Shown in pieces: positions 1 through 64,000 of a stretch of 64,000 bases of DNA. This DNA comes from Candidatus Reconcilbacillus cellulovorans (lineage in GTDB: Bacteria > Bacillota > Bacilli > Paenibacillales > Reconciliibacillaceae). The stretch spans positions 1,035-65,034 of the forward strand of contig MOXJ01000012.1 in the NCBI GenBank assembly GCA_002507565.1. Reading direction: 5' to 3'. Both the position numbers and the translations under genes were made by a program. The notes under the pieces were generated by a model. The model did not search any database. It had not been told where the DNA came from and worked only from the letters and a program-made list of their open reading frames with translations. Positions within the stretch are counted from its first letter, which is position 1; each line of letters begins with the position of its first letter.

Positions 1-580
1 GCAGCTGATTGATGAAAATGGCGATACATTTCGATTTGCTGATCGCGCCGGCGAGCTTGCGCAACGCCTGAGACATCAGCCGCGCCTGCAGCCCGACGAA
101 CGAATCGCCCATTTCTCCGTCGATCTCGGCTTTCGGCACTAGCGCGGCGACCGAGTCGACGACGATAATGTCGACGGCGCCGCTGCGCACGAGCGCTTCC
201 GCGATTTCCAACGCCTGCTCGCCGGTATCCGGCTGGGACAACAGCAGTTCGTCGATGTTGATGCCGAGTTTTTTCGCATAAACCGGATCGAGCGCGTGTT
301 CCGCGTCGATAAACGCCGCCTGGCCGCCGATGCGCTGTACCTCGGCGATCGCGTGCAAGGCGACCGTCGTTTTGCCCGACGATTCCGGGCCGAAAATTTC
401 AATGATGCGCCCGCGCGGAAAACCGCCCACGCCGAGCGCGATGTCGAGCGCGAGCGATCCGGTCGACACCGTCTCCACCTGAACGTTGGCCGATTCTCCC
501 AGTCTCATGACGGCGCCCTTACCGAACGTTTTTTCAATCTGGCGGAGCGCCTGTTCCAATGCCGCGCGACGATCGGTCAA
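1..580 (-). CDS. recA: Recombinase RecA (partial; 3' end lies beyond the left window edge)
   Basis: The minus-strand frame is open to position 1. It translates as [29 protein letters not shown]...[20 protein letters not shown]...[32 protein letters not shown], which carries the Walker A motif and RecA core. TTG at 580 with an upstream GGGGA gives the canonical N-terminus. An in-frame ATG at 601 is an alternative start. The gene is missing from the ORF track because it is truncated. Confidence 0.95.
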
Positions 581-620
581 TGGCTTCACATCCCCGTGCA
601 TTCGGATTTTTTCAAGAAGA

Positions 621-649
621 ATCATATCGCGTTTCGCGGGCTTTGCCAA
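621..649 (-). promoter_or_regulatory. Putative sigma-A promoter of recA (-35 TTGGCA, 17-nt spacer, -10 TATGAT)
   Basis: On the minus strand TTGGCA is at 649-644 and TATGAT at 626-621, with an exact 17-nt spacer. The promoter lies between the Cheo box and the recA start. Confidence 0.45.
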
Positions 650-659
650 GCGAGTCGAC

Positions 660-673
660 CGAACAAACATTCG
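660..673 (-). promoter_or_regulatory. LexA operator (Cheo box) upstream of recA
   Basis: The minus strand reads CGAATGTTTGTTCG. This matches the Gram-positive SOS box consensus CGAACnnnnGTTCG with one deviation (C to T at position 5). It sits just upstream of the predicted recA -35. Confidence 0.6.
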
Positions 674-686
674 AGGACCCGCCGGC

Positions 687-726
687 AAAAAAACACCGCA
701 ACAAAGCCTTGCGCTTCGTTACGGTG
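687..726 (-). terminator. Rho-independent terminator after cinA
   Basis: The minus strand reads CACCGTAAC-(15 nt loop with an internal AAGC/GCTT pair)-GTTGCGGTG followed by TTTTTTT. The stem is 9 bp with one G-U pair. Confidence 0.8.
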
Positions 727-802
727 CTTCCGCAACCAAATTCTATTATAAGACATGCGGCGACGGCGGACAAGAAGGCGATTTTGACAAATTCGTGAAC
801 AT

Positions 803-2038
803 TCATCGCAAACAGCGCCACAAGCGGTACAATGCCGCCTTAGCCGCCCGCCATTTGATCGTTTCGCGGTTTCCGGTCCATTTTTCCTCAAACGCCCGCG
901 AACCGTCCGGACCGGCGACTCCAACGTAGACGAGCCCGGGCGGTTTGCCTTCCAATTCGGCCGGCCCGGCCACGCCGGTCACCGACAACGCCCAGTCGGT
1001 GCGGAAACGGCTGCGCGTATTTTCCGCCAACCGCAACGCGGTCTGTTCGCTGACCTCTCCAGGACCGTCGATGCGGAGCAGTTCGTCCGGAACGTGCAGC
1101 CAGTCGCGTTTGACGGCCTTGTCGTAACAGACGATGCCGCCGATAAAGACGCGGGAACTGCCGGGGACGTTCGTCACGAGGTGGGCGAGCAGCCCGCCGG
1201 AGCAACTTTCGGCTACCGCGAGCGTTTCGTTCCTTGTCGTGAGCAGGCGGACGACGGCGGCTTCGATCGGGATGTCCTCTTCCGCGTACAAAAATTCGCC
1301 GACCCGTTCGCGAATGGTCCGTTCGACGGCCGCCCATTTCCGCTCGGCCTCCGCGTAAGTTGCAGCCCGCGTCGACAGCCGCACGGCGACTTCCCCTTCT
1401 TTTGCGTAGGGCGCGATCGTCGGATCCGTCTGGGTATCGATCAAGTCAAGCAGGCGTTGTTCGAGTAGAGATTCTCCGATTCCGGAAAACTTCAGCATCT
1501 TTGAGTAGATCGGAAGATCTGGATTCATCTTGGCTAACCATGGTTTCGCATATTTCTCGAACATGGGCTGTAGTTCGCGCGGCGGACCGGGCAACAGTAC
1601 GAACAGCGCGCCGCCTTCCTCCAGAGCCTCGCCGACGGCGTGGCCGACGTCGTTCGGCAAAGGAGTACTTCCTTCCATAATGAGCGCCTGGCGGCGGTTG
1701 CTTTCGGGCATCTCCTGGCCGCGTGCGCGAAAATGCGCCTCGATTTTTTCGAGAGCCGGAGGGTAAACCTTCAGCTCCCTCCCGAGCACCCGCGCCATAA
1801 CTTCTTTCGTCAGGTCGTCCCGAGTCGGCCCGAGCCCCCCGGTCGTCACGACGAGATCGGCGCGCGACCGCGCGGTTCGGATCGCTTCAGCAATCCGTTC
1901 CGCGTTGTCGCCGACGACCGTATGCCAATAGACGCCGATGCCGAGCGCCGCCAACTCACGGGATAAATATTGCGCGTTCGTGTTCACGATCTGACCCATC
2001 AACAGCTCGGTGCCGACGGCGATAATTTCCGCCCGCAT
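803..2038 (-). CDS. cinA: Competence/damage-inducible protein CinA
   Basis: 411-aa ORF. The N-terminus MRAEIIAVGTELLMGQIVNTNAQYLSRELAALGI is the typical CinA MoCF-binding domain, and a C-terminal PncC-like domain follows. The gene sits directly upstream of recA, as in Bacillus. Confidence 0.93.
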   Translation of the reverse strand: MRAEIIAVGTELLMGQIVNTNAQYLSRELAALGIGVYWHTVVGDNAERIAEAIRTARSRADLVVTTGGLGPTRDDLTKEVMARVLGRELKVYPPALEKIEAHFRARGQEMPESNRRQALIMEGSTPLPNDVGHAVGEALEEGGALFVLLPGPPRELQPMFEKYAKPWLAKMNPDLPIYSKMLKFSGIGESLLEQRLLDLIDTQTDPTIAPYAKEGEVAVRLSTRAATYAEAERKWAAVERTIRERVGEFLYAEEDIPIEAAVVRLLTTRNETLAVAESCSGGLLAHLVTNVPGSSRVFIGGIVCYDKAVKRDWLHVPDELLRIDGPGEVSEQTALRLAENTRSRFRTDWALSVTGVAGPAELEGKPPGLVYVGVAGPDGSRAFEEKWTGNRETIKWRAAKAALYRLWRCLR

Positions 2039-2056
2039 GTTTGAAAGTTCGCCTCC

Positions 2057-2644
2057 CTATGGACGATGGCGCGGAAACCGCAACAAATCCCGGTTTTTCA
2101 CGAAATAGACGACTCCCGAAACGATCGTCACACCGGCCGCCGTCCAGCTCGCGATCAAGTCGAACGGAAAATCAATAAACAAAAAAGGAAAATTGTTCAA
2201 CATAATTGCAATAATGGCCACAATCTGCGTAGCAGTTTTCCATTTCCCCCATTTATCAGCCGGAATCACTTTTCCTTCAAGAAGCGCAAGCTGCCGCAAA
2301 CCGGTCACCGCAAACTCGCGGCTGATGATGACGATCGCGATCCACGCTGCCAGCTTGCGCATTTCGACAAGCGAAATGAGGACGGACGCGTTGAGCAGTT
2401 TGTCCGCCAGTGGGTCGAGCAGTTTGCCGAGATTTGTTTCCATCCGGTGCGAACGCGCGATGTAACCGTCGAGTTTGTCGGTGCTGGCCGCGACGACGAA
2501 CACGACGGTCGCGATCAACTGATTCCAGCTGACGCTGTATTCGCCCAGCCGAAGAGGCGGCAGATCCCACCGGACGAGCAAAATGAAAATGATGACGGGC
2601 ACGAGAAAAATGCGGGCGATCGTGATCGCATTGGCCAGGTTCAT
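2057..2644 (-). CDS. pgsA: CDP-diacylglycerol--glycerol-3-phosphate 3-phosphatidyltransferase
   Basis: 195-aa ORF with the CDP-alcohol phosphatidyltransferase motif (ASTDKLDGYIAR...LGKLLDPLADKL). It lies in pgsA-cinA-recA synteny and has an ATGA overlap with rimO. Confidence 0.93.
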   Translation of the reverse strand: MNLANAITIARIFLVPVIIFILLVRWDLPPLRLGEYSVSWNQLIATVVFVVAASTDKLDGYIARSHRMETNLGKLLDPLADKLLNASVLISLVEMRKLAAWIAIVIISREFAVTGLRQLALLEGKVIPADKWGKWKTATQIVAIIAIMLNNFPFLFIDFPFDLIASWTAAGVTIVSGVVYFVKNRDLLRFPRHRP

Positions 2645-3969
2645 GCCACTCCCTCCCCGGCCAAATCGAACTCCAGCGAATGCGTGATGCGGACTTTACG
2701 GATGTCGCCGATCGCCGCACGGTCAAGACCGCTTACGAACACCTCGCCGTCGACTTCCGGTGCGTCGTACTGCGTCCGGCCGACATAAACGCCGTTTTTC
2801 CGGTCGAACCGGTCGACGATCACGTCCAATTCCCGTCCGACGAACCGCGCATTGCGCTCGGCCGCGATTTCGCGCTGGACTTCCATCAGCTCCGCCTGGC
2901 GGCGCTCCTTGATGTCTTCGGGTACTTGGTCGGGCAGACGCGCCGCGGGCGTGCCCTCTTCTCGCGAATAGGCAAACACGCCGAGTCGGTCGAACTTGAT
3001 CTCACGAACGAACGAAACGAGCCGCTCGAAATCTTCCTCCGTTTCGCCGGGAAACCCGACGATGAAGCTTGTGCGCAGCGCCACGTCGGGAATGCGCTCG
3101 CGGATTTTGTCGATCAGTTCCCGGATGTCGCGCTCCCGGCCGGGACGGCGCATCCGTCGCAAGATGCGGTCGACGCAGTGCTGCAGCGGCATGTCGACGT
3201 ATTTGCAGATTTTCGGGTTGGAAGCGATCGTGTCGATCAGTTCGTCCGTAAAAAAACCGGGGTAGGCGTAATGAAGCCGTATCCACCGGACACCGGGAAT
3301 TTCGCCGATTCGGTTGAGCAATTCCGGCAACATGAGTCTTCCGTAAAGATCGCGGCCGTAATTCGTGGAATCCTGGGCGATCAAGTTGATTTCCTTGGCC
3401 CCTTGGGCGCACAGGGATTCGACTTCCGCGACGATCGACTCGACCGATCGACTGCGGAACGCCCCGCGCATGAGCGGAATGCTGCAGAACGTGCAGCCGT
3501 TGTCGCAACCTTCCGCGATTTTGACGTAGACGCTGTGGCGCGGACCGGACAGCCTGCGCGGCAACAACCGGTCGTAGTTGAAGGCGGGATGCCCGACGAA
3601 CGACGGTTTACCGCCCGCCAGCGCCGCGTCGACGATTTCGGCGATCCGGTCGAATTCGCCCGTGCCGATGATGCCGTCGATCTCCGGAATTTCCCGCATC
3701 AATTCGTCCTTGTACCGCTGGACGAGACATCCGGCCACGATCAATGCTTTCAGCTTCCCTTTTTGCTTAAGCTCCGCCAATTCCAGAATCGTTTGCACCG
3801 ACTCTTCTTTGGCGGCGTCGATAAAACCGCAGGTATTGACGACGACGACCGTCGCTTCACGGAGATGTTTGACCGGCTGATGGCCGTGGCGATGGAGCAG
3901 CCCTTCCATAATTTCCGAATCGACCAAATTTTTTTCGCAGCCCAGTGTGACCAGTTTGACTTTCTCCAT
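2641..3969 (-). CDS. rimO: Ribosomal protein S12 methylthiotransferase RimO (radical SAM, MiaB family)
   Basis: 442-aa ORF. It has the N-terminal MTTase motif (VTLGCEKNLVDSE), the radical-SAM CxxxCxxC motif (EGCDNGCTFCSIP) and a C-terminal TRAM-like region. Confidence 0.88.
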   Translation of the reverse strand: MEKVKLVTLGCEKNLVDSEIMEGLLHRHGHQPVKHLREATVVVVNTCGFIDAAKEESVQTILELAELKQKGKLKALIVAGCLVQRYKDELMREIPEIDGIIGTGEFDRIAEIVDAALAGGKPSFVGHPAFNYDRLLPRRLSGPRHSVYVKIAEGCDNGCTFCSIPLMRGAFRSRSVESIVAEVESLCAQGAKEINLIAQDSTNYGRDLYGRLMLPELLNRIGEIPGVRWIRLHYAYPGFFTDELIDTIASNPKICKYVDMPLQHCVDRILRRMRRPGRERDIRELIDKIRERIPDVALRTSFIVGFPGETEEDFERLVSFVREIKFDRLGVFAYSREEGTPAARLPDQVPEDIKERRQAELMEVQREIAAERNARFVGRELDVIVDRFDRKNGVYVGRTQYDAPEVDGEVFVSGLDRAAIGDIRKVRITHSLEFDLAGEGVA

Positions 3970-4030
3970 CCCGAGTGACCCCCATCGATGCGCTCAAGCG
4001 AAGCGACGTCGCCTTTTGCGTCGTGTTTGA

Positions 4031-4522
4031 TCAGCGATAATTGACGAACTGAAGCGGAATCGGCAGGTCCGCGCTCTGCAGCATGCGGATGACGGCCTGA
4101 AGTTCGTCTTTGCTTTTGCCGGAAACGCGGACTTCGTCGTTGCGGATCTGCGTCTTGACCTTGAATTTGGCATCACGGATCAAAGAGCTGATTTTTTTCG
4201 CCGTCTCAGCGTCGATGCCTTGTTTCAGTGCAATTCGCTGCCGGACCGTTCCGTGCGCCGCAGGCTCCGGTTTGCCGTATTCCAGCGCTTTCAAGGAAAC
4301 GCGCCGGCGAGCCAGTTTCGACTGCAAAATGTCGACGACGCTTCTCAGCTTTGCTTCGTCGTCGGAAACGACGACGAGCGCGTCCTTCTCCCGCTCGATC
4401 CGGCTTCGACTGCCTTTGAAATCGAAACGCGTCTCGATTTCCCGCATGGCCTGGTCGACGGCGTTTTGCACTTCTTGCATATCAATTTTAGATACGATAT
4501 CAAATGAATATTCAGACGCCAT
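4031..4522 (-). CDS. yajQ: YajQ-family nucleotide-binding protein (UPF0234)
   Basis: 163-aa ORF. MASEYSFDIVSKIDMQEVQNAVDQAMREIETRFDFKGS is the hallmark N-terminus of the YajQ/YitK family. Confidence 0.88.
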   Translation of the reverse strand: MASEYSFDIVSKIDMQEVQNAVDQAMREIETRFDFKGSRSRIEREKDALVVVSDDEAKLRSVVDILQSKLARRRVSLKALEYGKPEPAAHGTVRQRIALKQGIDAETAKKISSLIRDAKFKVKTQIRNDEVRVSGKSKDELQAVIRMLQSADLPIPLQFVNYR

Positions 4523-4548
4523 GAATCAACGTCAACTCCTTTTTCCCG

Positions 4549-5406
4549 TTACCGACTCCCAACCGGAGAAACCTGCGCATCAGACCGCTCCAGATTAATC
4601 TGAAACCGCTTTGGATTTACTGAATTGCCGGTATCAAGCAAAACGCCGTTAACCGCTACCGTGACTGCAGCAGGACGTCCGAGCACGAGTTGAAGACTGG
4701 AATCGAATTCCCAAACCTTCCGATCACCGGCTTTGAAAATGCCTTGATCGACTAGTTCCGCTTTGCCGGAGCCGGTAAGTTTCATAATCTGCACCCAACA
4801 TTCGTCGCGGACGACGTTCACTTCGACGCGCAACACGTCGGTGTTGGATACGGCGTAATGTTCGTAACGCCCGACCGTTTGTTGGCGCATGACGACAGCC
4901 GAAGGCTTCGGCGTCGACGAAACGGTCGGCGTCGGCGAAGCCGGTGAAACTGTTCCGCTTACGCCCTGCTTCGGTGTGCTTTCGGAAATCCGTTCGCGGT
5001 CGGGCGGGGAGTTCCGATGCATTTTTTCCGAAACAAAATAATACGACACGCCGAGAATCAACGCAACGAAAACCAACATCAGGAGTCTCGTCGTCAAGAC
5101 GCCCAAACGCTCGAAACGCCGCGCGTCCCGTGAGCGGGCGCGCGGCCGCCCGACGGTCGGTTCGGGATGAAGAGGGGGCAATACGCTTTCATACATACGC
5201 ACGACCTGCGCCGGATCGAGTCCGACGGCTTCCGCATAGGCCTTGACGAAAGCGCGCGCGTAGAAACTGCCCGGAAGCACGCGGAAATCCCCTTGCTCGA
5301 TCGCCTGAAGATAACGCTTGCGGATTTTCGTCAGTTCCTCCACGTCATCCAGCGTCATGTTCCGTTCCAATCTCGCCTGCTGCAACAGCCGACCCAATTC
5401 CTGCAC
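4549..5406 (-). CDS. rodZ: RodZ-like cytoskeleton protein (HTH plus transmembrane; YmfM equivalent)
   Basis: 285-aa ORF with a GTG start behind a GAGGAGGTGA SD. It has an N-terminal Xre-type HTH (LGRLLQQARLERNMTLDDVEELTKIRKRYLQAIEQGDF), a transmembrane segment and a C-terminal DUF4115-like region. Confidence 0.85.
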   Translation of the reverse strand: MQELGRLLQQARLERNMTLDDVEELTKIRKRYLQAIEQGDFRVLPGSFYARAFVKAYAEAVGLDPAQVVRMYESVLPPLHPEPTVGRPRARSRDARRFERLGVLTTRLLMLVFVALILGVSYYFVSEKMHRNSPPDRERISESTPKQGVSGTVSPASPTPTVSSTPKPSAVVMRQQTVGRYEHYAVSNTDVLRVEVNVVRDECWVQIMKLTGSGKAELVDQGIFKAGDRKVWEFDSSLQLVLGRPAAVTVAVNGVLLDTGNSVNPKRFQINLERSDAQVSPVGSR

Positions 5407-5418
5407 ATGTTCACCTCC

Positions 5419-6186
5419 TCACCATCCGTCTTCGTCCTCCCACTTCAGATTGTCGTACGTAATCACTTCGTCCGGCGTGTTGCGCAACTCGATGATGTAA
5501 TCAAAAGCGTCGTAATCCCAACGCGATTCACGCACGAAAATATCGGGATGTTCGATCACTTTTGTGGAAGGCATGGCCATGATCTCTTCCAGAAGACGGA
5601 AATGTTTCTCGTTTGCGCGGATCGTCGACACGATGCCGTCGATGATGAACACATTGTCCGGATTCATCTCTTCCTCGGAAAGCTGGCTGCGTACCGTCTG
5701 TCTGAGCAAAGTCGAGGACACGAACGTCCAACGCTTGTTGGCGCAGACGCTGCCCGCGATGATCGATTCGGTTTTTCCCACGCGCGGCATGCCGCGCACG
5801 CCGACGACTTGATGGCCTTCGCGCTTGAAAATTTCTCCCAGAAAATCAATCAAAAGTCCGAGTTCGTCGCGAGTAAAACGGAATGTCTTGCGGTCGTCGG
5901 AATCGCGGGAAATAAATCGCCCGTGCCGCACCGCCAACACATCGACGAGCCGGGGTTCGCGCAGGGCGGTCACGGTTATGTTTTCGACTTTTTTGAGCAT
6001 TTCGCCCATTAACCGGATCTTTTCTTCGTCGTCGGTTTGGAGCAACAACCCGCGCGTCCTGTCGTCCACGCCGTTGATCGTCAAAATATTGATTTCCAGC
6101 ATGCCCATCAGGGAAGCGATGTCGCCGAGCAACCCCGGACGGTTTTTATGTATGCGGTATTCCATGTACCATTGCTTGACCGACAA
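5419..6186 (-). CDS. YmfK-like protein (ACT-like N-terminus, DUF3388 family)
   Basis: 255-aa ORF with a TTG start behind a GAAGGAG SD. The gene sits in the position of B. subtilis ymfK, between ymfJ and ymfM. The N-terminal sequence RIHKNRPGLLGDIASLMGMLEINILTINGV looks ACT-like. Confidence 0.75.
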   Translation of the reverse strand: MSVKQWYMEYRIHKNRPGLLGDIASLMGMLEINILTINGVDDRTRGLLLQTDDEEKIRLMGEMLKKVENITVTALREPRLVDVLAVRHGRFISRDSDDRKTFRFTRDELGLLIDFLGEIFKREGHQVVGVRGMPRVGKTESIIAGSVCANKRWTFVSSTLLRQTVRSQLSEEEMNPDNVFIIDGIVSTIRANEKHFRLLEEIMAMPSTKVIEHPDIFVRESRWDYDAFDYIIELRNTPDEVITYDNLKWEDEDGW

Positions 6187-6255
6187 AGCGCTCGCTCCTT
6201 CGCGGTATGGCGTTCCATTTTTTTATTGTACACGAACCGCCTCCGCGTTGCACGC

Positions 6256-6292
6256 AAAAAAATTTCGGGCCGCCGACCGCAGTCGACGGCCC
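6256..6292 (-). terminator. Rho-independent terminator after the ymfJ-like gene
   Basis: The minus strand reads GGGCCGTCGAC-TGCG-GTCGGCGGCCC (one mismatch) followed by GAAATTTTTTT. Confidence 0.8.
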
Positions 6293-6310
6293 TTTGCGCC
6301 GGGCGGACGG

Positions 6311-6562
6311 TTACGAACGCTCGACAAATTTGATGATGACCCGCGCCAACGTTTTACGCTCGTCTTCGGTCGCGACGTCCCACAATTCTTTCAGCAAACG
6401 CTCTTCCCGGTTTTCCGGGTCGACTTTTTCCGCTAAAAAGTTGCCGATCTGGTAAGCGAGCTGGGCGATCGCTTCGTCGCTCATGCCCGCCTTCTTGGCC
6501 TGTTCGACACGGGATTCCAGGAATGTTTTCCATTTTTCGAAATCTTTTAGAATGGTCGGCAT
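6311..6562 (-). CDS. YmfJ-like small protein (DUF3243)
   Basis: 83-aa ORF behind an AAAGGAGG SD. The sequence DFEKWKTFLE...LAYQIGNFLAEKVDPENREERLLKELW and its synteny match ymfJ. Confidence 0.8.
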   Translation of the reverse strand: MPTILKDFEKWKTFLESRVEQAKKAGMSDEAIAQLAYQIGNFLAEKVDPENREERLLKELWDVATEDERKTLARVIIKFVERS

Positions 6563-6622
6563 CGGACAGCCTCCTTTGCGGGTAGAATCGGTCTTAGTCT
6601 GCTCCCCCGCATTCGCCCTTAT

Positions 6623-7354
6623 TCAAGCCGTCCATCCGCCGTCGAGCACGATGATCTGGCCGGTGATGTATCCAGATTCAGGAAGAGCCAAAAAATGCAC
6701 CCACGAGGCGATTTCTTCCGGACGCGCAAATCGACCCGCCGGAATTTCGCCGAGGAGTTCGCGGCGCTCGTCCGCGTCGAGTACGGCGTTCATGCGAGTG
6801 TCGACCGCGCCGGGCGCAATGGCGTTGACAGTAATGCCCGACGGCGCAAGTTCTTTGGCCAGCGCTTTCGTCAACGCATTTACCCCGCCTTTTGCGGCGG
6901 AATACGCGGCTTCGCAGGAGGCGCCGCAGATCCCCCATACGGAACTGATGTTGATGATGCGGCCGTACTTGTTGGCCAGCATCCCGTCCAAAAACGCCCT
7001 CGTGCACAGAAACACCGATTTCAGGTTGGCGTCGATGACGTCGTCCCAAGAAGACTCGTCCATATCGCCCAACAGGCCGAAGTACGCCGCTCCCGCGTTG
7101 TTGACGAGAACGTCGGGACGAAAACCGGCGCAGGTTAGCTGTTCTTTCATCCGTGCAACCTCATCGGAACGGCGCAAGTCGGCGCATACCGTCTCGACGC
7201 GCACGCCGTAGCGACGGCAACGTCGCTCGACTTCTTGGGCCGCCTGTTCCGAGCGGAAATAATGAATCGCCACATCGAATCCACGACTGGCGAGCAGTTC
7301 GGCAACCGCCGAACCGATTCCACCGCTGGCCCCGGTGATCAGTGCGTTACGCAC
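6623..7354 (-). CDS. ymfI: Short-chain dehydrogenase/reductase (YmfI / FabG-like 3-oxoacyl-ACP reductase)
   Basis: The ORF track extends this gene to 7432. GTG at 7354 sits behind GGTGGAG and gives the canonical SDR N-terminus, RNALITGASGGIGSA. The active-site motif SAAKGG and NAIAPGAV are present. The longer version would overlap ymfH. Confidence 0.88.
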   Translation of the reverse strand: MRNALITGASGGIGSAVAELLASRGFDVAIHYFRSEQAAQEVERRCRRYGVRVETVCADLRRSDEVARMKEQLTCAGFRPDVLVNNAGAAYFGLLGDMDESSWDDVIDANLKSVFLCTRAFLDGMLANKYGRIINISSVWGICGASCEAAYSAAKGGVNALTKALAKELAPSGITVNAIAPGAVDTRMNAVLDADERRELLGEIPAGRFARPEEIASWVHFLALPESGYITGQIIVLDGGWTA

Positions 7355-8639
7355 CTTCGGTCTCCACCACCGACATTGCGAGTCGGTCGTCGTCGGGCGA
7401 CACCGTCTGCCGAAACAGCTGCCAGGCTTCATCCGCGGTCAGAGCGTCCAGATGATCCAGCACATCAAACAATGACCAGCCGCGCATGCCGAGCCGAAGC
7501 CATTCGTTGGCCGCTTCGGGAGACTGGATCATTCGAAGGAAACTCCCTGTTTTCTTTCTCCTTGCCCGCTCGAACGCATGCTCCGGAACGCCGGATTCGA
7601 CCGCGCGCCTGATCTCGTCGCGCACACGCCGCGCCCAGGCTTCGGGATTCGGCGTTTCGCCGCCGACGATGACATGGGCGAAATCGGTTCCGCAATGGAA
7701 ATCGGCCGAAAAAACATCGGTCGCCAATCCTTCCCGGTACAAACGGTCGTAAAAATCCGTGCTTTTGCCGAGGGCCGCTTCCAAAACGAGCCGTACCGCG
7801 ATTTCCCGGCGAAGCGGTTCGATTCCTTCCGGTTCCGGGGCCGCCGATTTCCAGCCGATCATGCATCTTGGCATGGACACCGGCATTCGAATACGGCGTT
7901 CCCTTTCCACCGTCGTCTCCGGCTCTTCAGGCTTCTCCCGTTCGGGCGCCCGAAACGGCGGAAAGGATCGGGCCGCGAGACGGTTGCGGACATGATCCAG
8001 AACGGCTTCCGGCTCGACGCCGCCGGCGACGACGAGACGCATGTTGGATGGGTGATAGAAAAGTTCGTGACATCGAACCAAATCGTCTTTCGTGATCGCG
8101 GCGACGGATTCCGCAGTACCCGCAATGTCCGTCCGGACCGGATGGTGTCGATACATCGCCTGCAACAAGCCCTGATGGCATTGCCAGTCGGGATGATCGC
8201 GGTACATCATGATTTCTTGCGTGATGACGCTTTTTTCTTTGCTGACCGTCGCCTCTGTAAACCGCGGCGTCAATACGGCCTCAAGCAGCACGTCGAGCAA
8301 CTCTTGAACATCATCGGTCGCCGAAAAAAGATATGCCGTCCGCTCGTGGCCGGTAAACGCGTTGGCGGACGCACCTCTGGCCGCATATTGCGCGAAAACG
8401 CCGCCGCTCGGCCCCTCGAACAGTTGATGTTCCAAAAAATGCGCGATTCCTGCGGGAAACGCGAATCGTTCGCCGGTATCGCCGGTGCGGACGCGGCAAT
8501 CGAGCGATCCGAACCGGACGCCGACAACGGCGTAAACCTTTCGGTAACCGCGCTTCGGCCATACCGTCACGATCAGGCCGCCGGGCAGTCGATCCTCGAC
8601 CCACCTTTCGTCCAACGCTTCGCGCCGAAACTCCTTCAT
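7347..8639 (-). CDS. ymfH: M16-family (insulinase/pitrilysin-like) peptidase, YmfH equivalent
   Basis: The ORF runs 7347-8654. ATG at 8639 has the better SD (GGGGGCG). The sequence carries the HxxEH zinc motif (AHFLEHQLFEG) and sits in ymfF-ymfH synteny. Confidence 0.85.
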   Translation of the reverse strand: MKEFRREALDERWVEDRLPGGLIVTVWPKRGYRKVYAVVGVRFGSLDCRVRTGDTGERFAFPAGIAHFLEHQLFEGPSGGVFAQYAARGASANAFTGHERTAYLFSATDDVQELLDVLLEAVLTPRFTEATVSKEKSVITQEIMMYRDHPDWQCHQGLLQAMYRHHPVRTDIAGTAESVAAITKDDLVRCHELFYHPSNMRLVVAGGVEPEAVLDHVRNRLAARSFPPFRAPEREKPEEPETTVERERRIRMPVSMPRCMIGWKSAAPEPEGIEPLRREIAVRLVLEAALGKSTDFYDRLYREGLATDVFSADFHCGTDFAHVIVGGETPNPEAWARRVRDEIRRAVESGVPEHAFERARRKKTGSFLRMIQSPEAANEWLRLGMRGWSLFDVLDHLDALTADEAWQLFRQTVSPDDDRLAMSVVETEGA

Positions 8640-8660
8640 GACGATCGCCCCCATCGCTTT

Positions 8661-10010
8661 TTACGACGACGTCGCCGATGCCGGCGCCGGCCGACTGCGA
8701 CCGCGCAAAAAATAGACGATATCCGCTTCGACGGTAGCCGCGACTTTTCGGACGCCGTCCGCCGTCACCTCGGCCACTTCTTCGCTCAGCCGCTCTGGAT
8801 CGCGCTGCCGGCCGGAAAGCACGCCGTTATAGTCAAACGCGGCGATTTCATGCGGCGAATCGCGCAACGCCCGAAGCTGGCGGACGATCATCCGTTTCGT
8901 CCATTCGAGGTCTGAATCCGCAAACCGTCCCTCGCGCAGCGCGTCCAACTGCTCAAGGACGATCGCTTCCGCCTGTTGCCGCTTGTCGGGGGCGATGCCC
9001 GCCTGAACGACGAGAACGCCCTTGTGTCCGTCCAGGCCTGAAAAGGCATAATACGCAAGCCCCGCTTTTTCGCGGACATTGCGGAAAAGCAGAGAATGGG
9101 GGAAAGCACCGAGCAGGCCGTTATAGACGAGGAGAGCCGGATATTCATCATCGGCGTACGTAACTCCGGTGTGACAACCGATGCAAAGCTTGCCCTGCGC
9201 GATGTCCATCTCTTCCTCGATGCGGCGGACGCCGTCTGGGCCGGACGTTCCTGGCGATGCGGACTGCGGATGATATAACGGCTTCTCGGCAGACGTCGTG
9301 CCGATGCCGAACACCTCGCCGAAGGCGTCGGCCGTCCACCGTTCCGCGTCGTCCGGATCGACGGCGCCGACGACGTATACGTCCAGCGGAACGCCGTCCA
9401 TCCATTGGCGGTACGACGCATACAGCGTTTCCGAAGTAATGGCGTCGATGCGGTCCGGAAGGCCGAGAGGAGACAAAGCGTAAGGTTGCCCCTCGAACAT
9501 GAAGTGAACGCACCGTTCGGCCGCATAGCGCGTTTTGTCGTTGACAATCGCCGCCTGGCGTTCGCGCAGCGTCCGCTTTTCTTCTTCAACGTAGTCGCGT
9601 CGAAACGCTCCGCCTTCCGTCGCCGGATCGGTCAGCAGCGCCCCGAGCAACGAAAACGCCTCGGCCGTCGGCGAAAAGCGGTCGGGTTTACGGCCGACCA
9701 AAAACCGTTCGTCCGTCAGGTCCATCCGAAAACGAACGAGCTGGCAATCGCCCCGCTTTTGAATGTCGAACTCAATCGACGCTCCGAACAGTTCGTCCAG
9801 CCTGCGGCGCAAACGGACGGTCTCCGGGATTTGCCTCGTTCCCCTTCGAAGCACGAACGGCACGAGTGCGGTCGGCGTCACGGCGTCCGCGTCCAGCGGA
9901 CGGCCGATCATCACCGAAACGCTGCAGGTTTTGAACCGGTCGACGCGAAACACGTGCAGCCGCACGCGACCGAGGTCCCGGCGCTCAAATTGTCCCTCCA
10001 CCACGGTCAT
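8661..10010 (-). CDS. ymfF: M16-family peptidase-like protein, YmfF equivalent (no HxxEH motif noticed)
   Basis: The ORF track extends this gene to 10154, overlapping sleB. ATG at 10010 follows a GAAGGGAGAG SD. Insulinase-fold repeats are present, and the gene is paired with ymfH as in Bacillus. Confidence 0.8.
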   Translation of the reverse strand: MTVVEGQFERRDLGRVRLHVFRVDRFKTCSVSVMIGRPLDADAVTPTALVPFVLRRGTRQIPETVRLRRRLDELFGASIEFDIQKRGDCQLVRFRMDLTDERFLVGRKPDRFSPTAEAFSLLGALLTDPATEGGAFRRDYVEEEKRTLRERQAAIVNDKTRYAAERCVHFMFEGQPYALSPLGLPDRIDAITSETLYASYRQWMDGVPLDVYVVGAVDPDDAERWTADAFGEVFGIGTTSAEKPLYHPQSASPGTSGPDGVRRIEEEMDIAQGKLCIGCHTGVTYADDEYPALLVYNGLLGAFPHSLLFRNVREKAGLAYYAFSGLDGHKGVLVVQAGIAPDKRQQAEAIVLEQLDALREGRFADSDLEWTKRMIVRQLRALRDSPHEIAAFDYNGVLSGRQRDPERLSEEVAEVTADGVRKVAATVEADIVYFLRGRSRPAPASATSS

Positions 10011-10026
10011 CTCTCCCTTCGGTCCT

Positions 10027-10803
10027 TCAGCGGGTGAAAATGTGTTTGCCGATCCGCTTGTACTGCGGCCGCGACCAGATCCATTTCGAGGTCGCCGTCG
10101 CCGGATTGAAATAGTATAGGCAGCCGTCCGTCGGATCCCAGCCGTTGGCGGCATCCAGCACGGCGCGCCGCGATTCGGCGTCCGGCGGCAGCCAGGCCTG
10201 CCCGTCGGAGACCGCCGTAAACGCTCCAGGCTGGAAAATGACGCCCGCGACCGTGTCCGGAAAAAGCGGAGAGCGCACGCGGTTCAAAATCACCGCCGCG
10301 ACCGCGACTTTCCCGATATACGGCTCGCCTCGCGCTTCTCCGTGCACGACATGGGTCATCAAACGAATCTCCTGTTCGGTCAGGCCCATCCTTCCCGACC
10401 GCGAACCCGCCCGCGGAACCGCAGAAGCCGCCCGCACCGGTTCGCGCGGCGTCATTTCAGGCCGCCAGTGGCGGGTAGCTTGCCAAAGCTTCAGTTTCGT
10501 CTTCGGTCCGACGATCCCGTCGACGCGGAGACCGAAACGGCTCTGGAACCAACGGACCGCCGCCAGCGTCTTCGGCCCGAAAACGCCGTCGACTCGTCCA
10601 TGGTAAAATCCCAGCAGTTTGAGGCGCCCTTGTAGTTCGTAGACGTCTTCCCCGCGGGAGCCGTAACGGATGATAGCCGCGGAAAACGTCTCCCGGATTT
10701 CCGGTTCTGCCCCGCCGGAGCCGCTCCGCGTCGCCTTGGCGTGAAGACCGGCCGAAAGCGCCAGCGTGAGGGCGACCGACGCGGCGACAAGTCGCAACTT
10801 CAT
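10027..10803 (-). CDS. sleB: Spore cortex-lytic enzyme SleB (signal peptide, PG_binding_1, hydrolase_2)
   Basis: 258 aa. It has a signal peptide MKLRLVAASVALTLALSAGLHA and a peptidoglycan-binding repeat (GEDVYELQGRLKLLGFYHGRVDGVFGPKT). The C-terminus GEARGEPYIGKVAVAAVILNRV...YYFNPATATSKWIWSRPQYKRIGKHIF is nearly colinear with B. subtilis SleB. Confidence 0.9.
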   Translation of the reverse strand: MKLRLVAASVALTLALSAGLHAKATRSGSGGAEPEIRETFSAAIIRYGSRGEDVYELQGRLKLLGFYHGRVDGVFGPKTLAAVRWFQSRFGLRVDGIVGPKTKLKLWQATRHWRPEMTPREPVRAASAVPRAGSRSGRMGLTEQEIRLMTHVVHGEARGEPYIGKVAVAAVILNRVRSPLFPDTVAGVIFQPGAFTAVSDGQAWLPPDAESRRAVLDAANGWDPTDGCLYYFNPATATSKWIWSRPQYKRIGKHIFTR

Positions 10804-10834
10804 CGGATCACCTTTCCCTCGCGCAGTTTGCGCT

Positions 10835-10864
10835 TATTATGAGAAAGGCGGTTCCGACTTATGC
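10835..10864 (-). promoter_or_regulatory. Putative forespore sigma-G-type promoter of sleB
   Basis: The minus strand reads GCATA-(18 nt)-CATAATA. This matches the sigma-G consensus (G[AC]ATA, then 17-18 nt, then CATxxTA). It lies between the ftsK terminator and the sleB start. B. subtilis sleB is sigma-G dependent. Confidence 0.4.
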
Positions 10865-10865
10865 G

Positions 10866-10915
10866 AAAAAACCCGTAGCTGGACGCGGCCGCCCTCGCAC
10901 GCGCCGCCTCCAGCT
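10866..10915 (-). terminator. Rho-independent terminator after ftsK/spoIIIE
   Basis: The minus strand reads AGCTGGA-GGCGGC...GCCGC-G-TCCAGCT, a long GC-rich hairpin, followed by ACGGGTTTTTT. Confidence 0.7.
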
Positions 10916-10918
10916 CCT

Positions 10919-13396
10919 TCATCGCCGCTGAACCCACTCTTCGAGCGTCATCCGCACCTCGCGCGGTTTCGTTCCTTCATAGGGACCGACAATGCCGCCT
11001 GCTTCCATCGCGTCGATCAGCCGTGCAGCCCTGGCGTAACCAATCCTCAGCCGCCGCTGCAACAGAGAAACCGACGCCTGGCGCGACTCGAGCACGATGC
11101 GCACCGCGCGGTCATACAGCTCGTCGTCGACTTCGGCCGCCGTCTCGCTTTCCGCCGTTTCGGGCACGATGCTTTCCTCATAGCGGACTTCGCCGCGCGC
11201 TTGGCCGCGCACATAGGCGACGACTTCCTCGACTTCCCGGTCGGACACGAACGCTCCCTGGATGCGCACCGGTTTGGACGAACCCATGGGCAAAAACAAC
11301 ATGTCGCCGCGCCCCAGCAGCTTTTCGGCGCCCGCCATATCGAGGATCGTTCGGGAATCGACTTGCGACGATACGCCGAATGCGATGCGCGAGGGAATGT
11401 TCGCCTTGATGACGCCGGTGATGACGTCAACGGACGGACGCTGCGTCGCCAGAATGAGATGAATGCCCGCCGCACGCGCCATTTGCGCAAGCCGGCAGAT
11501 GGAGTCTTCGACGTCACCGGCGGCGACCATCATCAAATCGGCCAACTCGTCGACGACAACGACGATGTACGGCAGCGGCTCCCCTTCGCCGGCTTCGCGC
11601 AACCATTGGTTGTACCCTTCGATATTTCGTGTACCTGATTTAGAAAAAACTTCATAACGCCTTTCCATTTCCGCCACGATTTTTTTAAGCGCCATCGCGG
11701 CGCGCTTCGGATCCGTCACGACGGGCGCGAGAAGATGCGGAATTCCGTTGTAGACGTTCATCTCGACCATTTTCGGGTCGATCATCAGAAATCGGACCTC
11801 ATCCGGCCGCGCCTTGTACAGGATGCTGACGATCATGCCGTTGATGCACACGGACTTGCCCGACCCCGTCGCCCCGGCGACGAGCAGATGCGGCATCCGG
11901 GCCAAGTTGGCGATAACGGCTTGGCCGGAAATGTCACGTCCGAGCGCAACCGTCAGCTTGGATGGAGATTCCTGGAAGGCCGGGCTTTCGATCACTTCCC
12001 TGAGGGTCACCACAGAAATCTCGTTGTTCGGCACCTCGATGCCGATCGCCGATTTTCCCGGAATCGGCGCCTCCATCCGGATATCCTTGGCGGCGAGAGC
12101 AAGCGCGATGTCGTCCGTCAGATTGACGATCCGGCTCACCTTGACGCCGACGGCGGGCTGCAGCTCAAACCGGGTCACGGCCGGACCGCGGACCACTTCA
12201 AGCACTTTCGCCTTCACTCCGAAACTTTCTAAAGTTTCTTCCAATTTCCTCGACATCGCCGCGTAATCCGTCGGCTGGGCCGACCGGACGGAGACGACGG
12301 GCGGCTGCAATAGTTCGAGCGGCGGCAGCTCGTAAGCCGGGTTTGCTCCTTCTGCCGCACCGACCTCAAAGCCGCCGTCGGAGTCGGGCGAGGTTTCCTC
12401 CTGCGGCGAAACACGCACGCGGATCGTCGCCGGCTTGCCGGACGCAAAACCGGCGAGCGGCCGGTTACGATCGAGGCGATTAGCCGCCTCAGACGCCGCA
12501 ACAGGCGCCGAAAACCGGCGAACCGCCCCGGAATCGGCGTGAGCCGCTTCGTCGTATGGAAGTCTCAAGGCACCCGCATGCTGTTGAAAATCTCGAAAAA
12601 TCGGCAATTCGGCGGCGGCTTCGCCCGTCTTCTCCGCTTTTGCGGCTTCCTCTTTTGCGTCTTCTTTTTTGGCGGTTTCCCAGCCGCTTATCCATTCGTC
12701 CCAATCGTCGGCACCGGCAACCGATCCGGGCGGAACAGAACGCTCTTCTCCGGCTGCGCGTCCTTCGGAGACGTCGGCCCGACCCCCGCGCCGGGCAACC
12801 TTCTTTTTGCGCCATGCAAGCAGCTTCCGCCGGACGGCGGCAACCGCTTCCACATAGGAGACGCGAAATACGAGCACGATGCCGATCGCGACGAGCGTAT
12901 ACACGATCAGCTGGGCGCCCGGTTGGTCAAAGAGCGCGAACAACGCGGCGTACATCACCGCTCCGACGATGCCGCCGCCGACTTCCCCGCGCAAAATGCC
13001 GTCGGGTCGCGTCAGCCCGTCCGTCATGACGCGCCACGTCTCCTCGAGGATGAATGCGGCGCTCAACCGTTCGCGGCCGGGATCGAGCCAGGCGAACAAC
13101 CGGATATGGTTTTCCAGCAAAAACGCAAGCGCGAACAACAGCAAGCCGATTTTCCGCGGCGTTCGGAATTTCGGCCAGCCGCGGTGAATCATGGCGTAAA
13201 GCCCGACGGCCACGGCTGCCAGCGGGACCATCCAGTCGCCGACACCGACGAAAAAGCGAAGCAAATAAGTCAACGATCGGGGGACCGCTCCGGTTTGGGA
13301 CCACACCAGTACGGACAGCGTCAAGATGACGATGCCGTAAAGTTCGTACTTCAGCCCCACCGCAAACGAAGGGCGCTTTTTTTTCCGACCGGCCAT
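10919..13396 (-). CDS. ftsK: DNA translocase FtsK/SpoIIIE
   Basis: 825 aa. It has N-terminal transmembrane helices, a long charged linker, the motor domain with Walker A ([14 protein letters not shown]) and a C-terminal gamma domain ([22 protein letters not shown]). Confidence 0.95.
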
Positions 13397-13414
13397 GCCG
13401 CCACCCCCAACCGC

Positions 13415-13423
13415 ATTATACCA
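13415..13423 (-). promoter_or_regulatory. Possible extended -10 element (TGGTATAAT) in front of ftsK
   Basis: The minus strand reads TGGTATAAT, a perfect TGnTATAAT match, 18 nt upstream of the ftsK ATG. There is no good -35 at 17 nt, and the resulting leader would be very short. Confidence 0.3.
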
Positions 13424-13444
13424 TAAAAACGAACGCGTGTTGGG

Positions 13445-13666
13445 TCAAAAAGGCAACCGGAGTCCCAGTTCCGCGCCCGGCTGACAGTTCGGATTCAAAT
13501 ATGCGTAAGGATCAGGGCTGATCAGGCGTACGACGCGCACGCGAACGGCGTCGAGACGCTCGACCTCCAGCAGCGAGCCGTTGCCTAACGGAATTTCAAA
13601 GCGGGGATTCGGCGAAGGAAACGGCTGGCCGAAAACGACGTCAATCGGCACGATCGTGTGGATCAC
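13445..13666 (-). CDS. ylzJ: YlzJ-like small protein
   Basis: The ORF runs 13445-13675. The second GTG (13666) is better spaced from the AAAAGG SD and gives [12 protein letters not shown]. Its position between tepA and spoIIIE/ftsK matches B. subtilis ylzJ. It overlaps the tepA 3' end. Confidence 0.7.
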
Positions 13667-14381
13667 GGTCCTCACCCTTTTTTCGTCTGGCGATCAGGCG
13701 GTTCAGCTCGCCGAGCGCGTCGCCGAGGCCGCCGACCCGGTCGATCAGCCCGCAGCGGACCGCTTCGGGTCCGATGATCGTCGTGCCGATGTCGCGGGCG
13801 AGTTCGCCGGTCGTAAACATCAACCGTTTCAGCGTTTCCTCGGTTACGCGCGAATGCCGGACGATAAAACGCACAACGCGCTCTTGCATTTTTTCCAGAT
13901 ATTCAAACGTCTGCGGCACACCGATGACGAGACCGTTCAGGCGGATAGGGTGAATCGTCATGGTCGCCGTCTCGGCGATAAAAGACACGTCGCCGCTTAC
14001 GGCGATCGGAACGCCAATGCTGTGACCGCCTCCGAGAACCAGTGTCACCTTGGGCTTCGTCATCGAAGCGACCATCTCCGCAATAGCCAAACCGGCTTCG
14101 ACGTCGCCGCCGACTGTATTGAGCACCACCAATACGCCTTTGATGTTGGGATTCTGTTCGGCCGCCACCAGTTGAGGGATCAGATGCTCGTATTTGGTCG
14201 TCTTGTTTTGGGGAGGCAAGACGAGGTGGCCCTCGACCTGACCGATGACCGTCATGCAAAAAATCGGGGATTCCATAGCGGCGACGGCGGTTTGTCCCAG
14301 CTGGCGGATATGCTCTCCGACGGCGGTCGATTCGACGCCAGGCGCGTTCGGCTCGTCCGATCCGTTCAGTCGTTCATTCAC
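13641..14381 (-). CDS. tepA: ClpP-family protease-like protein TepA (translocation-enhancing protein)
   Basis: 246 aa with a GTG start behind a GAAGGGGGA SD. The sequence [33 protein letters not shown] closely parallels B. subtilis TepA. Confidence 0.88.
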
Positions 14382-14433
14382 GGCGTTTCCCCCTTCCCGC
14401 TTCGAAGATGTCTTCGGCGGCTAGTATGCGCCG

Positions 14434-14478
14434 AAAACAAAGGCCGGGATTCTTTCCGCGGAAAGATCTCCCGGCCTT
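14434..14478 (-). terminator. Rho-independent terminator after RNase J
   Basis: The minus strand reads AAGGCCGGGAGATCTTTCCGCGGAAAGAATCCCGGCCTT, a long and nearly perfect hairpin, followed by TGTTTT. Confidence 0.85.
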
Positions 14479-14513
14479 GTGCGACTGACGTTCAAACGGC
14501 CCGAAGGAATGAT

Positions 14514-16196
14514 TCAGACCTCCATGATGATCGGCAGAATCATCGGACGGCGACGTGTCTGTTCGTACAGAAAACGTCCCAGCGCGTCTCTGACGTTGGT
14601 TTTAAGCGACGCCCACTCAGTGACGTTCTCGCCCATGAGGCGGGTGAGCGTGTTGGTGACGATTTTGTTTGCTTCTTCCAGCAATGCCTCCGATTCGCGA
14701 ACATACACGAATCCTCGGGAAATGATGTCGGGTCCCGATAGAATCGTGCCGTCCTGTTTGCTGAGCGTGACCACGACCACGAGGATGCCGTCCTGGGACA
14801 TCAGTTTCCGGTCGCGCAGCACGATGTTGCCGACGTCGCCGACGCCGAGCCCGTCGATCAGCACGTTGCCGGCAGGCACTTTCGGGCCTAGCCGCGCCTG
14901 CCCGTTTTGGATCTCGACCGTGTCGCCGTTGTCGATCAGGAAAATGCGATCGCGATCGATGCCGACCGACTCGGCGAGCAACCCGTGCATCCGCAACATT
15001 CGGTATTCGCCGTGAACGGGAATGAAATATTTCGGGCGCATCAGGTTGAGCATCAGCTTCAACTCTTCCTGGCTGCCGTGTCCGGAAACGTGCACGCCGG
15101 AGACCGATCCCGGCCCGTAAATAACATGCGCCCCTTGCCGCATCAACTCGTCGACCGTCCGTCCGACATAACGCTCATTGCCCGGAATCGGCGTCGCCGC
15201 GATGACGACGGTGTCGCCCGGCAAAATATCCAGCTTTTTGTGCGCCGATCGGGCCATCCGCGTCAGCGCGGACATCGGCTCGCCCTGGCTTCCGGTCGAC
15301 AATATGACGATGCGTTCGGGCGGCAACCGGTGAACGTCCTCGAGTTCGATAAACGTTCCGTCCGGAATTTCGAGATATCCCAGTTCATGCGCGATGTTCA
15401 CGACGTTCACCATACTGCGGCCGACGATCGCCACTTTCCGGCGCGTGTTGTACGCGGCCTCGAACACCTGCTGAATGCGCGCGACGTTAGAAGCAAACGT
15501 CGCCACGATTACGCGCTGTTTCGCCTTGCGGAAAATGTCCTCCAACTCGGCGCCGACCGTCTTTTCCGAGCCGGTAAATCCCGGCCGCTCGGCGTTCGTG
15601 CTGTCGGACATCAGGACGAGCACGCCGCGCCTGCCGATTTCGGCCATTCGGTACAGATCGGCGAACTGATCGTTGACCGGCGTATGGTCGAACTTGAAAT
15701 CACCGGTATGGACGACGAGCCCTTCCGGAGTGTCGAGGCAGATGCCGACCGAGTCCGGAATGCTGTGATTCGTCCGGAAAAAGCTTGCCTTGATCGAGCC
15801 GAACGTCAAAACGGAATCGGCCGTAATGACATAGCGCTTCGTCTCGCCCAACAAATGGGCCTCTTTCAGCTTCGCTTCCACGAGACCCATCGTCAGCCGC
15901 GTCGCATACACCGGAACGTTCAGATGTTTCAGCACGTACGGCAAACCGCCGATATGGTCTTCGTGGCCGTGCGTCAACAAAATCGCGCGCACTTTCTCCC
16001 GATTTTCCACAAGATAGGAAATATCGGGGATGACGATGTCGATGCCCAGCATTTCTTCTTCCGGAAATTTCAATCCGGCGTCGATGACGACGATGTCGTT
16101 GCCGTACTGGACGACATACATGTTTTTCCCAATTTCACTCATGCCGCCCAGAGCAAAAATGGACAATTTCTCCTGGCTCTGCTGTTTGCGGGGCAA
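14514..16196 (-). CDS. rnj: Ribonuclease J (beta-CASP metallo-beta-lactamase RNase)
   Basis: The ORF runs 14514-16259. TTG at 16196 follows AAGGAGGAAA with a 6-nt gap and gives a typical RNase J N-terminus (KLSIFALGGMSEIGKNMYVV). The HxHxDH motif (LTHGHEDHIGG) is present. Confidence 0.93.
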   Translation of the reverse strand: MPRKQQSQEKLSIFALGGMSEIGKNMYVVQYGNDIVVIDAGLKFPEEEMLGIDIVIPDISYLVENREKVRAILLTHGHEDHIGGLPYVLKHLNVPVYATRLTMGLVEAKLKEAHLLGETKRYVITADSVLTFGSIKASFFRTNHSIPDSVGICLDTPEGLVVHTGDFKFDHTPVNDQFADLYRMAEIGRRGVLVLMSDSTNAERPGFTGSEKTVGAELEDIFRKAKQRVIVATFASNVARIQQVFEAAYNTRRKVAIVGRSMVNVVNIAHELGYLEIPDGTFIELEDVHRLPPERIVILSTGSQGEPMSALTRMARSAHKKLDILPGDTVVIAATPIPGNERYVGRTVDELMRQGAHVIYGPGSVSGVHVSGHGSQEELKLMLNLMRPKYFIPVHGEYRMLRMHGLLAESVGIDRDRIFLIDNGDTVEIQNGQARLGPKVPAGNVLIDGLGVGDVGNIVLRDRKLMSQDGILVVVVTLSKQDGTILSGPDIISRGFVYVRESEALLEEANKIVTNTLTRLMGENVTEWASLKTNVRDALGRFLYEQTRRRPMILPIIMEV

Positions 16197-16290
16197 AAAA
16201 CGTTTCCTCCTTGTCCGTCTCGACGACGCACGCGACGTTTTCCCGTCAACGTCGAACATACGCCTGTCCTACATCCTCCGGCCGTTTGCG

Positions 16291-17181
16291 TCAGATTTGC
16301 TCTACGAGTCGGGCGATAAACGCCGCTTCCTGCTCCGTCACCGGAACGAGCGGCAACCGCACCCCCCCTACGTCGATACCCTTCAACCGCAGCGCATGCT
16401 TCACGGGGGCAGGGCTCGGGACGCGGTGAGGGCAAAAGAACATGCCGTGAAAGACGGGATGCAGCTTCGCATGCAGCTGGGCTGCCTCCGCCGTTCTGCC
16501 GTCCGCGTAGGCTTCCATCATCCGTTTGATGTCGCGTCCCACGAGATGGGCGGCGACACTGACGACTCCGTACGCCCCGATGGCCAGAAACGGCAGTGTC
16601 AAACCGTCGTCCCCGCTGTAGACGCGAAAGCCGGCCGGCGCTGCCTTGATCAGCCGCGTCAAATGGTCGAAATCGCCGTGCGATTCTTTCGTCGCGACGA
16701 TATTCGGAAATTCGGCCAGCCTGAGCGTCGTCTCCGCCTCCAGCATGACGCCCGTTCGCGACGGGATGTTGTACAGCATGAGCGGAAGCGACGTCGATCG
16801 CGCGATCGCGCTGAAATGGCGATAAAGTCCTTCCTGCGAAGGGCGGCTGTAATAAGGGACGACTACGAGCGCGCCGTCGACTCCGGCCCGCTCCGCTTCC
16901 CTCGTCAGATGAATGCTGTGTTCCGTGTCGTAGGTACCGGTGCCGGCAAGAATCCGACACCGGCCTCTGGCCAACCGGACGCATGTCTCGTACAGCCGCA
17001 CTTTCTCTTCATCGGACAGCGTCGGCGATTCTCCCGTCGTGCCGCAAACGACGATACTGTCGGTCTTTTGCTCCTCGATCAGATAGTCCACAAGCTCGGG
17101 CAGGCGGTCCCAGTTCACCTGCAACCGTTCGTCGAACGGCGTGACCATAGCGGTCACCAGCCTGCCGAAATCGGTAGCCAA
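16291..17181 (-). CDS. dapA: 4-hydroxy-tetrahydrodipicolinate synthase
   Basis: 296 aa with a TTG start. FGRLVTAMVTPFDE...VVCGTTGESPTLS...YNIPSRTG are the characteristic DapA motifs. Confidence 0.95.
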   Translation of the reverse strand: MATDFGRLVTAMVTPFDERLQVNWDRLPELVDYLIEEQKTDSIVVCGTTGESPTLSDEEKVRLYETCVRLARGRCRILAGTGTYDTEHSIHLTREAERAGVDGALVVVPYYSRPSQEGLYRHFSAIARSTSLPLMLYNIPSRTGVMLEAETTLRLAEFPNIVATKESHGDFDHLTRLIKAAPAGFRVYSGDDGLTLPFLAIGAYGVVSVAAHLVGRDIKRMMEAYADGRTAEAAQLHAKLHPVFHGMFFCPHRVPSPAPVKHALRLKGIDVGGVRLPLVPVTEQEAAFIARLVEQI

Positions 17182-17247
17182 CGCCTGTCACACCCCTTTC
17201 CGGCACTGATGTCGCGGCGAACGCGCTTCGACCGTACCCCCGACGGT

Positions 17248-18285
17248 CTACCGGCGCCCGATCAAGTATTCGGCGATCTGCACCGCGTTCCATGCCGCAC
17301 CCTTAAGGAGGTTGTCCGACACGATCCACATGTTCAGCGCCCGCGGGTGGAACAGATCGCGCCGCAGACGTCCAACGAACGTCTCCTTTCGCCCGGCCGC
17401 TTCCGTCGCAAGCGGGTACCGCTGGTTTGCGGGATCGTCAACGACGACCACGCCCGGTGCAGCGGACAGCAGTTTTCGCACATCCTCCAGCTCGAAATCG
17501 CGGTCAAGCTCCACGTACACGGATTCGGAGTGTCCGTAGAAAACGGGAACGCGGACGCAGGTCGCGGTCACCCGAATCGAATCGTCCCCTAATATTTTTT
17601 TTGTTTCATTTACCATTTTCATTTCTTCATTGGTGAAGCCGTTATCCCAAAACTTGTCGATTTGCGGGATGACGTTAAACGCAATCGGATGTTTGACGGG
17701 CAACGAGGCGACCGGCAACACTTCCGCCGTCACCGGCTCTCCCGCCAACACGGCCGCGCTCTGGCGGCGCAGTTCCTCGATCGCCCGTGCTCCCGCCCCA
17801 GAAACCGACTGGTACGTGGACACGATGACACGGGAAATGCCGTATGCATCGTACAGCGGTTTGAGCGCGACGACCATCTGGATCGTCGAACAGTTCGGGT
17901 TGGCGATCACGCCGCGATGGTCGGCGATTTTGTCCGCGTTGACCTCCGGCACGACAAGCGGCGTCTGCGGATCCATCCGAAACGCGCTCGTGTTGTCGAT
18001 GCAGACGGCGCCGCGGGCTACCGCCTCTGGCACGAGCTGTCGGCTGACGTCGCCGCCGGCGGAAAACAGGGCGATGTCGACGCCTTCAAACGACTCGGGC
18101 GTCGCTTCCTCGACGGTCCATTCCTTCCCTTTGAAGCGAATCGTCTGGCCCGCCGAACGCCCGGACGCAAGAGGCTTGAACGAGCTGATCGGGAAATCGC
18201 GTTCTTCCAGCATCCGTACCATTTGCCGGCCGACGGCACCCGTCACGCCGACCACTGCGACGCAATAGTTCTCCTTCTTGATCAT
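17248..18285 (-). CDS. asd: Aspartate-semialdehyde dehydrogenase
   Basis: The ORF track extends this gene to 18369. ATG at 18285 follows a GGGAGGAAA SD and gives MIKKENYCVAVVGVTGAVG (NAD-binding). The active-site motif IANPNCSTI is present. Confidence 0.95.
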   Translation of the reverse strand: MIKKENYCVAVVGVTGAVGRQMVRMLEERDFPISSFKPLASGRSAGQTIRFKGKEWTVEEATPESFEGVDIALFSAGGDVSRQLVPEAVARGAVCIDNTSAFRMDPQTPLVVPEVNADKIADHRGVIANPNCSTIQMVVALKPLYDAYGISRVIVSTYQSVSGAGARAIEELRRQSAAVLAGEPVTAEVLPVASLPVKHPIAFNVIPQIDKFWDNGFTNEEMKMVNETKKILGDDSIRVTATCVRVPVFYGHSESVYVELDRDFELEDVRKLLSAAPGVVVVDDPANQRYPLATEAAGRKETFVGRLRRDLFHPRALNMWIVSDNLLKGAAWNAVQIAEYLIGRR

Positions 18286-18314
18286 CTCCGGTTTCCTCCC
18301 CGTCGTGTCCCGCG

Positions 18315-18899
18315 TCACCGTCCCACAAGAAGCGGCTGCAGCTGACGTCCCTGAAGCGCCGCCTCGCACGTCTCAAGGATCAGGTCCATGCGCGCCACCA
18401 GAGAATTCGGTTTCACATGAGGAGCGTCCTGGCCGAACGGCACGAAATAAACGTTTTTACAGATCAGCAGTTTGGCGATGTTGGCGGCGTTCAGCCCGAG
18501 TCCGTCGTTGGTGGATATCGCGAGCACGACCGGCCGCTGGTTGCGAAGCTGCGCCTTGGCCGCCATCAGGACGGGGCTGTCCGTCATCGCATTGGCCAAT
18601 CTGCTGATCGTGTTGCCCGTACAAGGCGCAATGACAAGAACGTCCAGTCGTTTGGACGGTCCGAGCGGTTCCGCTTCTACGATTGAAGCAATGATATCAT
18701 TCCCCGTGAGGTCTTTCAACTGGCGCAGCCAATCGCCCGACTGTCCGAAACGGGTGTCCGTGGTCGCAACCGAATGTGAGACGATTGGAACGACGTTTGC
18801 GCCCGCTTCGACGAATCGGCGGATCTGCGGCAGAACATCCGCAAACGTGCAATGCGAGCCCGTCAAGGCGAAACCGACGGTCAATCGGCTCCAGTTCAT
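18315..18899 (-). CDS. dpaB: Dipicolinate synthase subunit B (SpoVFB)
   Basis: 194 aa. It is a flavoprotein-like protein (VGFALTGSHCTF) that overlaps dpaA by 4 nt and precedes asd, as in Bacillus. Confidence 0.92.
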   Translation of the reverse strand: MNWSRLTVGFALTGSHCTFADVLPQIRRFVEAGANVVPIVSHSVATTDTRFGQSGDWLRQLKDLTGNDIIASIVEAEPLGPSKRLDVLVIAPCTGNTISRLANAMTDSPVLMAAKAQLRNQRPVVLAISTNDGLGLNAANIAKLLICKNVYFVPFGQDAPHVKPNSLVARMDLILETCEAALQGRQLQPLLVGR

Positions 18900-19798
18900 G
18901 CCGACCGCCCCCTCTGCCGGCCGAGTTCCTCCAGCAGAGACCGGACGAGCGCGTCGGCGAGAATGCGTCCGGCCGTTTTCGGCGCTACAAGGCCGGGAAG
19001 GCTCGGGGCCAGGATCGCCTTGATGCCGCGTTTTTCCGCAAACCGAAAATCCGTTCCTCCCGGGCGCGATGCGAGATCGATGATGACCGCTCGGGGAGAC
19101 AGCTCCGCTATCACATGCGCTGTGATTATCATAGTGGGAACCGTGTTAAAAAGCAAGTCCACATCGCGCACATGAAGCGCAAGTTCGTTCGTGTCGAACG
19201 GAACGTATCCGCATTCCCACGCCCTGGCGAATTGCTCCGAACACCGGACGCCGACCTTCACGACGGCTCCAAGTCCCTTGAGCATTCGGGCAAGCGTCAT
19301 GCCGGTACGGCCGAATCCGACTACCATCGACACCGAGCCATGAATCGTCGTGTCCGTATGCTGAATCGCCAGCATGATCGCGCCTTCAGCGGTCGGGACA
19401 GAATTGTAAATCGCCACATCGTCCCGCTCGAGCAGTTCCTCGACGGGAACGCCGCAAGACGCACAAAGCGATTTCAGATAAGGTCTGGCGATTCCGGTAT
19501 AGACCTTGGCCCCTTCGGCCAGACGTTCTAGATGCTCCCGTTTCAATATCAGTTCCTGGCTAGAAAACACCGAATCGACGACGCCTCGCTCGTCGGTTCC
19601 GACGACGGGAAGCACGACCGCGTTGGCGTCCGCAAAAGCCCCGGGTTCCATCGCACACTTCATGGCGCCGCCGTACGGCACCTGAAGATGGTCGAACCCG
19701 ATCAGCACCAGCATGGCGTCCAGTTCGGCGAACCGGCGAATGACTTCCGTTTGCCGGGCATCGCCGCCGACCATGACGATCTTGACGTTCGTCAACAT
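18896..19798 (-). CDS. dpaA: Dipicolinate synthase subunit A (SpoVFA)
   Basis: The ORF runs 18896-19813. ATG at 19798 gives MLTNVKIVMVGGDARQTEVIRRF, colinear with the B. subtilis SpoVFA N-terminus (MLTGLKIAVIGGDARQ). Confidence 0.92.
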   Translation of the reverse strand: MLTNVKIVMVGGDARQTEVIRRFAELDAMLVLIGFDHLQVPYGGAMKCAMEPGAFADANAVVLPVVGTDERGVVDSVFSSQELILKREHLERLAEGAKVYTGIARPYLKSLCASCGVPVEELLERDDVAIYNSVPTAEGAIMLAIQHTDTTIHGSVSMVVGFGRTGMTLARMLKGLGAVVKVGVRCSEQFARAWECGYVPFDTNELALHVRDVDLLFNTVPTMIITAHVIAELSPRAVIIDLASRPGGTDFRFAEKRGIKAILAPSLPGLVAPKTAGRILADALVRSLLEELGRQRGRSA

Positions 19799-19847
19799 CC
19801 GCTGGCTTCGCACCCCTTTCGTTTCGAGCGCCTCGCCTTTTCCTGAG

Positions 19848-19875
19848 CATCCTATGCGGGTGTTGCGAAAGGGGT
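19848..19875 (-). promoter_or_regulatory. Putative mother-cell sigma-K-type promoter of dpaAB
   Basis: The minus strand reads AC-(17 nt)-CATAGGAT, compared with the sigma-K consensus AC-N16/17-CATAnnnTA. It lies about 50 nt upstream of the dpaA start. B. subtilis spoVF is sigma-K dependent. Confidence 0.35.
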
Positions 19876-19899
19876 GACGAACGTCCCGGATGAACGACT

Positions 19900-20352
19900 C
19901 TATCGTCCGGTATGGCCGAAACCGCCGGCACCGCGCTCAGTGGCGGGAAGCTCGTCGACCGGTTCGAACTCGACGTCGGGAACTCGTTGAAAAACAAGTT
20001 GCGCGATGCGGTCGCCGCGCCTGATTGTAAACGGCTCTTCCCCGAGATGAATAAGCAGCACGCGGATTTCTCCGCGATAATCGGCGTCGATCGTCCCCGG
20101 CGAATTGAGACAAGTAATCCCGTACCGGTGAGCGAGGCCGCTTCTCGGCCTCACTTGAGCCTCCAGACCTTCCGGCATTGCAACCGCTACGCCGGTCGGC
20201 ACGAGCGCCCGCTCGCCGGGCCGAAGCACAAGTTCTCCTTCGACGGCGGCGTGTAGGTCGTAACCGCTTGCGGATGCGGACATTTTGCGCGGAAGCGGCA
20301 AATCTTCGTGGCCGGGCAACTGCTTGATCTGAACGCGATAACGATCAGGCAT
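19900..20352 (-). CDS. dut: dUTP diphosphatase
   Basis: 150 aa with trimeric dUTPase motifs ([37 protein letters not shown]). Confidence 0.95.
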
Positions 20353-20373
20353 AACTTTTCCTCCGTCCTTTAT

Positions 20374-21630
20374 TTAGGCGACGATCAAACGACCGCCGTA
20401 AGCGCTCAACGCATCGTCGGCCGGCCCGACAAGCGCCGCCGCAAGCTGGACTCCAAACATCGATTCGGCGGCTTCGTGCACGTCGTGCTGCGTCACCGCC
20501 TCGATTTTCTTCAAAACGTCCTCGATCGGTTCATGACGTCCGAGCAGCAACTCGTTCTTGCCGAGGCGATTCATCCGACTGCTCGTACTTTCAAGGCTCA
20601 ACAACAAATGGCCTTTCAACTGTTCCTTCGCCTTGGACCATTCTTTCTGTGAAAGGCCGTTGCGGCGAATATCGGACAAAATTTCCAGAACCAGCTCCAA
20701 CACTGCGGCAGTCTGTCTGGGCGCCGTGCCGGCGTAAATCGTCAGCAACCCCGAATCCGTATAGGCCGTGTGGTACGAATAGACCGAATACGCCAACCCG
20801 CGGCGTTCGCGGATCTCCTGGAACAACCTGGAACTCATGCTCCCTCCCAGCGCGTTGTTGAGCACCAGCACAGCGTAATAACGCGGATCGTCCAGACGAC
20901 AACCGGGCAAGGCAAGGCAAAGATGGTTCTGTTCGGTCTGCTTGCGATGCACGACCGTTCCGCCCTGGAAAGTCGGGGGGTCCGACGTCACATTCCGGTC
21001 GTCGGGAGGATGGGCCCCGAAATGCCGCTCGACCAATTCGATCGTCCGGCCGACGTCCACATTGCCGGCCGCCGCCACGACGATACGGCCGGACGTATAA
21101 TGATCGCGGATATACGCCAACAGTTCTCCCCGGCCCAACTGTTTCAGATTCCGCTCGGTCCCCAGTACGGCGTAGCCGAGCGGATGGGTGCCGAACGCGG
21201 CCCGCGCGATCAGATCGTGCACCAGGTCGTCCGGGGTGTCGTCGTACATCGCGATTTCTTCCAGGATCACGTTTCGCTCTTTCGCCAATTCCGTCTCGTC
21301 CAGGCGCGATCTGAAAAACATATCCGCCAACACGTCGACGGCGATCGGCAAATGTTCGTCGAGCACTTTGGCATAATAGCAGGTGTATTCTTTCGTCGTA
21401 AACGCGTTGACGTTGCCGCCGATGCTGTCGAACGTTTCGGCGATCTCTTTGGCGCTGAAACGGTCCGTCCCCTTAAACAGCATATGTTCGATGAAGTGAG
21501 ACACTCCGTTCCACGAATCAGGCTCGTATCTCGAACCGGTCTTCACCCAAATGCCGAACGCGACGGACCGACAGGACGACATCGGCTCCAGAACGACGCG
21601 TATTCCGTTGTCCAGACGGTGCCGGATCAA
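20374..21630 (-). CDS. ymxG: M16-family zinc peptidase (YmxG/MlpA equivalent)
   Basis: 418 aa with a TTG start behind a GGAAGGAGGA SD. It has the HxxEH motif (SHFIEHMLFKGT) and sits between ylxY and dpaA. Confidence 0.9.
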   Translation of the reverse strand: MIRHRLDNGIRVVLEPMSSCRSVAFGIWVKTGSRYEPDSWNGVSHFIEHMLFKGTDRFSAKEIAETFDSIGGNVNAFTTKEYTCYYAKVLDEHLPIAVDVLADMFFRSRLDETELAKERNVILEEIAMYDDTPDDLVHDLIARAAFGTHPLGYAVLGTERNLKQLGRGELLAYIRDHYTSGRIVVAAAGNVDVGRTIELVERHFGAHPPDDRNVTSDPPTFQGGTVVHRKQTEQNHLCLALPGCRLDDPRYYAVLVLNNALGGSMSSRLFQEIRERRGLAYSVYSYHTAYTDSGLLTIYAGTAPRQTAAVLELVLEILSDIRRNGLSQKEWSKAKEQLKGHLLLSLESTSSRMNRLGKNELLLGRHEPIEDVLKKIEAVTQHDVHEAAESMFGVQLAAALVGPADDALSAYGGRLIVA

Positions 21631-21634
21631 GCGA

Positions 21635-22651
21635 TCAGTCCTCCTTCCCTCCCGTTTCGTATTTTATCACGGACGGACCGGCGAGTGGACGCTCGGGGTG
21701 AATTCTTGCAGGAGAAATCAGTTCGCTGACGGTGCCGAGCGCCAGCCCTTTGGCGCGGACGACGCGGATAATGTCCGCCAGCGCGGACCTGGATGCCGGC
21801 GTCGGGTGCATAAGGATGAGTGATCCCGGCTCCAGGTGCGCTTTCACTTTACGGACGACGGCATCTGGAGGAGGATTTTTCCAGTCCACCGTATCGATGG
21901 TCCACAAAATTGTTTTTAACCCTAGTTCGTAGGCTACCCGAACCGTCGTGTCGTCGTAATCACCCGACGGCGGAGCAAACAGACGATTGTCGACGCCCAG
22001 TCGCTCTTTCAGGATCGTCTGTGTCTTGACGATTTCTTCGCGCTGACGTTCGCGGCTTAAGCGGCTCATGTTCGGGTGCGAGTAGGCGTGATTGGACAGT
22101 TCATGCCCGTCTTCACCGATCCGCCGAGCGGTCTCCAAGTGACGGGACAGCCACGACCCGTCGAAAAAAAACGTCGCCCTTACGCCGCTTTCCCGAAACG
22201 TCTCCAACATGGCCGGCAAATGTTCGTCGCCCCAAGCCACATTGACCATCAGCGCCGCCATCGGCTTGCGGGGATTGCCTTTGTAAATCGGAAGGGGCCC
22301 GAGGTCGTCCAGGCCGACTTTCGGCGGTACCTCGCGAAACACCCAAGGAATGCCGGCTTCGACGCCGCGGCGCTTGGCTTCTTCGAAAGTTTTTTCTACG
22401 TCGACTTCCAGCCCGTTATAGCCGGGAATCGCCTTCCAAACCCGATCCGCGCGGGCGTCGATCGGCGGGATGTACAGATTCGACGCTTCCTGCCGGATCC
22501 GCGACAACAGCTCCGCGTCGGCCATCGCCGTCTTGCGTTCCGTTCCGTCCGCCATTCGCGCGGACAGCCATACGACGCACGCCGCAAGCGCGAACCCGAC
22601 GACTCCGGCGATGCCGATCAGCCGACGCTGATCGCTTCGTATATTCCCCAT
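21635..22651 (-). CDS. ylxY: Polysaccharide deacetylase family sporulation protein (YlxY equivalent)
   Basis: 338 aa with an N-terminal transmembrane segment and a NodB homology domain (MVNVAWGDEH...HAYSHPNMS...ILMHP). It lies directly downstream of pnp, as in Bacillus. Confidence 0.88.
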   Translation of the reverse strand: MGNIRSDQRRLIGIAGVVGFALAACVVWLSARMADGTERKTAMADAELLSRIRQEASNLYIPPIDARADRVWKAIPGYNGLEVDVEKTFEEAKRRGVEAGIPWVFREVPPKVGLDDLGPLPIYKGNPRKPMAALMVNVAWGDEHLPAMLETFRESGVRATFFFDGSWLSRHLETARRIGEDGHELSNHAYSHPNMSRLSRERQREEIVKTQTILKERLGVDNRLFAPPSGDYDDTTVRVAYELGLKTILWTIDTVDWKNPPPDAVVRKVKAHLEPGSLILMHPTPASRSALADIIRVVRAKGLALGTVSELISPARIHPERPLAGPSVIKYETGGKED

Positions 22652-22690
22652 TTGGGCGTTTCCCTCCGCGAACGACCGCGTTTTGTCCCA

Positions 22691-22717
22691 TGTCTATGCG
22701 GACTGTCCGAAGGGAAT
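22691..22717 (-). promoter_or_regulatory. Possible sigma-E/K-like promoter upstream of ylxY
   Basis: The minus strand reads ATT-(16 nt)-CATAGACA, which resembles the mother-cell -10 element CATACA-T. It lies between the pnp terminator and the ylxY start. This is a weak call. Confidence 0.25.
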
Positions 22718-22729
22718 GCCGCAGGGTCG

Positions 22730-22759
22730 AAAAATGAAAAAAGCCCCTCGTCGGAGCTT
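22730..22759 (-). terminator. Rho-independent terminator after pnp
   Basis: The minus strand reads AAGCTCC-GACGA-GGGGCTT (7 bp including one G-U pair) followed by TTTTTCATTTTT. Confidence 0.72.
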
Positions 22760-22764
22760 TCCGA

Positions 22765-24945
22765 TCAGCGCCTGCCCGACAGACGCGGTCCCGGGGTCTT
22801 GTGTCCAGGCAGCTTCGGCCCCTGCCCGCGTTGCGGCTGGGAGGGTTTCGGCGGAACGGGCAGCACCGCCTTGCGCGACAGGTTGATGCGTCCTTGCGGG
22901 TCGATTTCGGTCACTTTCACGGTCACCGTGTCGCCGATCGACAGTACGTCTTCGACGCGCGACACGCGTTCATGTGCCAGCTGAGAAATGTGGATGAGCC
23001 CTTCCTTGCCCGGCAATACTTCGACGAACGCGCCGAACTTCTCGATCCGCTTGACGGTCCCGAGATAGGTCTCGCCGACGACGACGTCGCGCACGATCCC
23101 CTCGATGATCTGTTTCGCCTTTTCGTTCATCTCGATGTTCGGAGACGTGATGTAGATCGTGCCGTCCTGCTCGATGTCGATCTTGACGCCGGTTTCTTCG
23201 ATGATCCGGTTGATGATTTTGCCGCCGGCGCCGATGACTTCGCGGATCTTGTCGGGATGGATGCGCATCGTCGTGATTTTCGGCGCATACGGCGAAAGCG
23301 TCTTGCGCGGTTCGGCGATCGTCGCCAGCATTTTATCGAGAATGTAGAGACGACCGACGCGCGCCTGCTCCAACGCTTGCCGCATGATCTCGCGGTCGAT
23401 GCCGGGGATCTTGATGTCCATCTGGATCGCGGTGACGCCTTGAGCGGTCCCGGCGACCTTGAAGTCCATATCGCCGTAATGGTCCTCGAGCCCCTGAATG
23501 TCGGACAAAATCGAAAAACGATCGCCTTCCTTGATCAAGCCCATCGCGATACCGGCGACCGGAGCTTTGATCGGCACGCCCGCGTCCATGAGCGCAAGCG
23601 TGCTGGCACAAATGCTCGCCTGCGACGTCGAACCGTTCGATTCCAGCACTTCGGACACAAGCCGAATCGTATACGGAAACTCGCGTTCCGAAGGAATCAC
23701 CATCTCCAGCGCTCGTTCGCCGAGGGCGCCATGGCCGATTTCGCGCCGGCTGGGCGCACGGATCGGGCGCGCCTCACCGGTGCTAAACGGCGGGAAATTG
23801 TAATGGTGCATGAACCGCTTCGATTCCTCTACGCCGAGGTCGTCGAGAATTTGCATGTCGCCGAGCGCCCCCAGCGTGCAGACGCTGAGCGCTTGCGTCT
23901 GGCCGCGAATAAACAGGCCGGATCCGTGCGTCCGCGGCAAAAGCCCGACTTCGCACTCGATCGGGCGGATTTCGTCGAGCCGGCGGCCGTCCGGCCGGAT
24001 GCGGTCGACAAGAATCATGCGGCGCACTTCGGTTTTGACGATATCATGGAGCACGTCCTTGACATCGGCCAGTTTCTCGGGCGTTTCCGCATACAATTCC
24101 GTGAAATGGGCGATCGTTTCCTGCTGAATGGCGTCGATCGCGTCTTGGCGGGACTGTTTCTCCGGAATGCGCAGCGCCTCGACCAGGCGGTCACCGGCGT
24201 AAGCACGGACCGCAGCATCGACTTCGGGATCGATCTGGCGCTCCGGAACTTCCATTTTCGGCTTGCCGGCCTCGCGGACCAGTTCTTCCTGCAGCTCGCA
24301 GACGCGCTTGACCTCTTCGTGACCGAACATGATCGCCTCAAGCAACACATCTTCAGGAACTTCCCGCGCTTCTCCCTCGACCATCATGATGGCGTCTTTC
24401 GTGCCGGCGACGACGACGAACAAGTCGCACGCCTGCGTCTGCGCCACCGTCGGGTTAATGACGAACTGCCCGTCCACTCTGGCGACGATGACGCCGCCGA
24501 TCGGGCCGTTGAACGGAATGTCCGAAATCGACAGCGCAGCGGATGTGCCGATCATCGCCGCGATTTCCGGAGCGCAGTCTTGGTCGACGCTCAGCACGAG
24601 GTCGACGACTTGCACCTCGTGGCGAAAATGGCTCGGAAACAGCGGTCGGATCGGCCTGTCCGTCAACCGGCTGGCAAGAATCGCCTTCTGGCTGGGCCGT
24701 CCCTCGCGTTTGATGAAACCGCCGGGAATTTTGCCGACGGCATAAAACCGTTCCTCGTAGTTGACCGTCAGTGGAAAAAAGTCGACTTCCTTCGGTTCCT
24801 TCGACGCCGTTACTGTGCATAGCACGGCGGTGTCGCCGTACCGGGCGAGAACGGCAGCGTTGGCCTGTTTCGCCAATCGCCCAGTTTCCAGGACGAGCGG
24901 CCTGCCGGCCAACTCCATGCGCACTTTTTTCTCCGTCGTGTTCAT
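22765..24945 (-). CDS. pnp: Polyribonucleotide nucleotidyltransferase (PNPase)
   Basis: The ORF track extends this gene to 25053, through the rpsO terminator. ATG at 24945 gives [32 protein letters not shown], the typical PNPase start. It has two RNase PH domains plus KH and S1 domains, and a Pro/Lys/Gly-rich C-terminal tail. Confidence 0.95.
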
Positions 24946-24978
24946 CGATTCCGATTTGGCCTCCCGATGCGAAATTGC

Positions 24979-25011
24979 CGGCACCGGTCTGCGCTCGGGC
25001 ACCCGGTGCCG
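24979..25011 (-). other. GC-rich stem-loop in the pnp 5' leader
   Basis: (C)GGCACCGG at 24979-24987 pairs with CCGGTGCC(G) at 25003-25011. This gives a 9-bp stem with a 15-nt loop and no U-tract. It lies between the rpsO terminator and the pnp SD. Confidence 0.35.
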
Positions 25012-25023
25012 TTTCGAGATTTG

Positions 25024-25062
25024 AAAAAAAGCAACCATGGTGGAAAACTCCACGACGGTTGC
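25024..25062 (-). terminator. Rho-independent terminator after rpsO (rpsO-pnp intergenic)
   Basis: The minus strand reads GCAACC-GTC-GTGGA-GTTT-TCCAC-CAT-GGTTGC followed by TTTTTTT, 20 nt after the rpsO TAA. Confidence 0.8.
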
Positions 25063-25081
25063 CGTTCGACGGGTGTCGCCG

Positions 25082-25351
25082 TTACCGGCGCAGCCCGAGA
25101 CGTTCGATGAGCGAAGTATACCGCTTGATGTCCGTTTTCCGCAAGTATTCCAGAAGTCTCCTGCGTTGACCGACCATTTTCAGCAGTCCGCGGCGCGAAT
25201 GGTGGTCTTTCTTGTGCACGCGAAGATGCTCGGTCAGCTGTTCGATCTGCTCGGTCAGAATCGCGACCTGGACTTCCGGCGAACCGGTATCCGATTCGTG
25301 CGTGCGGAACTGCCGGATGATTTCCTGTTTGCGCTCCTGCGTAAGCGCCAA
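25082..25351 (-). CDS. rpsO: 30S ribosomal protein S15
   Basis: 89 aa with a TTG start behind a GGGAGGTGA SD. The sequence is [57 protein letters not shown]. Confidence 0.97.
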
Positions 25352-25451
25352 CGTGCGTCACCTCCCGTTGCGTGACACCTCCCGCCCAGTCGCCGCCGGT
25401 GACAAACGGACGACCGCGCGGGGGAACGAGTCGTTGCCTTTTAACAGTCAA

Positions 25452-25480
25452 ATTGTATCACATCTTCGGACAAAGCGCAA
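25452..25480 (-). promoter_or_regulatory. Putative sigma-A promoter of rpsO (-35 TTGCGC, 17 nt, TGa-TACAAT extended -10)
   Basis: On the minus strand TTGCGC is at 25480-25475 and TACAAT at 25457-25452, preceded by TGA. It lies about 100 nt upstream of the rpsO start. Confidence 0.55.
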
Positions 25481-25506
25481 AGAGGCCGGGCGATGATCCA
25501 AGGCGA

Positions 25507-26673
25507 TCATCCGATTGTCTTCGCGCTCTCTTTGCCATTTGGTTTCCAGATGCGATAACGGCCGCTCAACATCAGAAGCGCGAACATATACAGACAATTG
25601 TCGTAATAGCGGCGCGGTCCTTTGCGAAGCGGCGTGTTCCAGAACCGTTCGACGAATTTGTAGGCATGGGGACCCTTTGCGGCAAGCGATGCCGCGGCAT
25701 TCGTCGCCAGCAGTCCGACGGGATGAAGCGCCTTTTCCTCATATGGCGTCCCGTCGATCGCGTACCGGCGATAATCTTCCGGAGGCTTGTCCGCGAAAAA
25801 AGCTTGAACGCGGTCGGCGATTTCCCGTAGCCTGTCGTCCGCGCGGAACCATTCCCAATCAAGCGCAATGTTGGCGACCACCCGGTACGAATCGCTGAAA
25901 AAATCGCCATGCCCCCGCACGGGATTCGGTGTCCCGTCGAAAAAGGCATATTCCGGCGCAAGCCCGGTCTCAGGGTGGCATGCTTTCTTTAGATACATTC
26001 TACTGGCTTCCGCCGCCTCTTTCCAGAACGGACGGTCTTCGGGATCCGTCCATAATGAAAATAATTCATAAAAATGAGGTAAATGGTAAGAAGGATCGGT
26101 AAAATCGCATTCCGGAATGAACTTGATCAATCGGTTGGCCGGATCCCACATCGGATAGCCGGGGCCGGATTCGCCCTGATGCAGGCATGTCCGCAGCAGG
26201 CGACGCGCCTGAACGCCGTAGTCGAACGGCGGTTCACCGTCGCCCCACCGATGCGAAGCAAACAGAAGCGCCATGGCGAAATATTCCTCGCCGTCCGGCG
26301 CCGGGCCGTTTGCGCGTCGCGTTCCGTCGGGGTTGCACGACCAGGCGAAATACCCCGCGTGAACGCCGTCCTTCATGAACATATACGTCATCGCCCATTT
26401 CCAGAGCCGGTCGAACACGTCCTTGCGGTCGAATTGTACGGCCATCATCATACCGTAAGACATTCCCTCGGTGCGCACGTCCAGGTTGCCCGTGTCCAGG
26501 ATAAAGCCCATGTCGTCGCCCACGGGATAATAAATGCGCGTGTCGTCGTCGCCTTCGAACAAGCTGCGCCACGTCTCCTGCAGTCTGTCGTCGATCTGTT
26601 GTTCATCGATGCCGCACTCCGCCAGCACGTTACGGTACTGCCCGGTGAAAAAAGCTCCCTGCGATTGCTCCAC
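25507..26673 (-). CDS. Glycoside hydrolase family 8, reducing-end xylose-releasing exo-oligoxylanase (Rex)-like; cytoplasmic
   Basis: The ORF track extends this gene to 26799. GTG at 26673 follows a GAAAGGAGA SD and gives EQSQGAFFTGQYRNVL. The sequence ...YYPVGDDMGFILDTGNLDVRTEGMSYGMMMAVQFDRKDVFDRLWKW...GYFAWSC.PDG...GPAPDGEEYFA... is colinear with the Bacillus halodurans Rex (BH2105) sequence as I recall it. There is no signal peptide. Confidence 0.85.
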   Translation of the reverse strand: MEQSQGAFFTGQYRNVLAECGIDEQQIDDRLQETWRSLFEGDDDTRIYYPVGDDMGFILDTGNLDVRTEGMSYGMMMAVQFDRKDVFDRLWKWAMTYMFMKDGVHAGYFAWSCNPDGTRRANGPAPDGEEYFAMALLFASHRWGDGEPPFDYGVQARRLLRTCLHQGESGPGYPMWDPANRLIKFIPECDFTDPSYHLPHFYELFSLWTDPEDRPFWKEAAEASRMYLKKACHPETGLAPEYAFFDGTPNPVRGHGDFFSDSYRVVANIALDWEWFRADDRLREIADRVQAFFADKPPEDYRRYAIDGTPYEEKALHPVGLLATNAAASLAAKGPHAYKFVERFWNTPLRKGPRRYYDNCLYMFALLMLSGRYRIWKPNGKESAKTIG

Positions 26674-26802
26674 GTTCGATATCTCCTTTCGCACCGTTTT
26701 TCGCGAGGGTGCCCGATCCTTCGCCGTACCCCGTGCGAACATTGTGCGCCGCAACGATGCCGGGGAAAACCCGAGAAAATTAAGATCGTACCCCCGCAAA
26801 CT

Positions 26803-27999
26803 TTAAGGAGCGTACAGGGCGGCCAGTAAAATACCGAGGCACTCCTGATAAATTTGTTCAAGCTGGGAAAGCGGAAGCGGATTGACGCCCATTCCGGCTT
26901 CGATCGTGAAGCCGGGACGACGCCATTCCATGATGAACCAATCCTTGTATCCGGCATAACTTTCGATATACCGAATAGGCGTATATCCGCTGACGCGCGC
27001 GAACTCGACGGCGAGCCGCTCCGACTCCGGCGGTTCGAAGCCCATGAAGCCCCAATAGATGACGCGGCCTTGCGTATGAAATGCCAGCACGCGGTGAAAA
27101 TCGCTTTCCCGCGTCAATTGTGCCATGGCGACCGCTTCCGGTTCGGTCAGCGGCGCGGTGCCCGGGTAATCGCGCGGCGCAGGCCCTTTGGCGGGCGAAC
27201 GCGCGACTTCACGCTCCCAGAAGGCCGGAAACTGGTCGTTCAGATCGACGCCGCGAATGTTGGCTTTCCAGCGAGAAAAATCCATACTGCCGCCGTTGAT
27301 GGCGACGACCCGGTCGCGATAGGGCTGCTCTCGCGGAGGGCCGTGAATGACGAGATCGACGCCGTCGGGGTTCACCATCGGCACCGCCGACAACGTCGCT
27401 ATGCGGTAATAAGGCGCCATGACGAGTCCCCGGACGGCCGTACCGTTCGTCAGGGCAAGCGCGTACTCGTTTAAAAAACGGACGAGCACCGGCGTCGTGA
27501 TCCATTCGTTGGCGTGAAACGCGCCGTTTACATGAACGCGTCTTCCTCCCCGGCCGATCCGCAATTCTTCGATCGGCTTGCCCAGGACGGATCGGCCGAT
27601 CGCGCGCCGGCGGACAAACGGATAGACTTCCGTCAGGCGGTCGAGATCCTCGGCGAGCGCGGCGGAATCATAGGCCCGCATCGGCCGGACGACCGGCCGC
27701 GTGACGCGAACGGGTACGCGGACGATTTGCCCGACGGCGAGCGTATTCGGCCGAATGCCGGGATTCAGCGCGAACAAGGCGTTCAGCGCCGTACCGTACC
27801 TCTGCGCAATCAACCACAGGCTTTCTCCCGCAACCACGCGGTGTTCAGCAACGGTATAACCGGGAATGCTGACCGTTGATCCGGGCAAAAGGCGCGACGG
27901 ATCGACGCCGGGATTCGAATCGAGAATCAGCTCGAGCGGAACGGCGAACAAGCGGCTGTACAGCCAAAACGAATCGCCGGGGCGGACGGTGACGCGCAT
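26803..27999 (-). CDS. LysM-LysM-M14 peptidase (gamma-D-glutamyl-meso-diaminopimelate peptidase I-like)
   Basis: 398 aa. It has two N-terminal LysM repeats (VRPGDSFWLYSRLF...; VVAGESLWLIAQRYG...) followed by an M14 zinc-carboxypeptidase domain (VHVNGAFHANEWITTPVL, ...VLAFHTQG). Confidence 0.82.
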   Translation of the reverse strand: MRVTVRPGDSFWLYSRLFAVPLELILDSNPGVDPSRLLPGSTVSIPGYTVAEHRVVAGESLWLIAQRYGTALNALFALNPGIRPNTLAVGQIVRVPVRVTRPVVRPMRAYDSAALAEDLDRLTEVYPFVRRRAIGRSVLGKPIEELRIGRGGRRVHVNGAFHANEWITTPVLVRFLNEYALALTNGTAVRGLVMAPYYRIATLSAVPMVNPDGVDLVIHGPPREQPYRDRVVAINGGSMDFSRWKANIRGVDLNDQFPAFWEREVARSPAKGPAPRDYPGTAPLTEPEAVAMAQLTRESDFHRVLAFHTQGRVIYWGFMGFEPPESERLAVEFARVSGYTPIRYIESYAGYKDWFIMEWRRPGFTIEAGMGVNPLPLSQLEQIYQECLGILLAALYAP

Positions 28000-28093
28000 G
28001 CGGCTTGCCTCCCGTTTTCAGTCGGTCTTCTTTTTTCATTCTTATGGGAAGAAGCCGGCGCGGATGACCGCCTGACACATCATATCCGACACG

Positions 28094-28768
28094 TCATATC
28101 CAAAGGCTGACGTACCACGTTAAAAGCGCCTCGCCCCAGACGAACGCGGCCAACGCGCCCAAGGAGAGAAATGGGCCAAACGGCAAAAATATAGATCGAT
28201 CGCCGCCCGACGCGGCAATCCGGAACAGACCGTACAGACTGCCGGCCGCCGAGGCGAAAAACAAGCACAAGAACGCGAGCTTAAGTCCCAAAACGGAACC
28301 GAGCGCAAACATCATCTTCACGTCGCCGCCGCCGACGCCTTGCCGGCGTCCGAAACGCTCAAACGCCAGCCCGACCGCAAACAACGCCGCCGCTCCGGCC
28401 AACGCGCCGAGAGCGTAATGCCAAAACGGCTCGGGGCGAACGAACAGCCGCAACGCCGCAAACAGCGCCGCAAAAGGAAACACGACGACGTTCAAAATCA
28501 GCCGGCACCTTAGATCCGTCGCCGTACAAACAGCGCAAAAAACGAGAAGTGCCGCTCCGACGACGCGTTCTTCCGTCTCCGATACGGCTGTGAAAATCGC
28601 CCAAAACCAAAAGGCCGTCACCAAACCGACGGCCGTTGTCCAAACCGCTCCGCTTTTTTCTTCATTGCAGTCGTCGCGGAACCGCAAAAGCCGCCTTGCG
28701 ATTTCGTCCGCAGCCGCGCCGATCGCAAAGCCGCCCGCGACGAGGGCCGAACCGACGAAAACCTCCAT
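28094..28768 (-). CDS. pilD: Prepilin peptidase (A24 family), short form without the N-terminal methyltransferase/tetra-Cys region
   Basis: 224 aa, polytopic. The two catalytic Asp motifs are present (CTATDLRCRLI and GGGDVKMMFALG). The first cytoplasmic loop is only about 20 aa and contains a single Cys. Confidence 0.88.
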   Translation of the reverse strand: MEVFVGSALVAGGFAIGAAADEIARRLLRFRDDCNEEKSGAVWTTAVGLVTAFWFWAIFTAVSETEERVVGAALLVFCAVCTATDLRCRLILNVVVFPFAALFAALRLFVRPEPFWHYALGALAGAAALFAVGLAFERFGRRQGVGGGDVKMMFALGSVLGLKLAFLCLFFASAAGSLYGLFRIAASGGDRSIFLPFGPFLSLGALAAFVWGEALLTWYVSLWI

Positions 28769-28792
28769 CCCGCCTTCGCCCTCCGACGCCGC

Positions 28793-29869
28793 TCAGCTGT
28801 CGATCTTCCGTCCGAGCGACTCGCGGGACGAAGAGATCGAAAGCGATTGCGACAGCGCCAAACTTTTTTCCAGCCATGTGTTCAGCTGACGGAAGGTGTC
28901 GATGGGAAGCGAAATCGTTTGTTGGCTGTCGCCGATCGACATCTGAATGATCAGCTCGTTTTCACTTTCGGTGCAGATCGCCCGATAATGTACGGTATTG
29001 CCCTTCCACTCTTCCTGCCATTGGCACATATAACTGCTCGTAAATTGCTTCAACTTTTCATTCCTCCTAAACAGGTTGATAATTTTATTTTCCGTCGCTG
29101 GAATCTGCTCGGACGACTCGGTTTTCGACTCGGTTTGCGTGCTTAGGGTCGCTAGCGGCTCAGGCGCGGTTTCCGGTTCGGCCGCAACGGCCGGTTCCCC
29201 AAAGCCTTCTAGCTCGGGAAGAGCCGGCAATTCCAATTCCTCCTGCTCGCGCCGTTCTATCGTTTCGTCCAACTCGACATCGCTTTCGGCAACTGCCGTC
29301 AACGATTCGTCCAACACTCCGGCATACGCCGCGGGATTCCGTTCGTCGCCTACGCCGCCGGGATCGTCGTTCGTCCCGTCCGCGCCGGCAACACCAACAC
29401 TGGCTTCCGCCGAGGACGAATCAGCGGCTGCGGCCGACGCCGGCCGCGGCAGTTCGATCACGTTGTCGAACTTTTTCATTTCCGCCTGCCGGCGTTTTTC
29501 CAGGGCAGGGATTGCAGTCGTGCGAATTACCTCGTTGACGCGGTCGGGCTTGAAAGGTTTCATCAAATAACCGTTGGCGCCCGCTTTCATGGCGTCGGAA
29601 ATTTGCTCTTGCTGGCTCATCGCCGAACAAACGAGCACGACGGCATGCGGGTCGATCATGCGGATTTCGCGGATCGCCTCGATGCCGTCCATTTCGGGCA
29701 TGGTGATGTCCATAATGATGACGTCGGGTTTCAGTTCCCGGAACAGAGTGACGGCCTGCCTCCCGTTGTCCGCCTCGCCGACGACCTCGTGCCCGGCCTG
29801 GACCAGGATGTCCGTCAACATCTTGCGCATAAACTTGGTGTCGTCGACGACCAACATCCGATACGGCAT
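28793..29869 (-). CDS. CheY-like receiver fused to an acidic linker and an unrecognised C-terminal domain of about 110 aa
   Basis: The ORF track extends this gene to 30034. ATG at 29869 lies 9 nt after AAAGGGG. ATG at 29878 forms an ATGA overlap with the upstream stop codon and is an alternative start. The receiver MPYRMLVVDDTKFMRKMLTDIL...IIMDITMPEMDGIEAIREI...CSAMSQQ...YLMKPF closely resembles B. subtilis CheY. I recognise no motif in the remaining 240 aa. Confidence 0.85.
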   Translation of the reverse strand: MPYRMLVVDDTKFMRKMLTDILVQAGHEVVGEADNGRQAVTLFRELKPDVIIMDITMPEMDGIEAIREIRMIDPHAVVLVCSAMSQQEQISDAMKAGANGYLMKPFKPDRVNEVIRTTAIPALEKRRQAEMKKFDNVIELPRPASAAAADSSSAEASVGVAGADGTNDDPGGVGDERNPAAYAGVLDESLTAVAESDVELDETIERREQEELELPALPELEGFGEPAVAAEPETAPEPLATLSTQTESKTESSEQIPATENKIINLFRRNEKLKQFTSSYMCQWQEEWKGNTVHYRAICTESENELIIQMSIGDSQQTISLPIDTFRQLNTWLEKSLALSQSLSISSSRESLGRKIDS

Positions 29870-29874
29870 CGTCG

Positions 29875-31683
29875 TCATCCCCTTTCTACTTTGGCGACAA
29901 AAATGTTCAGACCTTCCGTTATCGGGATTCCCGTCGGCGGCTGCTCGTACAGCAGGGCGTCGTGATAAATTTGCAGGCGCGACGTTTCGAACGGCAACAC
30001 CTCCTGATCCGGCTGGATGTTGGGTCCCGGCCACGAAGGTCCGGCATATTCGATCGGAGGTTCTCCTCCCATACTCGGCGGCTCGCCGCGCACCGCGTGC
30101 AGTTCGACGGCCGTACCGCCGGGGTTTTCGCCGTGAATCCCTCCGGAAATAAACAGTTTCGACACGACGCCGTACATCTTCACCTGGCGCTTGGAGAATA
30201 GAAAAGCACGGATCTCCGCGTCCGCGTTCCGTTCGTTGGTGTTGTCGCCGAGCACGACGTTACTGGAGGCGACCAACACAAGTGGAATCGGCGTTCCACC
30301 GCTCAGGCCGTTGATCGAGCGCATTCGCTTCAAATCGACATCCCCGTCGACGTAAACCGTGCCGCGCAACCGGATATCGCCGAAAATCGTCAAGTTGCCT
30401 TTAATATACATGCTTCCGTCCGAAAGTTCAAAACCGTCGTTGAAAAACACGTCGCCCTCAATGTATGCGAACTTGTCGGGCGGAAGCACGATCTTTCCCG
30501 AAAGGTCGGCGGCGATTTGCTGGGGCGCGGTCAATTGGACGAAAAGCGATCCGTTCTGCAGTCGAAGCTCCGGCACCCGAGCTCCACCCGTTCGCTGTAA
30601 CCGCAGCGAACCTTCTTTGATAAGAAGATCGGCGCTCGAAGAAGAACTCGTCCCAACCGTCAGCACGCTGCCGTCGATCACAAGTGATGTATTGGAAAAA
30701 CGGACGCTGCCGGAAAGCCAGTCGGTATCGGATGAGACCACATGTTCGAATTCGCCCTCGGGCCAATCCAGATCAAAAGATTGTCCTTCCCGCATCGCAA
30801 AAACGGATGACTTGCGCGCGACATAATCTGCCGGACGCAATTCGGGGTCGTCGGATTCGAGCGATAAATCTTCAAACGGAAACATTTGCGACGAAAAATA
30901 GCCAACGTCGAAATCACGGGACGAATGCGTCGTGCGCGAATACGGACCCGACGTCTCCGACTTAAAAAAGCGATCGCCTCCGGGCGTCCGGCCGTCGACG
31001 CGGATAAACCCCCGCAACGCCGGAAAATCCGATATAAAGCCGTATAACGAACCCGGCGCGCTGATGACCTGCGCCTCGTTGGCAACGCGCAGGTCGCCGT
31101 CGCGTACGAGCACGTCGCCGACGATATACGGCGAGCCGTTCAGCGACAAGTCGCCGCGCGCGCTGACGGGATACCGGAAAACGGGGTGAACCGTTCCGAC
31201 GTAGACCGTCATCGTCTTGGCCACGGATACCGACGGTCGTCGATCGAACGATCCGATCGACCGAACGACGATCTTGCGGACGTAGGGAACGTCGGGATCG
31301 GTCTCCGGACGGCCCGCCGGACTCGACGTTTCGCGGTTTTCCAGCACTTCGAGACGATACTTTCCACTCTGGACGGCGTATTCTTTCCCGTCCCAGGCGT
31401 CGACGGCGTCCAATCTTGAACTTGCCAGCGCGACCGCGTCGCGGTAAACCAGACCGGCGTTGTTGATGTCGTCCGCGACTTTGCGGATTTGGGCCAAGAC
31501 GCGGTCGAGCCCGCTTTGAGCAAGCATTTCCGCCCGAACCGCCGCCTCCGTCGACGCCGTCCGGACGGCGCTTTCTCGAACGACGCCAAGCAAAACAAGT
31601 CCGACGATGCTGATGACCGCCAGGGCAAACAGCGCCACGGCCAACGCCGCACCCGACTCCGAAACTGTCGAACGCCGCGGCAC
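29875..31683 (-). CDS. Large PilX_N/GspK-like minor pilin (602 aa) with a predicted beta-helix-like body
   Basis: GTG start behind a GGGGGGAA SD. The N-terminus SESGAALAVALFALAVISIVGLVLLGVV resembles the PilX N-terminal/GspK hydrophobic segment (no Glu5). The C-terminal part has repetitive GD-x-hydrophobic segments (IEGDVFFNDG, IKGNLTIFGDIRLRGTVYVDGDVDL). Confidence 0.65.
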   Translation of the reverse strand: MPRRSTVSESGAALAVALFALAVISIVGLVLLGVVRESAVRTASTEAAVRAEMLAQSGLDRVLAQIRKVADDINNAGLVYRDAVALASSRLDAVDAWDGKEYAVQSGKYRLEVLENRETSSPAGRPETDPDVPYVRKIVVRSIGSFDRRPSVSVAKTMTVYVGTVHPVFRYPVSARGDLSLNGSPYIVGDVLVRDGDLRVANEAQVISAPGSLYGFISDFPALRGFIRVDGRTPGGDRFFKSETSGPYSRTTHSSRDFDVGYFSSQMFPFEDLSLESDDPELRPADYVARKSSVFAMREGQSFDLDWPEGEFEHVVSSDTDWLSGSVRFSNTSLVIDGSVLTVGTSSSSSADLLIKEGSLRLQRTGGARVPELRLQNGSLFVQLTAPQQIAADLSGKIVLPPDKFAYIEGDVFFNDGFELSDGSMYIKGNLTIFGDIRLRGTVYVDGDVDLKRMRSINGLSGGTPIPLVLVASSNVVLGDNTNERNADAEIRAFLFSKRQVKMYGVVSKLFISGGIHGENPGGTAVELHAVRGEPPSMGGEPPIEYAGPSWPGPNIQPDQEVLPFETSRLQIYHDALLYEQPPTGIPITEGLNIFVAKVERG

Positions 31684-31686
31684 GGT

Positions 31687-32202
31687 TCATTCCCCCCGTC
31701 CTACCGGTATGCGCGAACGGATGTTCAGCACGGGCGACGTCGCGCCGACCGGCCGATACTCCAGATCGATCACCACATGATGATGACCTTCGGCGATCAG
31801 TTTCCCCGAGGAAATTTCAAAAGCAGGTGCAAGCGCGAACACTTTCGGCGGACCGGACGGCATAATCGGATCGACGCGGATTTGCCCGCCGTCGAATCGC
31901 ATTTCATACCAGGCGATATACTGTTTCGGATCCGCAGACGGCTTGACGAACCGAATCGACCGCTGCGTCGTATCGGCCTGTTCGACGTAAATCGCGTCGC
32001 CCAGCTCGGTCACGATGCGGCTGAAAAGCAGGTCGCCCTGGTTGCGCATGGTCGTTTCGATCGTAACGCGCTTGTAGATGGACATCGCCATTAAGACGAA
32101 CGAGTAGATGATCGTCGTCACCATCGTCATGATCATGAGCGCGACCAACGTTTCAAGCAACGTCAGGCCCCGTTCGTCTTTCCGCCGACCGATTCGCCGC
32201 AT
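31687..32202 (-). CDS. Minor pilin with prepilin-type N-terminal cleavage/methylation motif (GspJ/PilW-like)
   Basis: 171 aa. The N-terminus is MRRIGRRKDERG|LTLLETLVALMIMTMV, with Gly at -1, Glu at +5 and a hydrophobic helix. Confidence 0.82.
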   Translation of the reverse strand: MRRIGRRKDERGLTLLETLVALMIMTMVTTIIYSFVLMAMSIYKRVTIETTMRNQGDLLFSRIVTELGDAIYVEQADTTQRSIRFVKPSADPKQYIAWYEMRFDGGQIRVDPIMPSGPPKVFALAPAFEISSGKLIAEGHHHVVIDLEYRPVGATSPVLNIRSRIPVGRGE

Positions 32203-32209
32203 GTTCCGC

Positions 32210-32677
32210 TCATCCTTTCGCGATCATCGCGTCGACATAGGTGGACAGGCGCGGCACGGCGGCGGGAGAAACGGCGCCGGCCTCCGCCCAGAAGACGCGG
32301 ACGGTCATCGCGATCAGCCGTTCGTCCGCGTCCGGCCGCAACACGACCTGATAGCGGTAAGTCGTGCCGTTGATCACCGTATCGTTCAAAAGTCCGGCCA
32401 ACGGGCCGGCAGAAGCGGCGGTGAACGTGGCGGTGCCGGCCGACGCGACATAGGCGCGAAGCGGGTCGTACTCAGCCGGTTTTTTGAACGCCTCGCGGAG
32501 TTCCGCCGCCTTGTACCTCGCCAGATGAACCGCGATCGTCCGACGGTTCTGTTCTGCCGATCGTTCCATTGCCGACAAGATGTAAGCGGCCATCGTCACC
32601 GTCACCACGCTCATGATGATAACGGCGATCAGGATTTCGACCAGGGTCAAGCCGGATTCGCCGCGAAGCCGGCGCAT
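32210..32677 (-). CDS. Minor pilin with prepilin-type N-terminal cleavage/methylation motif (GspI/PilV-like)
   Basis: 155 aa behind a strong GAAAGGAGGGAGA SD. The N-terminus is MRRLRGESG|LTLVEILIAVIIMSVV. Confidence 0.82.
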   Translation of the reverse strand: MRRLRGESGLTLVEILIAVIIMSVVTVTMAAYILSAMERSAEQNRRTIAVHLARYKAAELREAFKKPAEYDPLRAYVASAGTATFTAASAGPLAGLLNDTVINGTTYRYQVVLRPDADERLIAMTVRVFWAEAGAVSPAAVPRLSTYVDAMIAKG

Positions 32678-32717
32678 CGTTTCTCCCTCCTTTCGCGACG
32701 GAAACCGTCATAACGCT

Positions 32718-35096
32718 TCAGTACCGCTTCTGATTGTAATCAAGGTCAACGCGAAGCGGCGTCGGCAGCGTGATCGTGACTCCGTCGTCGTCGACGAGGC
32801 GCAGAAAGACGTAATAAGTTCCCCTCGTCTGTCCGGGAGCTGTCGTCACGCGGAATTTCAGCGCGTTCAGCTTATGCCAGTCGCCCGGTTGCAGCCGTGC
32901 CGCATCGGACTGTGTCGAAACGGCGTAATACATTTCCACGACCCGGAATCCCGGCTGATTGAAACGCGGCGTCACCGGATGCGATGTTCGGACTTCGACG
33001 AGCACCGGCTTATCGCTCGGCGAACCGGGCGAGCTCGGATCGAGCGCGACCAGCGAGCCTTGCGGGCCGGGATTGACGACGAACAACCCGGGACCGGCCT
33101 GCGCACTGCCGCCGGTCGACGTCGCCTCGACGCGGATCCGGTGCCATCCCCACCGAGCGGAAGCATCCGGATATACGTCGCTCAGGCGGAACGACGCCGT
33201 ATAGACGTTGCCGTTTTGTTGAATACCTGAAGCGTCGACGACGAGCGACGGCGACGAAGCGTCGTCCAACCAGACGCGTATGCGCGTGACGGGGCTGCTG
33301 TCTTCCGTGGCGACGACCGTGATCCGGCCGTCGTCCGCCGGCTTCGGAATATCGAACTGGAATGCGACCTGCGGCGGCGTGCTGTCAAGCAACACCGTCT
33401 GCCGGTAGGCGTTGCCGCCGATCGGGAACCCCGCGATCGCATTCGTGACGGCGCGTGCCTCAACCGTGACGGAACCGTCGGGCAACGCGACGGGTCGGCC
33501 GGGCATCCAGTTCGTCCAAACGCCACCGTTTATCCGGTACTGATAACCGGCGATATAATTCGCGCGGAAATCTTCGTTCAAATATTGGGTTTCAGGCGGA
33601 AGACGGCCCGCCGAACCGGAAATCGCGGTCACCTTGCCGGGGCCGAGATGCCAACCGGACGAGAGAATCTGTCCGCCCGCACCGTCGGTGAGCTGAAGCG
33701 ACGGCGCCGTCGGCGTCAACGTCCAACGCTTCACGTCGCCGTTATGGTAGCGCACCGCGACGATCGTGTCGTCGGCGATCCCGTCGCCGGGATCGGCGTC
33801 TTCAAACCAGATGTCCCGCACTCCGCCGGTACCGCTGGCGGGAATACGCCACTGCGCGGCTCCGTCGCCGGCGCGGTAACGCGTCACCGTTCCGTCCGCT
33901 TCGCCGACGTACGTATTACCATAGCGGTCGACGGCACGGACATAGACTTGCACCGATGCACCCAGCTTGATGTTGACCTCGCGCACCTGGCCGCAATCGT
34001 CGAGGTAGCGCACGACAGCGTCGGTCAGAGTATAGTTGCCGGAACCTGGCGGCGGCGTGAGCGAGACGGTCACCGTTTTTTCGGAACCCGGCCCGAACGG
34101 ATAGACGAAACTGCCCAGCACGTCGATGACGACGACGCCGTTTTCCAACCGCACCGTCGACGGATTGTCTCCGGACAGAGAAAAACCGTTCGGCAACGGT
34201 TGGCGAACGACCGTCGACGTAATCGTACCGTTCGACTGGATTTCTTCCGTAATCGCTTCAAATACGCTTTCCAATTCGGAGGTATCGCCGGCCTGATACA
34301 TCTTGCCGCCCGTTTTTTGCGCGATCTGTTGCAGCAAGTTCAGGTCGACATCTTGCGAACCCGGTTGGGCAAGCGCGATCGTATAGACGACAATGTTGCG
34401 GTTTTTCATCGAATCGGCGTCGGCGAGTGCTTCTTGACGGGCTTTTGATTCGTCGTACTTAGCTTTCCCGTCCTTATTGTCCGTATAGTAGTTCGCATAG
34501 CCGTCCGTCAGTAAAATCGCCACGCGCATCCGGTTCTGCGGCGAATTTCTAAGCATTTCTTCTGCCAATGTCAAACCATGGTCGATATTCGTATATCCAT
34601 TTGCATAAAAATTGTTAATTTTGTTCCTTATATCACCGTAATTTGTAGTTAACTGACTTTCAACCGAGGCAGTCGTAGAAAACTTGATCAATCCTACCCG
34701 GTCGCCGGCGTTGGCCGCTTGAATTTTGTCCAGGAGCCGTTTGGAGGCCTTCTTCAGCGCTAGAAGACGGGTATCCTCGCCGGTTTGAGGCCTTTGGTTA
34801 TAAACCCCATAATTCATACTGCCCGACACGTCCAGCACCAACGCGATATCCGCCGGCTGGCGCGACGGCCGCGGCGGCGGCGGGCTGCCCGACGGCGTCA
34901 GCGTATACGTGATACGCACCGTTTCATCGGAAGCGACCGACGATTTTTCGACGACGGCCGTTCCGGTCAATTGAAAGTGCGGCGTGCACGACGGATCGGC
35001 CGCTGCCGCACCGGACGGGACGACGCCGATAAGCGTCATCGCCAGTACCAGCACAAACAAGGCGGGAAACGCCCGATAACGCCGTTTTGCCTTCAT
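32718..35096 (-). CDS. Secreted 792-aa von Willebrand factor A (vWA) domain protein, candidate pilus-associated adhesin
   Basis: It has a Sec signal peptide (MKAKRRYRAFPALFVLVLAMTLIGVVPSGAAAA) and a MIDAS motif (DIALVLDVSGSM at aa 83-94) within a vWA fold of about 190 aa. A long beta-rich C-terminal region follows. I saw no LPxTG and no prepilin motif. Confidence 0.8.
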   Translation of the reverse strand: MKAKRRYRAFPALFVLVLAMTLIGVVPSGAAAADPSCTPHFQLTGTAVVEKSSVASDETVRITYTLTPSGSPPPPRPSRQPADIALVLDVSGSMNYGVYNQRPQTGEDTRLLALKKASKRLLDKIQAANAGDRVGLIKFSTTASVESQLTTNYGDIRNKINNFYANGYTNIDHGLTLAEEMLRNSPQNRMRVAILLTDGYANYYTDNKDGKAKYDESKARQEALADADSMKNRNIVVYTIALAQPGSQDVDLNLLQQIAQKTGGKMYQAGDTSELESVFEAITEEIQSNGTITSTVVRQPLPNGFSLSGDNPSTVRLENGVVVIDVLGSFVYPFGPGSEKTVTVSLTPPPGSGNYTLTDAVVRYLDDCGQVREVNIKLGASVQVYVRAVDRYGNTYVGEADGTVTRYRAGDGAAQWRIPASGTGGVRDIWFEDADPGDGIADDTIVAVRYHNGDVKRWTLTPTAPSLQLTDGAGGQILSSGWHLGPGKVTAISGSAGRLPPETQYLNEDFRANYIAGYQYRINGGVWTNWMPGRPVALPDGSVTVEARAVTNAIAGFPIGGNAYRQTVLLDSTPPQVAFQFDIPKPADDGRITVVATEDSSPVTRIRVWLDDASSPSLVVDASGIQQNGNVYTASFRLSDVYPDASARWGWHRIRVEATSTGGSAQAGPGLFVVNPGPQGSLVALDPSSPGSPSDKPVLVEVRTSHPVTPRFNQPGFRVVEMYYAVSTQSDAARLQPGDWHKLNALKFRVTTAPGQTRGTYYVFLRLVDDDGVTITLPTPLRVDLDYNQKRY

Positions 35097-35131
35097 GAAC
35101 GTTCACCCCTTCTTTCCGCTAAGTTTTCGGT

Positions 35132-36358
35132 TTAAAGTTTCAGCATTCTGGAGATCACGGCAAACGCTTCGGCCCGCGTTAATAGACCGTCCGGGCGGAA
35201 CGTGCCGTCAGGATAACCGCCGATAATCCCTGCAGCGGTCACCCGTGCAAGGCTGTCGCGCAAGCCTTGCGGCAAACCGCCGGTATCGCGGAATGCCAAC
35301 GCGGCCGGTTGCGGCGAAACATTCGCGGATCGCATCGCGGCGTCCGTCCATTGCGCCATTTCGATGCGGCGCATGTATGCGTTCGGTTGGAACAGCGGCG
35401 AAGACGGCGTCGTCGACAAGATCCCTTTCCTCTGAAGCGCTTCGACGATGGAAGAAGCCCAATGATTTTCCAAATCGGTGTACGCTTTCGCCTTAGCTCC
35501 CGCCGCTGCCGAAAGACCGAGCGACCGGGCGAGCAGCGCGGCGAATTCGGCGCGCGTCAGGCGTCCGTCGGGACGGACGGTGCCGTCTTCATATCCTTCG
35601 ATAATCCCGCGTTCCATCAGATCGACGACGACCTCTTTCGCCCAATGGTCGACGATATCCGCGGGAAGACGGCTTAACGCCTTGCGCTTGGTAAGGGCGG
35701 CGGAAAACGCGGGAACTTTCTGCGGTATGTCGTCCTGCCGCCGGATTTCTTGCGGATTCGTATCGGTATCGACGTCGGAATTCCCGAAAACGTCGCCGTA
35801 CAAGCTGAACACCGTGCCTTCACGGACTTTCGGGACGTTTCGGCGCGCCGCCTCGGCATCGGTCGGAATGTCGGCCCATGGCATGACTCCCAGATAGGAG
35901 CGCGTTTTGAACGCTTCTTGGGATTCAGCCGCGAAAAACGAACGGACGGAACTGTCGATATCGGTCACGGCGTAAACGACTTTGCCGCTTGCATCGACCC
36001 ACAGTTCATCCCAGCCTGCTGCCAGATCGTTACCGCTGCGCGAGACGACGCCGGTCCAGACGCGCACATAGGCGGGCCGGTCTTTCGCAGGCGCTTCCAG
36101 CACGACGGCGTACGGATCGGCCGACACGACCGTTCCAGGCGCCCATCCGTCGGTATTGAACGTCGCAGTACGATAAATTTGCAGTCGCTCCTCCGACGGT
36201 TTTCCGCGAGCCTCGGCAAACGGTGAAAAGCTTGCTCCGAACGCTTCTTTCGGCATCGGCCACAGCGCCCACCAAGCCAATAAGGATAAAACGACCGCCC
36301 ACGCCACAACGGCGCAAACCGTCATCCGGTCCCTGCACAACACCGCGGATTTCGTCAT
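35132..36358 (-). CDS. Membrane-anchored protein with three C-terminal S-layer homology (SLH) repeats
   Basis: 408 aa. It has an N-terminal transmembrane segment (CAVVAWAVVLSLLAWWALW) and an unknown domain of about 190 aa. Three SLH-like repeats follow (DIVDHWAKEVVVDLMERGIIEGYEDGTVRPDGRLTRAEFA; YTDLENHWASSIVEALQRKGIL; GLRDSLARVTAAGIIGGYPDGTFRPDGLLTRAEA). The start codon lies 1 nt after the pilT stop. Confidence 0.78.
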   Translation of the reverse strand: MTKSAVLCRDRMTVCAVVAWAVVLSLLAWWALWPMPKEAFGASFSPFAEARGKPSEERLQIYRTATFNTDGWAPGTVVSADPYAVVLEAPAKDRPAYVRVWTGVVSRSGNDLAAGWDELWVDASGKVVYAVTDIDSSVRSFFAAESQEAFKTRSYLGVMPWADIPTDAEAARRNVPKVREGTVFSLYGDVFGNSDVDTDTNPQEIRRQDDIPQKVPAFSAALTKRKALSRLPADIVDHWAKEVVVDLMERGIIEGYEDGTVRPDGRLTRAEFAALLARSLGLSAAAGAKAKAYTDLENHWASSIVEALQRKGILSTTPSSPLFQPNAYMRRIEMAQWTDAAMRSANVSPQPAALAFRDTGGLPQGLRDSLARVTAAGIIGGYPDGTFRPDGLLTRAEAFAVISRMLKL

Positions 36359-36359
36359 G

Positions 36360-37433
36360 TCAATAGCTCTCTCCTTCCCCGACGCTCATTTCGTATTCGC
36401 GAATCACGTCGCGATGAATGAGGCCCGCCTCCGCCAGTTGCCGCAAACTCGCCGACAGCGTCTGCATCCCGTATTGCCGGCCGGTCTGGATGACCGAACG
36501 AATTTGATAAATTTTTTCTTGTCGGATGAGATTGGCGACCGCCGGAGTGTTAACGAGAATTTCCAGAGCTAACACGCGCCCTGTTCCGTCCAATCGCGGA
36601 ACGAGCCTCTGCGACAGAACGCCGAGTAAGACCGAAGCGAGCTGAATCCGGATTTGACGCTGCTGTTCCGTCGGAAACACATCGATGATGCGGTCGACGG
36701 TCTGCGGGGCGTCCGGCGTATGGAGCGTCGCCATGACCAGATGGCCGGTTTCCGCCGCCGTAATGGCGGTCCGGATCGTTTCCAAGTCGCGCATTTCGCC
36801 GACCAGAATGACGTCGGGGTCCTGGCGCAATGCCGCACGCAAGCCATTGGCAAACGACAACGTGTCGACGCCGATTTCCCGCTGGACGATCAGACTCATT
36901 TTATTCTGATGAATATATTCGATCGGGTCTTCCAGCGTGATGATGTGCCTTTTCTGCGTTTCGTTGATATAGTCGACGATGGCGGCGAGCGTCGTCGATT
37001 TGCCGCTGCCCGTCGGCCCGGTGACAAGAAGGAGCCCTTGTTGTTTTTGGGCGAATTCTTTGACGAGCGGGGGCAGCTGCAAGGCATCGATGCTCGGGAT
37101 ACGGCGCGCCAACACGCGAAACGCCATCGCCACCGTCCGGCGCTGGCGGAACACGTTGACGCGGAAATGCCCTACCCCCGGAAGGGAAAACGAAAAATCA
37201 TACTCGCCCTTCCGTAAAAATTGCTGAAACTGCTCTTCCGACATCACTTCCTTGGCCATCCGCAACGTGTCTTCCGCCGTCAGCGGCCTGGTACCGATCC
37301 TTTCCAGCCTGCCGTGCAGACGCAGAAGGGGCTCGATGCCGGCGCTGATGTGCAGGTCGGAAGCTCCGGATTCAAAGGCGGCGGCCAACAGTTCCTTGAC
37401 GGACAATCCCTTGACGGAAACCGGTTGCGCCAT
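36360..37433 (-). CDS. pilT: Type IV pilus retraction ATPase PilT
   Basis: 357 aa with ASDLHI, Walker A (TGPTGSGKSTTLAA), ITLEDPIEY, ILVGEMRDLETI and ATLHT motifs, typical of the PilT family. Confidence 0.92.
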   Translation of the reverse strand: MAQPVSVKGLSVKELLAAAFESGASDLHISAGIEPLLRLHGRLERIGTRPLTAEDTLRMAKEVMSEEQFQQFLRKGEYDFSFSLPGVGHFRVNVFRQRRTVAMAFRVLARRIPSIDALQLPPLVKEFAQKQQGLLLVTGPTGSGKSTTLAAIVDYINETQKRHIITLEDPIEYIHQNKMSLIVQREIGVDTLSFANGLRAALRQDPDVILVGEMRDLETIRTAITAAETGHLVMATLHTPDAPQTVDRIIDVFPTEQQRQIRIQLASVLLGVLSQRLVPRLDGTGRVLALEILVNTPAVANLIRQEKIYQIRSVIQTGRQYGMQTLSASLRQLAEAGLIHRDVIREYEMSVGEGESY

Positions 37434-37448
37434 GCATGCATCGCCCTT

Positions 37449-38108
37449 TCACGGCTCGGGTCCGACGCGAATCGGCATCGGATCGGGGAAAAACGTTTTC
37501 AGGTCAGGCGCATAATACGCGCTCAGCGTCAATTGACAGGTATACAATCGTTTGTCGGCATTCAACTTGACCGGCGGAGCGGCGTCCGCCTGCAGCTCGA
37601 CCCGGTCGATCCGGACGAGCCGCCTCATGGTCTGGATTTCCTCCAGCAACCGCCTGATTTGCGTCCATTCGCCTTTAACCGAGGTTTTCAGCTGAAGCTG
37701 TGCAACCGTTGGAGCCGCCGACGGCCGACCGTTCTCCTGTCCGCCCGTCTGGGAAGCAGGCGTATCGGAACCGGTCGAGACGGGCTGGAAATTGTAGTCC
37801 GAAAACTGAAGACGCGTCACCGACTCCAGCATGCGCAGATCCTGAACGAGCCGGTCGCGGTAAGGCTCTTCCGGAACGGCCTCACGCACCTTTTCCAGTT
37901 CAACGCGGACTCTGCCCGCCGACTGCTGTGCAACATTCGGACGGGCGGTCAGCAGTTGAAATTCTTTGCGTTTTTGTTCCAACTGCGCATTCAGATCGGA
38001 CCGCCGTTCTTGCAGCGGCATGATCCACCATACGTAAACGCCTGCCGCCAGAAGCGCGACGATGACAAACAACCCCCAACGCAAAAGCGGCGTATTCGGC
38101 ACGCTCAC
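37449..38108 (-). CDS. pilO: Type IV pilus assembly protein PilO-like
   Basis: 219 aa with a GTG start in a GTGA overlap with pilN. It has one N-terminal transmembrane segment followed by a coiled coil (LQERRSDLNAQLEQKRKEFQLL). It sits after pilM-pilN. Confidence 0.72.
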   Translation of the reverse strand: MSVPNTPLLRWGLFVIVALLAAGVYVWWIMPLQERRSDLNAQLEQKRKEFQLLTARPNVAQQSAGRVRVELEKVREAVPEEPYRDRLVQDLRMLESVTRLQFSDYNFQPVSTGSDTPASQTGGQENGRPSAAPTVAQLQLKTSVKGEWTQIRRLLEEIQTMRRLVRIDRVELQADAAPPVKLNADKRLYTCQLTLSAYYAPDLKTFFPDPMPIRVGPEP

Positions 38109-38791
38109 GTCCGGCTCGCCCCCCCTTGCGGCGACGCCGTCGGCGTGTTCGCTCCCGTCTGCGGCGCCGGAGTCGGGTTCGGGCTTATACTCGGACTCGG
38201 CGACGGCTGGATAATGCGGATGCGGATCGTCGCTTGTACGACGGGCAGCCAGTCGCCTGCCGGAGAAGCCGGCGCCAACGATGGAGTCGGAAGCGGCACG
38301 CGGGAGACGCCCGTGATCTCTACACCGGCAAACGTCGGTTCCTGCCGCAGCGCTTCCACTCCGCGGACAAGCGCGTCCGCCGTCGCGAAGCCGACCGTCA
38401 CCGTCATTTCTTTGCCGTCAAAGTAAACAAGGCCGTTTAAATTCGAGTAAGCGGGCAGTTTGGCGATTAGCCGATCGAGAACGTCGGTCGCGGACGGACC
38501 ACTGCCGCGAAGGACGGACGGTAATGCAAGCCATTCGGCGACCGTGGTTTCCGATATGGTGTTGTTCCGCGCCTTCAACAACTCGTCGATGCGCGCCTGC
38601 ATCGCATTGAGCTCCGCCTGCGTCGTCCGGACGTCCCGATCGGCGTCGTACCAAAGCCAGCCGGTCACGCCGAACGCGACGACGGCGAACAGCGCCAGAT
38701 ACACGACCCACGGGATCGTCGGCGACGAGGGGGTTCGCGTCAAATCCTGCAACAGATTGATTTCGATGGAACGAAATTTGACGGGTTCCAT
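38105..38791 (-). CDS. pilN: Type IV pilus assembly protein PilN-like
   Basis: 228 aa. The conserved cytoplasmic INLL motif (RSIEINLLQD) is followed by a transmembrane segment and a coiled coil. The C-terminal tail is Pro/Ser-rich. Confidence 0.75.
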   Translation of the reverse strand: MEPVKFRSIEINLLQDLTRTPSSPTIPWVVYLALFAVVAFGVTGWLWYDADRDVRTTQAELNAMQARIDELLKARNNTISETTVAEWLALPSVLRGSGPSATDVLDRLIAKLPAYSNLNGLVYFDGKEMTVTVGFATADALVRGVEALRQEPTFAGVEITGVSRVPLPTPSLAPASPAGDWLPVVQATIRIRIIQPSPSPSISPNPTPAPQTGANTPTASPQGGASRT

Positions 38792-38809
38792 GTCGTGCCC
38801 CTTTCGGCG

Positions 38810-39781
38810 TTACGCCCCTTTCAGCGCCAGACCGATCGCCACCGCATACGGGTCGTACTCCGCGGTGTTTTCGAAAAAAAGATACAACACCCGCTCCATC
38901 GGCAGCGGACGGATCAGCTCGCGGAGCGACTCGTCGAGAAACTCCGGAAGCCGCTTGACTTCCGCATTGTCGAACGCCATGTAAATCCGCCGAATTTCCC
39001 CGTGGTCGGAGGACATCGAATAGCGATAGTAGTTCATCAGCCGGCTCAATTCGATGGACAACGACCGGCCGAACAAAGCCAACGGGTCGCCGCCCTGCTC
39101 CAGCCAGATGTTCCGCGAAGAGCGGAACGAACGGAACAAAACGGGGACGCTGTCGGCGAAAATGCTTACGTCGACGCGCTCGGCTTCGACGTACAGCAAC
39201 ATGAACCTGTCCGGGGCTTCCTCCCCGGTGATCGCCGCGTGCCGAGCGAGCAACCTGAGCAACGCAAGCGGCACGAGATCGACGGCGACCGGCTCGAGTC
39301 CCGCAGAACGGACCGTTCGGACGAGTTCTTCTACGACATCGCGGGGCGTCGCGAAAATGAGCACTTCGTCCTTCCCAGCTTCCGCCGCGGGACCGAGCCT
39401 TACGAAGTCGAATACGGGATTTTGGAACGGCAGCGGCGTTCCCCCGTGCAGGTCGACGTCGATCAAATGCCGCAGTTCGCGGTCTTTAACCGACGGAAAC
39501 GCCGCCTTGCGAAGCGCGACGCTCGACAGCGGAACGGCGACGTTGACGCCGGTTCCGCGCAAATCCGCATCTTTGACCATCGTGCGCAACGCCTCGGCCG
39601 CCGCTTGCGCATCAGCTATGCGCCCTTCGCGCATGCACCCGTCGGGGAGCGGGGCGGAAAATCGCCGGGTGACGGCGACTCTGGAATCGGACGGACGGAT
39701 TTCGACAAGTTTCGCCTCCTGATCCGACAGCGACAGGCCGTAGGCGTACCGGCTTTTTTTCCAGCCCCAGTTGATGCGCAT
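38810..39781 (-). CDS. pilM: Type IV pilus assembly ATPase-fold protein PilM
   Basis: The ORF track extends this gene to 39991, through pilA. ATG at 39781 follows a GAGGAGG SD. The protein is an actin-like fold protein of 323 aa and is immediately followed by pilN. Confidence 0.8.
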   Translation of the reverse strand: MRINWGWKKSRYAYGLSLSDQEAKLVEIRPSDSRVAVTRRFSAPLPDGCMREGRIADAQAAAEALRTMVKDADLRGTGVNVAVPLSSVALRKAAFPSVKDRELRHLIDVDLHGGTPLPFQNPVFDFVRLGPAAEAGKDEVLIFATPRDVVEELVRTVRSAGLEPVAVDLVPLALLRLLARHAAITGEEAPDRFMLLYVEAERVDVSIFADSVPVLFRSFRSSRNIWLEQGGDPLALFGRSLSIELSRLMNYYRYSMSSDHGEIRRIYMAFDNAEVKRLPEFLDESLRELIRPLPMERVLYLFFENTAEYDPYAVAIGLALKGA

Positions 39782-39858
39782 GGCGAACCTCCTCGACGTG
39801 CGTATGGGATGACAGCGGCCGCCCCTGCCGACTGACCAACAGGCGGACCGGGCGAGCG

Positions 39859-39879
39859 GCCGAAAAAGCCGTCTTCGGC
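39859..39879 (-). terminator. Weak candidate terminator/attenuator just after pilA
   Basis: The minus strand reads GCCG-AAGA-CGGC-TTTTT, or alternatively GCCGAA-(9 nt)-TTCGGC, starting 3 nt after the pilA stop. The stem is short, so this could at best be a partial terminator. Confidence 0.3.
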
Positions 39880-39881
39880 GA

Positions 39882-40376
39882 TTACGGCGTGTTGCTCGGT
39901 GACGGCGATGTGCCGCCGCCAATCGACACTGTTTTAATTTCTTCTTCGGTTTTGTTATCAAAGTATTTGGTATTTCCACTAGCATCAACAAGCGTAATAC
40001 GATAGGTCAGACTACCATTGCTTGAATTTTGGGTAACAGTTACTTTAGTTGCTGTTGGATGGTAAGTGCTGTTGTTGGTTCCTTGCGGGTCTTTAGGCTC
40101 TTTGTCCAAATATCCCGCACTTACAATCTGTTCCAGAGTAATTGTTTGCACGTTTCCACCTGTTGTATCGGGATTAAACCCTTCCGTCGTCACTTTAAAC
40201 CGTGCACCGTCAATAATCATTTGGGCATTCGCGCGGTGCGCCTCTTTCTTCGTCTTATTGATAATCCCACCGATCGACGGAATGGCGATCGCCGCAATGA
40301 TCGCCAAGATGACGATAACCGCAAGCAATTCGATCAACGTCAAACCGCGCTGATCGCGGTACAGCCGTTTGAGCAT
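39882..40376 (-). CDS. pilA: Major type IV pilin (prepilin-type N-terminal cleavage/methylation domain)
   Basis: ATG at 40376 follows an AAAGGAGGA SD and gives MLKRLYRDQRG|LTLIELLAVIVILAIIAAIAIPS. The protein is 164 aa with no Cys and has a GGGTSPSPSNTP tail. In-frame upstream ATGs at 40454 (strong GGGAGGTGA SD) and at 40493 (ATGA overlap with pilC) are alternative starts. Confidence 0.88.
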   Translation of the reverse strand: MLKRLYRDQRGLTLIELLAVIVILAIIAAIAIPSIGGIINKTKKEAHRANAQMIIDGARFKVTTEGFNPDTTGGNVQTITLEQIVSAGYLDKEPKDPQGTNNSTYHPTATKVTVTQNSSNGSLTYRITLVDASGNTKYFDNKTEEEIKTVSIGGGTSPSPSNTP

Positions 40377-40489
40377 CGAAAATCGTCCTCCTTTTCCGTT
40401 GGATTCGTGATACTGTCGATTTCGCAACAGCCGTAACCGGCTTCGCTTGTTCATCTCGTTCACCTCCCTTCCGGTGTGTGTTTCGGGTT

Positions 40490-41701
40490 TCATCTCAAGA
40501 AATTCTCATACATCTTGAACATCGGCGACATCATCGCGGCGACGATGACGCCGACGACGGAAGCGACGACGAGCAGCAACAGCGGTTCCACCAATGCTTT
40601 CAGGCGGTCGACGCTTTGTTCCACGTCGTGTTCGTAAAAATCGGCGATTTTGGCAAGCATTTTGTCGATTTGGCCGGTTTCCTCGCCGATGACGAGCATC
40701 TGCACCACCATCGCAGGAAAAAAACCGCTTTCCGCAAGCGGCTGCGACAGCCACTTGCCCTCGCGCAACCGCTCACCGGCCAGCGCAAGAGCGCGGGTAA
40801 TCGCGGCGTCGCCGACAGCCCGGGCCGTCACCTCGAGCGCTTGCAAAATCGGCACGGCGCCGGACAGAAGCGACGACAACGTGCGGGCCATGCGCGCGAT
40901 CGCCGCTTTTTTCATGACCGGCCCGAAGATCGGCAGGCGAAAACGGACGATCCCCCACCATACCTTCCCTTTTTCCGACTTGCGGATCAACCGGAAAACG
41001 ATCCAGAGCCCGGCCGCAAGCGGTAGCACGAGCCACCATACTTTTCCCGCCAACCGGCTTGCGCCGATGACGGTTTTCGTGATCCACGGCAATTCGGCGC
41101 CTTGTTCGGCGAACAAGCTTTCGAACGTCGGCACGATGCGTACGAGCAGAAAAATGACGACGCAGATCGCAAGAACGAGAACGACGATCGGATACGTCAT
41201 CGCCGACTTGACTTTCTGGACGATCTTGTGCTCGCGCTCGTAATGGTCGGCCATTCGGTCGAGCACGTCGTCGAGCGTGCCGCCGGCCTCGCCGGAAACG
41301 ATCATATTGACGAACATGTCGGGAAAAATCGATTTATGGTCGGACATCGCCTCCGACAGCTGCCGGCCCGTCCGCACCTGATCGGCGACGTCGGCGATCG
41401 CCTGACGCAATTTGCGGTTTTTCGTCTGTTCGACAAGAACCGCAAGCGACCGGTCGATCGGAACGCCGGCGCGAATCAGGGTGGCGAACTGTCGGCTGAA
41501 CATGACGAATTCCGACAGCTTGACGGGACGGCCGATCTGAATGTCGCGGTTCCACACCGACGGGCGCGCTTCTTCGACTTTGCGCACCGACAGGTTTTGA
41601 CTGCGCAGTTCCGCGACTGCGGCGTACTTGTTGATCGCTTGAAGCGTACCTTTCACTTTTTTACCGCTTTCGGTCACCGCTTCGTAGGAAAACAACGGCA
41701 T
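40490..41701 (-). CDS. pilC: Type IV pilus platform protein PilC (GspF family)
   Basis: The ORF runs 40490-41731. ATG at 41701 follows a GGAGGAGGGG SD and gives MPLFSYEAVTESGKKVKGTLQA. Two T2SSF repeats with transmembrane segments are present. Confidence 0.9.
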   Translation of the reverse strand: MPLFSYEAVTESGKKVKGTLQAINKYAAVAELRSQNLSVRKVEEARPSVWNRDIQIGRPVKLSEFVMFSRQFATLIRAGVPIDRSLAVLVEQTKNRKLRQAIADVADQVRTGRQLSEAMSDHKSIFPDMFVNMIVSGEAGGTLDDVLDRMADHYEREHKIVQKVKSAMTYPIVVLVLAICVVIFLLVRIVPTFESLFAEQGAELPWITKTVIGASRLAGKVWWLVLPLAAGLWIVFRLIRKSEKGKVWWGIVRFRLPIFGPVMKKAAIARMARTLSSLLSGAVPILQALEVTARAVGDAAITRALALAGERLREGKWLSQPLAESGFFPAMVVQMLVIGEETGQIDKMLAKIADFYEHDVEQSVDRLKALVEPLLLLVVASVVGVIVAAMMSPMFKMYENFLR

Positions 41702-41747
41702 CGCGGCCCCTCCTCCGCCCAACGGAAGCAAAACCGTCAGGTTCGCC

Positions 41748-43466
41748 TTAATCCTCGGCGACGGCGCGCAACACCTCTTCGACGGTCGTCAACCCGAAGC
41801 GCGCCTTGGAAAGACCGTCGAACAGCATCGTCCGGTATCCCTGTTCAGACAAATAACGACGCATTTCGTCGACGGGGCGGTTCTGGGCGATCATCCGCCG
41901 CAGCGGCTCGTCCACGGTCAGCACCTCGTGAATGGCGATCCGCCCCCGATAGCCAGATTTGTTGCAGCTAGAACAGCCTTTGCCGCGCCAGACGGTCGCC
42001 GGCTGATGAACGAACGACAGGCCGACGCCGCGACCGCCGGCGGCGTTTTTCGCCTCGGCCGACACGAGGCCGTGCGCTTCGAACAACCGGATTTCTTCCG
42101 GCTTTGCGGCGACTTGCTGGCCGCACTCCCTGCATACGCGCCGGACGAGACGCTGCGCCACGACGCAGACAAGCGACGACGCGATCAGATACGGATCGAC
42201 GCCCATGTCGACCAGCCGCGTGATCGTGGCGACCGCGCTGTTGGTGTGAATCGTGCTCAGGACAAGATGGCCGGTCAGCGACGCGCGTACGGCGATTTCC
42301 GCCGTTTCGACGTCGCGGATCTCGCCGACCATGACGATGTCCGGGTCCTGGCGCAAAATCGACCGCAGCCCGGAAGCGAACGTCAATCCGATTTGCGCGT
42401 TCACCTGCACTTGCGTGATGCCGGGCAGGCGGTATTCGACCGGATCTTCGATCGTGATAATTTTCAGCTCGTCGCTGTTGATCTCGTTCAGGACCGAGTA
42501 GAGCGTCGACGTTTTCCCGCTGCCCGTCGGCCCGGAAATGAGAATGATGCCGTTCGGTTTCCGGATAACTTTCGAAAAAACGGAGAAGTTGTCTTCACTC
42601 AGTCCGAGTTCGGACAATTTTTTGATGCCGGCCGACTGATCGAGCAGACGGAGAACGATGCTTTCGCCGTAAACGGTCGGCAGCGTGGATAAACGGATGT
42701 CGATCCGCCGGCCGTCGACCTGCATCTGGATCCTGCCGTCCTGCGGCAGGCGCCGCTCGGCGATGTTGAGTTTGGCTAAAATTTTGAGGCGCGTCGTCAA
42801 GGCGTCCTGCAAATGTTTCGGCAACGCGCGCTCCGTGTAGAGCACGCCGTCGATGCGGTATTTGACGACGACCTGGCGTTCCTGCGGATCGATGTGAATG
42901 TCGCTGGCCTGGCGCTGGACGGCCGCTCGGATGATCTGGTCGACGAGCTTGACGATCGGCGAATCCGCCGCCAAGAGCGACTCGTCCTCCGCGTCGGCGT
43001 CGGCCGCACCGCCGCTTTCTTCCAGGTCGAGCCATTGCTCCAGCTTCTTCATCCCGTAATAGCGGATGATCGCCTGCTCGATGTCGCTGCGAACGGCGAT
43101 GACCGGCTGGATGCTCATGCCCGTCGCCATTCGAATTTCTTCGATCGCTTCGTAGTTCAGCGGATCCTCCATTGCTAGCTTCAGCTTGCCGTGCTTGCAG
43201 TCTACCGGGATGACGCAATGCTTTTTGGCGAGTTCTTCGGAAACCCGCTTGACCGCCTGCAGATCGGGCGGCGTTTCCTGCAAGTTCACGACAGGAAATC
43301 CGAGCTGAAACTCCAAAACTTCGACAAGCTGCCGCTCCGTGATCCAACCGCGTTCGACCAAAATGTGGCCGAGTTTTTTCTTCGTATCGGCCTGCACCCG
43401 AATCGCTTCTTCCAGTTGGCTTTCGGTGATCAGGCCGTTCATGACCAGCAACTCCCCGAGACGCAT
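41748..43466 (-). CDS. pilB: Type IV pilus extension ATPase PilB (GspE family) with an N-terminal MshEN-type domain
   Basis: The ORF runs 41748-43511, with ATG at 43466 behind AAAGGGGG. The N-terminus is RLGELLVMNGLITESQLEEAIRVQ, followed by a second copy of the motif. It has Walker A (SGPTGSGKTSTLYS), VGEIRD and a tetra-Cys cluster (CRECG...CSSCNKSGYRGR). Confidence 0.93.
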   Translation of the reverse strand: MRLGELLVMNGLITESQLEEAIRVQADTKKKLGHILVERGWITERQLVEVLEFQLGFPVVNLQETPPDLQAVKRVSEELAKKHCVIPVDCKHGKLKLAMEDPLNYEAIEEIRMATGMSIQPVIAVRSDIEQAIIRYYGMKKLEQWLDLEESGGAADADAEDESLLAADSPIVKLVDQIIRAAVQRQASDIHIDPQERQVVVKYRIDGVLYTERALPKHLQDALTTRLKILAKLNIAERRLPQDGRIQMQVDGRRIDIRLSTLPTVYGESIVLRLLDQSAGIKKLSELGLSEDNFSVFSKVIRKPNGIILISGPTGSGKTSTLYSVLNEINSDELKIITIEDPVEYRLPGITQVQVNAQIGLTFASGLRSILRQDPDIVMVGEIRDVETAEIAVRASLTGHLVLSTIHTNSAVATITRLVDMGVDPYLIASSLVCVVAQRLVRRVCRECGQQVAAKPEEIRLFEAHGLVSAEAKNAAGGRGVGLSFVHQPATVWRGKGCSSCNKSGYRGRIAIHEVLTVDEPLRRMIAQNRPVDEMRRYLSEQGYRTMLFDGLSKARFGLTTVEEVLRAVAED

Positions 43467-43560
43467 CGTCGCCGGCCCCCTTTCGCGCGCGTTCGTTTCA
43501 GGCCGCTCCAATTACACCGCTTGATCCCATTTCGCCGTAAACGGCGGGGGGATGGTGCCG

Positions 43561-44502
43561 TCATGCGCCTGACCTTTGCCGCTCCTCGCCGGACGGTGCC
43601 CTCCTGATGATTTCCGGGCGGGGTGCGTAATAGTCTTTCGAAATGATCACCTGTGCTCCGTTCTGCCGGCGCGCCAGAACCGTCACGTACAGCCCCGGCC
43701 TGCCCGCCTCGCGCACCGTCTGGCCTTCCCGTAGGGCAAAGTCGACAAGCATCAACGTCGAAGGAAGAACTTCTTCCGTCTTCACTTCGATCTCCGGAGC
43801 AGCCCATCCCGGAGACGGCAAGCCCGAGAACAAAACGACGGTCTTGTCGCCTTCCCGACGGACATCAAGCGTGACTGCAAAATCGAACGGATTATAAAAC
43901 GTCAAATTTCGTCGACCCGGCTCGAACATCGCGTCAAACCCCGGCGTAACATAAGTCGGCATTTGCGGATGCAGGTGCCGTTCGCCGGTTATCAGCCCTG
44001 CCCGGACCGCAGCCTCATAGAGAAGCGAGGCGACCTGCGACATTGCGGTTTCGGATGCCGAACCGACTGACTGCAGTTTGTCGCGGTAGACTTCCTGTAG
44101 CGAAAAGGCTTCGCCCGGCTTCAACGACATTCCTTTCAACGCATCCAACCATGCCGTCGCCTGCTGTTCGACAACAGCAAAACTCCTCGCCTCGGCGAGC
44201 GTTCTCGCCGAAGCCTGTCCGGAAGACAGCGCGGGTTCCGTCTGCCGCTGCGAACGGTCGGGCGAGGCCTGAGGCTTCGGCGCGACCGACGCCGATGCCG
44301 GTGAAGGACTTTGCGCCGTCTTCTTCACCGGCGAGACGCCCGACAACCATCCCGGCCGATCGAGCGCACCGAGCGACCAGGCGGAATATAACAAGAAAGC
44401 AGTTACCATACCCGCCAAAGCAACAATGGTAAGAACGATCCCCCCGCGCGGACGCCGGGAGACCGTCGAACGCGCATTCGTTCGCCTTCGCCTTGGTTCC
44501 AC
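43561..44502 (-). CDS. Membrane-anchored VanW-like domain protein, first gene of the pilus operon
   Basis: 313 aa with a GTG start behind GGGGGA. It has an N-terminal transmembrane segment and a Ser/Pro-rich linker. The segment SQVASLLYEAAVRAGLITGERHLHPQMPTYVTPGFDAMFEPGRRNLTFYNPFDFAVTL runs parallel to the VanW/YoaR core (CQVS.TL.NAAL.AGLEIVER..HS..V.Y...G.DATV....DLKF.N). Confidence 0.65.
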   Translation of the reverse strand: MEPRRRRTNARSTVSRRPRGGIVLTIVALAGMVTAFLLYSAWSLGALDRPGWLSGVSPVKKTAQSPSPASASVAPKPQASPDRSQRQTEPALSSGQASARTLAEARSFAVVEQQATAWLDALKGMSLKPGEAFSLQEVYRDKLQSVGSASETAMSQVASLLYEAAVRAGLITGERHLHPQMPTYVTPGFDAMFEPGRRNLTFYNPFDFAVTLDVRREGDKTVVLFSGLPSPGWAAPEIEVKTEEVLPSTLMLVDFALREGQTVREAGRPGLYVTVLARRQNGAQVIISKDYYAPRPEIIRRAPSGEERQRSGA

Positions 44503-44538
44503 CGCAACCGTTCCCCCAAAAATCGCCTTCGCAATCGT

Positions 44539-44583
44539 AGGCTAACATAAAAACGGGCAATTGAAAATAATGCATATGTATTA
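44539..44583 (-). promoter_or_regulatory. Promoter of the pilus operon with an abutting 16-bp palindromic operator (copy 1)
   Basis: The minus strand reads TAATACATATGCATTA (44583-44568), then TTTTCA (-35), then 17 nt, then TAGCCT (-10, 44544-44539). The architecture and spacing are the same as in copy 2 at 45510-45554. Confidence 0.55.
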
Positions 44584-44592
44584 AGCTGTCTG

Positions 44593-45432
44593 TCATATGC
44601 CTTTCAGAACCCGCAGAATGAATGATGCCTTTGAGTTGACATTCAATTTGGCATGGATTTTAGAAACGTAGACGCGGACCGTATTTTCACTGATGCCGAG
44701 CATCTGGCCGATGCGTCTGGTGTCGTAGTCCAACAGCCAGTAAAACGCGATCTCCCGTTCTCTGGGACTGAATTCGTACTGGTTCAGAAGCTCCATCAAC
44801 TCGGCATCCGAAAACCATGACTTGTGATTGGAATTTTTTCGTTGAAAATTCGTTTCAATGACGGACGCGATCGACGCAAGGGCGGCGTAGGCCAGCAGCG
44901 CCGAGATCCGCCGCGATGCGAACAGGGCGACCATCGCCACCGGGCGTAGGTCTTCGTTCCACACCGGCACGCAGAGCGTCATCCAATCTTTCATCACGTC
45001 GAGATAATGGTCGTTTCCCAATATGAACGCTGAACGCCGCAATTCGATCGCCGCCGAGACCGCATTCGTACCCGCGCTCGAAATCGACAGCGAGGAACCG
45101 ACGCCGATTTTTAACATCCGCTCCGATTGTTCCAGCGACTCGGAATCGCCGCTGATGTGGAGAACGACGCCGTAAGCATCCGTGATAGTCAAAAGATGGG
45201 GGAAAAAGAAACGCTGAGGGGATGAGGAGATCCATTCTTCGGCAATATCCAGCACCGAGCGGTTTTTCGCCATCAAACGGTCCAGCATTTGCCCATGAAG
45301 CCGGAAGCGGACGGAGGTGAGACTCGGAGCGATGCCCTGCTGGCGTGATTTGTCGTGCAACCACTCGATCTCTTTCGGAGAGAGGCCGACGACTTTCAAA
45401 AACTCCCTGTCTTTTGTTTTGCCCGAAAACAC
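44593..45432 (-). CDS. LuxR/GerE-family transcriptional regulator with an N-terminal sensory (GAF-like?) domain
   Basis: 279 aa with a GTG start behind an AAGGGAGG SD. The C-terminal HTH is SPREREIAFYWLLDYDTRRIGQMLGISENTVRVYVSKIHAKLNV. The N-terminal 200 aa include a GTNAVSAAIE-type segment, and I cannot assign that domain firmly. Confidence 0.82.
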   Translation of the reverse strand: MFSGKTKDREFLKVVGLSPKEIEWLHDKSRQQGIAPSLTSVRFRLHGQMLDRLMAKNRSVLDIAEEWISSSPQRFFFPHLLTITDAYGVVLHISGDSESLEQSERMLKIGVGSSLSISSAGTNAVSAAIELRRSAFILGNDHYLDVMKDWMTLCVPVWNEDLRPVAMVALFASRRISALLAYAALASIASVIETNFQRKNSNHKSWFSDAELMELLNQYEFSPREREIAFYWLLDYDTRRIGQMLGISENTVRVYVSKIHAKLNVNSKASFILRVLKGI

Positions 45433-45509
45433 ATAACAGCCTCCCTTTCCGACACATCCACCCGCTTCTGGGAATCGAAGCGTTTATCCTCCTCCTCGAC
45501 CTGAGATTC

Positions 45510-45554
45510 ATTCTAAAAGATTTTTTCAACACTTTAAATAATGCATATGGATTA
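45510..45554 (-). promoter_or_regulatory. Promoter of the LuxR-type gene with an abutting 16-bp palindromic operator (copy 2)
   Basis: The minus strand reads TAATCCATATGCATTA (45554-45539), then TTTAAA (-35), then 17 nt, then TAGAAT (-10, 45515-45510). The palindrome overlaps the ribF stop codon. Confidence 0.55.
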
Positions 45555-46535
45555 ATCCAAAGCGACTATCGATTTCGCCGCCTTCACATCACGCGCGATT
45601 TGCCGAATGAGTTCCTCCGCGGAAGGAAACCGGCGTTCCTCCCGAAGATAGTCCTCGAACTCGACGATAAGCCGGGAACCATACAGCGTCCCGGCAAAGT
45701 CGAGAATATGGACTTCAAGAACCGATTCCGCTCCTTCGGTTCTCCCGTCGACAAACGTCGGCCGGGAGCCGATATTCATGACGGCGATGCGGCGGAGTCC
45801 GTCTGGCGTCGTCGCGCGAACGGCGTACACGCCGCCCGCCGGGACGACGTAAGGCTCGTCCGGCACCAGGTTGGCGGTCGGAAATCCGATGCGTCTTCCC
45901 CTCCCGTCGCCGCGAACGACCGTTCCCGCCAGCAAATACGGCCGTCCCAGCATCGACGCCGCCGCCCGCACATTGCCCGTCCGCAGGCATTCGCGTATGA
46001 GCGAGCTGCTGACTTTGCGGCCGTTTTCATAAATGGGACGCACGACTTCTACGGCAAACCGCCCGCTCGCCAACGAACAGAGCGTATCCGGCGTCGCCTC
46101 AGCCCGAAAACCGAACGTAAAGTCGAAACCGACCGTCACCGTATCCGGAGCAAGCGGGATCAAAATTCGCTCGACGAAGGCCGCCGCAGACAATCGCGCA
46201 AACACCTCGTCGAACCGGACGACCAAAACGAGATCGACGCCTAACTCGCGAAAACGGCGCAGCTTTTCGCCGAGCGGCGTCAGGTTGCACGCGTACTCCC
46301 GCTGGCCGAAAACAAACCGCGGATGGGGATGAAACGTCATGACCGCGGAAAAAAGATTCAGCGTCCGGGCCGTTCGGACCGCACGCGCGATCACTTCCCT
46401 GTGCCCGAGGTGAACCCCGTCGAAATCGCCGATCGCCAACGAAAGCTTCCGGTTTGTCGAGTCCTCCGGGCTTGAACCGTCGTCGCTGCGCAATGCGGAA
46501 GTTACGGAATCATAACTGTAATGTCGGACGATCAA
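45552..46535 (-). CDS. ribF: Bifunctional riboflavin kinase / FMN adenylyltransferase
   Basis: The ORF runs 45552-46544 (GTG). TTG at 46535 is better spaced from the GAAGGAG SD. The motifs are LAIGDFDGVHLGHREVI, GFDFTFG and GFPTANL. Confidence 0.93.
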   Translation of the reverse strand: MIVRHYSYDSVTSALRSDDGSSPEDSTNRKLSLAIGDFDGVHLGHREVIARAVRTARTLNLFSAVMTFHPHPRFVFGQREYACNLTPLGEKLRRFRELGVDLVLVVRFDEVFARLSAAAFVERILIPLAPDTVTVGFDFTFGFRAEATPDTLCSLASGRFAVEVVRPIYENGRKVSSSLIRECLRTGNVRAAASMLGRPYLLAGTVVRGDGRGRRIGFPTANLVPDEPYVVPAGGVYAVRATTPDGLRRIAVMNIGSRPTFVDGRTEGAESVLEVHILDFAGTLYGSRLIVEFEDYLREERRFPSAEELIRQIARDVKAAKSIVALD

Positions 46536-46548
46536 TCCGGTCACTCCT

Positions 46549-47499
46549 TCAGTCGCTTTCGCCGCCGGCGGTGAATATTTTTTCAGGCCTGAGCATTTCG
46601 CTGGCCCTATCGATCCTGAACAACCCGATGAACACGCGGCCGGGACCGTAGACCCGCACGATTCCGCTCTCTGAAACGTCGATACCCTGTGATAAGGAGA
46701 CTAGGCCAAGCGGAATCGGCCTACCCACGGAAGCCGATGCAGCTGCCGCGCCGGTCAAGGCGACGGAGGGGAAGTGCCCGACCGCCCGGTCGATGGGCAC
46801 AAGTCTTTCTTTCCACCCGCCGTCAGCGGACTGGGATTCAAGCTCTTCCATCATCACACAGGCCCCTCGGTCAAACGGTCCGACCGCCGTTCGGACGAGC
46901 GCCCGCATCGTGGCCGGCACACCGAGTTTCCGCCCGATGTCCGTGCAGAGCGAACGGACATAGGTGCCTTTGGAGCAGATGACTTCAAATCTTGCCGTCG
47001 GGTAGGGCTTGTCCGGATAAACGGAAACGTTGCGGATCGCGTAAACGGTGACGACGCGGCTTTTCCGCTCGACCGTCTTGCCTTCGCGCGCCCATTCGTA
47101 CAGCCGTTTACCGCCCACCTTGACGGCGGAATAAAGCGGCGGCGTCTGCTCGATACGCCCGACGAACGAAAGAATGGTCGCTCGAATGTCGGATTCCCCA
47201 ATTTCGACGCAGTCGACGCGTTCGACGACCGTCCCCGTGTCGTCCTCGGTATCCGTCGCGTAGCCGAACACCATCGTCACGTCGTACGTTTTCGGGAGAA
47301 GCTGCAAATATTCCACCAGCCGAGTCGCGCGCCCGAGACAAAGCGGTAAAACGCCCGTCGCGGCCGGATCGAGCGTCCCCGAGTGTCCGATCCGCCTAAG
47401 GCCGAGCAACCGGCGCACGCGCGCAACGACATCGTGGGACGTCCAGTCTGCCGGCTTCCAAACAGGAAGAACGCCTTCCAAGCGTCGTTCCGTTCTCAC
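46549..47499 (-). CDS. truB: tRNA pseudouridine(55) synthase TruB
   Basis: 316 aa. The sequence is GVLPVWKPADWTSHDVVARVRRLLGLRRIGHSGTLDPAATGVLPLCLGRATR, and the catalytic Asp motif is present. Confidence 0.95.
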   Translation of the reverse strand: MRTERRLEGVLPVWKPADWTSHDVVARVRRLLGLRRIGHSGTLDPAATGVLPLCLGRATRLVEYLQLLPKTYDVTMVFGYATDTEDDTGTVVERVDCVEIGESDIRATILSFVGRIEQTPPLYSAVKVGGKRLYEWAREGKTVERKSRVVTVYAIRNVSVYPDKPYPTARFEVICSKGTYVRSLCTDIGRKLGVPATMRALVRTAVGPFDRGACVMMEELESQSADGGWKERLVPIDRAVGHFPSVALTGAAAASASVGRPIPLGLVSLSQGIDVSESGIVRVYGPGRVFIGLFRIDRASEMLRPEKIFTAGGESD

Positions 47500-48497
47500 C
47501 TGAGCGCCCGCCTCACTTCTCGGACGACGGCGTCGACGACGCCGTCCATCTGGCCTTTGACCAACGCGCCGGACGCTCGGGTATGACCGCCGCCGCCGAA
47601 TTTTTTGGCGATTTCCGCCACGTCGACCGGACCGTTCGACCGGAAACTGACCTTGACCGTCCCGTCGTCGGCCTGTCTGAACAAAAGCCCGACCTCGACG
47701 CCCGCGATGTTGAGCGCATAGTTGACGAGCCCATCCACGTCCGCCTGGACGGCTCCGGCGGCTGCCATGTCGTCCAACGTAATACGGATCCAGGCGACCC
47801 GGTTGTCGGCCGACCGCGACAAGGAATTGAGGCCGCGCTTGAGCAGCTCGACCTGGGAAAACGTCATGGTTTCCAACAGCCGCCCGGCGAGCCGGTGACC
47901 CTCGACTCCGACGGCGAGCAAGTCGGCGGCAATGCGCAGCACGCGTTCCGTCGTGTTGGAATACCGGAATCCCCCCGTATCGGTCAAAAGGCCGGTATAG
48001 ATCAGTTCCCCTCCCGTGCTGTCGACGGAAACGCCCAGAACGGACGCGAGGTCGTACAAGATCTCCGCCGTCGCGCTGGCGCCGGGCTCGACAAGGGCGA
48101 CAGTGCCGTAGCGGTCGTTGGTCGAATGATGATCGATGTTGAGGACGAGCGCGTCGTCGGCCAGCAAATCCCGCACCCTGCCGACCCGGTCCATGTCGGC
48201 GCAGTCGACGAAAACGGCATACCGGAACGGTTCGGACGGACCGAACGAATCGGGCTGCCGGATGGCGTCGGCTTTCCGTAAAAACCGGAACTTCTCGGGG
48301 ATCGGATCTTGATTGACCATTTCATATTGTTTTCCAAACCCGTCGAGCAGCCAGCCGACCGCGAGCGTCGAACTGACGGCGTCCCCGTCCGGACTGACGT
48401 GAGACGCCACTAGAAAACGATCATGCGCCTTCAGAAAATCCGCCGCCATTTCCAACATTCGTTTGTAGGCGGCATCGGGACGAACGATGGCGTTCAC
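47496..48497 (-). CDS. nrnA: DHH-DHHA1 family phosphoesterase (NrnA-like oligoribonuclease/pAp phosphatase)
   Basis: 333 aa with DHH motifs (SHVSPDGDAVSS, FVDCAD, IDHHSTN) and the DHHA1 motif GGGHTRASG. Confidence 0.85.
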   Translation of the reverse strand: MNAIVRPDAAYKRMLEMAADFLKAHDRFLVASHVSPDGDAVSSTLAVGWLLDGFGKQYEMVNQDPIPEKFRFLRKADAIRQPDSFGPSEPFRYAVFVDCADMDRVGRVRDLLADDALVLNIDHHSTNDRYGTVALVEPGASATAEILYDLASVLGVSVDSTGGELIYTGLLTDTGGFRYSNTTERVLRIAADLLAVGVEGHRLAGRLLETMTFSQVELLKRGLNSLSRSADNRVAWIRITLDDMAAAGAVQADVDGLVNYALNIAGVEVGLLFRQADDGTVKVSFRSNGPVDVAEIAKKFGGGGHTRASGALVKGQMDGVVDAVVREVRRALR

Positions 48498-48500
48498 ACA

Positions 48501-48851
48501 CTATACATCCTTTTCCTGAATTTCTTTTAACAATTGATCGATCCGCATGCCGCGTTCAATGGACGGATCGATACGAAAATGGAGTTCAGGCACTTTCCGC
48601 AGGTTGATGCGCCGCCCGATCTCGGAGCGCAAAAAACCCGCGGCGTTGTCCAGCACCTGAAGCGTCCTCGCCTTTTCTTCCTCATCGCCCATGACGGTCA
48701 GATAAACGGTGGCGATGGACAGGTCATTCGTCATTTCGACGGCCGTCAGCGTGACGAAGCCGATGCGGGGATCTTTCAGCTCGGTCTGCAGAAGACGGCT
48801 GAGCTCTTTCTTGATCTGCTCGCCGACGCGGCCGGCACGAATGTTCGGCAT
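48501..48851 (-). CDS. rbfA: 30S ribosome-binding factor RbfA
   Basis: 116 aa. The sequence RAGRVGEQIKKELSRLLQTELKDPRIGFVTLTAVEMTNDLSIATVY is typical of RbfA. Confidence 0.95.
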   Translation of the reverse strand: MPNIRAGRVGEQIKKELSRLLQTELKDPRIGFVTLTAVEMTNDLSIATVYLTVMGDEEEKARTLQVLDNAAGFLRSEIGRRINLRKVPELHFRIDPSIERGMRIDQLLKEIQEKDV

Positions 48852-48857
48852 CGGCGT

Positions 48858-51641
48858 TCACCTCTGGACTGCTTCCATCGCATAGGCTTCAATGATGTCG
48901 CCTTCCTTGATGTCCTGGAATTTTTCTAGCATTAAGCCGCATTCGTAGCCTTGCTGCACTTCCCGGACGTCGTCCTTGAAGCGTTTAAGCGACTCAATGC
49001 GTCCGTCATGCACGACCACGCCGTCGCGGATGAGCCGTGCCTGGGCGCCGCGCACGACTTTGCCTTCGATAACCATGCAGCCGGCGACGGTGCCGACTTT
49101 GCTGATCCGGAACAGGTTGCGCACTTCCGCTCGGCCGAGCACGTTCTCGCGGTATTCCGGCTCGAGCATCCCCTTCATCGCCGCCTCGATCTCTTCGATC
49201 GCTTTGTAGATGACGTTGTGCAGCCGGATGTCCACTTTTTCGCGCTCGGCGATCTGCTTCGCCGACGGCTCCGGACGGACGTTGAAGCCGATGATGATCG
49301 CGTTCGAGGCCGACGCCAGCGTAATGTCCGACTCGGTAATCGCGCCGACCGCCGCGTGCAGGATACGCACGCGGACGCCTTCGACGTCGATTTTCTCGAG
49401 GGAGGAGCGGAGCGCTTCGACCGACCCCTGAACGTCCGCTTTCAGAATGACGTTCAGCTCTTTCATCGAGCCTTCCTGAATCTGCTTGTACAGCTCGTCG
49501 AGCGTCACGCGTTTCTGGGCGACCATCTCGGTCTGGCGCTGGGCAGCCGCGCGTTTCTCAGCGATTTCGCGCGCCTTGCGCTCATCTTCGAAGACCATAA
49601 ACGGATCACCGGCGAGCGGCACGTCCGTCAAGCCGGTGATTTCGACCGGCGTCGACGGTCCCGCTTCCTTCACGCGGCGGCCGCGGTCGTTCGTCATCGC
49701 GCGGACGCGACCGAAACAGGTTCCGGCGACCAACACGTCGCCGACCTTAAGCGTGCCGTTCTGGACGAGGACGCGCGCGACCGGTCCTTTCCCCTTGTCG
49801 AGCTCGGCTTCCAGCACCGTGCCGCGTGCGCGTTTGTTCGGATTGGCCTTCAGCTCCTGGACTTCCGCCACTAACAGGATCATGTCCAGCAAATGGTCGA
49901 GTCCGATTTTTTGTTTGGCGGAAATGTTGACGAAAATAGTGTCTCCTCCCCATTCTTCCGGAACAAGCCCGTAAGCCGTTAGATCCTGGCGTATTTTGTC
50001 TGGATTGGCCTCGGGTTTGTCGATCTTGTTGACGGCGACGATGATCGGCACATTGGCCGCCTTGGCGTGGTTGATCGCCTCGACGGTCTGCGGCATGACG
50101 CCGTCGTCGGCCGCGACGACGAGCACCGTGATGTCGGTCACCTTCGCACCGCGCGCGCGCATGCTCGTAAACGCTTCGTGCCCTGGCGTATCGAGAAACG
50201 TGATTTTCTTGTCGCCGACCTCGACCTGATAGGCGCCGATATGCTGCGTGATGCCGCCGGCTTCGCTCGCCGTCACGTTGGTATGGCGGATGGCGTCGAG
50301 CAGCGTCGTCTTGCCGTGGTCGACATGCCCCATGACGGTGACGACCGGCGGCCGCGGCTTGAGGTCGGCGGGATCGTCGGTTTCCTCAAGCAGTTCGAAT
50401 TTTTCTTCCTCGACCGGAAGGCGCAAGTCGACCTCGACGCCGAACTCGGCGCAGACGAGCTGAATCGCATCCAGGTCGAGTTCCTGGTTGATCGTCGCCA
50501 TAATGCCGAGAGCCATCAGCTTTTTAATGACTTCGGACAGGTCGCGATGCAACGTCTTGGCGAACTCGCCGACGGTCATCGGTCCTTTGACGATGATTTT
50601 CTTCGGCAACGTGTCGGCTTTCGCTTTAGCCGCGTCGGCTTTCTTCGAGGTGCTCCCCTTGCCCTTGGAAGGTTTGAGGCGATCCTTGAACTCTTCCTCG
50701 AATCGGTCGAACCCTTTGCGGGTCTTCACGTCGTCCAAGTCGGCGTCGTGCTTGGCGTGTTTGGCGGATTTGGCGACGTTGCGCGCGTCTTGCTTCGCGA
50801 CCGGAGTCGACTCGAACACTTTTTTCAGCTGAGCTTCAAGCCGGTTGCCGCCGAATCGCGGACGACCGTCGCGCGGGCGGTCGCGTCGGCCCGCGCCGTC
50901 CGGACTTCGTTCGGAACGGCCCGCTTGTTGCTGAGGGCCTTGCGGTTTCGGCGGACGCCCCGCCGCCGCACGATCCGCTCCCCGTTCGGCCTCGCGCGAT
51001 GGGCCGTGGCGTCGGTCCGGCCGCTGGTCGTGTCGACCGTCCGGGCGCTGATCCGGACGCCCCCCTTGGGACGAAACGGTTGCCGCCGGCGCCTTCTGCG
51101 GCAGCCCACCGGAAGCTGCTGGGCGCCGGTCGCGGTCGTGCCGGCGATCAGGGCGCTGTTGCACCTGCGCCCGGTCCGGCTGGGCCTGACGGTCCTGACC
51201 TTGTTGCTGAGACTGCGGTTGCGATTGCGGCTGAGTCTGTTGCTGCGGCTGCTGTTGTGGCTGCGAAGCCGGTGGCCGGACGTTCGGCTTCTGAGCAGCT
51301 CCCGAAGGCTGAGGCTTCGCGCGCATTTGCGGCGTCGCTGCCGCCTGCCCGTTGCGCCGGCGGTTCTCGTCAACCGCCGGTTTGGGGGGCGCGGACGTCT
51401 CGACGGCGGCTCTGGCTTTGGCCTCGGCTTCCGCCAACGCCTGAGCCGCACGCTTGGCCGCGGCGTTCGCTTTCACTTCCCGGAAAAACCGCTCGACGGC
51501 CTCGATCGCTTCCGGCTCCATCACGCTCATATGGTTGGCGACGGGAACGTTCATCCTCTTGAGGATCGTCAAAATCTCCCGACTGCTCATGTTGAGCGAC
51601 TTGGCGTATTCATAGACACGGATTTTCTCCTGTTGGCTCAA
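48858..51641 (-). CDS. infB: Translation initiation factor IF-2
   Basis: 927 aa with a TTG start behind a GGAGGTGGA SD. It has a long Gln/Pro/Arg-rich N-terminal region, a GTPase domain ([26 protein letters not shown]) and C-terminal IF2 domains. Confidence 0.96.
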
Positions 51642-51964
51642 TCGGTTCCACCTCCGCCGATTTCCGCAAAGCCCTTTCGGATCAGATTCGCGAAATTGTC
51701 ATCCGTTACCGCGACCGCCACCCGCTCAGGTTTGCCGATGCTGTGGCCGAGCTCCCAACGCGAATAGCCCTGCAAGAGCTGAACGCCGTAGAAAGCGCAT
51801 TTTTCGCGGATTTTCTTGTACGTGTTCTCCGAAATATCTTCCGACACGATGACGAGCCGGGCCTTGCCGGAACGGACGGCACCCACCACCGCATCCTCGC
51901 CGCTGATGACCTTTCCCGCCCGCATGGCCAGTCCCAGTCTGGAAAGCGTCACATCACGCCTCAT
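51638..51964 (-). CDS. ylxQ: L7Ae-family RNA-binding protein YlxQ
   Basis: The ORF track extends this gene to 52012. ATG at 51964 gives [45 protein letters not shown], colinear with B. subtilis YlxQ. It overlaps ylxR by 11 nt. Confidence 0.85.
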
Positions 51965-52250
51965 CGAACCTTTCACAGGGAACCCCCTCATATTTCGAGC
52001 GAATCTCGGCAAACTGCGCTTCCAGTTCCGCGTACATGTCCGGCGTGATCGCGACCTTCAAGGCGCGTTCGAGCGCCTTCGACTTGCGAGCCTGTTGGAA
52101 ACCTTCCCATCTTCCGCACAGATAGGCTCCTCTGCCGTTTTTCTTGCCTGTCGGATCAAGTTCCACCCGACCTTCAGGCGTTCGAACGACGCGAACCATT
52201 TCTCTTTTCGACAAGGTTTTCTGGCATACGATGCACTTGCGCTGCGGCAC
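51954..52250 (-). CDS. ylxR: YlxR/RnpM family protein (DUF448)
   Basis: 98 aa with a GTG start. The sequence RKCIVCQKTLSKREMVRVVRTPEGRVELDPTGKKNGRGAYLC is the DUF448 signature. It sits between nusA and ylxQ. Confidence 0.88.
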   Translation of the reverse strand: MPQRKCIVCQKTLSKREMVRVVRTPEGRVELDPTGKKNGRGAYLCGRWEGFQQARKSKALERALKVAITPDMYAELEAQFAEIRSKYEGVPCERFDEA

Positions 52251-52297
52251 TTTTTTCGGTTTGATGGCGGGTCACCTGCCTTAGGGCCATTCATGCC

Positions 52298-53398
52298 TTA
52301 CGACCATTCGTCGGCGTCGTCCGCACGGACGGGTTCTTCGCCGAAGGGGCTCCAGCCGAATTCTTGCGCCGCCTGCGTCTCGCTCTTGATGTCGATTTTC
52401 CAGCCCGTCAATTTCGCGGCAAGGCGCGCGTTCTGCCCCTTGACGCCGATCGCCAGAGACAGCTGATGGTCCGGCACGACGACACGGGCGACTTTCGACT
52501 CTTCGAGAATCTGGACATCCGTCACTTTCGACGGGCTGAGCGCGTTCGCCACATAAGTCGCGACGTCTTCGGACCACGGGATGATGTCGATTTTTTCGCC
52601 GCGCAATTCGTTGACAACCGCCTGCACCCTCGCGCCGCGGGGGCCGACGCATGCCCCGACGGGGTCGACTTCCGGATGACGGGAATAAACGGCGATTTTC
52701 GATCGGACGCCCGGTTCACGGGCGACCGATTTGATTTCGACGACCCCGTCGTAGATTTCAGGAACTTCTAATTCAAACAACCGTTTCAAAAGCCCGGGAT
52801 GGGTGCGCGACAGCAGAATCTGCGGGCCTTTCGTCGTGTTTTCGACCTTCAGGATGAACGCCTTGACGCGCTCGCCGGAACGAAACGCCTCGCCCGGCAT
52901 CGTCTCCGATAGCGGCAACACCGCTTCCGCCTTGCCGAGATCGACGTAGACGTTCCGCGCGTCGGTCCGCTGGACGGTACCAGTGACGATGTCCTGTTCC
53001 CGATCGACGAACACGTTATAAATCATTTCGCGCTCCGCCTCGCGGATGCGCTGCGTGACGACCTGCTTGGCGGTCTGGGCGGCGATCCGGCCGAAATCGC
53101 GCGGCGTTACCTCGATCTCGACGATGTCGTCCGGCTGGTAGTTCGGATTGATCTCGCGCGCCGCATGCACGGAAATCTCCAGACGGGGATCCGTCACTTC
53201 CTCGACGACCGTCTTGCGGGCGTACACCTTGATCGCTCCGGTCGTGCGGTCGATGTCGACGCGGACGTTCTGGGCCGTGTTGAAATTGCGCTTGTAGCTC
53301 GAGATGAGCGCGGCCTCGATCGCTTCCAGCAACACTTCACGCGAAATGCCCTTCTCGCGTTCCAGTTCGGACAGCGCTTCGATAAAATCGGCATTCAT
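52298..53398 (-). CDS. nusA: Transcription termination/antitermination factor NusA
   Basis: 366 aa. It starts MNADFIEALSELEREKGISREVLLEAIEAALISSYKR and has S1 plus two KH domains. Confidence 0.96.
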   Translation of the reverse strand: MNADFIEALSELEREKGISREVLLEAIEAALISSYKRNFNTAQNVRVDIDRTTGAIKVYARKTVVEEVTDPRLEISVHAAREINPNYQPDDIVEIEVTPRDFGRIAAQTAKQVVTQRIREAEREMIYNVFVDREQDIVTGTVQRTDARNVYVDLGKAEAVLPLSETMPGEAFRSGERVKAFILKVENTTKGPQILLSRTHPGLLKRLFELEVPEIYDGVVEIKSVAREPGVRSKIAVYSRHPEVDPVGACVGPRGARVQAVVNELRGEKIDIIPWSEDVATYVANALSPSKVTDVQILEESKVARVVVPDHQLSLAIGVKGQNARLAAKLTGWKIDIKSETQAAQEFGWSPFGEEPVRADDADEWS

Positions 53399-53439
53399 CC
53401 GGCGGATTTCCCCCTTTCGCTTTCAAGGCGGCATCGCGA

Positions 53440-53916
53440 CTAGAACAAGATTGCCAGCCGGGCCTCGGCGATTTGGTCGACCTTCACGGCGACGCGGTTT
53501 TTCTTGCGGCCGTGCGAAATTACGACCGCGGTCTCGCCGTCGTAAGATTCCAAAATGCCTTCGAACTCCTTTTTTCCGCCAATCGGCTCGCGCGTCGTGA
53601 TGCGCACGGCTTTACCGACGGCGCGCCGATAATCTTCCGGCTTGCGCAGCGGACGTTCGGCGCCTGGCGAAGACACCTCGAGAATATAGGCGTTCGGAAT
53701 CGGATCTTCTTCATCCAGCTTGCGGCTCAAATATTCGCTGATCCGTCCGCATTCCTCGACATCGATGCCGCCTTCCTTGTCGACCAGAACGCGCAACACC
53801 CAGTTCGGGCCTTCCTTGACGTATTCGACGTCCACCAGTTCGAACGGTTCCTGCTCTACGACCGGCCGCATCAGCGTTTCGACCAGTTCCTTGATTTTTT
53901 CTCCGTGAACGACCAC
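53440..53916 (-). CDS. rimP: Ribosome maturation factor RimP
   Basis: The ORF runs 53440-53976, with GTG at 53916 behind a GGGAGG SD. The sequence PFELVDVEYVKEGPNWVLRVLVDKEGGIDVEECGRISEYLSRKLDEEDPI is typical of RimP. Confidence 0.9.
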   Translation of the reverse strand: MVVHGEKIKELVETLMRPVVEQEPFELVDVEYVKEGPNWVLRVLVDKEGGIDVEECGRISEYLSRKLDEEDPIPNAYILEVSSPGAERPLRKPEDYRRAVGKAVRITTREPIGGKKEFEGILESYDGETAVVISHGRKKNRVAVKVDQIAEARLAILF

Positions 53917-53950
53917 GGACCGCCATCCTCCCGAATCGCCGCAGGCGGGC

Positions 53951-53980
53951 AAAATGGAAAGAGTGGGTTTCCCCACTCTT
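53951..53980 (-). terminator. Leader stem-loop / attenuator upstream of rimP-nusA-infB (may also serve as the polC terminator)
   Basis: The minus strand reads AAGAGTGGG-GAAA-CCCACTCTT (9 bp with a GNRA loop) followed by TCCATTTT. It lies between the predicted promoter and the rimP SD. Confidence 0.55.
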
Positions 53981-54016
53981 GCACGACTCCGGCGTTATCG
54001 CGTAGGTACAAGGTTT

Positions 54017-54045
54017 ATCATATCACAAACCGCCAAATTCGGCAA
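54017..54045 (-). promoter_or_regulatory. Putative sigma-A promoter of the rimP-nusA-infB operon
   Basis: On the minus strand TTGCCG is at 54045-54040, followed by a 17-nt spacer and TGA-TATGAT (extended -10, 54022-54017). It lies immediately after the polC stop. Confidence 0.5.
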
Positions 54046-54048
54046 CCG

Positions 54049-57000
54049 TCAAAACAGCGACAGCTGGTTCGTCTCCGGCATACCGTCGAAACAGCCGAAA
54101 CCGGCGAGCAATTCCACAACGGTCTTGGACACGCGCGTCCTCATCTGGAAATCTTCGACCGACAGGAACGGACCGTCGCGGCGCGCCGCCGCGATGTTGT
54201 TCGCAGCGCTCTCGCCGATGCCGGCGACGGCGGAAAACGGCGGGATGAGCGCATCGCCGTCGATCAAAAACCGCGTCGCGTCCGACCGGTATAGGTCGAT
54301 CGACCGGAACGAGAAGCCTCGGGCGGTCATTTCGAGCGCCATTTCCAACACAGGGATCATGTTTTTTTCCTTTGCGGTCGCCTGCGAACCTTTTTCCTCG
54401 ATCTCTTCGAGTCTGCGCCGAATCGCGTCGTAGCCTCTGACGCACAGCTCGACGTCGAAATCCTCCGCCCGCACGGTGAAAAACGCCGCATAAAAAGCGA
54501 CGGGATGATACACTTTATAGTACGCCGTCCGGACGGCGCTCGTGACGTAGGCGGCGGCATGCGCTTTCGGAAACATGTATTCGATCTTGAGACACGAGTC
54601 GATGTACCACTGCGGCACGCCGTGGCGTTTCATCGCCTCGATCCATTCCGGCGTAAGACCTTTGCCCTTGCGGACGCTTTCCGTAATCTGAAACGCAAGC
54701 GAGGCGTCCATGCCTGCCTTGTAGATGAGATACAGCATGATTTCGTCTCGACAGCCGATGACGGTCTCGATCGTGCAGACGCCGCTTCGGATCAGTTCCT
54801 GCGCATTGCCGATCCAGACGCCGGTGCCGTGCGACAGCCCGGAAATCTGCAGCAGGTCGGAAAACGTCTTGGGCTGGCACTCCTCCAGCATCTGGCGGAC
54901 GAACTTCGTGCCCATTTCCGGAATGCCGTACGTCGCCACCGGGCTGCGGATCTGTTCCGGCGTCACGCCCAGCGCCTCCGTCGACCGGAAAATGCTCAGC
55001 ACTTTTTTGTCGTTCATCGGGATCGTCGTCGGGTCGACGCCGGTCAGTTCGTACAGCATGCGCATCATCGTCGGGTCGTCGTGGCCGAGAATGTCGAGCT
55101 TGAGCAGATTGTCCTCAAACGCGTGGTAGTCGAAATGAGTCGTCTTCCACTCCGACGACGTGTCGTCCGCCGGGTATTGAACCGGTGTCACGTCTTCCAC
55201 TTCGATGTAGTCCGGCACGACGACGATCCCGCCGGGATGCTGGCCGGTGCTGCGCTTGACGCCGGTACACCCGGCGGCCAGGCGCTCCAGTTCGGCCGCC
55301 CGCCATTTCTTGCCGTGGTCTTCCTCGTATTTTTTGACGAAGCCGAACGCGGTCTTGTCCGCGACCGTGCCGATCGTGCCGGCGCGGAAGACGTTCTTTT
55401 CGCCGAACAGTTCTTTCGTGTACTGGTGGGCGCGCGCCTGGTATTCGCCGGAAAAATTCAGGTCGATGTCCGGCACTTTGTCGCCCTTGAAGCCGAGAAA
55501 AGTCTCAAACGGGATGTCCTGACCGTCGCCCTTCATCGTCGCACCGCATTTCGGGCACGGCTTGTCCTCTAGATCAAAGCCGCTTCGGACGCTGCCGTCG
55601 GTGAACCATTCGCTGTACTTGCACGCTGGGCACAAGTAATGCGGCGGCAACGGATTGACTTCGGAGATGCCGAGCATCGTCGCGACGATCGACGAGCCGA
55701 CAGAACCGCGCGAGCCGACGAGGTAGCCGTCTTCGTTCGATTTTTTGACCAGACGTTCGCAGATCAGATAGTTGACAGCGTATCCCGCCTTGATGATCGG
55801 AACAAGTTCCTTTTCCAACCGCGCGGCGACGACTTCCGGCAGTGGGTCGCCGTACATGCGCTTGGCGGCCTCGTAACATTTGGCGCGCATTTCCTCGCCG
55901 GCGCCTTCCATTTTCGGAACAAACAATTGTTTCGGGAAGAGGTCGAACGTCTCGAACTTTTGGGCCAGTTCCCGCGTGTTTTTGACGACGACTTCGTATG
56001 CGACGTCTTCGCCGAGCTCGGCGAATTCCCGCAACATCTCCGCCGTCGTGCGGAAATGGACGTCCGGCTTGCGCTGTTCTTTCAGCGGGCTGAAGCCGGT
56101 GATGTTGTGGATCGTGATGTCGCGGAAAATCTTGTCGCGCGGGTGGATATAATGCGCGTTGCCCGTCGCGATCACCGGCTTGCCGAGTTTTTTGCCGAGC
56201 TCGACGATTTTCCGGTTGGCGTTGACGAGCGCCTCGCGGCTGCCGACCAGCCCCTTGTCGACGAGATGCAAAAACAAGTCCGGCGGCTGGATCTCGAGCA
56301 CGTCGTAAAACTCGGCGATGCGCTCGGCTTCCTCCTCGCTTTTATTCAGCACGGCTTCGAACAGCTCGCCTTTTTCGCACCCCGAGGCGACGAGGATCCC
56401 CTCGCGGTATTCCGCCAGCTTGCTTTTCGGAATGCACGGCACCTTGTTGAAATACTCCGTATGCGACAGCGAAACGAGTTTGAACAGATTTTTCTTGCCC
56501 TGCGCATTCAGTGCGTACAGGCAGCAGTGAAACGGACGCTGGTTGGACAAATCCTTGCCGACATGGGCGTTCAGTTCGTTCAGGTTGCCGAATCCGCGTT
56601 CAACGGCGTCTTTCAGCATATGGAACAAAATTTCACCAAGCGCCCGGCTGTCGTCGATCGCCCGGTGATGCTGATCGAGCCGCACTTCGAATTTTTCCGC
56701 CAACGTGTTCAGCTTGTGATTCTTCAGCGTCGGATAAAAAAGCCGGGCTAATTCCAGCGTGTCGAGCACGGGATTGGCGGGAACCGGCAGGCCGAGCCTA
56801 CGGCAGCATTCGTTCAGAAAGCCGGTGTCGAACCGCGCGTTGTGGGCGACCAGGACGGCGTCGCCGACAAATTCCAGAAACTTCGGCAATACCTGTTCGA
56901 TATCCGGGGCGCCGGCCACCATGTCGTCGGTGATGCGCGTCAGTTCGCGAATGTGCGGCGGAATCGGCTCGTGCGGATTGACGAACGTCGCGAATTCGTC

Positions 57001-58341
57001 GACGACGCGACCGCCGCGCATCTTGACGGCGGCGATTTCGATGATGCGGTTCTGCGTGACGGATAGACCGGTCGTCTCGATGTCGAAGACGACGTAATCG
57101 GTCTGCTGCAGGTCGCGGTCTTCGGCGTTCACCACGATCGGCACGCCGTCGTCGACGACGTTGGCTTCCATGCCGTAAATCAGTTTGATGCCGTATTTTT
57201 TCGCCGCCTTATACGCTTCCGGAAACGCCTGCACGTTGGCGTGGTCGGTGATCGCGATCGCCTCGTGTCCCCAGGCCGCCGCAGTCCGGATATAATCTTC
57301 GGCCGAAGCGACGGCATCCATCGTGCTCATCGTCGTATGTAGGTGAAATTCGACTCGTTTTTCCGGCGCGTCGTCGGTCCGCTCGGGCGGCGGTTCGATT
57401 TCGACTCCGTCGCTAGGCACAAGCACGAGTTCCGGCGGGTTCATGAACCGGTCGTACTCGACGCGGCCGCGCAGGCGGAGCCACATGCCTTCGCGCAACG
57501 CCGAAAAAAGGCGAAGCTCGTCCTTCGTTTTGGCGAACAATTTCGCATAGATCGAATCGGTGTAGTCGGTAACGGCCAGTTGAAACAACGCCGAACCGTT
57601 TTTCAGCTCGCGGCGCTCCAGGCGGAAGACGACGCCTTCGATGGTGACGCGTTTTTCTTCGTCCCGGATGTCCGCCATGCGGACCGGCGTCTCGCCGTCG
57701 AGCCTGGCGCCGAACGCAAACCGTTTTTCCGGTTCCGGCCCTTTCGAGGCCTCTTGCGCCTCCGTCAGTTCCCGAGCCAGCGCCCGGTCTTCCGCTTCGA
57801 CTTGGCGGTAAAACTGTTCGTAATCCGGTTGTGCGTCGCCGACGGTCAGCCGCACCTGATAGTCGCGACCGAATGATTTTTTAAAAAATTCCCTTATATG
57901 TAAGTGAATCTCTTTCCTCCTAGCCATTTCCAACCCGAACGCGTCCGGCAATTCCACCGTTAGAAGGCCGGGTCGGACATCGACGGATGCCTTGGCCAGC
58001 CAACCGTTGACGGACGCGAGTTCATGCTGCGCCCATTCGGTAAACTGACTCCAGTACTCATTCACCAGCGCCGCGTCGTCGACGGACGCGTCGTACAGCA
58101 TGACGAACCGGATGCGCTGCACATGGCGGAATTTGTCGCGGACCGCGCGACAAAATCGGCGATAAACGTCCTGCGGGATGAGCCTCGGGCCGCGCATGAC
58201 GATTGTCCAGGCGTTCTCCGCTTTCGACACTTCGACGCGTTCGACGCAGACGTCCGCAAAATGCGCCGCCTCGCCTTCCGCCAACTCCGCCGCGGACAAC
58301 AGCCGCTCGAACCGCTCGCGCTTTTCCCCCGGATGGCTCAC
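54049..58341 (-). CDS. polC: DNA polymerase III PolC-type alpha subunit
   Basis: The ORF track extends this gene to 58515, overlapping proS. GTG at 58341 follows a GGGGAGGGG SD, and ATG at 58359 is an alternative start. It has an OB fold, a PHP domain, a 3'-5' exonuclease domain (YVVFDIETTGLS) and the polymerase core. Confidence 0.95.
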   Translation of the reverse strand: MSHPGEKRERFERLLSAAELAEGEAAHFADVCVERVEVSKAENAWTIVMRGPRLIPQDVYRRFCRAVRDKFRHVQRIRFVMLYDASVDDAALVNEYWSQFTEWAQHELASVNGWLAKASVDVRPGLLTVELPDAFGLEMARRKEIHLHIREFFKKSFGRDYQVRLTVGDAQPDYEQFYRQVEAEDRALARELTEAQEASKGPEPEKRFAFGARLDGETPVRMADIRDEEKRVTIEGVVFRLERRELKNGSALFQLAVTDYTDSIYAKLFAKTKDELRLFSALREGMWLRLRGRVEYDRFMNPPELVLVPSDGVEIEPPPERTDDAPEKRVEFHLHTTMSTMDAVASAEDYIRTAAAWGHEAIAITDHANVQAFPEAYKAAKKYGIKLIYGMEANVVDDGVPIVVNAEDRDLQQTDYVVFDIETTGLSVTQNRIIEIAAVKMRGGRVVDEFATFVNPHEPIPPHIRELTRITDDMVAGAPDIEQVLPKFLEFVGDAVLVAHNARFDTGFLNECCRRLGLPVPANPVLDTLELARLFYPTLKNHKLNTLAEKFEVRLDQHHRAIDDSRALGEILFHMLKDAVERGFGNLNELNAHVGKDLSNQRPFHCCLYALNAQGKKNLFKLVSLSHTEYFNKVPCIPKSKLAEYREGILVASGCEKGELFEAVLNKSEEEAERIAEFYDVLEIQPPDLFLHLVDKGLVGSREALVNANRKIVELGKKLGKPVIATGNAHYIHPRDKIFRDITIHNITGFSPLKEQRKPDVHFRTTAEMLREFAELGEDVAYEVVVKNTRELAQKFETFDLFPKQLFVPKMEGAGEEMRAKCYEAAKRMYGDPLPEVVAARLEKELVPIIKAGYAVNYLICERLVKKSNEDGYLVGSRGSVGSSIVATMLGISEVNPLPPHYLCPACKYSEWFTDGSVRSGFDLEDKPCPKCGATMKGDGQDIPFETFLGFKGDKVPDIDLNFSGEYQARAHQYTKELFGEKNVFRAGTIGTVADKTAFGFVKKYEEDHGKKWRAAELERLAAGCTGVKRSTGQHPGGIVVVPDYIEVEDVTPVQYPADDTSSEWKTTHFDYHAFEDNLLKLDILGHDDPTMMRMLYELTGVDPTTIPMNDKKVLSIFRSTEALGVTPEQIRSPVATYGIPEMGTKFVRQMLEECQPKTFSDLLQISGLSHGTGVWIGNAQELIRSGVCTIETVIGCRDEIMLYLIYKAGMDASLAFQITESVRKGKGLTPEWIEAMKRHGVPQWYIDSCLKIEYMFPKAHAAAYVTSAVRTAYYKVYHPVAFYAAFFTVRAEDFDVELCVRGYDAIRRRLEEIEEKGSQATAKEKNMIPVLEMALEMTARGFSFRSIDLYRSDATRFLIDGDALIPPFSAVAGIGESAANNIAAARRDGPFLSVEDFQMRTRVSKTVVELLAGFGCFDGMPETNQLSLF

Positions 58342-58361
58342 CGGAACCCCTCCCCGCATTC

Positions 58362-59810
58362 TCAGTACGACTTGCCGAAAACGACCGTATACGCCGCCGG
58401 TTCGCCGCAGACGAGGCAACGGGTTTTGGATTCGGGCGGTTCGAACGGAATGTTGCGGCTCGTCGCGCCCGTCGCTTCCCGCACGCGCAGTTCGCAGGAA
58501 TCCTCGCCGCACCAACCGGCGACGCCGAATCCGCGCGTCTCTTCGAGGAAAAGACGGAACTCCTCCAGCGTCTCCACCGGCCGCGTGTGCTCGTGAAGAA
58601 AGCGCTTGGCGCGCTCGTACATGAGACGATGATTTTCCTCCAACATCCGCAGCGTTTCCTCCACCGCGCGTTCCTGCGGCACGGTCCGCTTTTCGCCGGA
58701 GACGCGCGACACCAACACTACGGCGCCGTTTTCCAGATCGCGAGGCCCGAGTTCAAGCCGAACGGGAACGCCGCGCAGCTCGTATTCGTTGAACTTCCAA
58801 CCCGGGCTTTGGTCTGGGGAATCGTCGACTTTGACGCGGACGCCGGCGGTCTTCAGGCGCTCGCCGAGTTCGTGCGTTTTGGCGACGACGGCCTCCCGCG
58901 CCTTCGCCGGACCGATCGGAATGAGCACCGCCTGCGTCGGCGCGATTTTCGGAGGCAGCATAAGGCCGCGATCGTCGCCGTGCGCCATGATGACGGCGCC
59001 GATCAGCCGAGTGCTGACGCCCCATGATGTGGTGTGCGCGTACTGTCGCTTGTTTTCCCGGTCCAGATACTGAATGTTGAACGCCTGCGCGAAATTCGTC
59101 CCCATGTAATGCGACGTCCCCGCCTGGACGGCGCGCCCGTCGCGCATCATCGCCTCAATCGAATACGTTTCCAGCGCGCCGGCGAATTTTTCGAGCCGCG
59201 TCTTTCGGCCGGCAATGACCGGCAGCGCAAGCACGTTTTCGGCGAATTCCCGGTACACGTCGAGCATGCGCAACGTTTCGCGGCGCGCGTCTTCTTCGTT
59301 CTCGTGCGCCGTATGGCCTTCCTGCCACAAAAATTCGGTCGTCCGCAAAAAGGGCAGCGTCCGCTTCTCCCACCGGACGACGTTCGCCCACTGGTTGATC
59401 AGCAGCGGAAGATCGCGATACGACTGAATCCAGCTGGCGAACATATGACCGATGACGGTTTCGGACGTCGGCCGGATCGCAAGGCGTTCCTCGAGCTTTT
59501 CACCGCCTGCCTCGGTCACCCACGGCAGTTCGGGATTGAAACCTTCGACGTGTTCCTTCTCTTTAAGCAAAAAACTTTCCGGAATCAAGAGCGGAAAGTA
59601 GGCGTTGCGGTGTCCCGTCGCCTTGAACCGCGCGTCTAATTCTTTCTGAATGAGCTCCCATATCTCATACCCGTCCGGGCGAAAGACGATGCAGCCGCGC
59701 ACGGGAGCGTAACTCATCAGCTCCGCTTTCGTGATGACGTCGAGATACCATCTCGAGAAATCTTCCGATTGCGGCGTAATTTCCTTGACGAAAGCCTTGT
59801 CCTGCGCCAT
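58362..59810 (-). CDS. proS: Proline--tRNA ligase, archaeal/eukaryote-like architecture (no INS editing domain)
   Basis: 482 aa. The N-terminus is MAQDKAFVKEITPQSEDFSRWYLDVITKAELMSYAPVRGC. The C-terminal domain ends CLVCGEPAAYTVVFGKSY. Both features are typical of the short ProRS type, not the B. subtilis-like ProRS of about 565 aa. Confidence 0.92.
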   Translation of the reverse strand: MAQDKAFVKEITPQSEDFSRWYLDVITKAELMSYAPVRGCIVFRPDGYEIWELIQKELDARFKATGHRNAYFPLLIPESFLLKEKEHVEGFNPELPWVTEAGGEKLEERLAIRPTSETVIGHMFASWIQSYRDLPLLINQWANVVRWEKRTLPFLRTTEFLWQEGHTAHENEEDARRETLRMLDVYREFAENVLALPVIAGRKTRLEKFAGALETYSIEAMMRDGRAVQAGTSHYMGTNFAQAFNIQYLDRENKRQYAHTTSWGVSTRLIGAVIMAHGDDRGLMLPPKIAPTQAVLIPIGPAKAREAVVAKTHELGERLKTAGVRVKVDDSPDQSPGWKFNEYELRGVPVRLELGPRDLENGAVVLVSRVSGEKRTVPQERAVEETLRMLEENHRLMYERAKRFLHEHTRPVETLEEFRLFLEETRGFGVAGWCGEDSCELRVREATGATSRNIPFEPPESKTRCLVCGEPAAYTVVFGKSY

Positions 59811-59840
59811 CGGCGTCGGCCGGCCTCCTTCCTTTCCGCG

Positions 59841-61091
59841 TCAACGGCGGACGAGATTCAAAATGTCGTTATAGGTAACGGCAAGCATCAGCAGCATCAG
59901 CATGGCAAACCCGATAAAATGAACGAGGCTTTCGCGGCTGGGATCGACCGGTTTGCCGCGGATTGCTTCCAGCGCCAGAAACATCAGCCGGCTTCCGTCG
60001 AGCGCCGGAAACGGCAGCAGATTGAAAACGGCGAGGTACAGACTGAGCAAGGCGAACCAGAACGTATATTCCGGCAACCCTTTGGCCGCCTGTTCGCCCG
60101 ACACGCGCACGATGCCGACCGGTCCCGTCAGATCATCGAGCGTAAACCGACCGGACAGAAGCAACCGGAATCCTTCCAAGATCCGCCCGGTCGCGCCGAC
60201 CAAGCTGTTCCACCCGCCTTCAACGACTTCGCCGACGGTCGCGCGCCGCTTGCCGTGCGGCGCCAGCTCGACGCCGATCCGACCGTCCGGTCCCGGCGGC
60301 GGAACGGTCAGCGACCGCACGCTGCCGTCGCGCAACACTTCCCAGACGGTGGGACGGTTTGAATTCCGGATAAGTTCTGACAACGTTTCAAAGTCGTAGC
60401 CGACTTCCCGGCCGTCAATGCGAAGAATGACGTCGCCGGCCTGCAAGCCAGCCCGTTCGGCAGGGCCGCCGCCGACAACGGCGTGAACCCGGTATCGCTC
60501 CGGGATGCCTGCAAGCGCGACCGCAGCCATAAAGAGAACGAACGCCAATAATACATTCATCATCGGCCCTGCGGCGATCGCCATCGCCCGCTGGCCGACC
60601 GTCTTACTGCCAAACTGGCGGTTCCAGGGCGCGATCTGAATCTGCCTGCCGCGCACGACGACATGGGCGTCCGGAAGGACGCGGTACGTCCTACGCTCGT
60701 CGCCGATACGAAGCCGAATGATCAGCTCCCGCTCCAGGTCGACTTCTTCCGCTTCCCCCCGCAGCTCGGCGTTGCGCTCGTCCAGCCGGTCCGTGTAGAT
60801 GCGGCTGATGCAGCCGTCTTTCAGATCGGCGGCTATCGTTTGGCCCGGCCGGACGAAGACGACTTCCGGATCTTCGCCGGCCATCCGGACGAACCCGCCG
60901 ATCGGCAGTAGCCGAAGCGTGTACCATGTTTCTCCCCGACGGAACGAAAACAGCTTCGGTCCGAAGCCGATCGCGAACTCGCGTACCAAAATGCCGGCCC
61001 GTTTCGCGAAATAAAAATGCCCCCATTCGTGAACGGTGACCAGCGTGAAAAACATAAACACGACCAACAAAACGGTCTGCGGTGTGAACAA
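59841..61091 (-). CDS. rseP: RIP metalloprotease RseP/RasP (M50, PDZ)
   Basis: 416 aa with a TTG start behind GGGGAGGTGG. It has the HExxH motif (VHEWGHFYFAK), a PDZ domain and a C-terminal LDG motif (NLLPFPALDGSR). Confidence 0.93.
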   Translation of the reverse strand: MFTPQTVLLVVFMFFTLVTVHEWGHFYFAKRAGILVREFAIGFGPKLFSFRRGETWYTLRLLPIGGFVRMAGEDPEVVFVRPGQTIAADLKDGCISRIYTDRLDERNAELRGEAEEVDLERELIIRLRIGDERRTYRVLPDAHVVVRGRQIQIAPWNRQFGSKTVGQRAMAIAAGPMMNVLLAFVLFMAAVALAGIPERYRVHAVVGGGPAERAGLQAGDVILRIDGREVGYDFETLSELIRNSNRPTVWEVLRDGSVRSLTVPPPGPDGRIGVELAPHGKRRATVGEVVEGGWNSLVGATGRILEGFRLLLSGRFTLDDLTGPVGIVRVSGEQAAKGLPEYTFWFALLSLYLAVFNLLPFPALDGSRLMFLALEAIRGKPVDPSRESLVHFIGFAMLMLLMLAVTYNDILNLVRR

Positions 61092-61224
61092 ACCGCCACC
61101 TCCCCGCGCCTGCGGCGTACGAACCGTCGGCGCTCCTCGGAATTTAGATTAACACGAACGTCTGCTGTCATACAAGCAAGGAAAGCGTCGCAAGCGGGTG
61201 TCCCGGACCGGACGCCCCGACGAC

Positions 61225-62370
61225 TCATCCGGCGCGAAATCGGCTCGCCTCTTCCCTTGCCCAAGCGTCGGCTTCCAAGACCGTCTCCAAATCCGGATCC
61301 GGAATCGGGCGATGCCGACTCAACACCGACTCGACGCACGCCTCGATATCCAGAAAGGACAACTCGCCGCTTAAAAAACGGCGGACGGCGATCTCGTTGG
61401 CCGCGTTGTACACAGCCGGCATCGTACCGCCGATCTTGCCGCTTTCAAACGCCATCGCCAGAGCAGGGAATCGTCGGAAATCAACCGTCCGGAAATGGAG
61501 AGACCCGATTTGCGTCAGATCGAGCCTCGGCGCCGGACTGTCCAGACGGTCGGGATAAGTGAGAGCGTACTGGATCGGCACCCGCATGTCGGGAACCCCG
61601 AGCTGGGCGAGCACGCTGCCGTCGACGAACTCGACGAGGGAATGGACGACGCTTTCCGGATGGAGCAAGACCGCGATGCGTTCGTACGGCACGCCGAACA
61701 GCCAGTGCGCTTCGATCACCTCGAGCCCTTTGTTCGCCATCGTCGCACTGTCTACGGTGATTTTCGCACCCATCGACCAGTTCGGGTGCTGAAGCGCCTC
61801 CTCCACCGTGACACCGACCAGTTCTTCCCGGCTTCGATCGCGGAAACTGCCGCCGGAAGCCGTCAGTACGAGCCGGGCTACGCGGGAAGTGTCGCGGCCG
61901 TTCAGACACTGGAAAATCGCCGAATGTTCGCTATCGACCGGCACGATCGCGACGCCCTTTCGGACGGCGGCGGCCGTCACGAGATGGCCGGCGGCGACAA
62001 GAGCTTCTTTGTTGGCGAGACAAACCTGCTTTCCCGCCTCAACCGCCGCCAAAACGGGCCTCAGCCCCGCACTGCCGACCACGGCAGCGACGACCGTATC
62101 CGCTTCCGTACCGGCGGCCGCCTCGATCAATCCTTCTTCCCCCCACAATATACGCAGGCCGGGAAAAAGAAGGCGCAATCGCTCCGCAGCCTCGCGCGTC
62201 GCGACCGCGGCGGTGCGAGGGCGGAAGGCGGCGATTTGTTGGGCCAGTCGATCGATGTTTGCGCCGGCCGCGAGCACCTCGACGCGGAACCGGTCGGGAT
62301 GCCGCGCGACGACATCCAGCGTCTGTGTCCCGATCGATCCGGTCGATCCCAACACGGCGATGCGCTTCAA
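61225..62370 (-). CDS. dxr: 1-deoxy-D-xylulose 5-phosphate reductoisomerase
   Basis: 381 aa. The sequence is MKRIAVLGSTGSIGTQTLDVV...PVDSEHSAIFQCL... Confidence 0.96.
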   Translation of the reverse strand: MKRIAVLGSTGSIGTQTLDVVARHPDRFRVEVLAAGANIDRLAQQIAAFRPRTAAVATREAAERLRLLFPGLRILWGEEGLIEAAAGTEADTVVAAVVGSAGLRPVLAAVEAGKQVCLANKEALVAAGHLVTAAAVRKGVAIVPVDSEHSAIFQCLNGRDTSRVARLVLTASGGSFRDRSREELVGVTVEEALQHPNWSMGAKITVDSATMANKGLEVIEAHWLFGVPYERIAVLLHPESVVHSLVEFVDGSVLAQLGVPDMRVPIQYALTYPDRLDSPAPRLDLTQIGSLHFRTVDFRRFPALAMAFESGKIGGTMPAVYNAANEIAVRRFLSGELSFLDIEACVESVLSRHRPIPDPDLETVLEADAWAREEASRFRAG

Positions 62371-62398
62371 CTCGCTCCCCCCGTCTCTGGACTCTGTC

Positions 62399-63214
62399 CT
62401 ACATCGGCCACCATGGCAAACTATACACGAAAGGAAAAACGATCAGCCAGCTGTCCGTCCGATCGAGAACACCGCCGTGACCGGGTAAAACGGCCCCGCT
62501 GTCCTTAACCCCCTGTACGCGCTTGTACGCCGACTGGATCAAGTCACCAAGCTGGGCGACGACCGCGAGCAGCGCTCCCCATCCAGCAGCCGCCGGCATT
62601 TCCGGCGCCACTGGAGCGAAAACGGCGAACAAAACGGCGCACGCCGCCGCGACGGCGACGCCGCCAATGGCGCCTTCGACCGTTTTGTTGGGGCTTAGCT
62701 CGGGGATCCATTTGCGGCGACCGAACCATTTCCCGCAAAAATACGCGCCTGAATCCGTCGCCCATACGACCGCGAAGAGGAAAAGCGCAAGCCAAAATCC
62801 CCGCTCGCCGAATTCCCGAATGGCGAGCATGGCGTGAAAACCAATCCCAATGTAAAGGACGCCCAGCAGCGTGAGCGCCGCATCGCGGTAAGTCAGGCGG
62901 TTCCGGCTGACGACGGTGCCGGCGAGCAATAGCGCCACAAGCGCCCATACGCCGAACAAGGCGGATACGGATCCGCCACCTGCGGCTCCGGCGAAGAAAC
63001 GGAACGCCTGATCTCCTTGCACGACGAGAACGAGCGTGGCGACCGTCGAAAAGACATTCGCGAACGGAGAGCGGATTCCGCTGATCCGCTGAAATTCCGC
63101 CGCCGCCACCGCCGCCAAAACGCCTATCAGAATATGATATAACCAACCACCCCATCCCAGAACAAACAAAAACAAAGCCCCCGCCGTTACGCCGGTGACG
63201 ATCCGTCTTATCAT
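62399..63214 (-). CDS. cdsA: Phosphatidate cytidylyltransferase
   Basis: 271 aa, polytopic, with the CTP_transf_1 signature (SAYKRVQGVKDSGAVLPGHGGVLDRTDS). Confidence 0.93.
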   Translation of the reverse strand: MIRRIVTGVTAGALFLFVLGWGGWLYHILIGVLAAVAAAEFQRISGIRSPFANVFSTVATLVLVVQGDQAFRFFAGAAGGGSVSALFGVWALVALLLAGTVVSRNRLTYRDAALTLLGVLYIGIGFHAMLAIREFGERGFWLALFLFAVVWATDSGAYFCGKWFGRRKWIPELSPNKTVEGAIGGVAVAAACAVLFAVFAPVAPEMPAAAGWGALLAVVAQLGDLIQSAYKRVQGVKDSGAVLPGHGGVLDRTDSWLIVFPFVYSLPWWPM

Positions 63215-63975
63215 TCCAAACCTCCGTATCGGCGAACGCGTCGCTGATAGTGGGCGATCGCCTCATAAAAATGGTCTTCGGTGAATTCCGGCCAGTAAGT
63301 GTCCGTAAACCACAATTCCGAGTACGCCATCTGCCAGAGCATGAAATTGCTGACTCGGATTTCGCCGCTCGTGCGGATGACGAGATCGGGATCCGGCAAG
63401 TCACTTGTAAACAGGCAACCGGAAAACCGGCGTTCGTCGATGTCGGAAGGTTCGAGCGCGCCTTCGCGGATCAGGCGCCCCAGCTCGCGCACGGCGTGCA
63501 AAATTTCGAGACGGCTTCCGTAATTCAAGGCGAAATTGAGGATCAGGCCGGTGTTATGCTGCGTCCGGCGGATGGCCTCGTCGACGGGCCGCAGCGTATA
63601 GTCCGGCAGGCCGTCGCGAAAGCCCATCATCCGCACACGGACGTTACGTTCGACCAGCTCGTCGATCATTTGGGGAAAAAACATTTCCGGCAAACGCATC
63701 AAATATTCGACTTCTTCCCGAGGACGTTTCCAATTTTCCGTTGAAAACGCGTACAGAGTTAAGACGCCGATGCCCAACCGGTCCGCCGCCGCGACAATTT
63801 TCCGGATCGTCTGCATGCCGGAATGATGACCGGCGACGCGGGGCAACCCGCGCCGCTTCGCCCAACGACCGTTGCCGTCCATGATGATCGCCACATGGCG
63901 CGGAATGTCGCCGGCCTTCAGACGCTCGACGAAGGACCGTCGACGCCTGAACCACCGGCCGAATCCGATTCCCAT
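63211..63975 (-). CDS. uppS: Isoprenyl transferase (undecaprenyl diphosphate synthase)
   Basis: The ORF runs 63211-63987 (GTG). ATG at 63975 has the better SD (GGTGGGG). The motifs are PRHVAIIMDGNGRWA...LTLYAFSTENWKRP...RTSGEIRVSNFMLWQ. Confidence 0.94.
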   Translation of the reverse strand: MGIGFGRWFRRRRSFVERLKAGDIPRHVAIIMDGNGRWAKRRGLPRVAGHHSGMQTIRKIVAAADRLGIGVLTLYAFSTENWKRPREEVEYLMRLPEMFFPQMIDELVERNVRVRMMGFRDGLPDYTLRPVDEAIRRTQHNTGLILNFALNYGSRLEILHAVRELGRLIREGALEPSDIDERRFSGCLFTSDLPDPDLVIRTSGEIRVSNFMLWQMAYSELWFTDTYWPEFTEDHFYEAIAHYQRRVRRYGGLE

Positions 63976-64000
63976 CGCTCGCCCCACCTATCCGGAGGTT

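Follow-up and report, generated by a model that had tools for sequence, protein, structure and literature searches.

A block of 18 genes, about 20 kb long, separates ribF from rpsO in "Ca. Reconcilbacillus cellulovorans" and is very probably an old, host-adapted insertion at the genus level rather than a recent foreign island. It spans positions 25507 to 45554 of the 64,000-nucleotide stretch of contig MOXJ01000012.1 that was analyzed (the window) and is composite, joining a 16-gene type IV pilus module (LuxR to PilD) to genes for two unrelated enzymes, an M14/LysM peptidase and a GH8 exo-oligoxylanase.

The gap between ribF and rpsO is only 100 to 250 nt in 37 of 40 Paenibacillales genomes drawn from 20 families; two of the three exceptions are contig breaks, and the third has a single unrelated gene between ribF and rpsO. 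The order infB-rbfA-nrnA-truB-ribF-rpsO-pnp is preserved in all 20 relatives inspected, and we take truB-ribC(ribF)-rpsO-pnpA to be contiguous in B. subtilis and related Bacillales. The two genes also adjoin in metagenomic relatives (RibF 60% and 56% identical) and in the only family-mate, G001, which has no PilB at all. These comparisons of gene order support the view that ribF and rpsO were ancestrally adjacent throughout the order and that the block was inserted between them, in agreement with a sequence-only reading that had described a 20-kb accessory block interrupting a conserved backbone. The reverse history, in which the block arrangement is ancestral and was precisely deleted in all other lineages, would fit the clean edges and nothing more. 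At least 19 families would have had to delete the block precisely, and both the location of the module elsewhere in 20 of 200 genomes and the adjoining genes in the metagenomic relatives at 56 to 60% RibF identity make this history highly improbable.

Layout and edges of the block

Pfam scans and open reading frame lists confirmed that the interval from the ribF stop to the rpsO promoter carries 18 extra co-directional genes, all on the minus strand. The upstream backbone ends with ribF (45552-46544), encoding a bifunctional riboflavin kinase/FAD synthetase (Pfam FAD_syn and Flavokinase; 327 amino acids [aa] by the gene call in public assemblies). From the ribF side, the pilus module opens with a LuxR/GerE-type regulator of 279 aa (44593-45432; GerE at residues 221 to 272), followed by a VanW-domain protein (43561-44502), whose position is identical across all module copies, a PilB assembly ATPase with an N-terminal MshEN domain (41748-43511; T2SSE, 457.8 bits), and the PilC platform protein (40490-41731; two T2SSF domains, 224 bits). 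The major pilin PilA (39882-40493; N_methyl) is probably 164 aa long (39882-40376). The alignment complex PilM, PilN, and PilO (37449-39991) follows, in which PilM_2 and T2SSM_b/PilO were matched and the PilN candidate, without a Pfam match, is recognized solely from its position and conservation. The predicted retraction ATPase PilT (36360-37433; 357 aa; T2SSE) is 67 to 75% identical to the proteins in the PilT position of other module copies.

Beyond PilT lie an SLH-domain protein (35132-36358; three SLH domains), a VWA-domain protein of 792 aa (32718-35096), and two minor pilins of 155 and 171 aa (N_methyl) with a 602-aa protein that has no Pfam match (together 29875-32677), the order of these last three being kept in all module copies. 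A CheY-receiver fusion (28793-30034; Response_reg; gene call of 358 aa, 28793-29869) and the prepilin peptidase PilD (28094-28768; Peptidase_A24) complete the conserved module. Toward rpsO, these are followed by an M14 zinc carboxypeptidase with two LysM domains by Pfam (26803-27999) and then by a GH8 enzyme of the reducing-end xylose-releasing exo-oligoxylanase type (25507-26799; Glyco_hydro_8; probable start at 26673, giving 388 aa). The downstream backbone resumes with rpsO, encoding ribosomal protein S15 (25082-25351, minus strand; Ribosomal_S15).

The right edge of the block is an operator-like palindrome of 16 nt, TAATCCATATGCATTA (45539-45554), recovered by motif search upstream of the LuxR-type gene; as the sequence-only reading had noted, the ribF TAA (45552-45554) falls inside it. 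A second palindrome, TAATACATATGCATTA (44568-44583), lies upstream of VanW-pilB. The 16-nt palindrome has four matches over both strands, against a chance expectation of 0.11. Palindrome 1 is kept in the relatives L130 and L131, and G023 has a two-mismatch copy, TAATGCGTATGTAGTA, at the equivalent position upstream of its LuxR gene. At the position of palindrome 2, G023 and G003 carry an exact TAATGCATATGCATTA and G040 a one-mismatch copy. The putative operator precedes the same genes in G023, G003, G040, L130, and L131, and by this conservation it is part of the pilus module, with two copies of a conserved palindrome before the module's two predicted promoters. The LuxR-type protein may bind both, and we offer its action on the two conserved palindromes as a regulatory hypothesis.

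At the left edge, the GH8 gene closes with a TGA whose last base is 25507, and the rpsO TTGCGC occupies 25475-25480; the close spacing to the -35 element described earlier holds, with a gap of 26 nt by our count in place of 27. The rpsO promoter (TTGCGC ... TACAAT) and conserved 5' leader (25352-25480, minus strand) are intact and can be aligned with the region upstream of rpsO in five relatives; the leader is recognized by alignment only, as Rfam at its gathering threshold returned no family in the window.

The probable target is the permissive spacer that separates the nusA-infB-...-truB-ribF operon from the rpsO-pnp transcription unit. In the genus ancestor, the module and the M14/LysM and GH8 genes, which are unrelated to it and typical of the order, would have come to fill precisely the interval that begins at the ribF stop and ends at the rpsO promoter, with ribF retaining a stop codon, now within the first operator, and rpsO its own promoter and leader. 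Because these signals were retained, the insertion was presumably neutral for the flanking genes, whose expression it would have left unaffected, and was then fixed.

Age, composition, and divergence

Separate ENA and Logan assemblies contain the ribF-LuxR junction in 13 contigs and the GH8-rpsO junction in 23, and it is from such independent assemblies only that contiguity was judged. The contigs come from different samples and include two of 338 kb and 514 kb. The ribF-LuxR junction is also present in two diverged relatives (RibF 89% and 84% identical), the GH8-rpsO junction was found in the same sample as the second of these, and the gene order of the block is collinear with that of a relative at ~92% nucleotide identity. 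The recurrence of the junctions in independent contigs and in two diverged relatives indicates that the block is no assembly artifact and was fixed at approximately the genus level. Although the genome is a 114-contig draft, the chance that assembly or binning joined unrelated contigs at ribF and rpsO is therefore negligible.

The same relatives speak against the recent insertion that had been proposed, since those with RibF identities of 89% and 84% carry the block at the same site. Synteny thus bears on that proposal in two ways: close relatives share the block, with host-like composition, which argues against recency, whereas sampled relatives with RibF identity of ≤60%, including G001, lack it at ribF|rpsO.

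Patchy composition and a foreign, mosaic origin had also been suggested from the sequence, and neither found support in the sliding-window GC, codon-usage, and k-mer analyses, in which pilA alone deviated. GC content in 1-kb windows of the block ranges from 0.52 to 0.63 (standard deviation, 0.027, versus 0.060 genome-wide) and stays inside the genomic range, tetranucleotide distances in 5-kb windows fall at percentiles 0 to 59, and codon-usage distances fall at percentiles 5 to 68 for 17 of the 18 genes. The exception, pilA, has a GC content of 0.47 and a GC3 of 0.50. Its product is 71% identical to the L130 copy, versus 97 to 99% for its neighbors, making it the block's only fast-evolving gene, and its deviation is attributed to local hypervariability of the pilin gene alone.

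Divergence is equally host-like. Across 14 genomes, the GC content of the module tracks that of the host from 0.40 to 0.59 (r = 0.86). Identity of PilB plus PilC to relatives (53 to 65%) follows that of core proteins (61 to 68%), the module/core tree-distance ratio of 1.54 lies within the range of other hosts (1.5 to 2.8), and all gene families of the block have their nearest relatives in the same order. The comparison of pilus and core phylogenies recommended at the outset gave a partial answer: divergence in line with the core argues against recent transfer, but the module trees and distance ratios named no donor and yielded no placement for this genome's module.

The absence of an integrase, a transposase, and tRNA genes, remarked on from the sequence, was upheld: no tRNA was detected in the whole window, and none of the 18 block proteins has an integrase or transposase domain by Pfam. 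In addition, a repeat search found neither direct nor inverted repeats at either edge of the block, and there were no mobility genes among 20 neighboring proteins of four other module copies. Module ends compared by eye in four genomes had no common terminal sequences beyond the operator, and a close PilB copy is absent from the plasmids of PLSDB (best match, 45% identical).

A recently acquired genomic island, foreign and mosaic, would account for the interrupted backbone, the AT-rich pilA, the patchy occurrence of the module among congeners, and the rejection, on module proteins, of a sister pair that was picked after the tree had been seen (both described below). However, composition and codon usage are host-typical in 17 of 18 genes, the pilA deviation is accounted for by a hypervariable pilin gene, the junctions are kept in relatives down to 84% RibF identity, and no module in the genomes of the divergence comparison exceeds 65% identity in PilB plus PilC. 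With mobility genes, tRNA, and repeats also lacking, a recent island is very unlikely.

The pilus module elsewhere in Paenibacillales

Among 200 other Paenibacillales genomes, 20 encode a PilB detected at an E value of ≤1e-190; these represent 12 of 54 genera, and in none of these 20 module-bearing genomes does PilB lie near ribF. All 16 module genes recur with unchanged order in G023, G040, G035, G157, G095, G075, G189, and G145, and G003 matches this order as far as its contig reaches. LuxR-type homologues open the module in G023, G040, G157, G095, G075, G189, and G145. The locations are diverse: between leuA and leuB in G035; between codY and flgB, together with an MCP gene, in G075 (codY|module+MCP|flgB); between a CN-hydrolase/glyQS pair and LysR-leuCD, upstream of the latter, in G157, G095, and G145; downstream of groESL in G011; and in further, different contexts in G023, G003, G040, and G189. 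The flanks of the G035-, G075-, and G157-type sites adjoin and are collinear in "Ca. Reconcilbacillus cellulovorans," where these sites are empty. Judged by gene content and position, the module is native to the order but accessory and appears positionally mobile, lying between different genes in nearly every genus that has it.

Presence of the module is patchy even among congeners, G040 having it and G010, G025, and G034 lacking it, and likewise G023 having it and G005 lacking it. An approximately unbiased (AU) test on the module proteins rejected the core-supported sister pair G040 plus G075 (P = 0.0097), which suggests that the module moved horizontally somewhere in the order, the pair having been chosen after the tree was seen. 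The module tree used is a redone version, an earlier one having had PilB ATPase domains in the PilT slot of loci without PilT. A PilB scan of a named genome collection gave, among the matches listed, identities of at most 55% from many phyla with generic ATPase motifs, and the LuxR-type protein brought up no relative in a metagenome scan.

The two remaining genes of the block lie outside the module in other genomes. Orthologues of the M14/LysM gene product, 62 to 71% identical, are found at unrelated loci in 10 relatives, and GH8 proteins 70 to 79% identical, with source names agreeing with the exo-oligoxylanase type, occur in Paenibacillaceae, the gene being located elsewhere in relatives.

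As to how this copy arrived, we lean slightly toward horizontal transfer within the order. A translocation within the genome is possible but on balance unlikely: the module and the M14 and GH8 genes would have lain elsewhere in the family ancestor and been carried into the ribF|rpsO spacer by rearrangements, nested inversions for example, and G001 would later have lost the module. Fully native composition and module divergence in line with the core fit such a history, as does the orientation shared by all 18 genes with their flanks, and the joining of a module, M14/LysM gene, and GH8 gene that are unlinked in relatives would suit rearrangement in a small, reduced 2.9-Mb genome. Nevertheless, it requires the extra loss in G001, and we found no scar marking a vacated site, the three empty sites being simply intact junctions; nor does G001, without the module, allow an ancestral site to be shown as vacated in this lineage. 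The module tree does not separate translocation from old intra-order transfer.

A broader proposal is that the 16-gene LuxR-to-PilD cassette has moved repeatedly within and between Paenibacillales genomes, leaving no recombinase, repeat, or tRNA trace, and prefers spacers between housekeeping transcription units that are highly conserved (ribF|rpsO, leuA|leuB, codY|flgB, and after groESL). We consider this doubtful; one conceivable route would be DNA uptake promoted by the retractile pilus itself, followed by illegitimate or microhomology recombination.

Meaning and comparison with known systems

Interruption of a highly conserved Bacillota gene string need not signal a recent island; in this case, the block is probably old, host adapted, and genus defining. 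The wider pattern may outweigh the single case. An intact 16-gene module in about one-tenth of the sampled Paenibacillales, at varied junctions, with clean empty counterparts in other genomes and no mobility genes, could offer a natural test case for the relocation or transfer of large gene clusters that lack machinery of their own for it.

Classical genomic islands are tRNA linked, integrase bearing, and compositionally deviant. The block resembles them in being accessory, in breaking a conserved backbone, and in its patchy distribution but differs in lacking an integrase, tRNA, direct repeats, and compositional deviation. The selfish-operon model of Lawrence and Roth, which reportedly concerns functional gene clusters and their transfer, is a model rather than a family. 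The likeness lies in a complete, apparently self-regulated cluster that is kept intact while its position and presence vary between lineages; transfer and selection for coregulation are not distinguished here as the force keeping the cluster together.

Firmicutes pil operons were found to be patchy among Bacillales in the survey of Imam et al. (2011; PMC3244431), with 0 or 1 per genome in its tables; the survey included no Paenibacillus and did not treat chromosomal position. The module shares with monoderm type IVa pil operons a secretin-less set of PilB, PilC, PilT, PilM/N/O, PilD, and several pilins (PMC3244431), represented here by a PilB/GspE-family ATPase, a PilC with two T2SSF domains, a predicted PilT, a prepilin peptidase, three N_methyl proteins, and, for the alignment proteins, PilM_2 and T2SSM_b/PilO matches with a positional PilN candidate. 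Its gene order and accessory genes, however, depart from the classical pilB-pilT-pilC layout (PMC3244431).

A close parallel is found in Paenibacillus thiaminolyticus, in which Mbale clinical strains carry a strain-polymorphic 12- to 14-kb pil operon insertion reported on a predicted mobile element (PMC9765702). There, too, some members of the order carry an entire pil operon as an insertion that a close relative lacks, and the operon encodes an MshEN-domain PilB, PilT, PilC, PilD, PilMNO, and pilins (PMC9765702). That operon has the pilB-pilT-pilC order (PMC9765702), called "type A" here, whereas in the module described here pilT follows pilO. The type A order was also seen in many relatives examined in this work. 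Unlike the P. thiaminolyticus operon, the module of "Ca. Reconcilbacillus cellulovorans" includes LuxR, VanW, SLH, VWA, and CheY-fusion genes and is genus fixed, without mobile-element features.

Gene content of the block and state of the junction in relatives

The sequence-only reading had placed 18 co-directional genes in the ribF/rpsO junction of "Ca. Reconcilbacillus cellulovorans," and this observation is confirmed by ORF lists and Pfam. All long ORFs at 25.5 to 45.5 kb, and the flanking ribF (45552-46544) and rpsO (25082-25351), lie on the minus strand. Named by Pfam unless stated otherwise, the block genes encode, from the ribF side, a regulator of the LuxR/GerE type (44593-45432), a protein with a VanW domain (43561-44502), an MshEN-domain PilB (41748-43511), PilC (40490-41731), a pilin bearing the N-methylation motif (pilA; 39882-40493), PilM (38810-39991), a 228-amino-acid ORF without a Pfam name that is PilN by position (38105-38791), PilO (37449-38108), PilT (36360-37433), a protein with three SLH repeats (35132-36358), a 792-amino-acid VWA protein (32718-35096), a pair of small pilins (32210-32677 and 31687-32202), a 602-amino-acid ORF without a Pfam match (29875-31683), a CheY-receiver fusion (28793-30034), the prepilin peptidase PilD (28094-28768), an M14 carboxypeptidase that also has LysM domains (26803-27999), and a GH8 hydrolase (25507-26799). 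On public contigs from this organism, the called genes run polC-rimP-nusA-L7Ae-infB-rbfA-DHH-truB-ribF on one side and rpsO-pnp-deacetylase-M16 peptidase-dUTPase-dpaA-dpaB-asd-dapA-RNase J on the other. Both sides follow the B. subtilis order, except for the dUTPase gene, which is not known to have a counterpart there. The rpsO start codon (25349-25351) is TTG, and it is ATG in five relatives.

The genome, a 2.92-Mb assembly in 114 contigs with a GC of 0.60, is from the order Paenibacillales, and relatives of its RibF carry the source names Paenibacillus and Gorillibacterium. Both genes were found in all 40 relatives sampled, which span 20 families and 29 genera, and are 100 to 250 nt apart in 37 of them. 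A contig end falls between the genes in two others (G026 and G035). In the remaining relative, G002, the gap is 1.96 kb and holds one opposite-strand cation-diffusion-facilitator gene (355 amino acids; locus L093, 483-2438); this insertion, in another family, is independent of and unrelated to the block described here. The genes are 180 nt apart in G001, the sole family-mate, and infB-rbfA-nrnA-truB-ribF-rpsO-pnp is unbroken in all 20 relatives for which the region was fetched. Because adjacency holds so widely, in the family-mate as elsewhere, it is the ancestral state and the block is derived.

Thirteen contigs carry the exact RibF protein and 23 carry the exact S15 protein; these come from separate ENA and Logan assemblies, and the junctions are the same at every listed place with enough flanking sequence (the longest contigs measure 338 and 514 kb). 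A diverged Logan contig, L130 (RibF 89%), reads rbfA-nrnA-truB-ribF-LuxR-VanW-PilB-C-A-M-N-O-PilT, collinear with the window at ~92% nucleotide identity. A second sample yielded ribF (84%)-LuxR-VanW and, on a separate contig, M14-GH8 (87%)-rpsO-pnp, and rpsO directly follows ribF in metagenomic relatives with RibF at 60% and 56%. Since the junctions are kept at 89% and 84% RibF identity, and rpsO adjoins ribF at 60% and 56% and in G001, the insertion can be dated roughly to the genus level, later than the divergence from the G001-like and 60% lineages but earlier than the branching of the 84% lineage. Protein identity between L130 and window 36800-48900 is uneven (rbfA, 99%; nrnA, 97%; truB, 90%; ribF, 89%; LuxR, 97.5%; VanW, 82%; PilB, 99%; PilN/O, 90%; PilT, 99.5%); either differences in constraint or local recombination may be the cause.

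A pilus module at many chromosomal sites

The 16 genes from LuxR to PilD recur in identical order in G023, G040, and G035 (tblastn of block proteins) and in G157, G095, G075, G189, and G145; the order in G003 matches as far as the contig extends, and copies in G011, G017, G006, and G007 are partial or variant. The M14/LysM and GH8 genes are attached to none of these other copies. GH8 orthologues (62 to 73% identity) occur in 17 of 40 relatives, and M14/LysM orthologues (62 to 71%) in 10, on other contigs every time. In the metagenome-assembled Paenibacillaceae bacterium ZCTH02-B3, a 79% GH8 orthologue is flanked by genes for an oxidoreductase and an AgrB-like protein. Source names describe this GH8 family as reducing-end xylose-releasing exo-oligoxylanase. 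The block is thus composite. In some population contigs of the same organism (L139 and L140, both 8678-9845, equivalent to window 25507-26673), GH8 is called as two ORFs of 195 and 163 amino acids rather than one of 388, possibly through frameshift polymorphism or gene decay.

With PilB at an E value of ≤1e-190 as marker, the module is present in 20 of 200 other genomes of the order (12 of 54 genera). By ribF coordinates, it lies beside ribF in none of the 20, the nearest being 70 kb away (G075 and G069). It follows ilvB-ilvN-ilvC-leuA and precedes leuB in G035; lies, with a methyl-accepting chemotaxis protein (MCP) gene, between trmFO-hslV-hslU-codY and flgB-flgC in G075; separates CN-hydrolase-glyQS-small ORF from LysR...leuC-leuD in G157, G095, and G145; and follows groES-groEL in G011. 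Elsewhere it stands between GH32/PfkB genes and exporter and SRAP genes (G023), between a histidine kinase-response regulator pair and DUF4269 and MCP genes (G040), after lutB/lutC-like and esterase genes (G003), and between unnamed genes and an MCP gene (G189). No recombinase was found among 20 neighboring proteins scanned around the modules of G023, G040, G003, and G189.

In the genome studied here, codY and flgB are adjacent on contig C71, collinear with the G075 flanks; CN-hydrolase adjoins LysR-leuCD on C23, collinear with the G157-type flanks; and leuA and leuB on C64 are parted only by an opposite-strand PAS-GGDEF-EAL gene (~23300-25300). Because the flanks of three sites are adjacent and collinear here, the neighborhoods are stable and the module is the part whose position differs. 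The leuA/leuB junction, with the module in G035 and the PAS-GGDEF-EAL gene here, is a second recurrent insertion spot.

An MCP gene follows the module in three genera of one family, straight after PilD in G075 (L158, 3474-4733) and with a single ORF in between in G189 (L160, 4435-5694) and G040 (L085, 3387-5477); there is none at the corresponding place in this genome. The MCP neighbor and the CheY-receiver fusion within the module hint at chemosensory control of the pilus.

Block edges and candidate operators

The palindrome TAATCCATATGCATTA occupies 45539-45554, with the ribF TAA inside it, and a near-identical second copy lies at 44568-44583, ahead of VanW-pilB; four strand matches were found against 0.11 expected. 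In G023, TAATGCATATGCATTA occupies the gap between LuxR and VanW; in G003, whose contig shows no LuxR gene, it stands upstream of VanW. G040 has a copy with one mismatch between the LuxR and VanW genes, and G023 has a looser copy, with two mismatches, upstream of LuxR. Both sites and their promoter-like spacing are kept in L130 and a second diverged metagenomic relative, L131. The palindrome TAATNCATATGNATTA, at window 44568-44583 and 45539-45554 and in loci L082 (4040 and 5028), L083 (16443), and L084 (4499), is conserved before LuxR and VanW genes in at least four families. It is part of the module, and this conservation makes it a good candidate for the operator of the LuxR-type regulator.

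At the other edge, the stop codon of GH8 ends at 25507, and 26 nt separate it from TTGCGC (25475-25480); this hexamer, the TACAAT behind it, and the entire leader can be aligned to the sequence upstream of rpsO in five relatives. The absence of an integrase, transposase, or tRNA at the edges, as first read from the sequence, was borne out: Pfam scans found no recombinase domain among the block proteins, the 64-kb window contains no tRNA, and a repeat search found no direct or inverted repeats bracketing the block. Since no convincing intrinsic terminator was found after ribF or GH8, transcription may run on to some extent into the LuxR gene and rpsO.

Composition, descent, and comparison with known pil operons

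Patchy GC had been taken as a sign of mosaic or horizontal origin, but the block is host-typical. Its 5-kb tetranucleotide distances fall at percentiles 0 to 59 of 1,048 genome windows, 5-kb GC is 0.586 to 0.602 versus 0.599 for the genome, and the standard deviation of 1-kb GC is 0.027 versus 0.060 genome-wide. Codon-usage distances of 17 block genes (percentiles 5 to 68) are similar to those of ribF, truB, infB, and pnp. The only outlier is pilA (39797-40376), with a GC of 0.47 and a GC3 of 0.50 (6th percentile). It is also the only fast gene relative to L130, with 71% amino acid identity where PilB, C, M, and T show 97 to 99%; blastn gives no alignment with L130 for the globular part of pilA. 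This deviation is ordinary pilin hypervariability, which says nothing of the block as a whole, and suggests allele replacement or diversifying selection restricted to pilA. With this host-like composition and junctions kept down to 84% RibF identity, a recent or foreign island is not upheld.

Across hosts, module GC tracks host GC (0.40 to 0.59; r, 0.86), and the copy here is 0.011 off its host region. PilB plus PilC identity to other hosts (53 to 65%) tracks core identity (61 to 68%), with G011 the best match in both. The core tree (2,456 columns) pairs this genome only with G001 (100% support), with no other placement supported, and its copy has no supported placement in the module tree (3,760 columns). 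The module/core distance ratio is 1.54 here and 1.5 to 2.8 in other hosts. G040 and G075 are sisters on the core (100/100), a pairing that an AU test on module proteins rejects (P = 0.0097; pair chosen post hoc from the tree), and congeners may carry the module, a pilB-pilT-pilC-type operon, or neither. Because of this conflict and the differing congeners, at least one horizontal transfer of the module appears to have taken place within the order. The copy here could stem from such a transfer, long ago, or from translocation within the genome; parsimony over G001, which has no PilB at an E value of ≤1e-30, slightly favors the old intraorder transfer. No close module copy was found on a plasmid in PLSDB. 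Two pilus layouts exist in the order, the classical pilB-pilT-pilC type in many genomes and the LuxR-to-PilD type; G017 has both (L089 and L127), and congeners' layouts can differ (G010, G025, and G034 versus G040).

The module most likely brings its own regulator and two operator-promoter units, the operators being putative. It lies downstream of an operon-ending gene, and the gene upstream of which it sits has a promoter and an autoregulatory leader of its own. Coding and control sequences are retained in both neighbors, and the first three bases of putative operator 1 are now the stop codon of ribF. That one module occurs at many conserved junctions is a broader pattern that deserves mention.

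Pil operons in Bacillales have long been known to be patchy (PMC3244431). Closely related Paenibacillus strains can differ in whether they have a whole pil operon; in clinical P. thiaminolyticus such an operon, 12 to 14 kb long and of the pilB-pilT-pilC type, was reported to lie on a predicted mobile element (PMC9765702). The module resembles both published cases in being an accessory pil operon of patchy presence, but it differs in its layout, in its unusual landing site, and in being fixed at the genus level without the traits of a mobile element.

Follow-up and report, generated by a model that had tools for sequence, protein, structure and literature searches.

The interval 28094-44502 on the minus strand of the window, by which we mean the 64,000-nucleotide stretch of Candidatus Reconcilbacillus cellulovorans DNA (MOXJ01000012.1:1035-65034) that we analyzed, is, judged from its sequence, a real and complete type IV pilus gene cluster. 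The pilus machine is of a known kind, and the cluster seems to represent a small, Paenibacillaceae-specific subtype that carries a fixed accessory module. We consider it likely that the locus is a self-contained 15-gene operon with one regulator that encodes a dynamic T4a-like pilus of this subtype. The roles that we propose for the accessory proteins are based on the linkage of their genes, on the identity of their domains and on analogy.

The 15 genes are tightly packed in the order VanW-like, pilB, pilC, pilA, pilM, pilN, pilO, pilT, SLH, vWA, three pilin-like genes, CheY-type fusion and pilD. Every gene listed in the original prediction was found on the minus strand at its predicted coordinates, but the interval holds 15 genes and not the 16 that had been counted. 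A sixteenth, a conserved LuxR/GerE regulator gene, does exist, but it lies at 44593-45432, past the end of the interval. The gaps are at most 113 nt, as had been claimed, the widest being that from pilC to pilA, and the predicted overlaps are present as GTGA at pilN/pilO, where pilO overlaps pilN by 4 nt, and as ATGA at the junction of the gene for a 602-aa pilin-like protein (p602) with the CheY-type fusion gene. A search for terminators inside the cluster gave no convincing candidate, no match to an Rfam element was found there, and a c-di-GMP riboswitch was not detected. The host is a cellulose-degrading, monoderm member of the Paenibacillaceae from compost, a relative of Paenibacillus that is known solely from a metagenome-assembled genome. 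As anticipated, it appears to form endospores: dpaA, dpaB and sleB score above their family cutoffs, and a ylxY-like gene and a gene for an FtsK/SpoIIIE-family translocase are present. A GH8 gene lies near the pilus cluster in the window, and likewise in the related locus L091.

The core of the cluster comprises the parts that characterize a type IVa-like system, namely PilB and PilC, PilD together with pilins bearing class III signals (G-1, E+5), PilM-PilN-PilO and PilT. The extension ATPase PilB (41748..43466, minus strand, as are all genes described here; T2SSE 2.8e-137) carries an N-terminal tandem MshEN c-di-GMP-binding motif (1.5e-21) that NF053729 recognizes in residues 17-69 (73.3 bits, cutoff 38). 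Its tandem 24-residue motifs are separated by a 5-residue spacer and read RLGELLVMNGLITESQLEEAIRVQ-ADTKK-KLGHILVERGWITERQLVEVLEFQ, and an intact tandem MshEN c-di-GMP site is predicted. The platform protein PilC (40490..41701) contains two T2SSF domains (4.4e-67) and matches both GspF and PilC models at 1e-103 to 1e-110. The major pilin PilA (39882..40376; N_methyl 1.2e-8, gspG 1.2e-8) is GspG-like, and by reading of its sequence it has an 11-residue leader, a G|LTLIE cleavage site and a mature form of 153 aa with no cysteine.

PilM, the actin-like cytoplasmic alignment protein (38810..39781), matches PilM_2 at 2e-21 and TIGR01175 at 2.4e-27. The bitopic PilN-like protein (38105..38791) gave no match in family searches, and the pilN label stands on its conserved position, on an N-terminal IEINLLQ motif (INLLQ at its core), which is accompanied by a Pro/Ser-rich tail, and on weak PF05137 PilN matches of the orthologues in two related loci (L087, L094). 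The PilO/GspM-like alignment protein (37449..38108) has weak matches to GspM (3e-9), T2SSM_b (4.5e-6) and PilO (1.7e-5). The retraction ATPase PilT (36360..37433) scores 490.5 bits on TIGR01420 against a cutoff of 319.1 and has both the Walker A sequence GPTGSGKST and the AVANLIRQ motif. Thus, all four proteins behind the prediction of a T4a-like cluster could be assigned, PilO weakly and PilN by motif and position, and the pilus is probably retractile. Likewise, the predicted lack of a secretin was borne out, with 0 of the cluster proteins matching any secretin family. The prepilin peptidase PilD (28094..28768; Peptidase_A24 6e-16) has both catalytic Asp motifs; about 35 residues are deleted relative to its orthologues, including the CxxC...CxxC four-cysteine cytoplasmic loop that is present in all of them.

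The three pilin-like genes had been labeled GspI-, GspJ- and GspK-like, and these labels are loosely supported. Two of the products are prepilin-type minor pilins with Glu at +5. The first (32210..32677; 155 aa, G|LTLVE site, N_methyl 2.6e-4) is weakly PilV/GspI-like, its PilV match (1.8e-6) being limited to the N-terminus and its matches in a PDB profile search to pilin N-terminal helices. The second (31687..32202; 171 aa, G|LTLLE site, N_methyl 4.4e-6) is kept in all orthologous clusters. The third, p602 (29875..31683), has a hydrophobic N-terminal helix that lacks Glu at +5, and it matched no Pfam family and neither a T2SSK nor a PilX domain. Weak matches to Verru_Chthon_A at its N-terminus (9.5e-4) and to the FwdC beta-helix in a profile search, and a weak Bactofilin match of its orthologue in L086, were observed; the body of p602 is a probable beta-helix. 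From its position and N-terminal likeness, p602 is a candidate PilX/GspK/PilK-type tip subunit. Its homologues also occur in ordinary Bacillales clusters (L003, L002, L001). For the machine as a whole, we propose that PilD would process the prepilins by cleavage, that the filament would be primed by the three minor subunits and capped by the E5-less 602-aa protein, and that c-di-GMP-activated PilB would extend the fiber via PilC and PilMNO, with retraction carried out by PilT.

Between pilT and the minor pilin genes lie the SLH and vWA genes. The secreted SLH protein (35132..36358) consists of a signal peptide, an N-terminal domain of about 150-190 aa and three SLH repeats (SLH 6e-31), with TRAE motifs in repeats 1 and 3. 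Its gene starts 1 nt past the pilT stop codon, and this junction measures between -4 and +1 nt across all loci. In an AF2 model, the SLH part matches the SLH domain of B. anthracis Sap (3pyw; TM-score 0.88, normalized to target length), that of SpaA and 6bt4, a structure bound to pyruvylated secondary cell-wall polymer (SCWP), and the triple SLH domain is predicted to be a wall-binding domain of the SCWP trefoil type. The N-terminal domain of the same model had no structural match in the PDB, and full-length orthologues fall into only about nine clusters. The structure models of the accessory proteins are of moderate confidence (pLDDT 77-79) and were built from 5-8 sequences.

The vWA protein (32718..35096; 792 aa, VWA 5e-21) has a Sec-type N-terminus, MKAKRRYRAFPALFVLVLAMTLIGVVPSGAAAADP. 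Its AF2 model (pLDDT 79) shows a beta-sandwich in which the vWA domain is nested, with about five more beta-sandwich domains after it, and the residues of its MIDAS (DxSxS...T...D), D89, S91, S93, T169 and D198, are invariant in five orthologues. The top Foldseek matches of the model are PitA (2.7e-20), SpaC (4.6e-19), Mfa5 (4e-16) and S. sanguinis PilB (1e-13). We could recognize no module that would carry the protein, be it a pilin N-terminus, a PilY1 propeller or an LPXTG motif. A modular pilin of the S. sanguinis PilB type was rejected on account of the Sec-type N-terminus and the lack of an N_methyl match. An assignment to PilY1 was likewise rejected, since IPR008707/PF05567 is absent, Pfam finds VWA and VWA_2 only, and PilY1 is not among the top 50 structural matches. 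A sortase substrate was rejected because the protein lacks a C-terminal LPXTG and the cluster lacks a sortase gene.

These comparisons point to an adhesin that is best likened to pilus-tip adhesins. As is the case for diderm PilC/PilY1, the vWA protein is a Sec-secreted non-pilin encoded beside minor pilins, and it may function as an adhesin at the tip or sense surfaces. A vWA domain is also found at the N-terminus of P. aeruginosa PilY1, but the window's protein has beta-sandwiches in place of the C-terminal IPR008707 beta-propeller that defines PilY1 (PMC8179133). S. sanguinis PilB (7b7p/7ba2) is, like it, a vWA adhesin of a monoderm type IV pilus with a functional-looking MIDAS, but it is itself a pilin, made with a class III signal peptide, whereas the window's protein carries a Sec signal and lacks any pilin module. 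The best structural matches over the whole protein are the sortase-pilus tip adhesins RrgA, SpaC and PitA (7w6b, 6m48, 6m3y; Foldseek 2.7e-20 to 1e-18), in which Ig-like domains likewise come after a vWA domain that is inserted in a beta-sandwich; unlike theirs, the window's vWA gene sits in a type IV pilus operon, with neither LPXTG nor sortase gene. Nor is it new in itself that a type IV pilus should carry a vWA adhesin, the idea being established by S. sanguinis PilB and PilY1.

We propose that the Sec-secreted vWA protein would act as an adhesin that binds its ligand via the MIDAS, most likely at the pilus tip, where the minor-pilin complex would carry it. It would thus work like PilY1 or S. 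sanguinis PilB with a third architecture, one akin to that of sortase-pilus tip adhesins. The gene of the SLH protein is translationally coupled to pilT; the protein would bind pyruvylated SCWP, and its novel N-terminal domain would tether the machine or the fiber exit site to the wall. An alternative account, which we think improbable, is that the SLH and vWA proteins are an ordinary wall-anchored adhesin pair, merely co-transcribed with a pilus that is independent of both, the vWA protein being held by the SLH N-terminal domain. The Sec signal of the vWA protein, with pilin, PilY1 and sortase modules all absent, is consistent with such a pair, as are the constant adjacency of the two genes and the standard wall anchor formed by the SLH part; the vWA C-terminus (...RVDLDYNQKRY), conserved at its extreme end (DY.Q..), could serve as a docking tail. 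However, in every lineage examined the pair lies mid-operon, with pilT on one side and the minor pilin genes on the other, the SLH gene is translationally coupled to pilT, neither the SLH-specific nor the vWA-specific domain was found outside such clusters, and the minor pilin genes come immediately after the vWA gene, just as they come after pilY1 in diderm operons. These features favor the tip-adhesin and wall-tether reading.

At the head of the cluster, the membrane-anchored VanW-like protein (43561..44502; Pfam VanW, PF04294, 1.2e-11, 44.6 bits against a cutoff of 27) is laid out as a transmembrane segment, a linker, the VanW domain and a G5-like C-terminus. Such a gene is not special to this cluster: a cysteine-less VanW+G5 gene also precedes pilB in the Bacillaceae, in Metabacillus, Ureibacillus and another locus (L002). 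VanW L,D-transpeptidases use a Cys-His-Asp catalytic triad, and their Cys-to-Ala mutants lose cross-linking and keep some carboxypeptidase activity (PMC11348318). The window's protein resembles C. difficile Ldt4/Ldt5 (PMC11348318) in its family, its membrane-anchored extracellular topology and its G5-like C-terminus, and the His and Asp positions are retained in the VanW-like proteins of this cluster subtype; unlike Ldt4/Ldt5, it has no PG_binding_4 domain, and the catalytic Cys is absent in 7 of 7 pilus-linked proteins examined. The window's protein contains zero cysteines and reads ETAMSQV at the canonical GGGLCQV position, which Deinococcus and Rubrobacter VanW proteins retain in the alignment. 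The Cys column of five aligned pilus-linked proteins holds Ser, Ser, Val, Ser or Asn, and the proteins of L002 and L090, read by eye, have Ser. The cysteine-less VanW/G5 protein might bind peptidoglycan stem peptides at the assembly site and at most trim them, with no cross-linking.

In the CheY-type fusion protein (28793..29878; Response_reg 1.2e-30, CheY being the best NCBIfam match), an acidic, Pro-rich disordered linker connects a CheY-type receiver to a conserved domain of about 80 aa at the C-terminus. The phosphorylation residues of the receiver are conserved in orthologues (VVDD, MDITMPEMDG, CSAMS, KPF). The C-terminal domain matched no family and has 30 representatives among 1.84 billion proteins. 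Nine of the ten carriers tested also have a receiver domain, and where the C-terminal domain occurs in orphan contexts it is encoded directly downstream of a pilB-like gene (4 of 4). The fusion protein is thus a predicted PilB-associated response regulator. Like PilG/PilH and FimX (PMC11656802), it ties a CheY-type receiver genetically to a type IV pilus and, by our reading, to the extension ATPase; PilG/PilH are single-domain proteins and FimX is PAS-GGDEF-EAL, whereas in the fusion the receiver is followed by a disordered linker and by a C-terminal domain that is rare. In L086, L090 and L094, the gene after pilD encodes an MCP, and we suggest that a chemosensory kinase would phosphorylate the fusion protein, whose C-terminal domain would then act on PilB. 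The LuxR/GerE-type one-component regulator (44593..45432; GerE 3e-12) has an N-terminal DhaR/MimR-like sensor domain, and its gene lies 90 nt from the VanW-like gene; a promoter-like site falls at 44596-44567. In L087, L095, L098 and L099/L100, the VanW-like gene is likewise immediately preceded by a homologue, and the protein may govern transcription of the operon.

Among clostridial primary type IV pilus clusters, that of C. difficile has the order pilA1-pilB1-pilC1-pilMN-pilO-pilV-pilU-pilK-pilT-pilD, and the pilB2 operon of C. perfringens is another. The window's cluster shares with these a monoderm T4a-like core of MshEN-bearing PilB, PilC, PilM/N/O, PilT and PilD with no secretin, and a GspG-like major pilin with three minor pilins that include one large E5-less subunit. 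It differs from them in having pilT mid-cluster followed by the SLH and vWA genes, a receiver-domain fusion gene before pilD, a VanW-like gene at its head, a LuxR-type regulator and no detected c-di-GMP riboswitch. Gram-positive type IV pili had been described as mainly clostridial and streptococcal, but those of Bacillales are already known: they were catalogued in 2011 (PMC3244431), and that of Paenibacillus thiaminolyticus has been shown to be a virulence factor (PMC9765702). The ordinary Bacillales order is pilB-pilT-pilC-pilA-pilD-pilM-pilN-pilO, as in P. thiaminolyticus Mbale (PMC9765702) and in Geobacillus and Bacillus sp. NRRL B-14911 (PMC3244431). The core proteins are alike (PilB 50-55% and PilT 55-59% identical), and some ordinary clusters also have the cysteine-less VanW+G5 gene before pilB and a p602-like large pilin; the gene order differs, and among the Bacillales loci examined the SLH N-terminal, vWA C-terminal and fusion C-terminal domains occur in the window's subtype only.

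It is very unlikely that the cluster instead encodes a type II secretion-like pseudopilus that makes no external pilus but drives proteins such as the vWA protein or glycoside hydrolases across the wall. PilA, PilB, PilC and PilO score about equally on GspG, GspE, GspF and GspM and on pilus models, and the nearby GH8 gene, in the window and in L091, would suit such a system, but PilT is intact, whereas type II secretion systems are without PilT (PMC9765702 Table 4), PilM is of the pilus type, GspC, GspD and GspL are absent, and the nearest relatives are Bacillota pilus clusters. Less probable still is a DNA-uptake pilus, since, although monoderm type IV filaments include the Com pilus (PMC7212644) and ComG models weakly match PilB, PilC and the pilins, the scores on ComGA and ComGB fall far under those on PilB and PilC and do not reach the cutoffs of the two Com models, PilT and PilMNO are absent from Com systems, and the adhesin and chemosensory-type regulators suggest adhesion or motility. 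For the dynamic T4a-like pilus that we favor, a likely function is to attach the cells to plant biomass and to move them across its surface.

The same gene order was found in about nine lineages, including Paenibacillus sp. Soil750 and P. koleovorans, at protein identities of 24-78%. This agrees with the prediction that the genes for the SLH, vWA and CheY-fusion proteins belong to the cluster as conserved members and do not stand there by chance, the order being the same in every lineage found. HMMs of the SLH N-terminal, vWA C-terminal and fusion C-terminal domains matched 0 of 80 pilT loci from other species, and when metagenomes were scanned with the profile of the SLH N-terminal domain, six loci only were returned, each with the full cluster; by these searches, the accessory domains are exclusive to the Paenibacillaceae subtype. 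The open-access literature gave no description of the four to five extra genes shared by these clusters (two wall binders, an adhesin and a regulator pair), in keeping with the claim that no described system has such a gene set. The full order is kept in L086, L087, L090, L091, L094, L095 and L096-L098, and in P. cremeus the SLH and vWA proteins are encoded on one contig. In L091, the most divergent cluster, neither the VanW-like gene nor pilD is in place, indicating that these two genes are not obligatory in cis.

We assigned the genes of the pilus cluster at 28094-44502 with Pfam and NCBIfam profiles. The original prediction had read sixteen co-directional genes here as a complete type IV pilus operon with a non-canonical accessory set; we count 15 open reading frames, all on the minus strand and tightly packed, and the observation held with small corrections and its interpretation in part. 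From the upstream end, these genes encode a VanW-like protein (43561-44502; VanW, 1.2e-11), PilB (41748-43466; T2SSE, 2.8e-137, with an N-terminal MshE-type c-di-GMP motif at 73 bits against a cutoff of 38), PilC (40490-41701; two T2SSF domains), PilA (39882-40376; N_methyl, with a leader end of ...QRG/LTLIE), PilM (38810-39781; PilM_2, 2e-21), a PilN-like protein (38105-38791; an IEINLLQ motif and no family match, with weak PilN matches in orthologues), a PilO/GspM-like protein (37449-38108; weak PilO and GspM matches), PilT (36360-37433; TIGR01420, 490 bits against a cutoff of 319), a protein with three SLH repeats (35132-36358), a 792-residue vWA protein (32718-35096; VWA, 5e-21), two prepilin-type minor pilins (32210-32677 and 31687-32202), a 602-residue pilin-like protein without Glu+5 (29875-31683), a CheY-type fusion (28793-29878; Response_reg, 1.2e-30) and PilD (28094-28768; Peptidase_A24). 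PDB profile searches with the two minor pilins and the 602-residue protein returned only pilin N-terminal helices or a weak beta-helix match. Reading of the gaps and junctions confirmed the predicted spacing of at most 113 nt and the predicted overlaps (GTGA at pilN/pilO, ATGA between the genes for the 602-residue protein and the receiver fusion). As predicted, no cluster protein matches a secretin family, and spore genes lie nearby: dpaA, dpaB and sleB pass their profile cutoffs, accompanied by a ylxY-like gene and a gene of the FtsK/SpoIIIE family. The G+C content of the cluster (approximately 0.57-0.63) is the same as that of its flanks. We observed no convincing internal terminators in the cluster, and a promoter and terminator scan gave counts near those of shuffled controls and was uninformative. 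A C. difficile-style c-di-GMP riboswitch is unsupported, since an Rfam scan of 26-47 kb of the window detected no riboswitch and no other RNA.

The window PilD is approximately 35 residues shorter than all of its orthologues and lacks the CxxC...CxxC cytoplasmic loop (Pfam A24_N_bact), and it keeps both catalytic Asp motifs; it may cleave prepilins without N-methylating them. The window PilN carries a Pro/Ser/Thr-rich C-terminal tail of approximately 35 residues that is missing in orthologues, and the C-terminal end of PilA is GGGTSPSPSNTP; both segments could serve as linkers or carry glycans. In L083, a conspecific metagenome assembly, gene calling splits the vWA gene into two open reading frames of 279 and 527 residues (12338-14717) and gives a shorter pilA (7057-7476, 139 residues); the strains may differ here, or the assembly may contain a frameshift.

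The vWA and SLH proteins have few full-length homologues, and wherever the context of one could be read, it lay in this cluster with the gene order unchanged. These clusters belong to Paenibacillus sp. Soil750 (L086), assembly GCA_004565445.1 (L087), P. koleovorans (L090) and metagenomic lineages (L091, L094, L095, L096-L098), and P. cremeus carries the vWA and SLH proteins on one contig. Identity to the window proteins ranges from 24-35% (PilN, PilO) up to 63-72% (PilT). The most divergent cluster is L091, in which the VanW-like gene and pilD are not in place. Because a LuxR/GerE regulator (44593-45432 in the window) directly precedes the VanW-like gene there and in L087, L095, L098 and L099/L100, the conserved unit comprises 16 genes and extends past the end of the predicted operon. 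A 419-residue chemoreceptor gene (HAMP and MCPsignal) directly follows pilD in L086 (17891-19150), L090 (18463-19722) and L094 (11975-13234), and a DUF5658 gene of opposite orientation comes next; the chemoreceptor gene is missing from the window. For comparison, we scanned a genome collection with PilT and obtained 80 pilT neighbourhoods of other species, which we used as an unbiased sample; the best match among those listed was 59% identical. Profiles of the SLH protein N-terminal domain, the vWA protein C-terminal region and the fusion C-terminal domain matched none of these 80 neighbourhoods. The nearest Bacillales loci among those listed (Metabacillus, Ureibacillus, P. qinlingensis and B. 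alkalicola; PilT 55-59% identical) have the order pilB-pilT-pilC-pilA-pilD-pilM. The subtype is restricted to a small group of Paenibacillaceae, the family to which Candidatus Reconcilbacillus cellulovorans belongs; a protein of this organism, PDO10600.1, falls in the 90% cluster of the window vWA protein. One sampled locus, L002 (JAGGQZ010000003.1), is titled Chryseobacterium sp. ISL-80 and contains a typical Bacillaceae pilus operon (VanW+G5, pilB, pilT, pilC and further genes; PilT 58%), and this assembly is probably mislabelled or contaminated.

The block at 25082-46544, which holds a GH8 gene, an M14 gene, the 15 pil genes and the LuxR gene, has ribF on one side and pnp with a probable rpsO, assigned by size and position alone, on the other. 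Since ribF, rpsO and pnp are neighbours in Bacillus subtilis, the block resembles an insertion. Every species with an orthologous cluster has different flanking genes, which suggests that the cluster travels as a unit. Two further genes (25507-27999), transcribed in the same direction as the pilus operon, separate pilD from the probable rpsO: one encodes a LysM-LysM-M14 peptidase akin to peptidoglycan stem-peptide endopeptidases, the other a GH8 glycoside hydrolase. A GH8 gene, 68% identical, adjoins the divergent cluster L091 on the opposite side, and the remaining orthologous clusters have neither gene. A PilT protein identical to that of the window is present on contigs of 26 metagenome blocks. 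The organism pioneers cellulose degradation in a thermophilic compost consortium, and the paper describing it does not mention pili (PMC6794216). A pilus operon in a spore-former is not in itself new, because type IV pili were predicted in Bacillales in 2011 (PMC3244431) and have been shown to matter in P. thiaminolyticus, whose experimentally studied operon has the ordinary Bacillales order pilB-pilT-pilC-pilA-pilD-pilM (PMC9765702). The gene order described here was not found in the searchable literature, which did not include the key 2013 review.

Work published in 2024 identified VanW domains as L,D-transpeptidases that use a Cys-His-Asp triad, and their Cys-to-Ala mutants lose cross-linking and keep some carboxypeptidase activity (PMC11348318). 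The window VanW-like protein contains zero cysteines. When aligned with two canonical VanW proteins bearing GGGLCQV, the nucleophile column holds Ser in the window protein, L086 and the Metabacillus locus L001, Val in L087 and Asn in the Ureibacillus locus L004; reading by eye placed Ser there in L090 and L002 as well. The VanW His and Asp are kept in the subtype and are not kept in the Bacillaceae proteins. In L001, L002 and L004, the gene immediately before pilB encodes a protein in which Pfam detects VanW and G5 domains. Type IV pilus operons across the Bacillales therefore begin with a gene for a transpeptidase-dead VanW protein anchored in the membrane, and these include ordinary operons of a type found in genetically workable genera. 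Such pilB-linked VanW proteins without the catalytic cysteine were not found as described in the searchable literature. The absence of the nucleophile led us to reject vancomycin resistance or active transpeptidation as the role of this gene. Judged from its sequence, the cysteine-less protein cannot cross-link peptidoglycan, and it presumably binds, or at most trims, stem peptides at the assembly site.

How a type IV pilus crosses, or is braced against, a thick monoderm wall is an acknowledged open question, on which a 2019 review could only speculate about PilO (PMC6916266). The SLH gene begins 1 nt after the pilT stop codon in the window and at -4 to +1 nt in every lineage. In the structural model of its product (pLDDT 77), the triple SLH domain superposes on that of B. 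anthracis Sap, a binder of pyruvylated wall polymer, with a TM-score of 0.88 normalised to target length. For the N-terminal domain, which reaches pLDDT 80-88 in the model, there is no significant Foldseek, sequence or PDB profile match; weak NTF2-like matches to the orange carotenoid protein C-terminal domain and limonene epoxide hydrolase had Foldseek probabilities of at most 0.54 and were disregarded. A profile of this domain detected six loci only in a metagenome collection, all of them full clusters. The SLH protein is a putative anchor tying the machine or the fibre exit site to the wall. No SLH protein in a pilus operon was found in the searchable literature. The cluster offers two concrete, conserved candidates for this task, the SLH and VanW-like proteins, both with wall-binding domains and with genes closely linked to motor genes.

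The vWA protein carries a Sec-type signal peptide and lacks both a pilin motif and LPXTG, and its MIDAS residues are unchanged in five orthologues. Its AlphaFold model (pLDDT 79) nests the vWA domain in a beta-sandwich, with more beta-sandwich domains after it. The best PDB matches are the pilus-tip adhesins PitA (2.7e-20), SpaC (4.6e-19) and Mfa5 (4e-16), and the model also matches the S. sanguinis type IV pilin PilB (1e-13). Unlike PilC/PilY1 proteins, which are defined by a C-terminal propeller (PMC8179133), the vWA protein has none, which excluded it from that family in our membership test, and its Sec signal and missing pilin motif likewise excluded it from the modular pilins. Judged by its modelled fold, it probably works like a pilus adhesin, and it falls outside both known type IV pilus adhesin classes. 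The location of its gene directly before the minor pilins points to the tip complex; the rival reading, a wall-anchored adhesin, draws on the invariable pairing with the SLH gene. As a pilus adhesin, it would represent a new adhesin architecture for type IV pili, and no Sec-secreted adhesin resembling sortase-pilus tips was found in a type IV pilus operon in the searchable literature. Residues C37 and C368 and an extreme C-terminal motif, DY.Q.., are invariant in the five orthologues. A disulfide between the two cysteines may clamp the domain into which the vWA domain is inserted, and the motif may be a docking tail.

A bolder proposal, to which we assign a low likelihood, is that the SLH and cysteine-less VanW/G5 proteins make up an outer, wall-embedded section of the type IV pilus machinery in a monoderm, taking over the function of the diderm secretin/PilP/TsaP layer, and that the Sec-secreted vWA protein uses a third, previously unrecognised adhesin-loading route to the tip. 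The inactive L,D-transpeptidase would mark the peptidoglycan, or loosen it, where the pilus is assembled, and the SCWP-anchored SLH protein would act as a collar or bearing for the fibre. The roles proposed for the accessory genes draw on linkage, domains and models, and the main value of the cluster lies in conserved candidates for tying a type IV pilus to, and passing it through, the Gram-positive wall. It is plausible that an adhesive retractile pilus is a means by which this compost cellulose degrader colonises plant biomass. P. koleovorans, P. cremeus and Paenibacillus sp. Soil750 are cultivable carriers in which these ideas are testable.

Known ideas already include vWA adhesins on type IV pili, PilB proteins that bind c-di-GMP and regulators of the CheY type. 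The receiver of the fusion resembles CheY and has all phosphorylation residues, and is followed by a disordered acidic linker and a conserved domain of approximately 80 residues. Only 30 relatives of this domain were detected among 1.84 billion representative proteins, and a receiver accompanies it in 9 of 10 relatives tested. Outside the 16-gene clusters, the fusion-type gene is always directly downstream of a pilB-like gene (MshEN and T2SSE; all four readable contexts, L092, L093, L101 and L102), which links the fusion to the extension ATPase. Since three clusters also carry the chemoreceptor gene, chemosensory control of pilus extension can reasonably be inferred from these gene arrangements. 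The family is a small group of response regulators travelling with PilB-type ATPases and could be a Gram-positive counterpart of the proteobacterial PilB cofactors; it was not found in the searchable literature. In L093 (8312-10891 and 16075-20891) and L101 (1-6894), a pilB-like gene (MshEN and T2SSE) forms an orphan pair with a receiver-C-domain gene, no more than a few kb from Tad/Flp loci (RcpC, TadZ-like ParA, TadA, TadB/C, Flp and TadE). There, the PilB-type ATPase and its dedicated response regulator may act in a Tad pilus or regulate it. In L092 (8500-11997, with the P0161 contig), the pilB-like gene is split into a 103-residue MshEN fragment and a 375-residue ATPase, followed by the receiver-C-domain gene and then a class C beta-lactamase-like gene, an arrangement that recalls the truncated pilB and beta-lactamase linkage at the P. 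thiaminolyticus pilus locus (PMC9765702).

Follow-up and report, generated by a model that had tools for sequence, protein, structure and literature searches.

The gene at 28793..29869 on the minus strand of the window, ie the whole 64-kb stretch of DNA that was analysed, encodes a protein, here called CheY-X, whose conserved gene order places it in a type IV pilus operon. CheY-X is built of three parts: a CheY-class receiver, an acidic disordered linker and a C-terminal domain (CTD). No other part of the protein is as well conserved or as specific to the family as the CTD, which, judged by library searches, is a small, previously undescribed domain that is absent from current collections. We take CheY-X to serve the type IV pilus motor of Gram-positive bacteria as an accessory protein under phosphorylation control, with a probability of about one half. 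To our knowledge, little is known of the regulation of Gram-positive type IV pili, and the conserved CheY-X family offers a concrete candidate for the phospho-signalling input still missing from the picture.

Receiver, linker and C-terminal domain

In the list of open reading frames the gene has 358 codons and a TGA stop at 28795-28793, and its exact sequence is called as a gene on 24 contigs. The longest reading of the frame starts from a GTG at 30034. The start best supported by the sequence is the ATG at 29869 (MPYRMLVVDD), which is preferred because a Shine-Dalgarno sequence, GAAAGGGG at 29886-29879, lies 9 nt 5' of it and because homologues share this position at their N-termini, eg MSYRMLVVDD. 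Another candidate ATG, at 29878, shares the sequence ATGA with the stop of the preceding gene and was chosen by one gene caller, giving a 361-aa product (P0033).

The receiver occupies residues 1-120 (29510..29869, minus strand). It matches Pfam Response_reg (PF00072) over residues 6-115 with an E value of 9e-31 and 106.7 bits, against a cut-off of 30.2. The motifs listed in the initial annotation, MLVVDD, IIMDITMPEMDG, CSAMS and KPF, are all found in the protein, and the claim made there that the receiver is closer to CheY than to OmpR- or NarL-type receivers is correct, because the top eight PDB matches are without exception CheY proteins. The best of them, Thermotoga maritima CheY (1TMY; E 1.5e-42), scores 147 bits and is identical at 66 of 114 residues (58%), whereas receivers of the NarL type (VraR, NarL) and the OmpR type (MtrA) score 66-75 bits. 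The residues of the phosphorylation site and the switch (D9, D10, D54, S82, Y101 and K104) are all present in the window protein, as in flagellar CheY of the Thermotoga/Bacillus type. In an alignment of 82 sequences D9, D10 and K104 are invariant, D54 and S/T82 are each kept in 79, and Y101 in 80. The receiver is thus CheY-class by its best matches, yet it is not a CheY equivalog by the NCBIfam cut-offs, scoring 125.8 against 200 for NF041367 (CheY_Halo) and 65.7 against 189 for NF007901 (PRK10610). Nor does the whole protein have the make-up of a flagellar CheY, which consists of a single domain of about 120 aa and belongs to a fla/che operon; CheY-X has three times that length and lies in a type IV pilus operon. 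No PATAN domain was found ahead of the receiver, which begins at residue 4-6 and gives the sole Pfam match, Response_reg. The GerE/LuxR helix-turn-helix (PF00196) is absent from the whole protein at E≤1 and from 35 CTD sequences at E≤10. Family members carry the JGI label 'DNA-binding NarL/FixJ family response regulator'; these names are automatic and based on the receiver alone.

Residues 121-259 (29093..29509, minus strand) form an intrinsically disordered linker. Described beforehand as acidic and Ala/Glu/Pro-rich, it proved to be so, with 22% D+E and a pI of 4.2 over about 140-150 aa. It has no predicted secondary structure, and pLDDT is below 50 in the single-sequence AF2 model. Across the family the linker varies in length from 55 to 343 aa and is almost always acidic. 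It is followed by a conserved lead-in, ENKIINLFRRNEK (residues 260-272; 29054..29092, minus strand), which was recognised in the family alignment, includes KIINLFR and has low to medium pLDDT. In part of the family a conserved Arg stands immediately N-terminal to the CTD.

The CTD core covers about residues 273-340 (28850..29053, minus strand). AF2 run with an alignment predicts a compact fold of four antiparallel strands and a helix, with one face of the sheet open, at a mean pLDDT of 83; blocks within residues 279-338 reach 95-98. The model was built on 26 sequences and has no structural relative as a functional anchor; on the single sequence AF2 was uninformative (mean pLDDT 50). W284 and W332 are invariant and there are no conserved basic residues inside the core. 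The domain is acidic in all 83 scored proteins (median pI 4.7, maximum 6.7) and lies at the extreme C-terminus in every member. Beyond it is a tail, QSLSISSSRESLGRKIDS (residues 341-358; 28796..28849, minus strand), modelled with low confidence (pLDDT 57-72), and in many homologues the protein has a loosely conserved R-E-x-x-K-K-A-D/E ending.

It had been noted that this region, put at about 110 aa, contains no known motif. The absence of a motif was borne out, but the size was not, the folded core being only about residues 276-340. Pfam searched with the whole protein at E≤1 gave nothing in the C-terminal region, and over 35 family members it gave scattered noise only, with no PilZ and no HTH. 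NCBIfam likewise returned only noise on the CTD. The CTD has no sequence match in the PDB, where a profile search gave villin only, at E 1.2. Foldseek, run with the CTD model against PDB and BFVD, found nothing at E<0.001, ie no significant match. The likeness it reported to the CCDC61 head, the PUR repeat and PsbP is one of simple common topology only, and these were rejected as relatives. Lying outside all libraries, the CTD family offers a clean starting point for work on its interactions, structure and genetics.

The pilus cluster and its relatives

All genes of the cluster lie on the minus strand. A PilB-type extension ATPase with an MshEN N-domain is encoded at 41748..43511 (Pfam T2SSE E 3e-137, MshEN E 1.5e-21); it has two relaxed versions of the 24-residue c-di-GMP motif used for MshEN (PMC5013675), with 5 residues between them. 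There follow PilC (40490-41731, T2SSF), a pilin (39882-40493, N_methyl), PilM (38810-39991, PilM_2), PilN (38105-38791, assigned from its position and from homologous loci) and PilO (37449-38108, T2SSM_b/PilO). The PilT-type retraction ATPase of 357 aa (36360..37433, T2SSE E 7e-53) is 70-74% identical in homologous clusters. Next come an SLH-domain protein (35132-36358), a VWA protein (32718-35096) and two minor pilins (32210-32677 and 31687-32202), all recognised by Pfam, and a 602-aa protein without family assignment, p602 (29875-31683). The stop of p602 abuts the CheY-X start, lying 5 nt ahead of it, and the gene for the prepilin peptidase PilD (28094..28768; Pfam Peptidase_A24, E 6e-16), which has a Shine-Dalgarno sequence and an ATG, starts 24 nt past the CheY-X stop. 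CheY-X and pilB are thus 12 kb apart and non-adjacent, within one gene string. A scan of the cluster gave 11 promoter-like sites, against 5.3 ± 2.5 in shuffles, and 32 terminator-like sites, against 26.8 ± 5.3; none was informative. Rfam found no riboswitch or other family at gathering score in the whole window.

The initial annotation had proposed a survey of how widely the fusion occurs, and the receiver-linker-CTD architecture is found in more than 80 proteins from several genera, in Paenibacillaceae and some Bacillaceae. The family was collected by exhaustive phmmer search; a word-indexed search with the CTD or a CTD alignment gave fragments only. Among 1.84 billion representatives, clustered at 50% identity, only 27 clusters are genuine members of the CTD family. 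P0003 and P0017, two giant cadherin-repeat proteins, were discarded as spurious, having 8-9 weak stretches and no match to the family profile.

The gene order PilM-N-O-T-SLH-VWA-pilin-pilin-p602-CheYX-PilD is found in 17 genomes of Paenibacillus, Marinicrinis, Gorillibacterium and MAGs. The same order is present in the metagenome locus L040 and, as far as its sequence extends, in L042, the single locus added by a metagenome scan with a narrower alignment. L038 retains the order without pilT or pilD, and in L037 the pilus cluster is rearranged with CheY-X still the last gene. In L033, L034 and L036 an MshEN+T2SSE ATPase, whose gene ends 4-92 nt upstream of CheY-X, is the only pilus-type gene within 10 kb, and in L035 the PilB/CheY-X pair comes after a Tad cluster. 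Over the full length, the window PilB shares 42-50% identity with the ATPases encoded directly upstream of CheY-X in L033, L035 and L036 and with the PilB of L037; the ATPases of the pairs, which are full-length PilB homologues, fall at 42-49%. Because the flanking genes differ among these loci, PilB/CheY-X behaves as a two-gene module. Some of the pairs could be leftovers of larger clusters, since the PilB-type ATPase of L034 is split in two and only an 84-aa CTD remnant is left in L039. On this evidence CheY-X is found with pilus genes in every full locus examined, ie the 17 genomes, L037, L038, L040, L042 and the four PilB pairs.

The DNA encoding the CTD had been suspected of being a grafted module on account of its AT-richness. 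The hand count behind that idea, 109 G+C in 240 nt at 28861-29100, is exact, and equal AT-richness is reached by just 0.9% of the 240-nt windows in the 64 kb. The fall in GC sits in codon positions 1 and 2, at 0.40 and 0.37 in the patch compared with 0.59 and 0.41 across the whole gene, and the patch is therefore a matter of amino-acid composition. At the third position the patch has a GC of 0.62, against 0.67-0.79 in the neighbouring genes, a difference within the sampling noise of 85 codons. These values, together with the same architecture throughout the family, led us to reject a recent horizontal graft of the CTD; the occurrence of that architecture in more than 80 proteins from several genera shows the fusion to be old.

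As stated in the initial annotation, no histidine kinase is encoded in the cluster (28.1-45.4 kb); none was found among the large ORFs checked at 0.8-21.6 kb either. A CheA with Hpt, P2 and CheW domains is encoded about 10 kb past the window end in a different assembly, from the same strain or one nearly identical to it. Its placement comes from a contig that shares an identical CdsA, and the same region has CheW, CheC, CheD and SigD. In L040 an MCP gene directly follows pilD, after which the fla/che operon begins, and another MCP gene adjoins the cluster in L038. CheA is a plausible kinase for CheY-X on these grounds of location and because the receiver is CheY-class. The link is circumstantial, because Paenibacilli have many orphan kinases and many MCP genes.

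Proposed role and alternatives

We propose that the receiver, a CheY paralogue, would be phosphorylated at D54 by a kinase whose gene lies elsewhere, the flagellar chemotaxis kinase CheA being the likeliest. The acidic CTD would serve protein-protein docking or dimerisation and seat the protein on the pilus machine, with the MshEN-type PilB as its most probable site, and the long acidic disordered linker would tie the receiver to that docking site. Pilus extension would thereby respond to the phosphorylation state, beside the c-di-GMP input expected at the MshEN domain of PilB. A docking function is suggested by the compact acidic model of the CTD and by its constant C-terminal position, and it is the gene neighbourhood that points to PilB as the target. 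CheY-X had earlier been linked to pilus extension and retraction in general; from the loci described above, the extension ATPase is the most likely point of action. If CheA is the kinase, the system bears on the question of one chemosensory array serving both flagella and pili in the same cell.

In Synechocystis, regulators of the PatA type (PixE, PixG and others) bind PilB1 and PilC through a non-receiver domain, PATAN (bioRxiv 10.1101/2021.06.11.447907). Like them, CheY-X has a chemotaxis-derived CheY-like receiver fused to an extra domain that is not DNA-binding, and the logic proposed is the same, the receiver being the switch and the other domain docking on the motor. The PATAN domain is N-terminal and about twice the size of the CTD of about 70 aa, which is C-terminal, unrelated in sequence and modelled as four strands plus a helix. 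CheY-X also differs in its acidic disordered linker of 55-343 aa, in a host lineage within the Bacillales, and in being without a dedicated Tax-like kinase or MCP operon. PilG and PilH of the Pseudomonas Pil-Chp system are CheY-like receivers that link the working of type IV pili to a chemosensory kinase (PMC11656802), a link which is proposed for CheY-X too. They consist of one domain each, and their genes accompany those of their kinase, ChpA, and receptor, PilJ, whereas CheY-X has an additional output domain, is located in a structural pilus operon and has no kinase nearby. As a small accessory signal input to the extension ATPase, the CTD would resemble the PilZ and FimX cofactors of PilB in Xanthomonas and Pseudomonas (PMC11656802), but it has no PilZ, GGDEF or EAL domain and the proposed input is phosphorylation, not c-di-GMP. 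The cofactors in a review of PilB control are from Gram-negatives only, with c-di-GMP riboswitch and MshEN inputs in clostridia (PMC11656802). Our literature searches turned up no description of a Gram-positive pilus-linked CheY fusion.

CheY-X might instead be a scaffold for polarity or localisation, of the RomR/FrzS type, its CTD binding not PilB but a landmark or a protein of the alignment complex (PilM, PilC or a pole factor) and its receiver bringing in further factors, so that it sets the place of pili and not their rate. RomR of Myxococcus xanthus, which governs the polarity of motility machines including type IV pili, has a receiver followed by a linker rich in Pro and a C-terminal region rich in Glu (PMC12719032), and the receiver, long low-complexity linker and short conserved acidic C-terminus of CheY-X run parallel to it. 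Furthermore, CheY-X is mostly found beside minor pilins, p602 and PilD, or after PilMNO, and not beside PilB. The likeness is one of layout and is treated as an analogy only. No C-terminal sequence similarity was detected in any search, and the linker of RomR is proline-rich. We know of no report that the C-terminal region of RomR is a folded sheet-plus-helix domain, which also counts against this explanation. RomR acts through RomX, MglA and MglB, no homologues of which were seen in the window or the examined loci, and in the isolated two-gene modules PilB is the sole pilus-type neighbour. We regard a scaffold as unlikely.

The similarity of the receiver to flagellar CheY (58%, with the switch residues Y101 and K104 retained) would also suit a phosphate sink or a cross-talk between pili and flagella, in which the CTD parks at the pilus machine a CheY paralogue that drains phosphoryl groups from CheA or competes for FliM and so alters swimming while pili are active. 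A P2-containing CheA encoded in this genomic region, and the passage in L040 from the pilus cluster through an MCP gene to the start of the fla/che operon, fit such a role, and PilH of Pseudomonas has been discussed as a possible phosphate sink (PMC11656802). A conserved output domain would be superfluous in a sink, but in CheY-X this domain, the CTD, is the best conserved and most family-specific part and has its own apparent translation start, and the isolated PilB/CheY-X pairs favour an effect on the ATPase; this role is improbable.

That CheY-X is a transcription factor, with the CTD a new PUR/Whirly-like nucleic-acid-binding domain that autoregulates the pilus operon, is highly improbable. 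PUR repeats are among the best-shaped Foldseek matches (TM 0.45-0.59, normalised to the target), but their E values of 0.08-0.3 are not significant. There is no HTH or GerE domain, and both the CTD (median pI 4.7) and the linker (pI about 4.1) are acidic, which is unfavourable for binding nucleic acids. The JGI names for members, which would agree with DNA binding, are automatic and take account of the receiver only. Least credible of all is a degenerate PilZ-like or other small-molecule-binding CTD that integrates c-di-GMP with phosphorylation: PilZ domains likewise end in a helix after beta structure and are classical PilB cofactors (PMC11656802), and part of the family has the conserved Arg right before the CTD, but PF07238 was not found in 35 members even at E≤10, RxxxR and D/NxSxxG are absent from the CTD alignment, the model has four strands and not the six-strand barrel of PilZ, the core is without conserved basic residues, and PilB already has its MshEN c-di-GMP site.

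A candidate internal start ahead of the CTD

Within the lead-in is a Shine-Dalgarno-like AGGAGG (29063..29068, minus strand), which encodes Arg268-Arg269. Its predicted duplex with the anti-Shine-Dalgarno sequence has an energy of -10.2 kcal/mol, compared with a median of -10.8 at the genuine starts of the window. After a spacing of 9 nt there is a candidate start in frame, the TTG of codon 273 (29051..29053, minus strand), which would give a free CTD of 86 aa; the lead-in itself is restricted to the full-length product. In 21 of 25 homologous genes an ATG, GTG or TTG occurs at the same aligned codon with a Shine-Dalgarno-like motif before it, and this conservation of motif and start codon suggests that the free CTD may be translated as a separate product.

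The promoter scan of the cluster found no minus-strand promoter-like site inside the CheY-X gene. The CTD-only candidates provide no evidence that the CTD has a gene of its own: P0018 sits on a contig of 434 nt, and P0031 is a remnant at a locus that has lost pilB and the receiver-encoding sequence.

In the pilus motor reading preferred here, the free CTD would compete or pair with the full-length protein. The complete scheme, in which the long form and the free CTD compete or pair on the MshEN-type PilB, phosphorylation by CheA sets extension, and chemotaxis steers Gram-positive pili, is quite unlikely to hold in all its parts. E. coli makes CheA-long and CheA-short from one ORF, ie a full-length signalling protein and a C-terminal isoform initiated at an internal ribosome-binding site. 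The short form of CheY-X differs from CheA-short in being predicted from sequence conservation only and in consisting of the output domain alone. If the internal start is true, CheY-X would show in compact form how one ORF can encode both a signalling protein and the free version of its output domain.

The internal ribosome-binding site and start codon were not in the initial annotation. The motif just ahead of the CTD is composed of locally rare codons: AGR makes up 9.9% of the local Arg codons, and the probability of AGG AGG for a given Arg-Arg pair is 0.0035.

The CheY-X gene and its receiver

The longest reading of the CheY-X open reading frame (minus strand, ending at 28793) begins with a GTG at 30034. 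There is little doubt that translation starts at the ATG at 29869, because a Shine-Dalgarno (SD) sequence, GAAAGGGG (29886-29879, minus strand), lies 9 nt upstream and the closest homologues share the same N-terminal residue (eg MSYRMLVVDD). A second ATG, at 29878, forms an ATGA overlap (29875-29878, minus strand) with the stop of the gene upstream, and was chosen by one gene caller to give a 361-aa product (database protein P0033). The distance to the SD speaks for position 29869; translational coupling to the upstream gene through the ATGA overlap is possible.

The single Pfam domain in the resulting 358-aa protein is Response_reg (residues 6-115, E = 9e-31), and all the receiver motifs quoted in the initial annotation were found in the translation. 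A search of PDB sequences bore out its placing of the receiver closer to CheY than to OmpR or NarL types: the top eight hits were all CheY, headed by that of T. maritima (1TMY, E = 1.5e-42, 147 bits, 66 of 114 residues identical), whereas NarL-type (VraR, NarL) and OmpR-type (MtrA) receivers scored 66-75 bits. The best NCBIfam model was also a CheY (NF041367), at 125.8 bits against a cut-off of 200, so the receiver belongs to the CheY class without being a CheY equivalog. In an alignment of 82 sequences, window protein included, D9, D10 and K104 were conserved throughout, Y101 in 80, and D54 and S/T82 in 79 each; from this conservation of the active site the family is expected to be phosphorylatable.

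The pilus cluster and the proposed target

CheY-X (28793-29869) is the second-to-last gene of an unbroken minus-strand string comprising PilB with an MshEN domain (41748-43511), PilC (40490-41731), a pilin (39882-40493), PilM (38810-39991), PilN (38105-38791), PilO (37449-38108), PilT (36360-37433), an SLH-domain protein (35132-36358), a VWA protein (32718-35096), two minor pilins (32210-32677 and 31687-32202), p602 (29875-31683; 602 aa, no Pfam family) and, after CheY-X, PilD (28094-28768). The pilus cluster (28094-45432), with a VanW-like gene and a gene for a 279-aa LuxR-type (GerE) protein upstream of pilB, is inserted between ribF (45552) and rpsO-pnp (22765-25053), in a typical Bacillales housekeeping stretch with the Bacillus-like order nusA-infB-truB-ribF-rpsO-pnp. 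A LysM-M14 peptidase gene and a GH8 gene lie between pilD and rpsO. The SLH-domain protein (408 aa, three C-terminal SLH repeats) and the 792-aa VWA protein are conserved operon members between pilT and the minor pilins, and may be a cell-wall anchor and a tip/adhesin component specific to this Gram-positive pilus type. The N-terminus of p602 has a hydrophobic pilin-like segment; the protein is 30-41% identical in all homologous clusters and is a candidate for a minor pilin of large size or a protein of the PilY/PilX kind.

The order PilM-N-O-T-SLH-VWA-pilin-pilin-p602-CheYX-PilD is conserved in 17 genomes, and is also found at the homologous locus L040 and, as far as the sequence reaches, at L042. 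Locus L038 has the same gene order without pilT or pilD, and in the rearranged cluster of L037 (PilB-PilT-PilC-pilin-PilD-PilM-PilN-gene) CheY-X is still the last gene. Three loci, L033 (Alkalihalobacillus), L034 (Pseudalkalibacillus) and L036, have just one pilus-type gene within 10 kb; it encodes an MshEN+T2SSE ATPase and ends 4-92 nt upstream of CheY-X. The ATPase/CheY-X pair of L035 (Cohnella luojiensis) comes after a Tad cluster. Each of the paired ATPases is homologous to PilB over its full length, with 42-49% identity to the window PilB. Since the flanks of the pair differ, PilB and CheY-X behave as a mobile two-gene unit, with the caveat that the Pseudalkalibacillus copies are decaying: in L034 (8500-9969) the MshEN and ATPase parts of PilB are on separate ORFs, and at the syntenic site in another Pseudalkalibacillus genome (L039, 6001-6255) an 84-aa stretch of the C-terminal domain (CTD) of CheY-X is all that remains. 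The gene neighbourhood points to the pilus motor, most simply PilB, as the target of CheY-X.

The window PilB carries at its N-terminus (MRLGELLVMNGLITESQLEEAIRVQ-ADTKK-KLGHILVERGWITERQLVEVLEFQ, about 43470-43300, minus strand) two relaxed MshEN c-di-GMP motifs, as defined in PMC5013675, with the canonical spacer of 5 residues, and through these the motor probably senses c-di-GMP directly. The listed PilB ORF, which opens with a TTG 15 codons upstream, probably starts too early. A c-di-GMP riboswitch upstream of pilus genes is known from Clostridioides difficile; over the whole 64 kb, no Rfam family reached its gathering score, including any c-di-GMP riboswitch upstream of the pilus genes.

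We put at about one half the probability that CheY-X is a phospho-switch whose CTD docks it to the pilus motor, PilB being the most probable site, and that a free isoform of the CTD competes or pairs with it. Phosphorylation via CheY-X would then be a second input to the motor, beside the c-di-GMP input of PilB itself. The closest functional precedent is the PatA-type regulators of Synechocystis, whose non-receiver PATAN domain is the output and binds PilB1 and PilC (bioRxiv 10.1101/2021.06.11.447907); the order and family of the domains, the linker and the lineage set CheY-X apart from them. Tested for membership of the CheY equivalogs, NarL/FixJ, PilZ and PatA groups, CheY-X was excluded from all four, leaving it as a REC-domain protein and conserved component of the pilus operon. 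CheY-like regulators of type IV pili are already known as a class; the new elements are an output domain (the CTD) confined to Bacillales, a close association with an MshEN-type PilB and the apparent dual translation. Our literature search found no paper describing a fusion family of this type. The first alternative to a docked phospho-switch, a localisation scaffold resembling RomR or FrzS, seems to us doubtful.

The initial annotation had reported no histidine kinase in the cluster; none was found there, or among the other large window ORFs checked. A contig with an identical CdsA runs past the window end into rpsB, sigD, cheD, cheC, cheW and cheA, the last lying about 10 kb beyond position 64000 and encoding Hpt, P2, dimerisation, ATPase and CheW domains. 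In L040 (11965-14234) a methyl-accepting chemotaxis protein (MCP) gene directly follows pilD and is itself followed by flgB, the start of a fla/che operon, and in L038 (11647-14142) an MCP gene (MCPsignal plus solute-binding domain) adjoins the cluster. The CheY-class receiver, this cheA and these MCP genes make CheA the likely kinase for CheY-X, though far from an established one because both MCP genes and kinases are numerous in Paenibacilli. That CheY-X is instead a phosphate sink, or a device for cross-talk between pili and flagella, we regard as unlikely.

The C-terminal domain and its family

The CTD had been described as lacking a known motif, HTH or PilZ, and it matched nothing in the libraries. 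Pfam gave no match in the CTD of the window protein and, for 35 family members at E<=10, scattered noise with no PilZ, HTH or PH-type match; NCBIfam gave no match, and a profile search of PDB sequences returned villin only (E = 1.2). An AlphaFold2 model, built from a 26-sequence alignment, had a mean pLDDT of 83, and 95-98 per ten-residue block over model residues 21-80 (adding 258 gives the protein residue number). It has four antiparallel strands at model residues 21-30, 33-42, 47-54 and 57-64 (279-288, 291-300, 305-312 and 315-322 of the protein) and a helix at 65-95 (323-353). The helix covers one face of the sheet only, and the open face would suit a protein-protein or dimerisation module. 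Foldseek, one of the checks suggested initially, gave no match to this model in PDB or BFVD at E<0.001. The best-shaped matches were PUR repeats (TM 0.45-0.59, target-normalised), the CCDC61 head domain and PsbP, all four-strand-plus-helix units, and we read the resemblance as a common simple topology, not homology. W284 and W332 are invariant, and C282, E286, E301 and L329 nearly so. All 83 proteins scored have an acidic CTD core (median pI 4.7, maximum 6.7), which speaks against binding of nucleic acids; that CheY-X is a transcription factor carrying a PUR-like domain is very improbable. Least credible of all is a degenerate PilZ-like ligand binder.

The count of 109 G+C in 240 nt made for the AT-rich patch in this region was exact. 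The fall in G+C sits in codon positions 1 and 2 (0.40 and 0.37); GC3 is 0.62 compared with 0.67-0.79 in neighbouring genes, a difference within noise for 85 codons. The patch has the expected look of a K/N/I/E/Q/S/T-rich domain in a 60% GC genome. Because of these codon-position values, taken together with a CTD architecture that is family-wide, the grafted module proposed initially is unsupported as a recent event.

The last 117 residues of CheY-X, used as query in an exhaustive phmmer search of 1.84 billion cluster representatives, gave 29 matches. Two of these, the giant cadherin-repeat adhesins P0003 (4133 aa) and P0017 (2311 aa), were rejected as spurious: their scores (E = 1e-26 and 8e-10) were summed over 8-9 weak repeated stretches, and the family profile did not match them. 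Added-up repeat scores can thus mislead homology searches. The spread of the fusion, which the initial annotation had wanted surveyed, was counted by full-length search and profile scoring of every retrieved protein: about 95 sequences have the CTD, and 81 of these are full-length and begin with a receiver. Without exception the CTD lies at the very C-terminal end of the protein, and short entries that might be taken for stand-alone CTD proteins are fragments or remnants. Named sources are Paenibacillus, Cohnella, Marinicrinis, Gorillibacterium, Alkalihalobacillus and Pseudalkalibacillus; the homologues are annotated only as 'response regulator', 'CheY-like' or, wrongly, 'NarL/FixJ'. Linkers are 55-343 aa long and nearly always strongly acidic (typical pI 4.05-4.5, 17-34% D+E). 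Many long ones (eg L008-L021, P0004, P0014, P0045), otherwise variable, conserve (L/I)S(L/I)(D/E)(D/E)L(N/Q)(D/E)(L/I)T, which may be a short linear binding motif; neither the window protein nor its closest relatives have it.

A candidate internal translation start

Before the CTD the window reads TTT AGG AGG AAT GAA AAG TTG AAG CAA TTT, in which an SD-like AGGAGG (29068-29063, minus strand) is followed, after a 9-nt spacer, by an in-frame TTG at codon 273 (29053-29051, minus strand). Initiation there would give an 86-aa protein, the CTD alone. Of 25 homologous genes compared at the DNA level, 21 have an ATG, GTG or TTG at this aligned position; it lies exactly nine codons before the conserved Cys in all of them but L020, where a 3-codon duplication makes the distance twelve codons. 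The SD-like motif (AGGGGG, AGAGGAGGA, AGGAGG or TGGAGGA) precedes this codon by 4-9 nt in L007-L021, L027, L028, L035, L036, L040 and L042. Anti-SD duplex energies of the internal sites are -9.3 to -12.3 kcal/mol, against a median of -10.8 for true window starts, and the site ranks first to fourth among each gene's 14-44 in-frame start codons. No other positionally conserved internal start site was found in the homologous genes.

The amino acids over the motif vary (RR, RG, RGG, WR), as does the start residue (M/V/L), while the nucleotides are conserved. The motif consists of AGR/GGR codons that are rare locally: of the Arg codons in the window 9.9% are AGR, giving a probability of 0.0035 for AGG AGG given Arg-Arg. 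Across 15 representative genes the probability of the codon choice given the amino acids was 0.001-0.02, except in L027 (0.09), where a single Arg codon is involved. This suggests nucleotide-level selection for a putative internal ribosome-binding site, and so a free CTD of about 86 aa translated separately. It is possible that the motif instead serves as an SD-like site of pausing, or that selection has kept it as a relic from an earlier arrangement of two genes. The decaying locus L034 has no candidate site, and L038 has a TTG without SD. An ATG with SD is found in L033, ten codons upstream of the first conserved Phe of the CTD; L037 has an ATG without SD and a further ATG, with GGGAGGA, 37 codons upstream.
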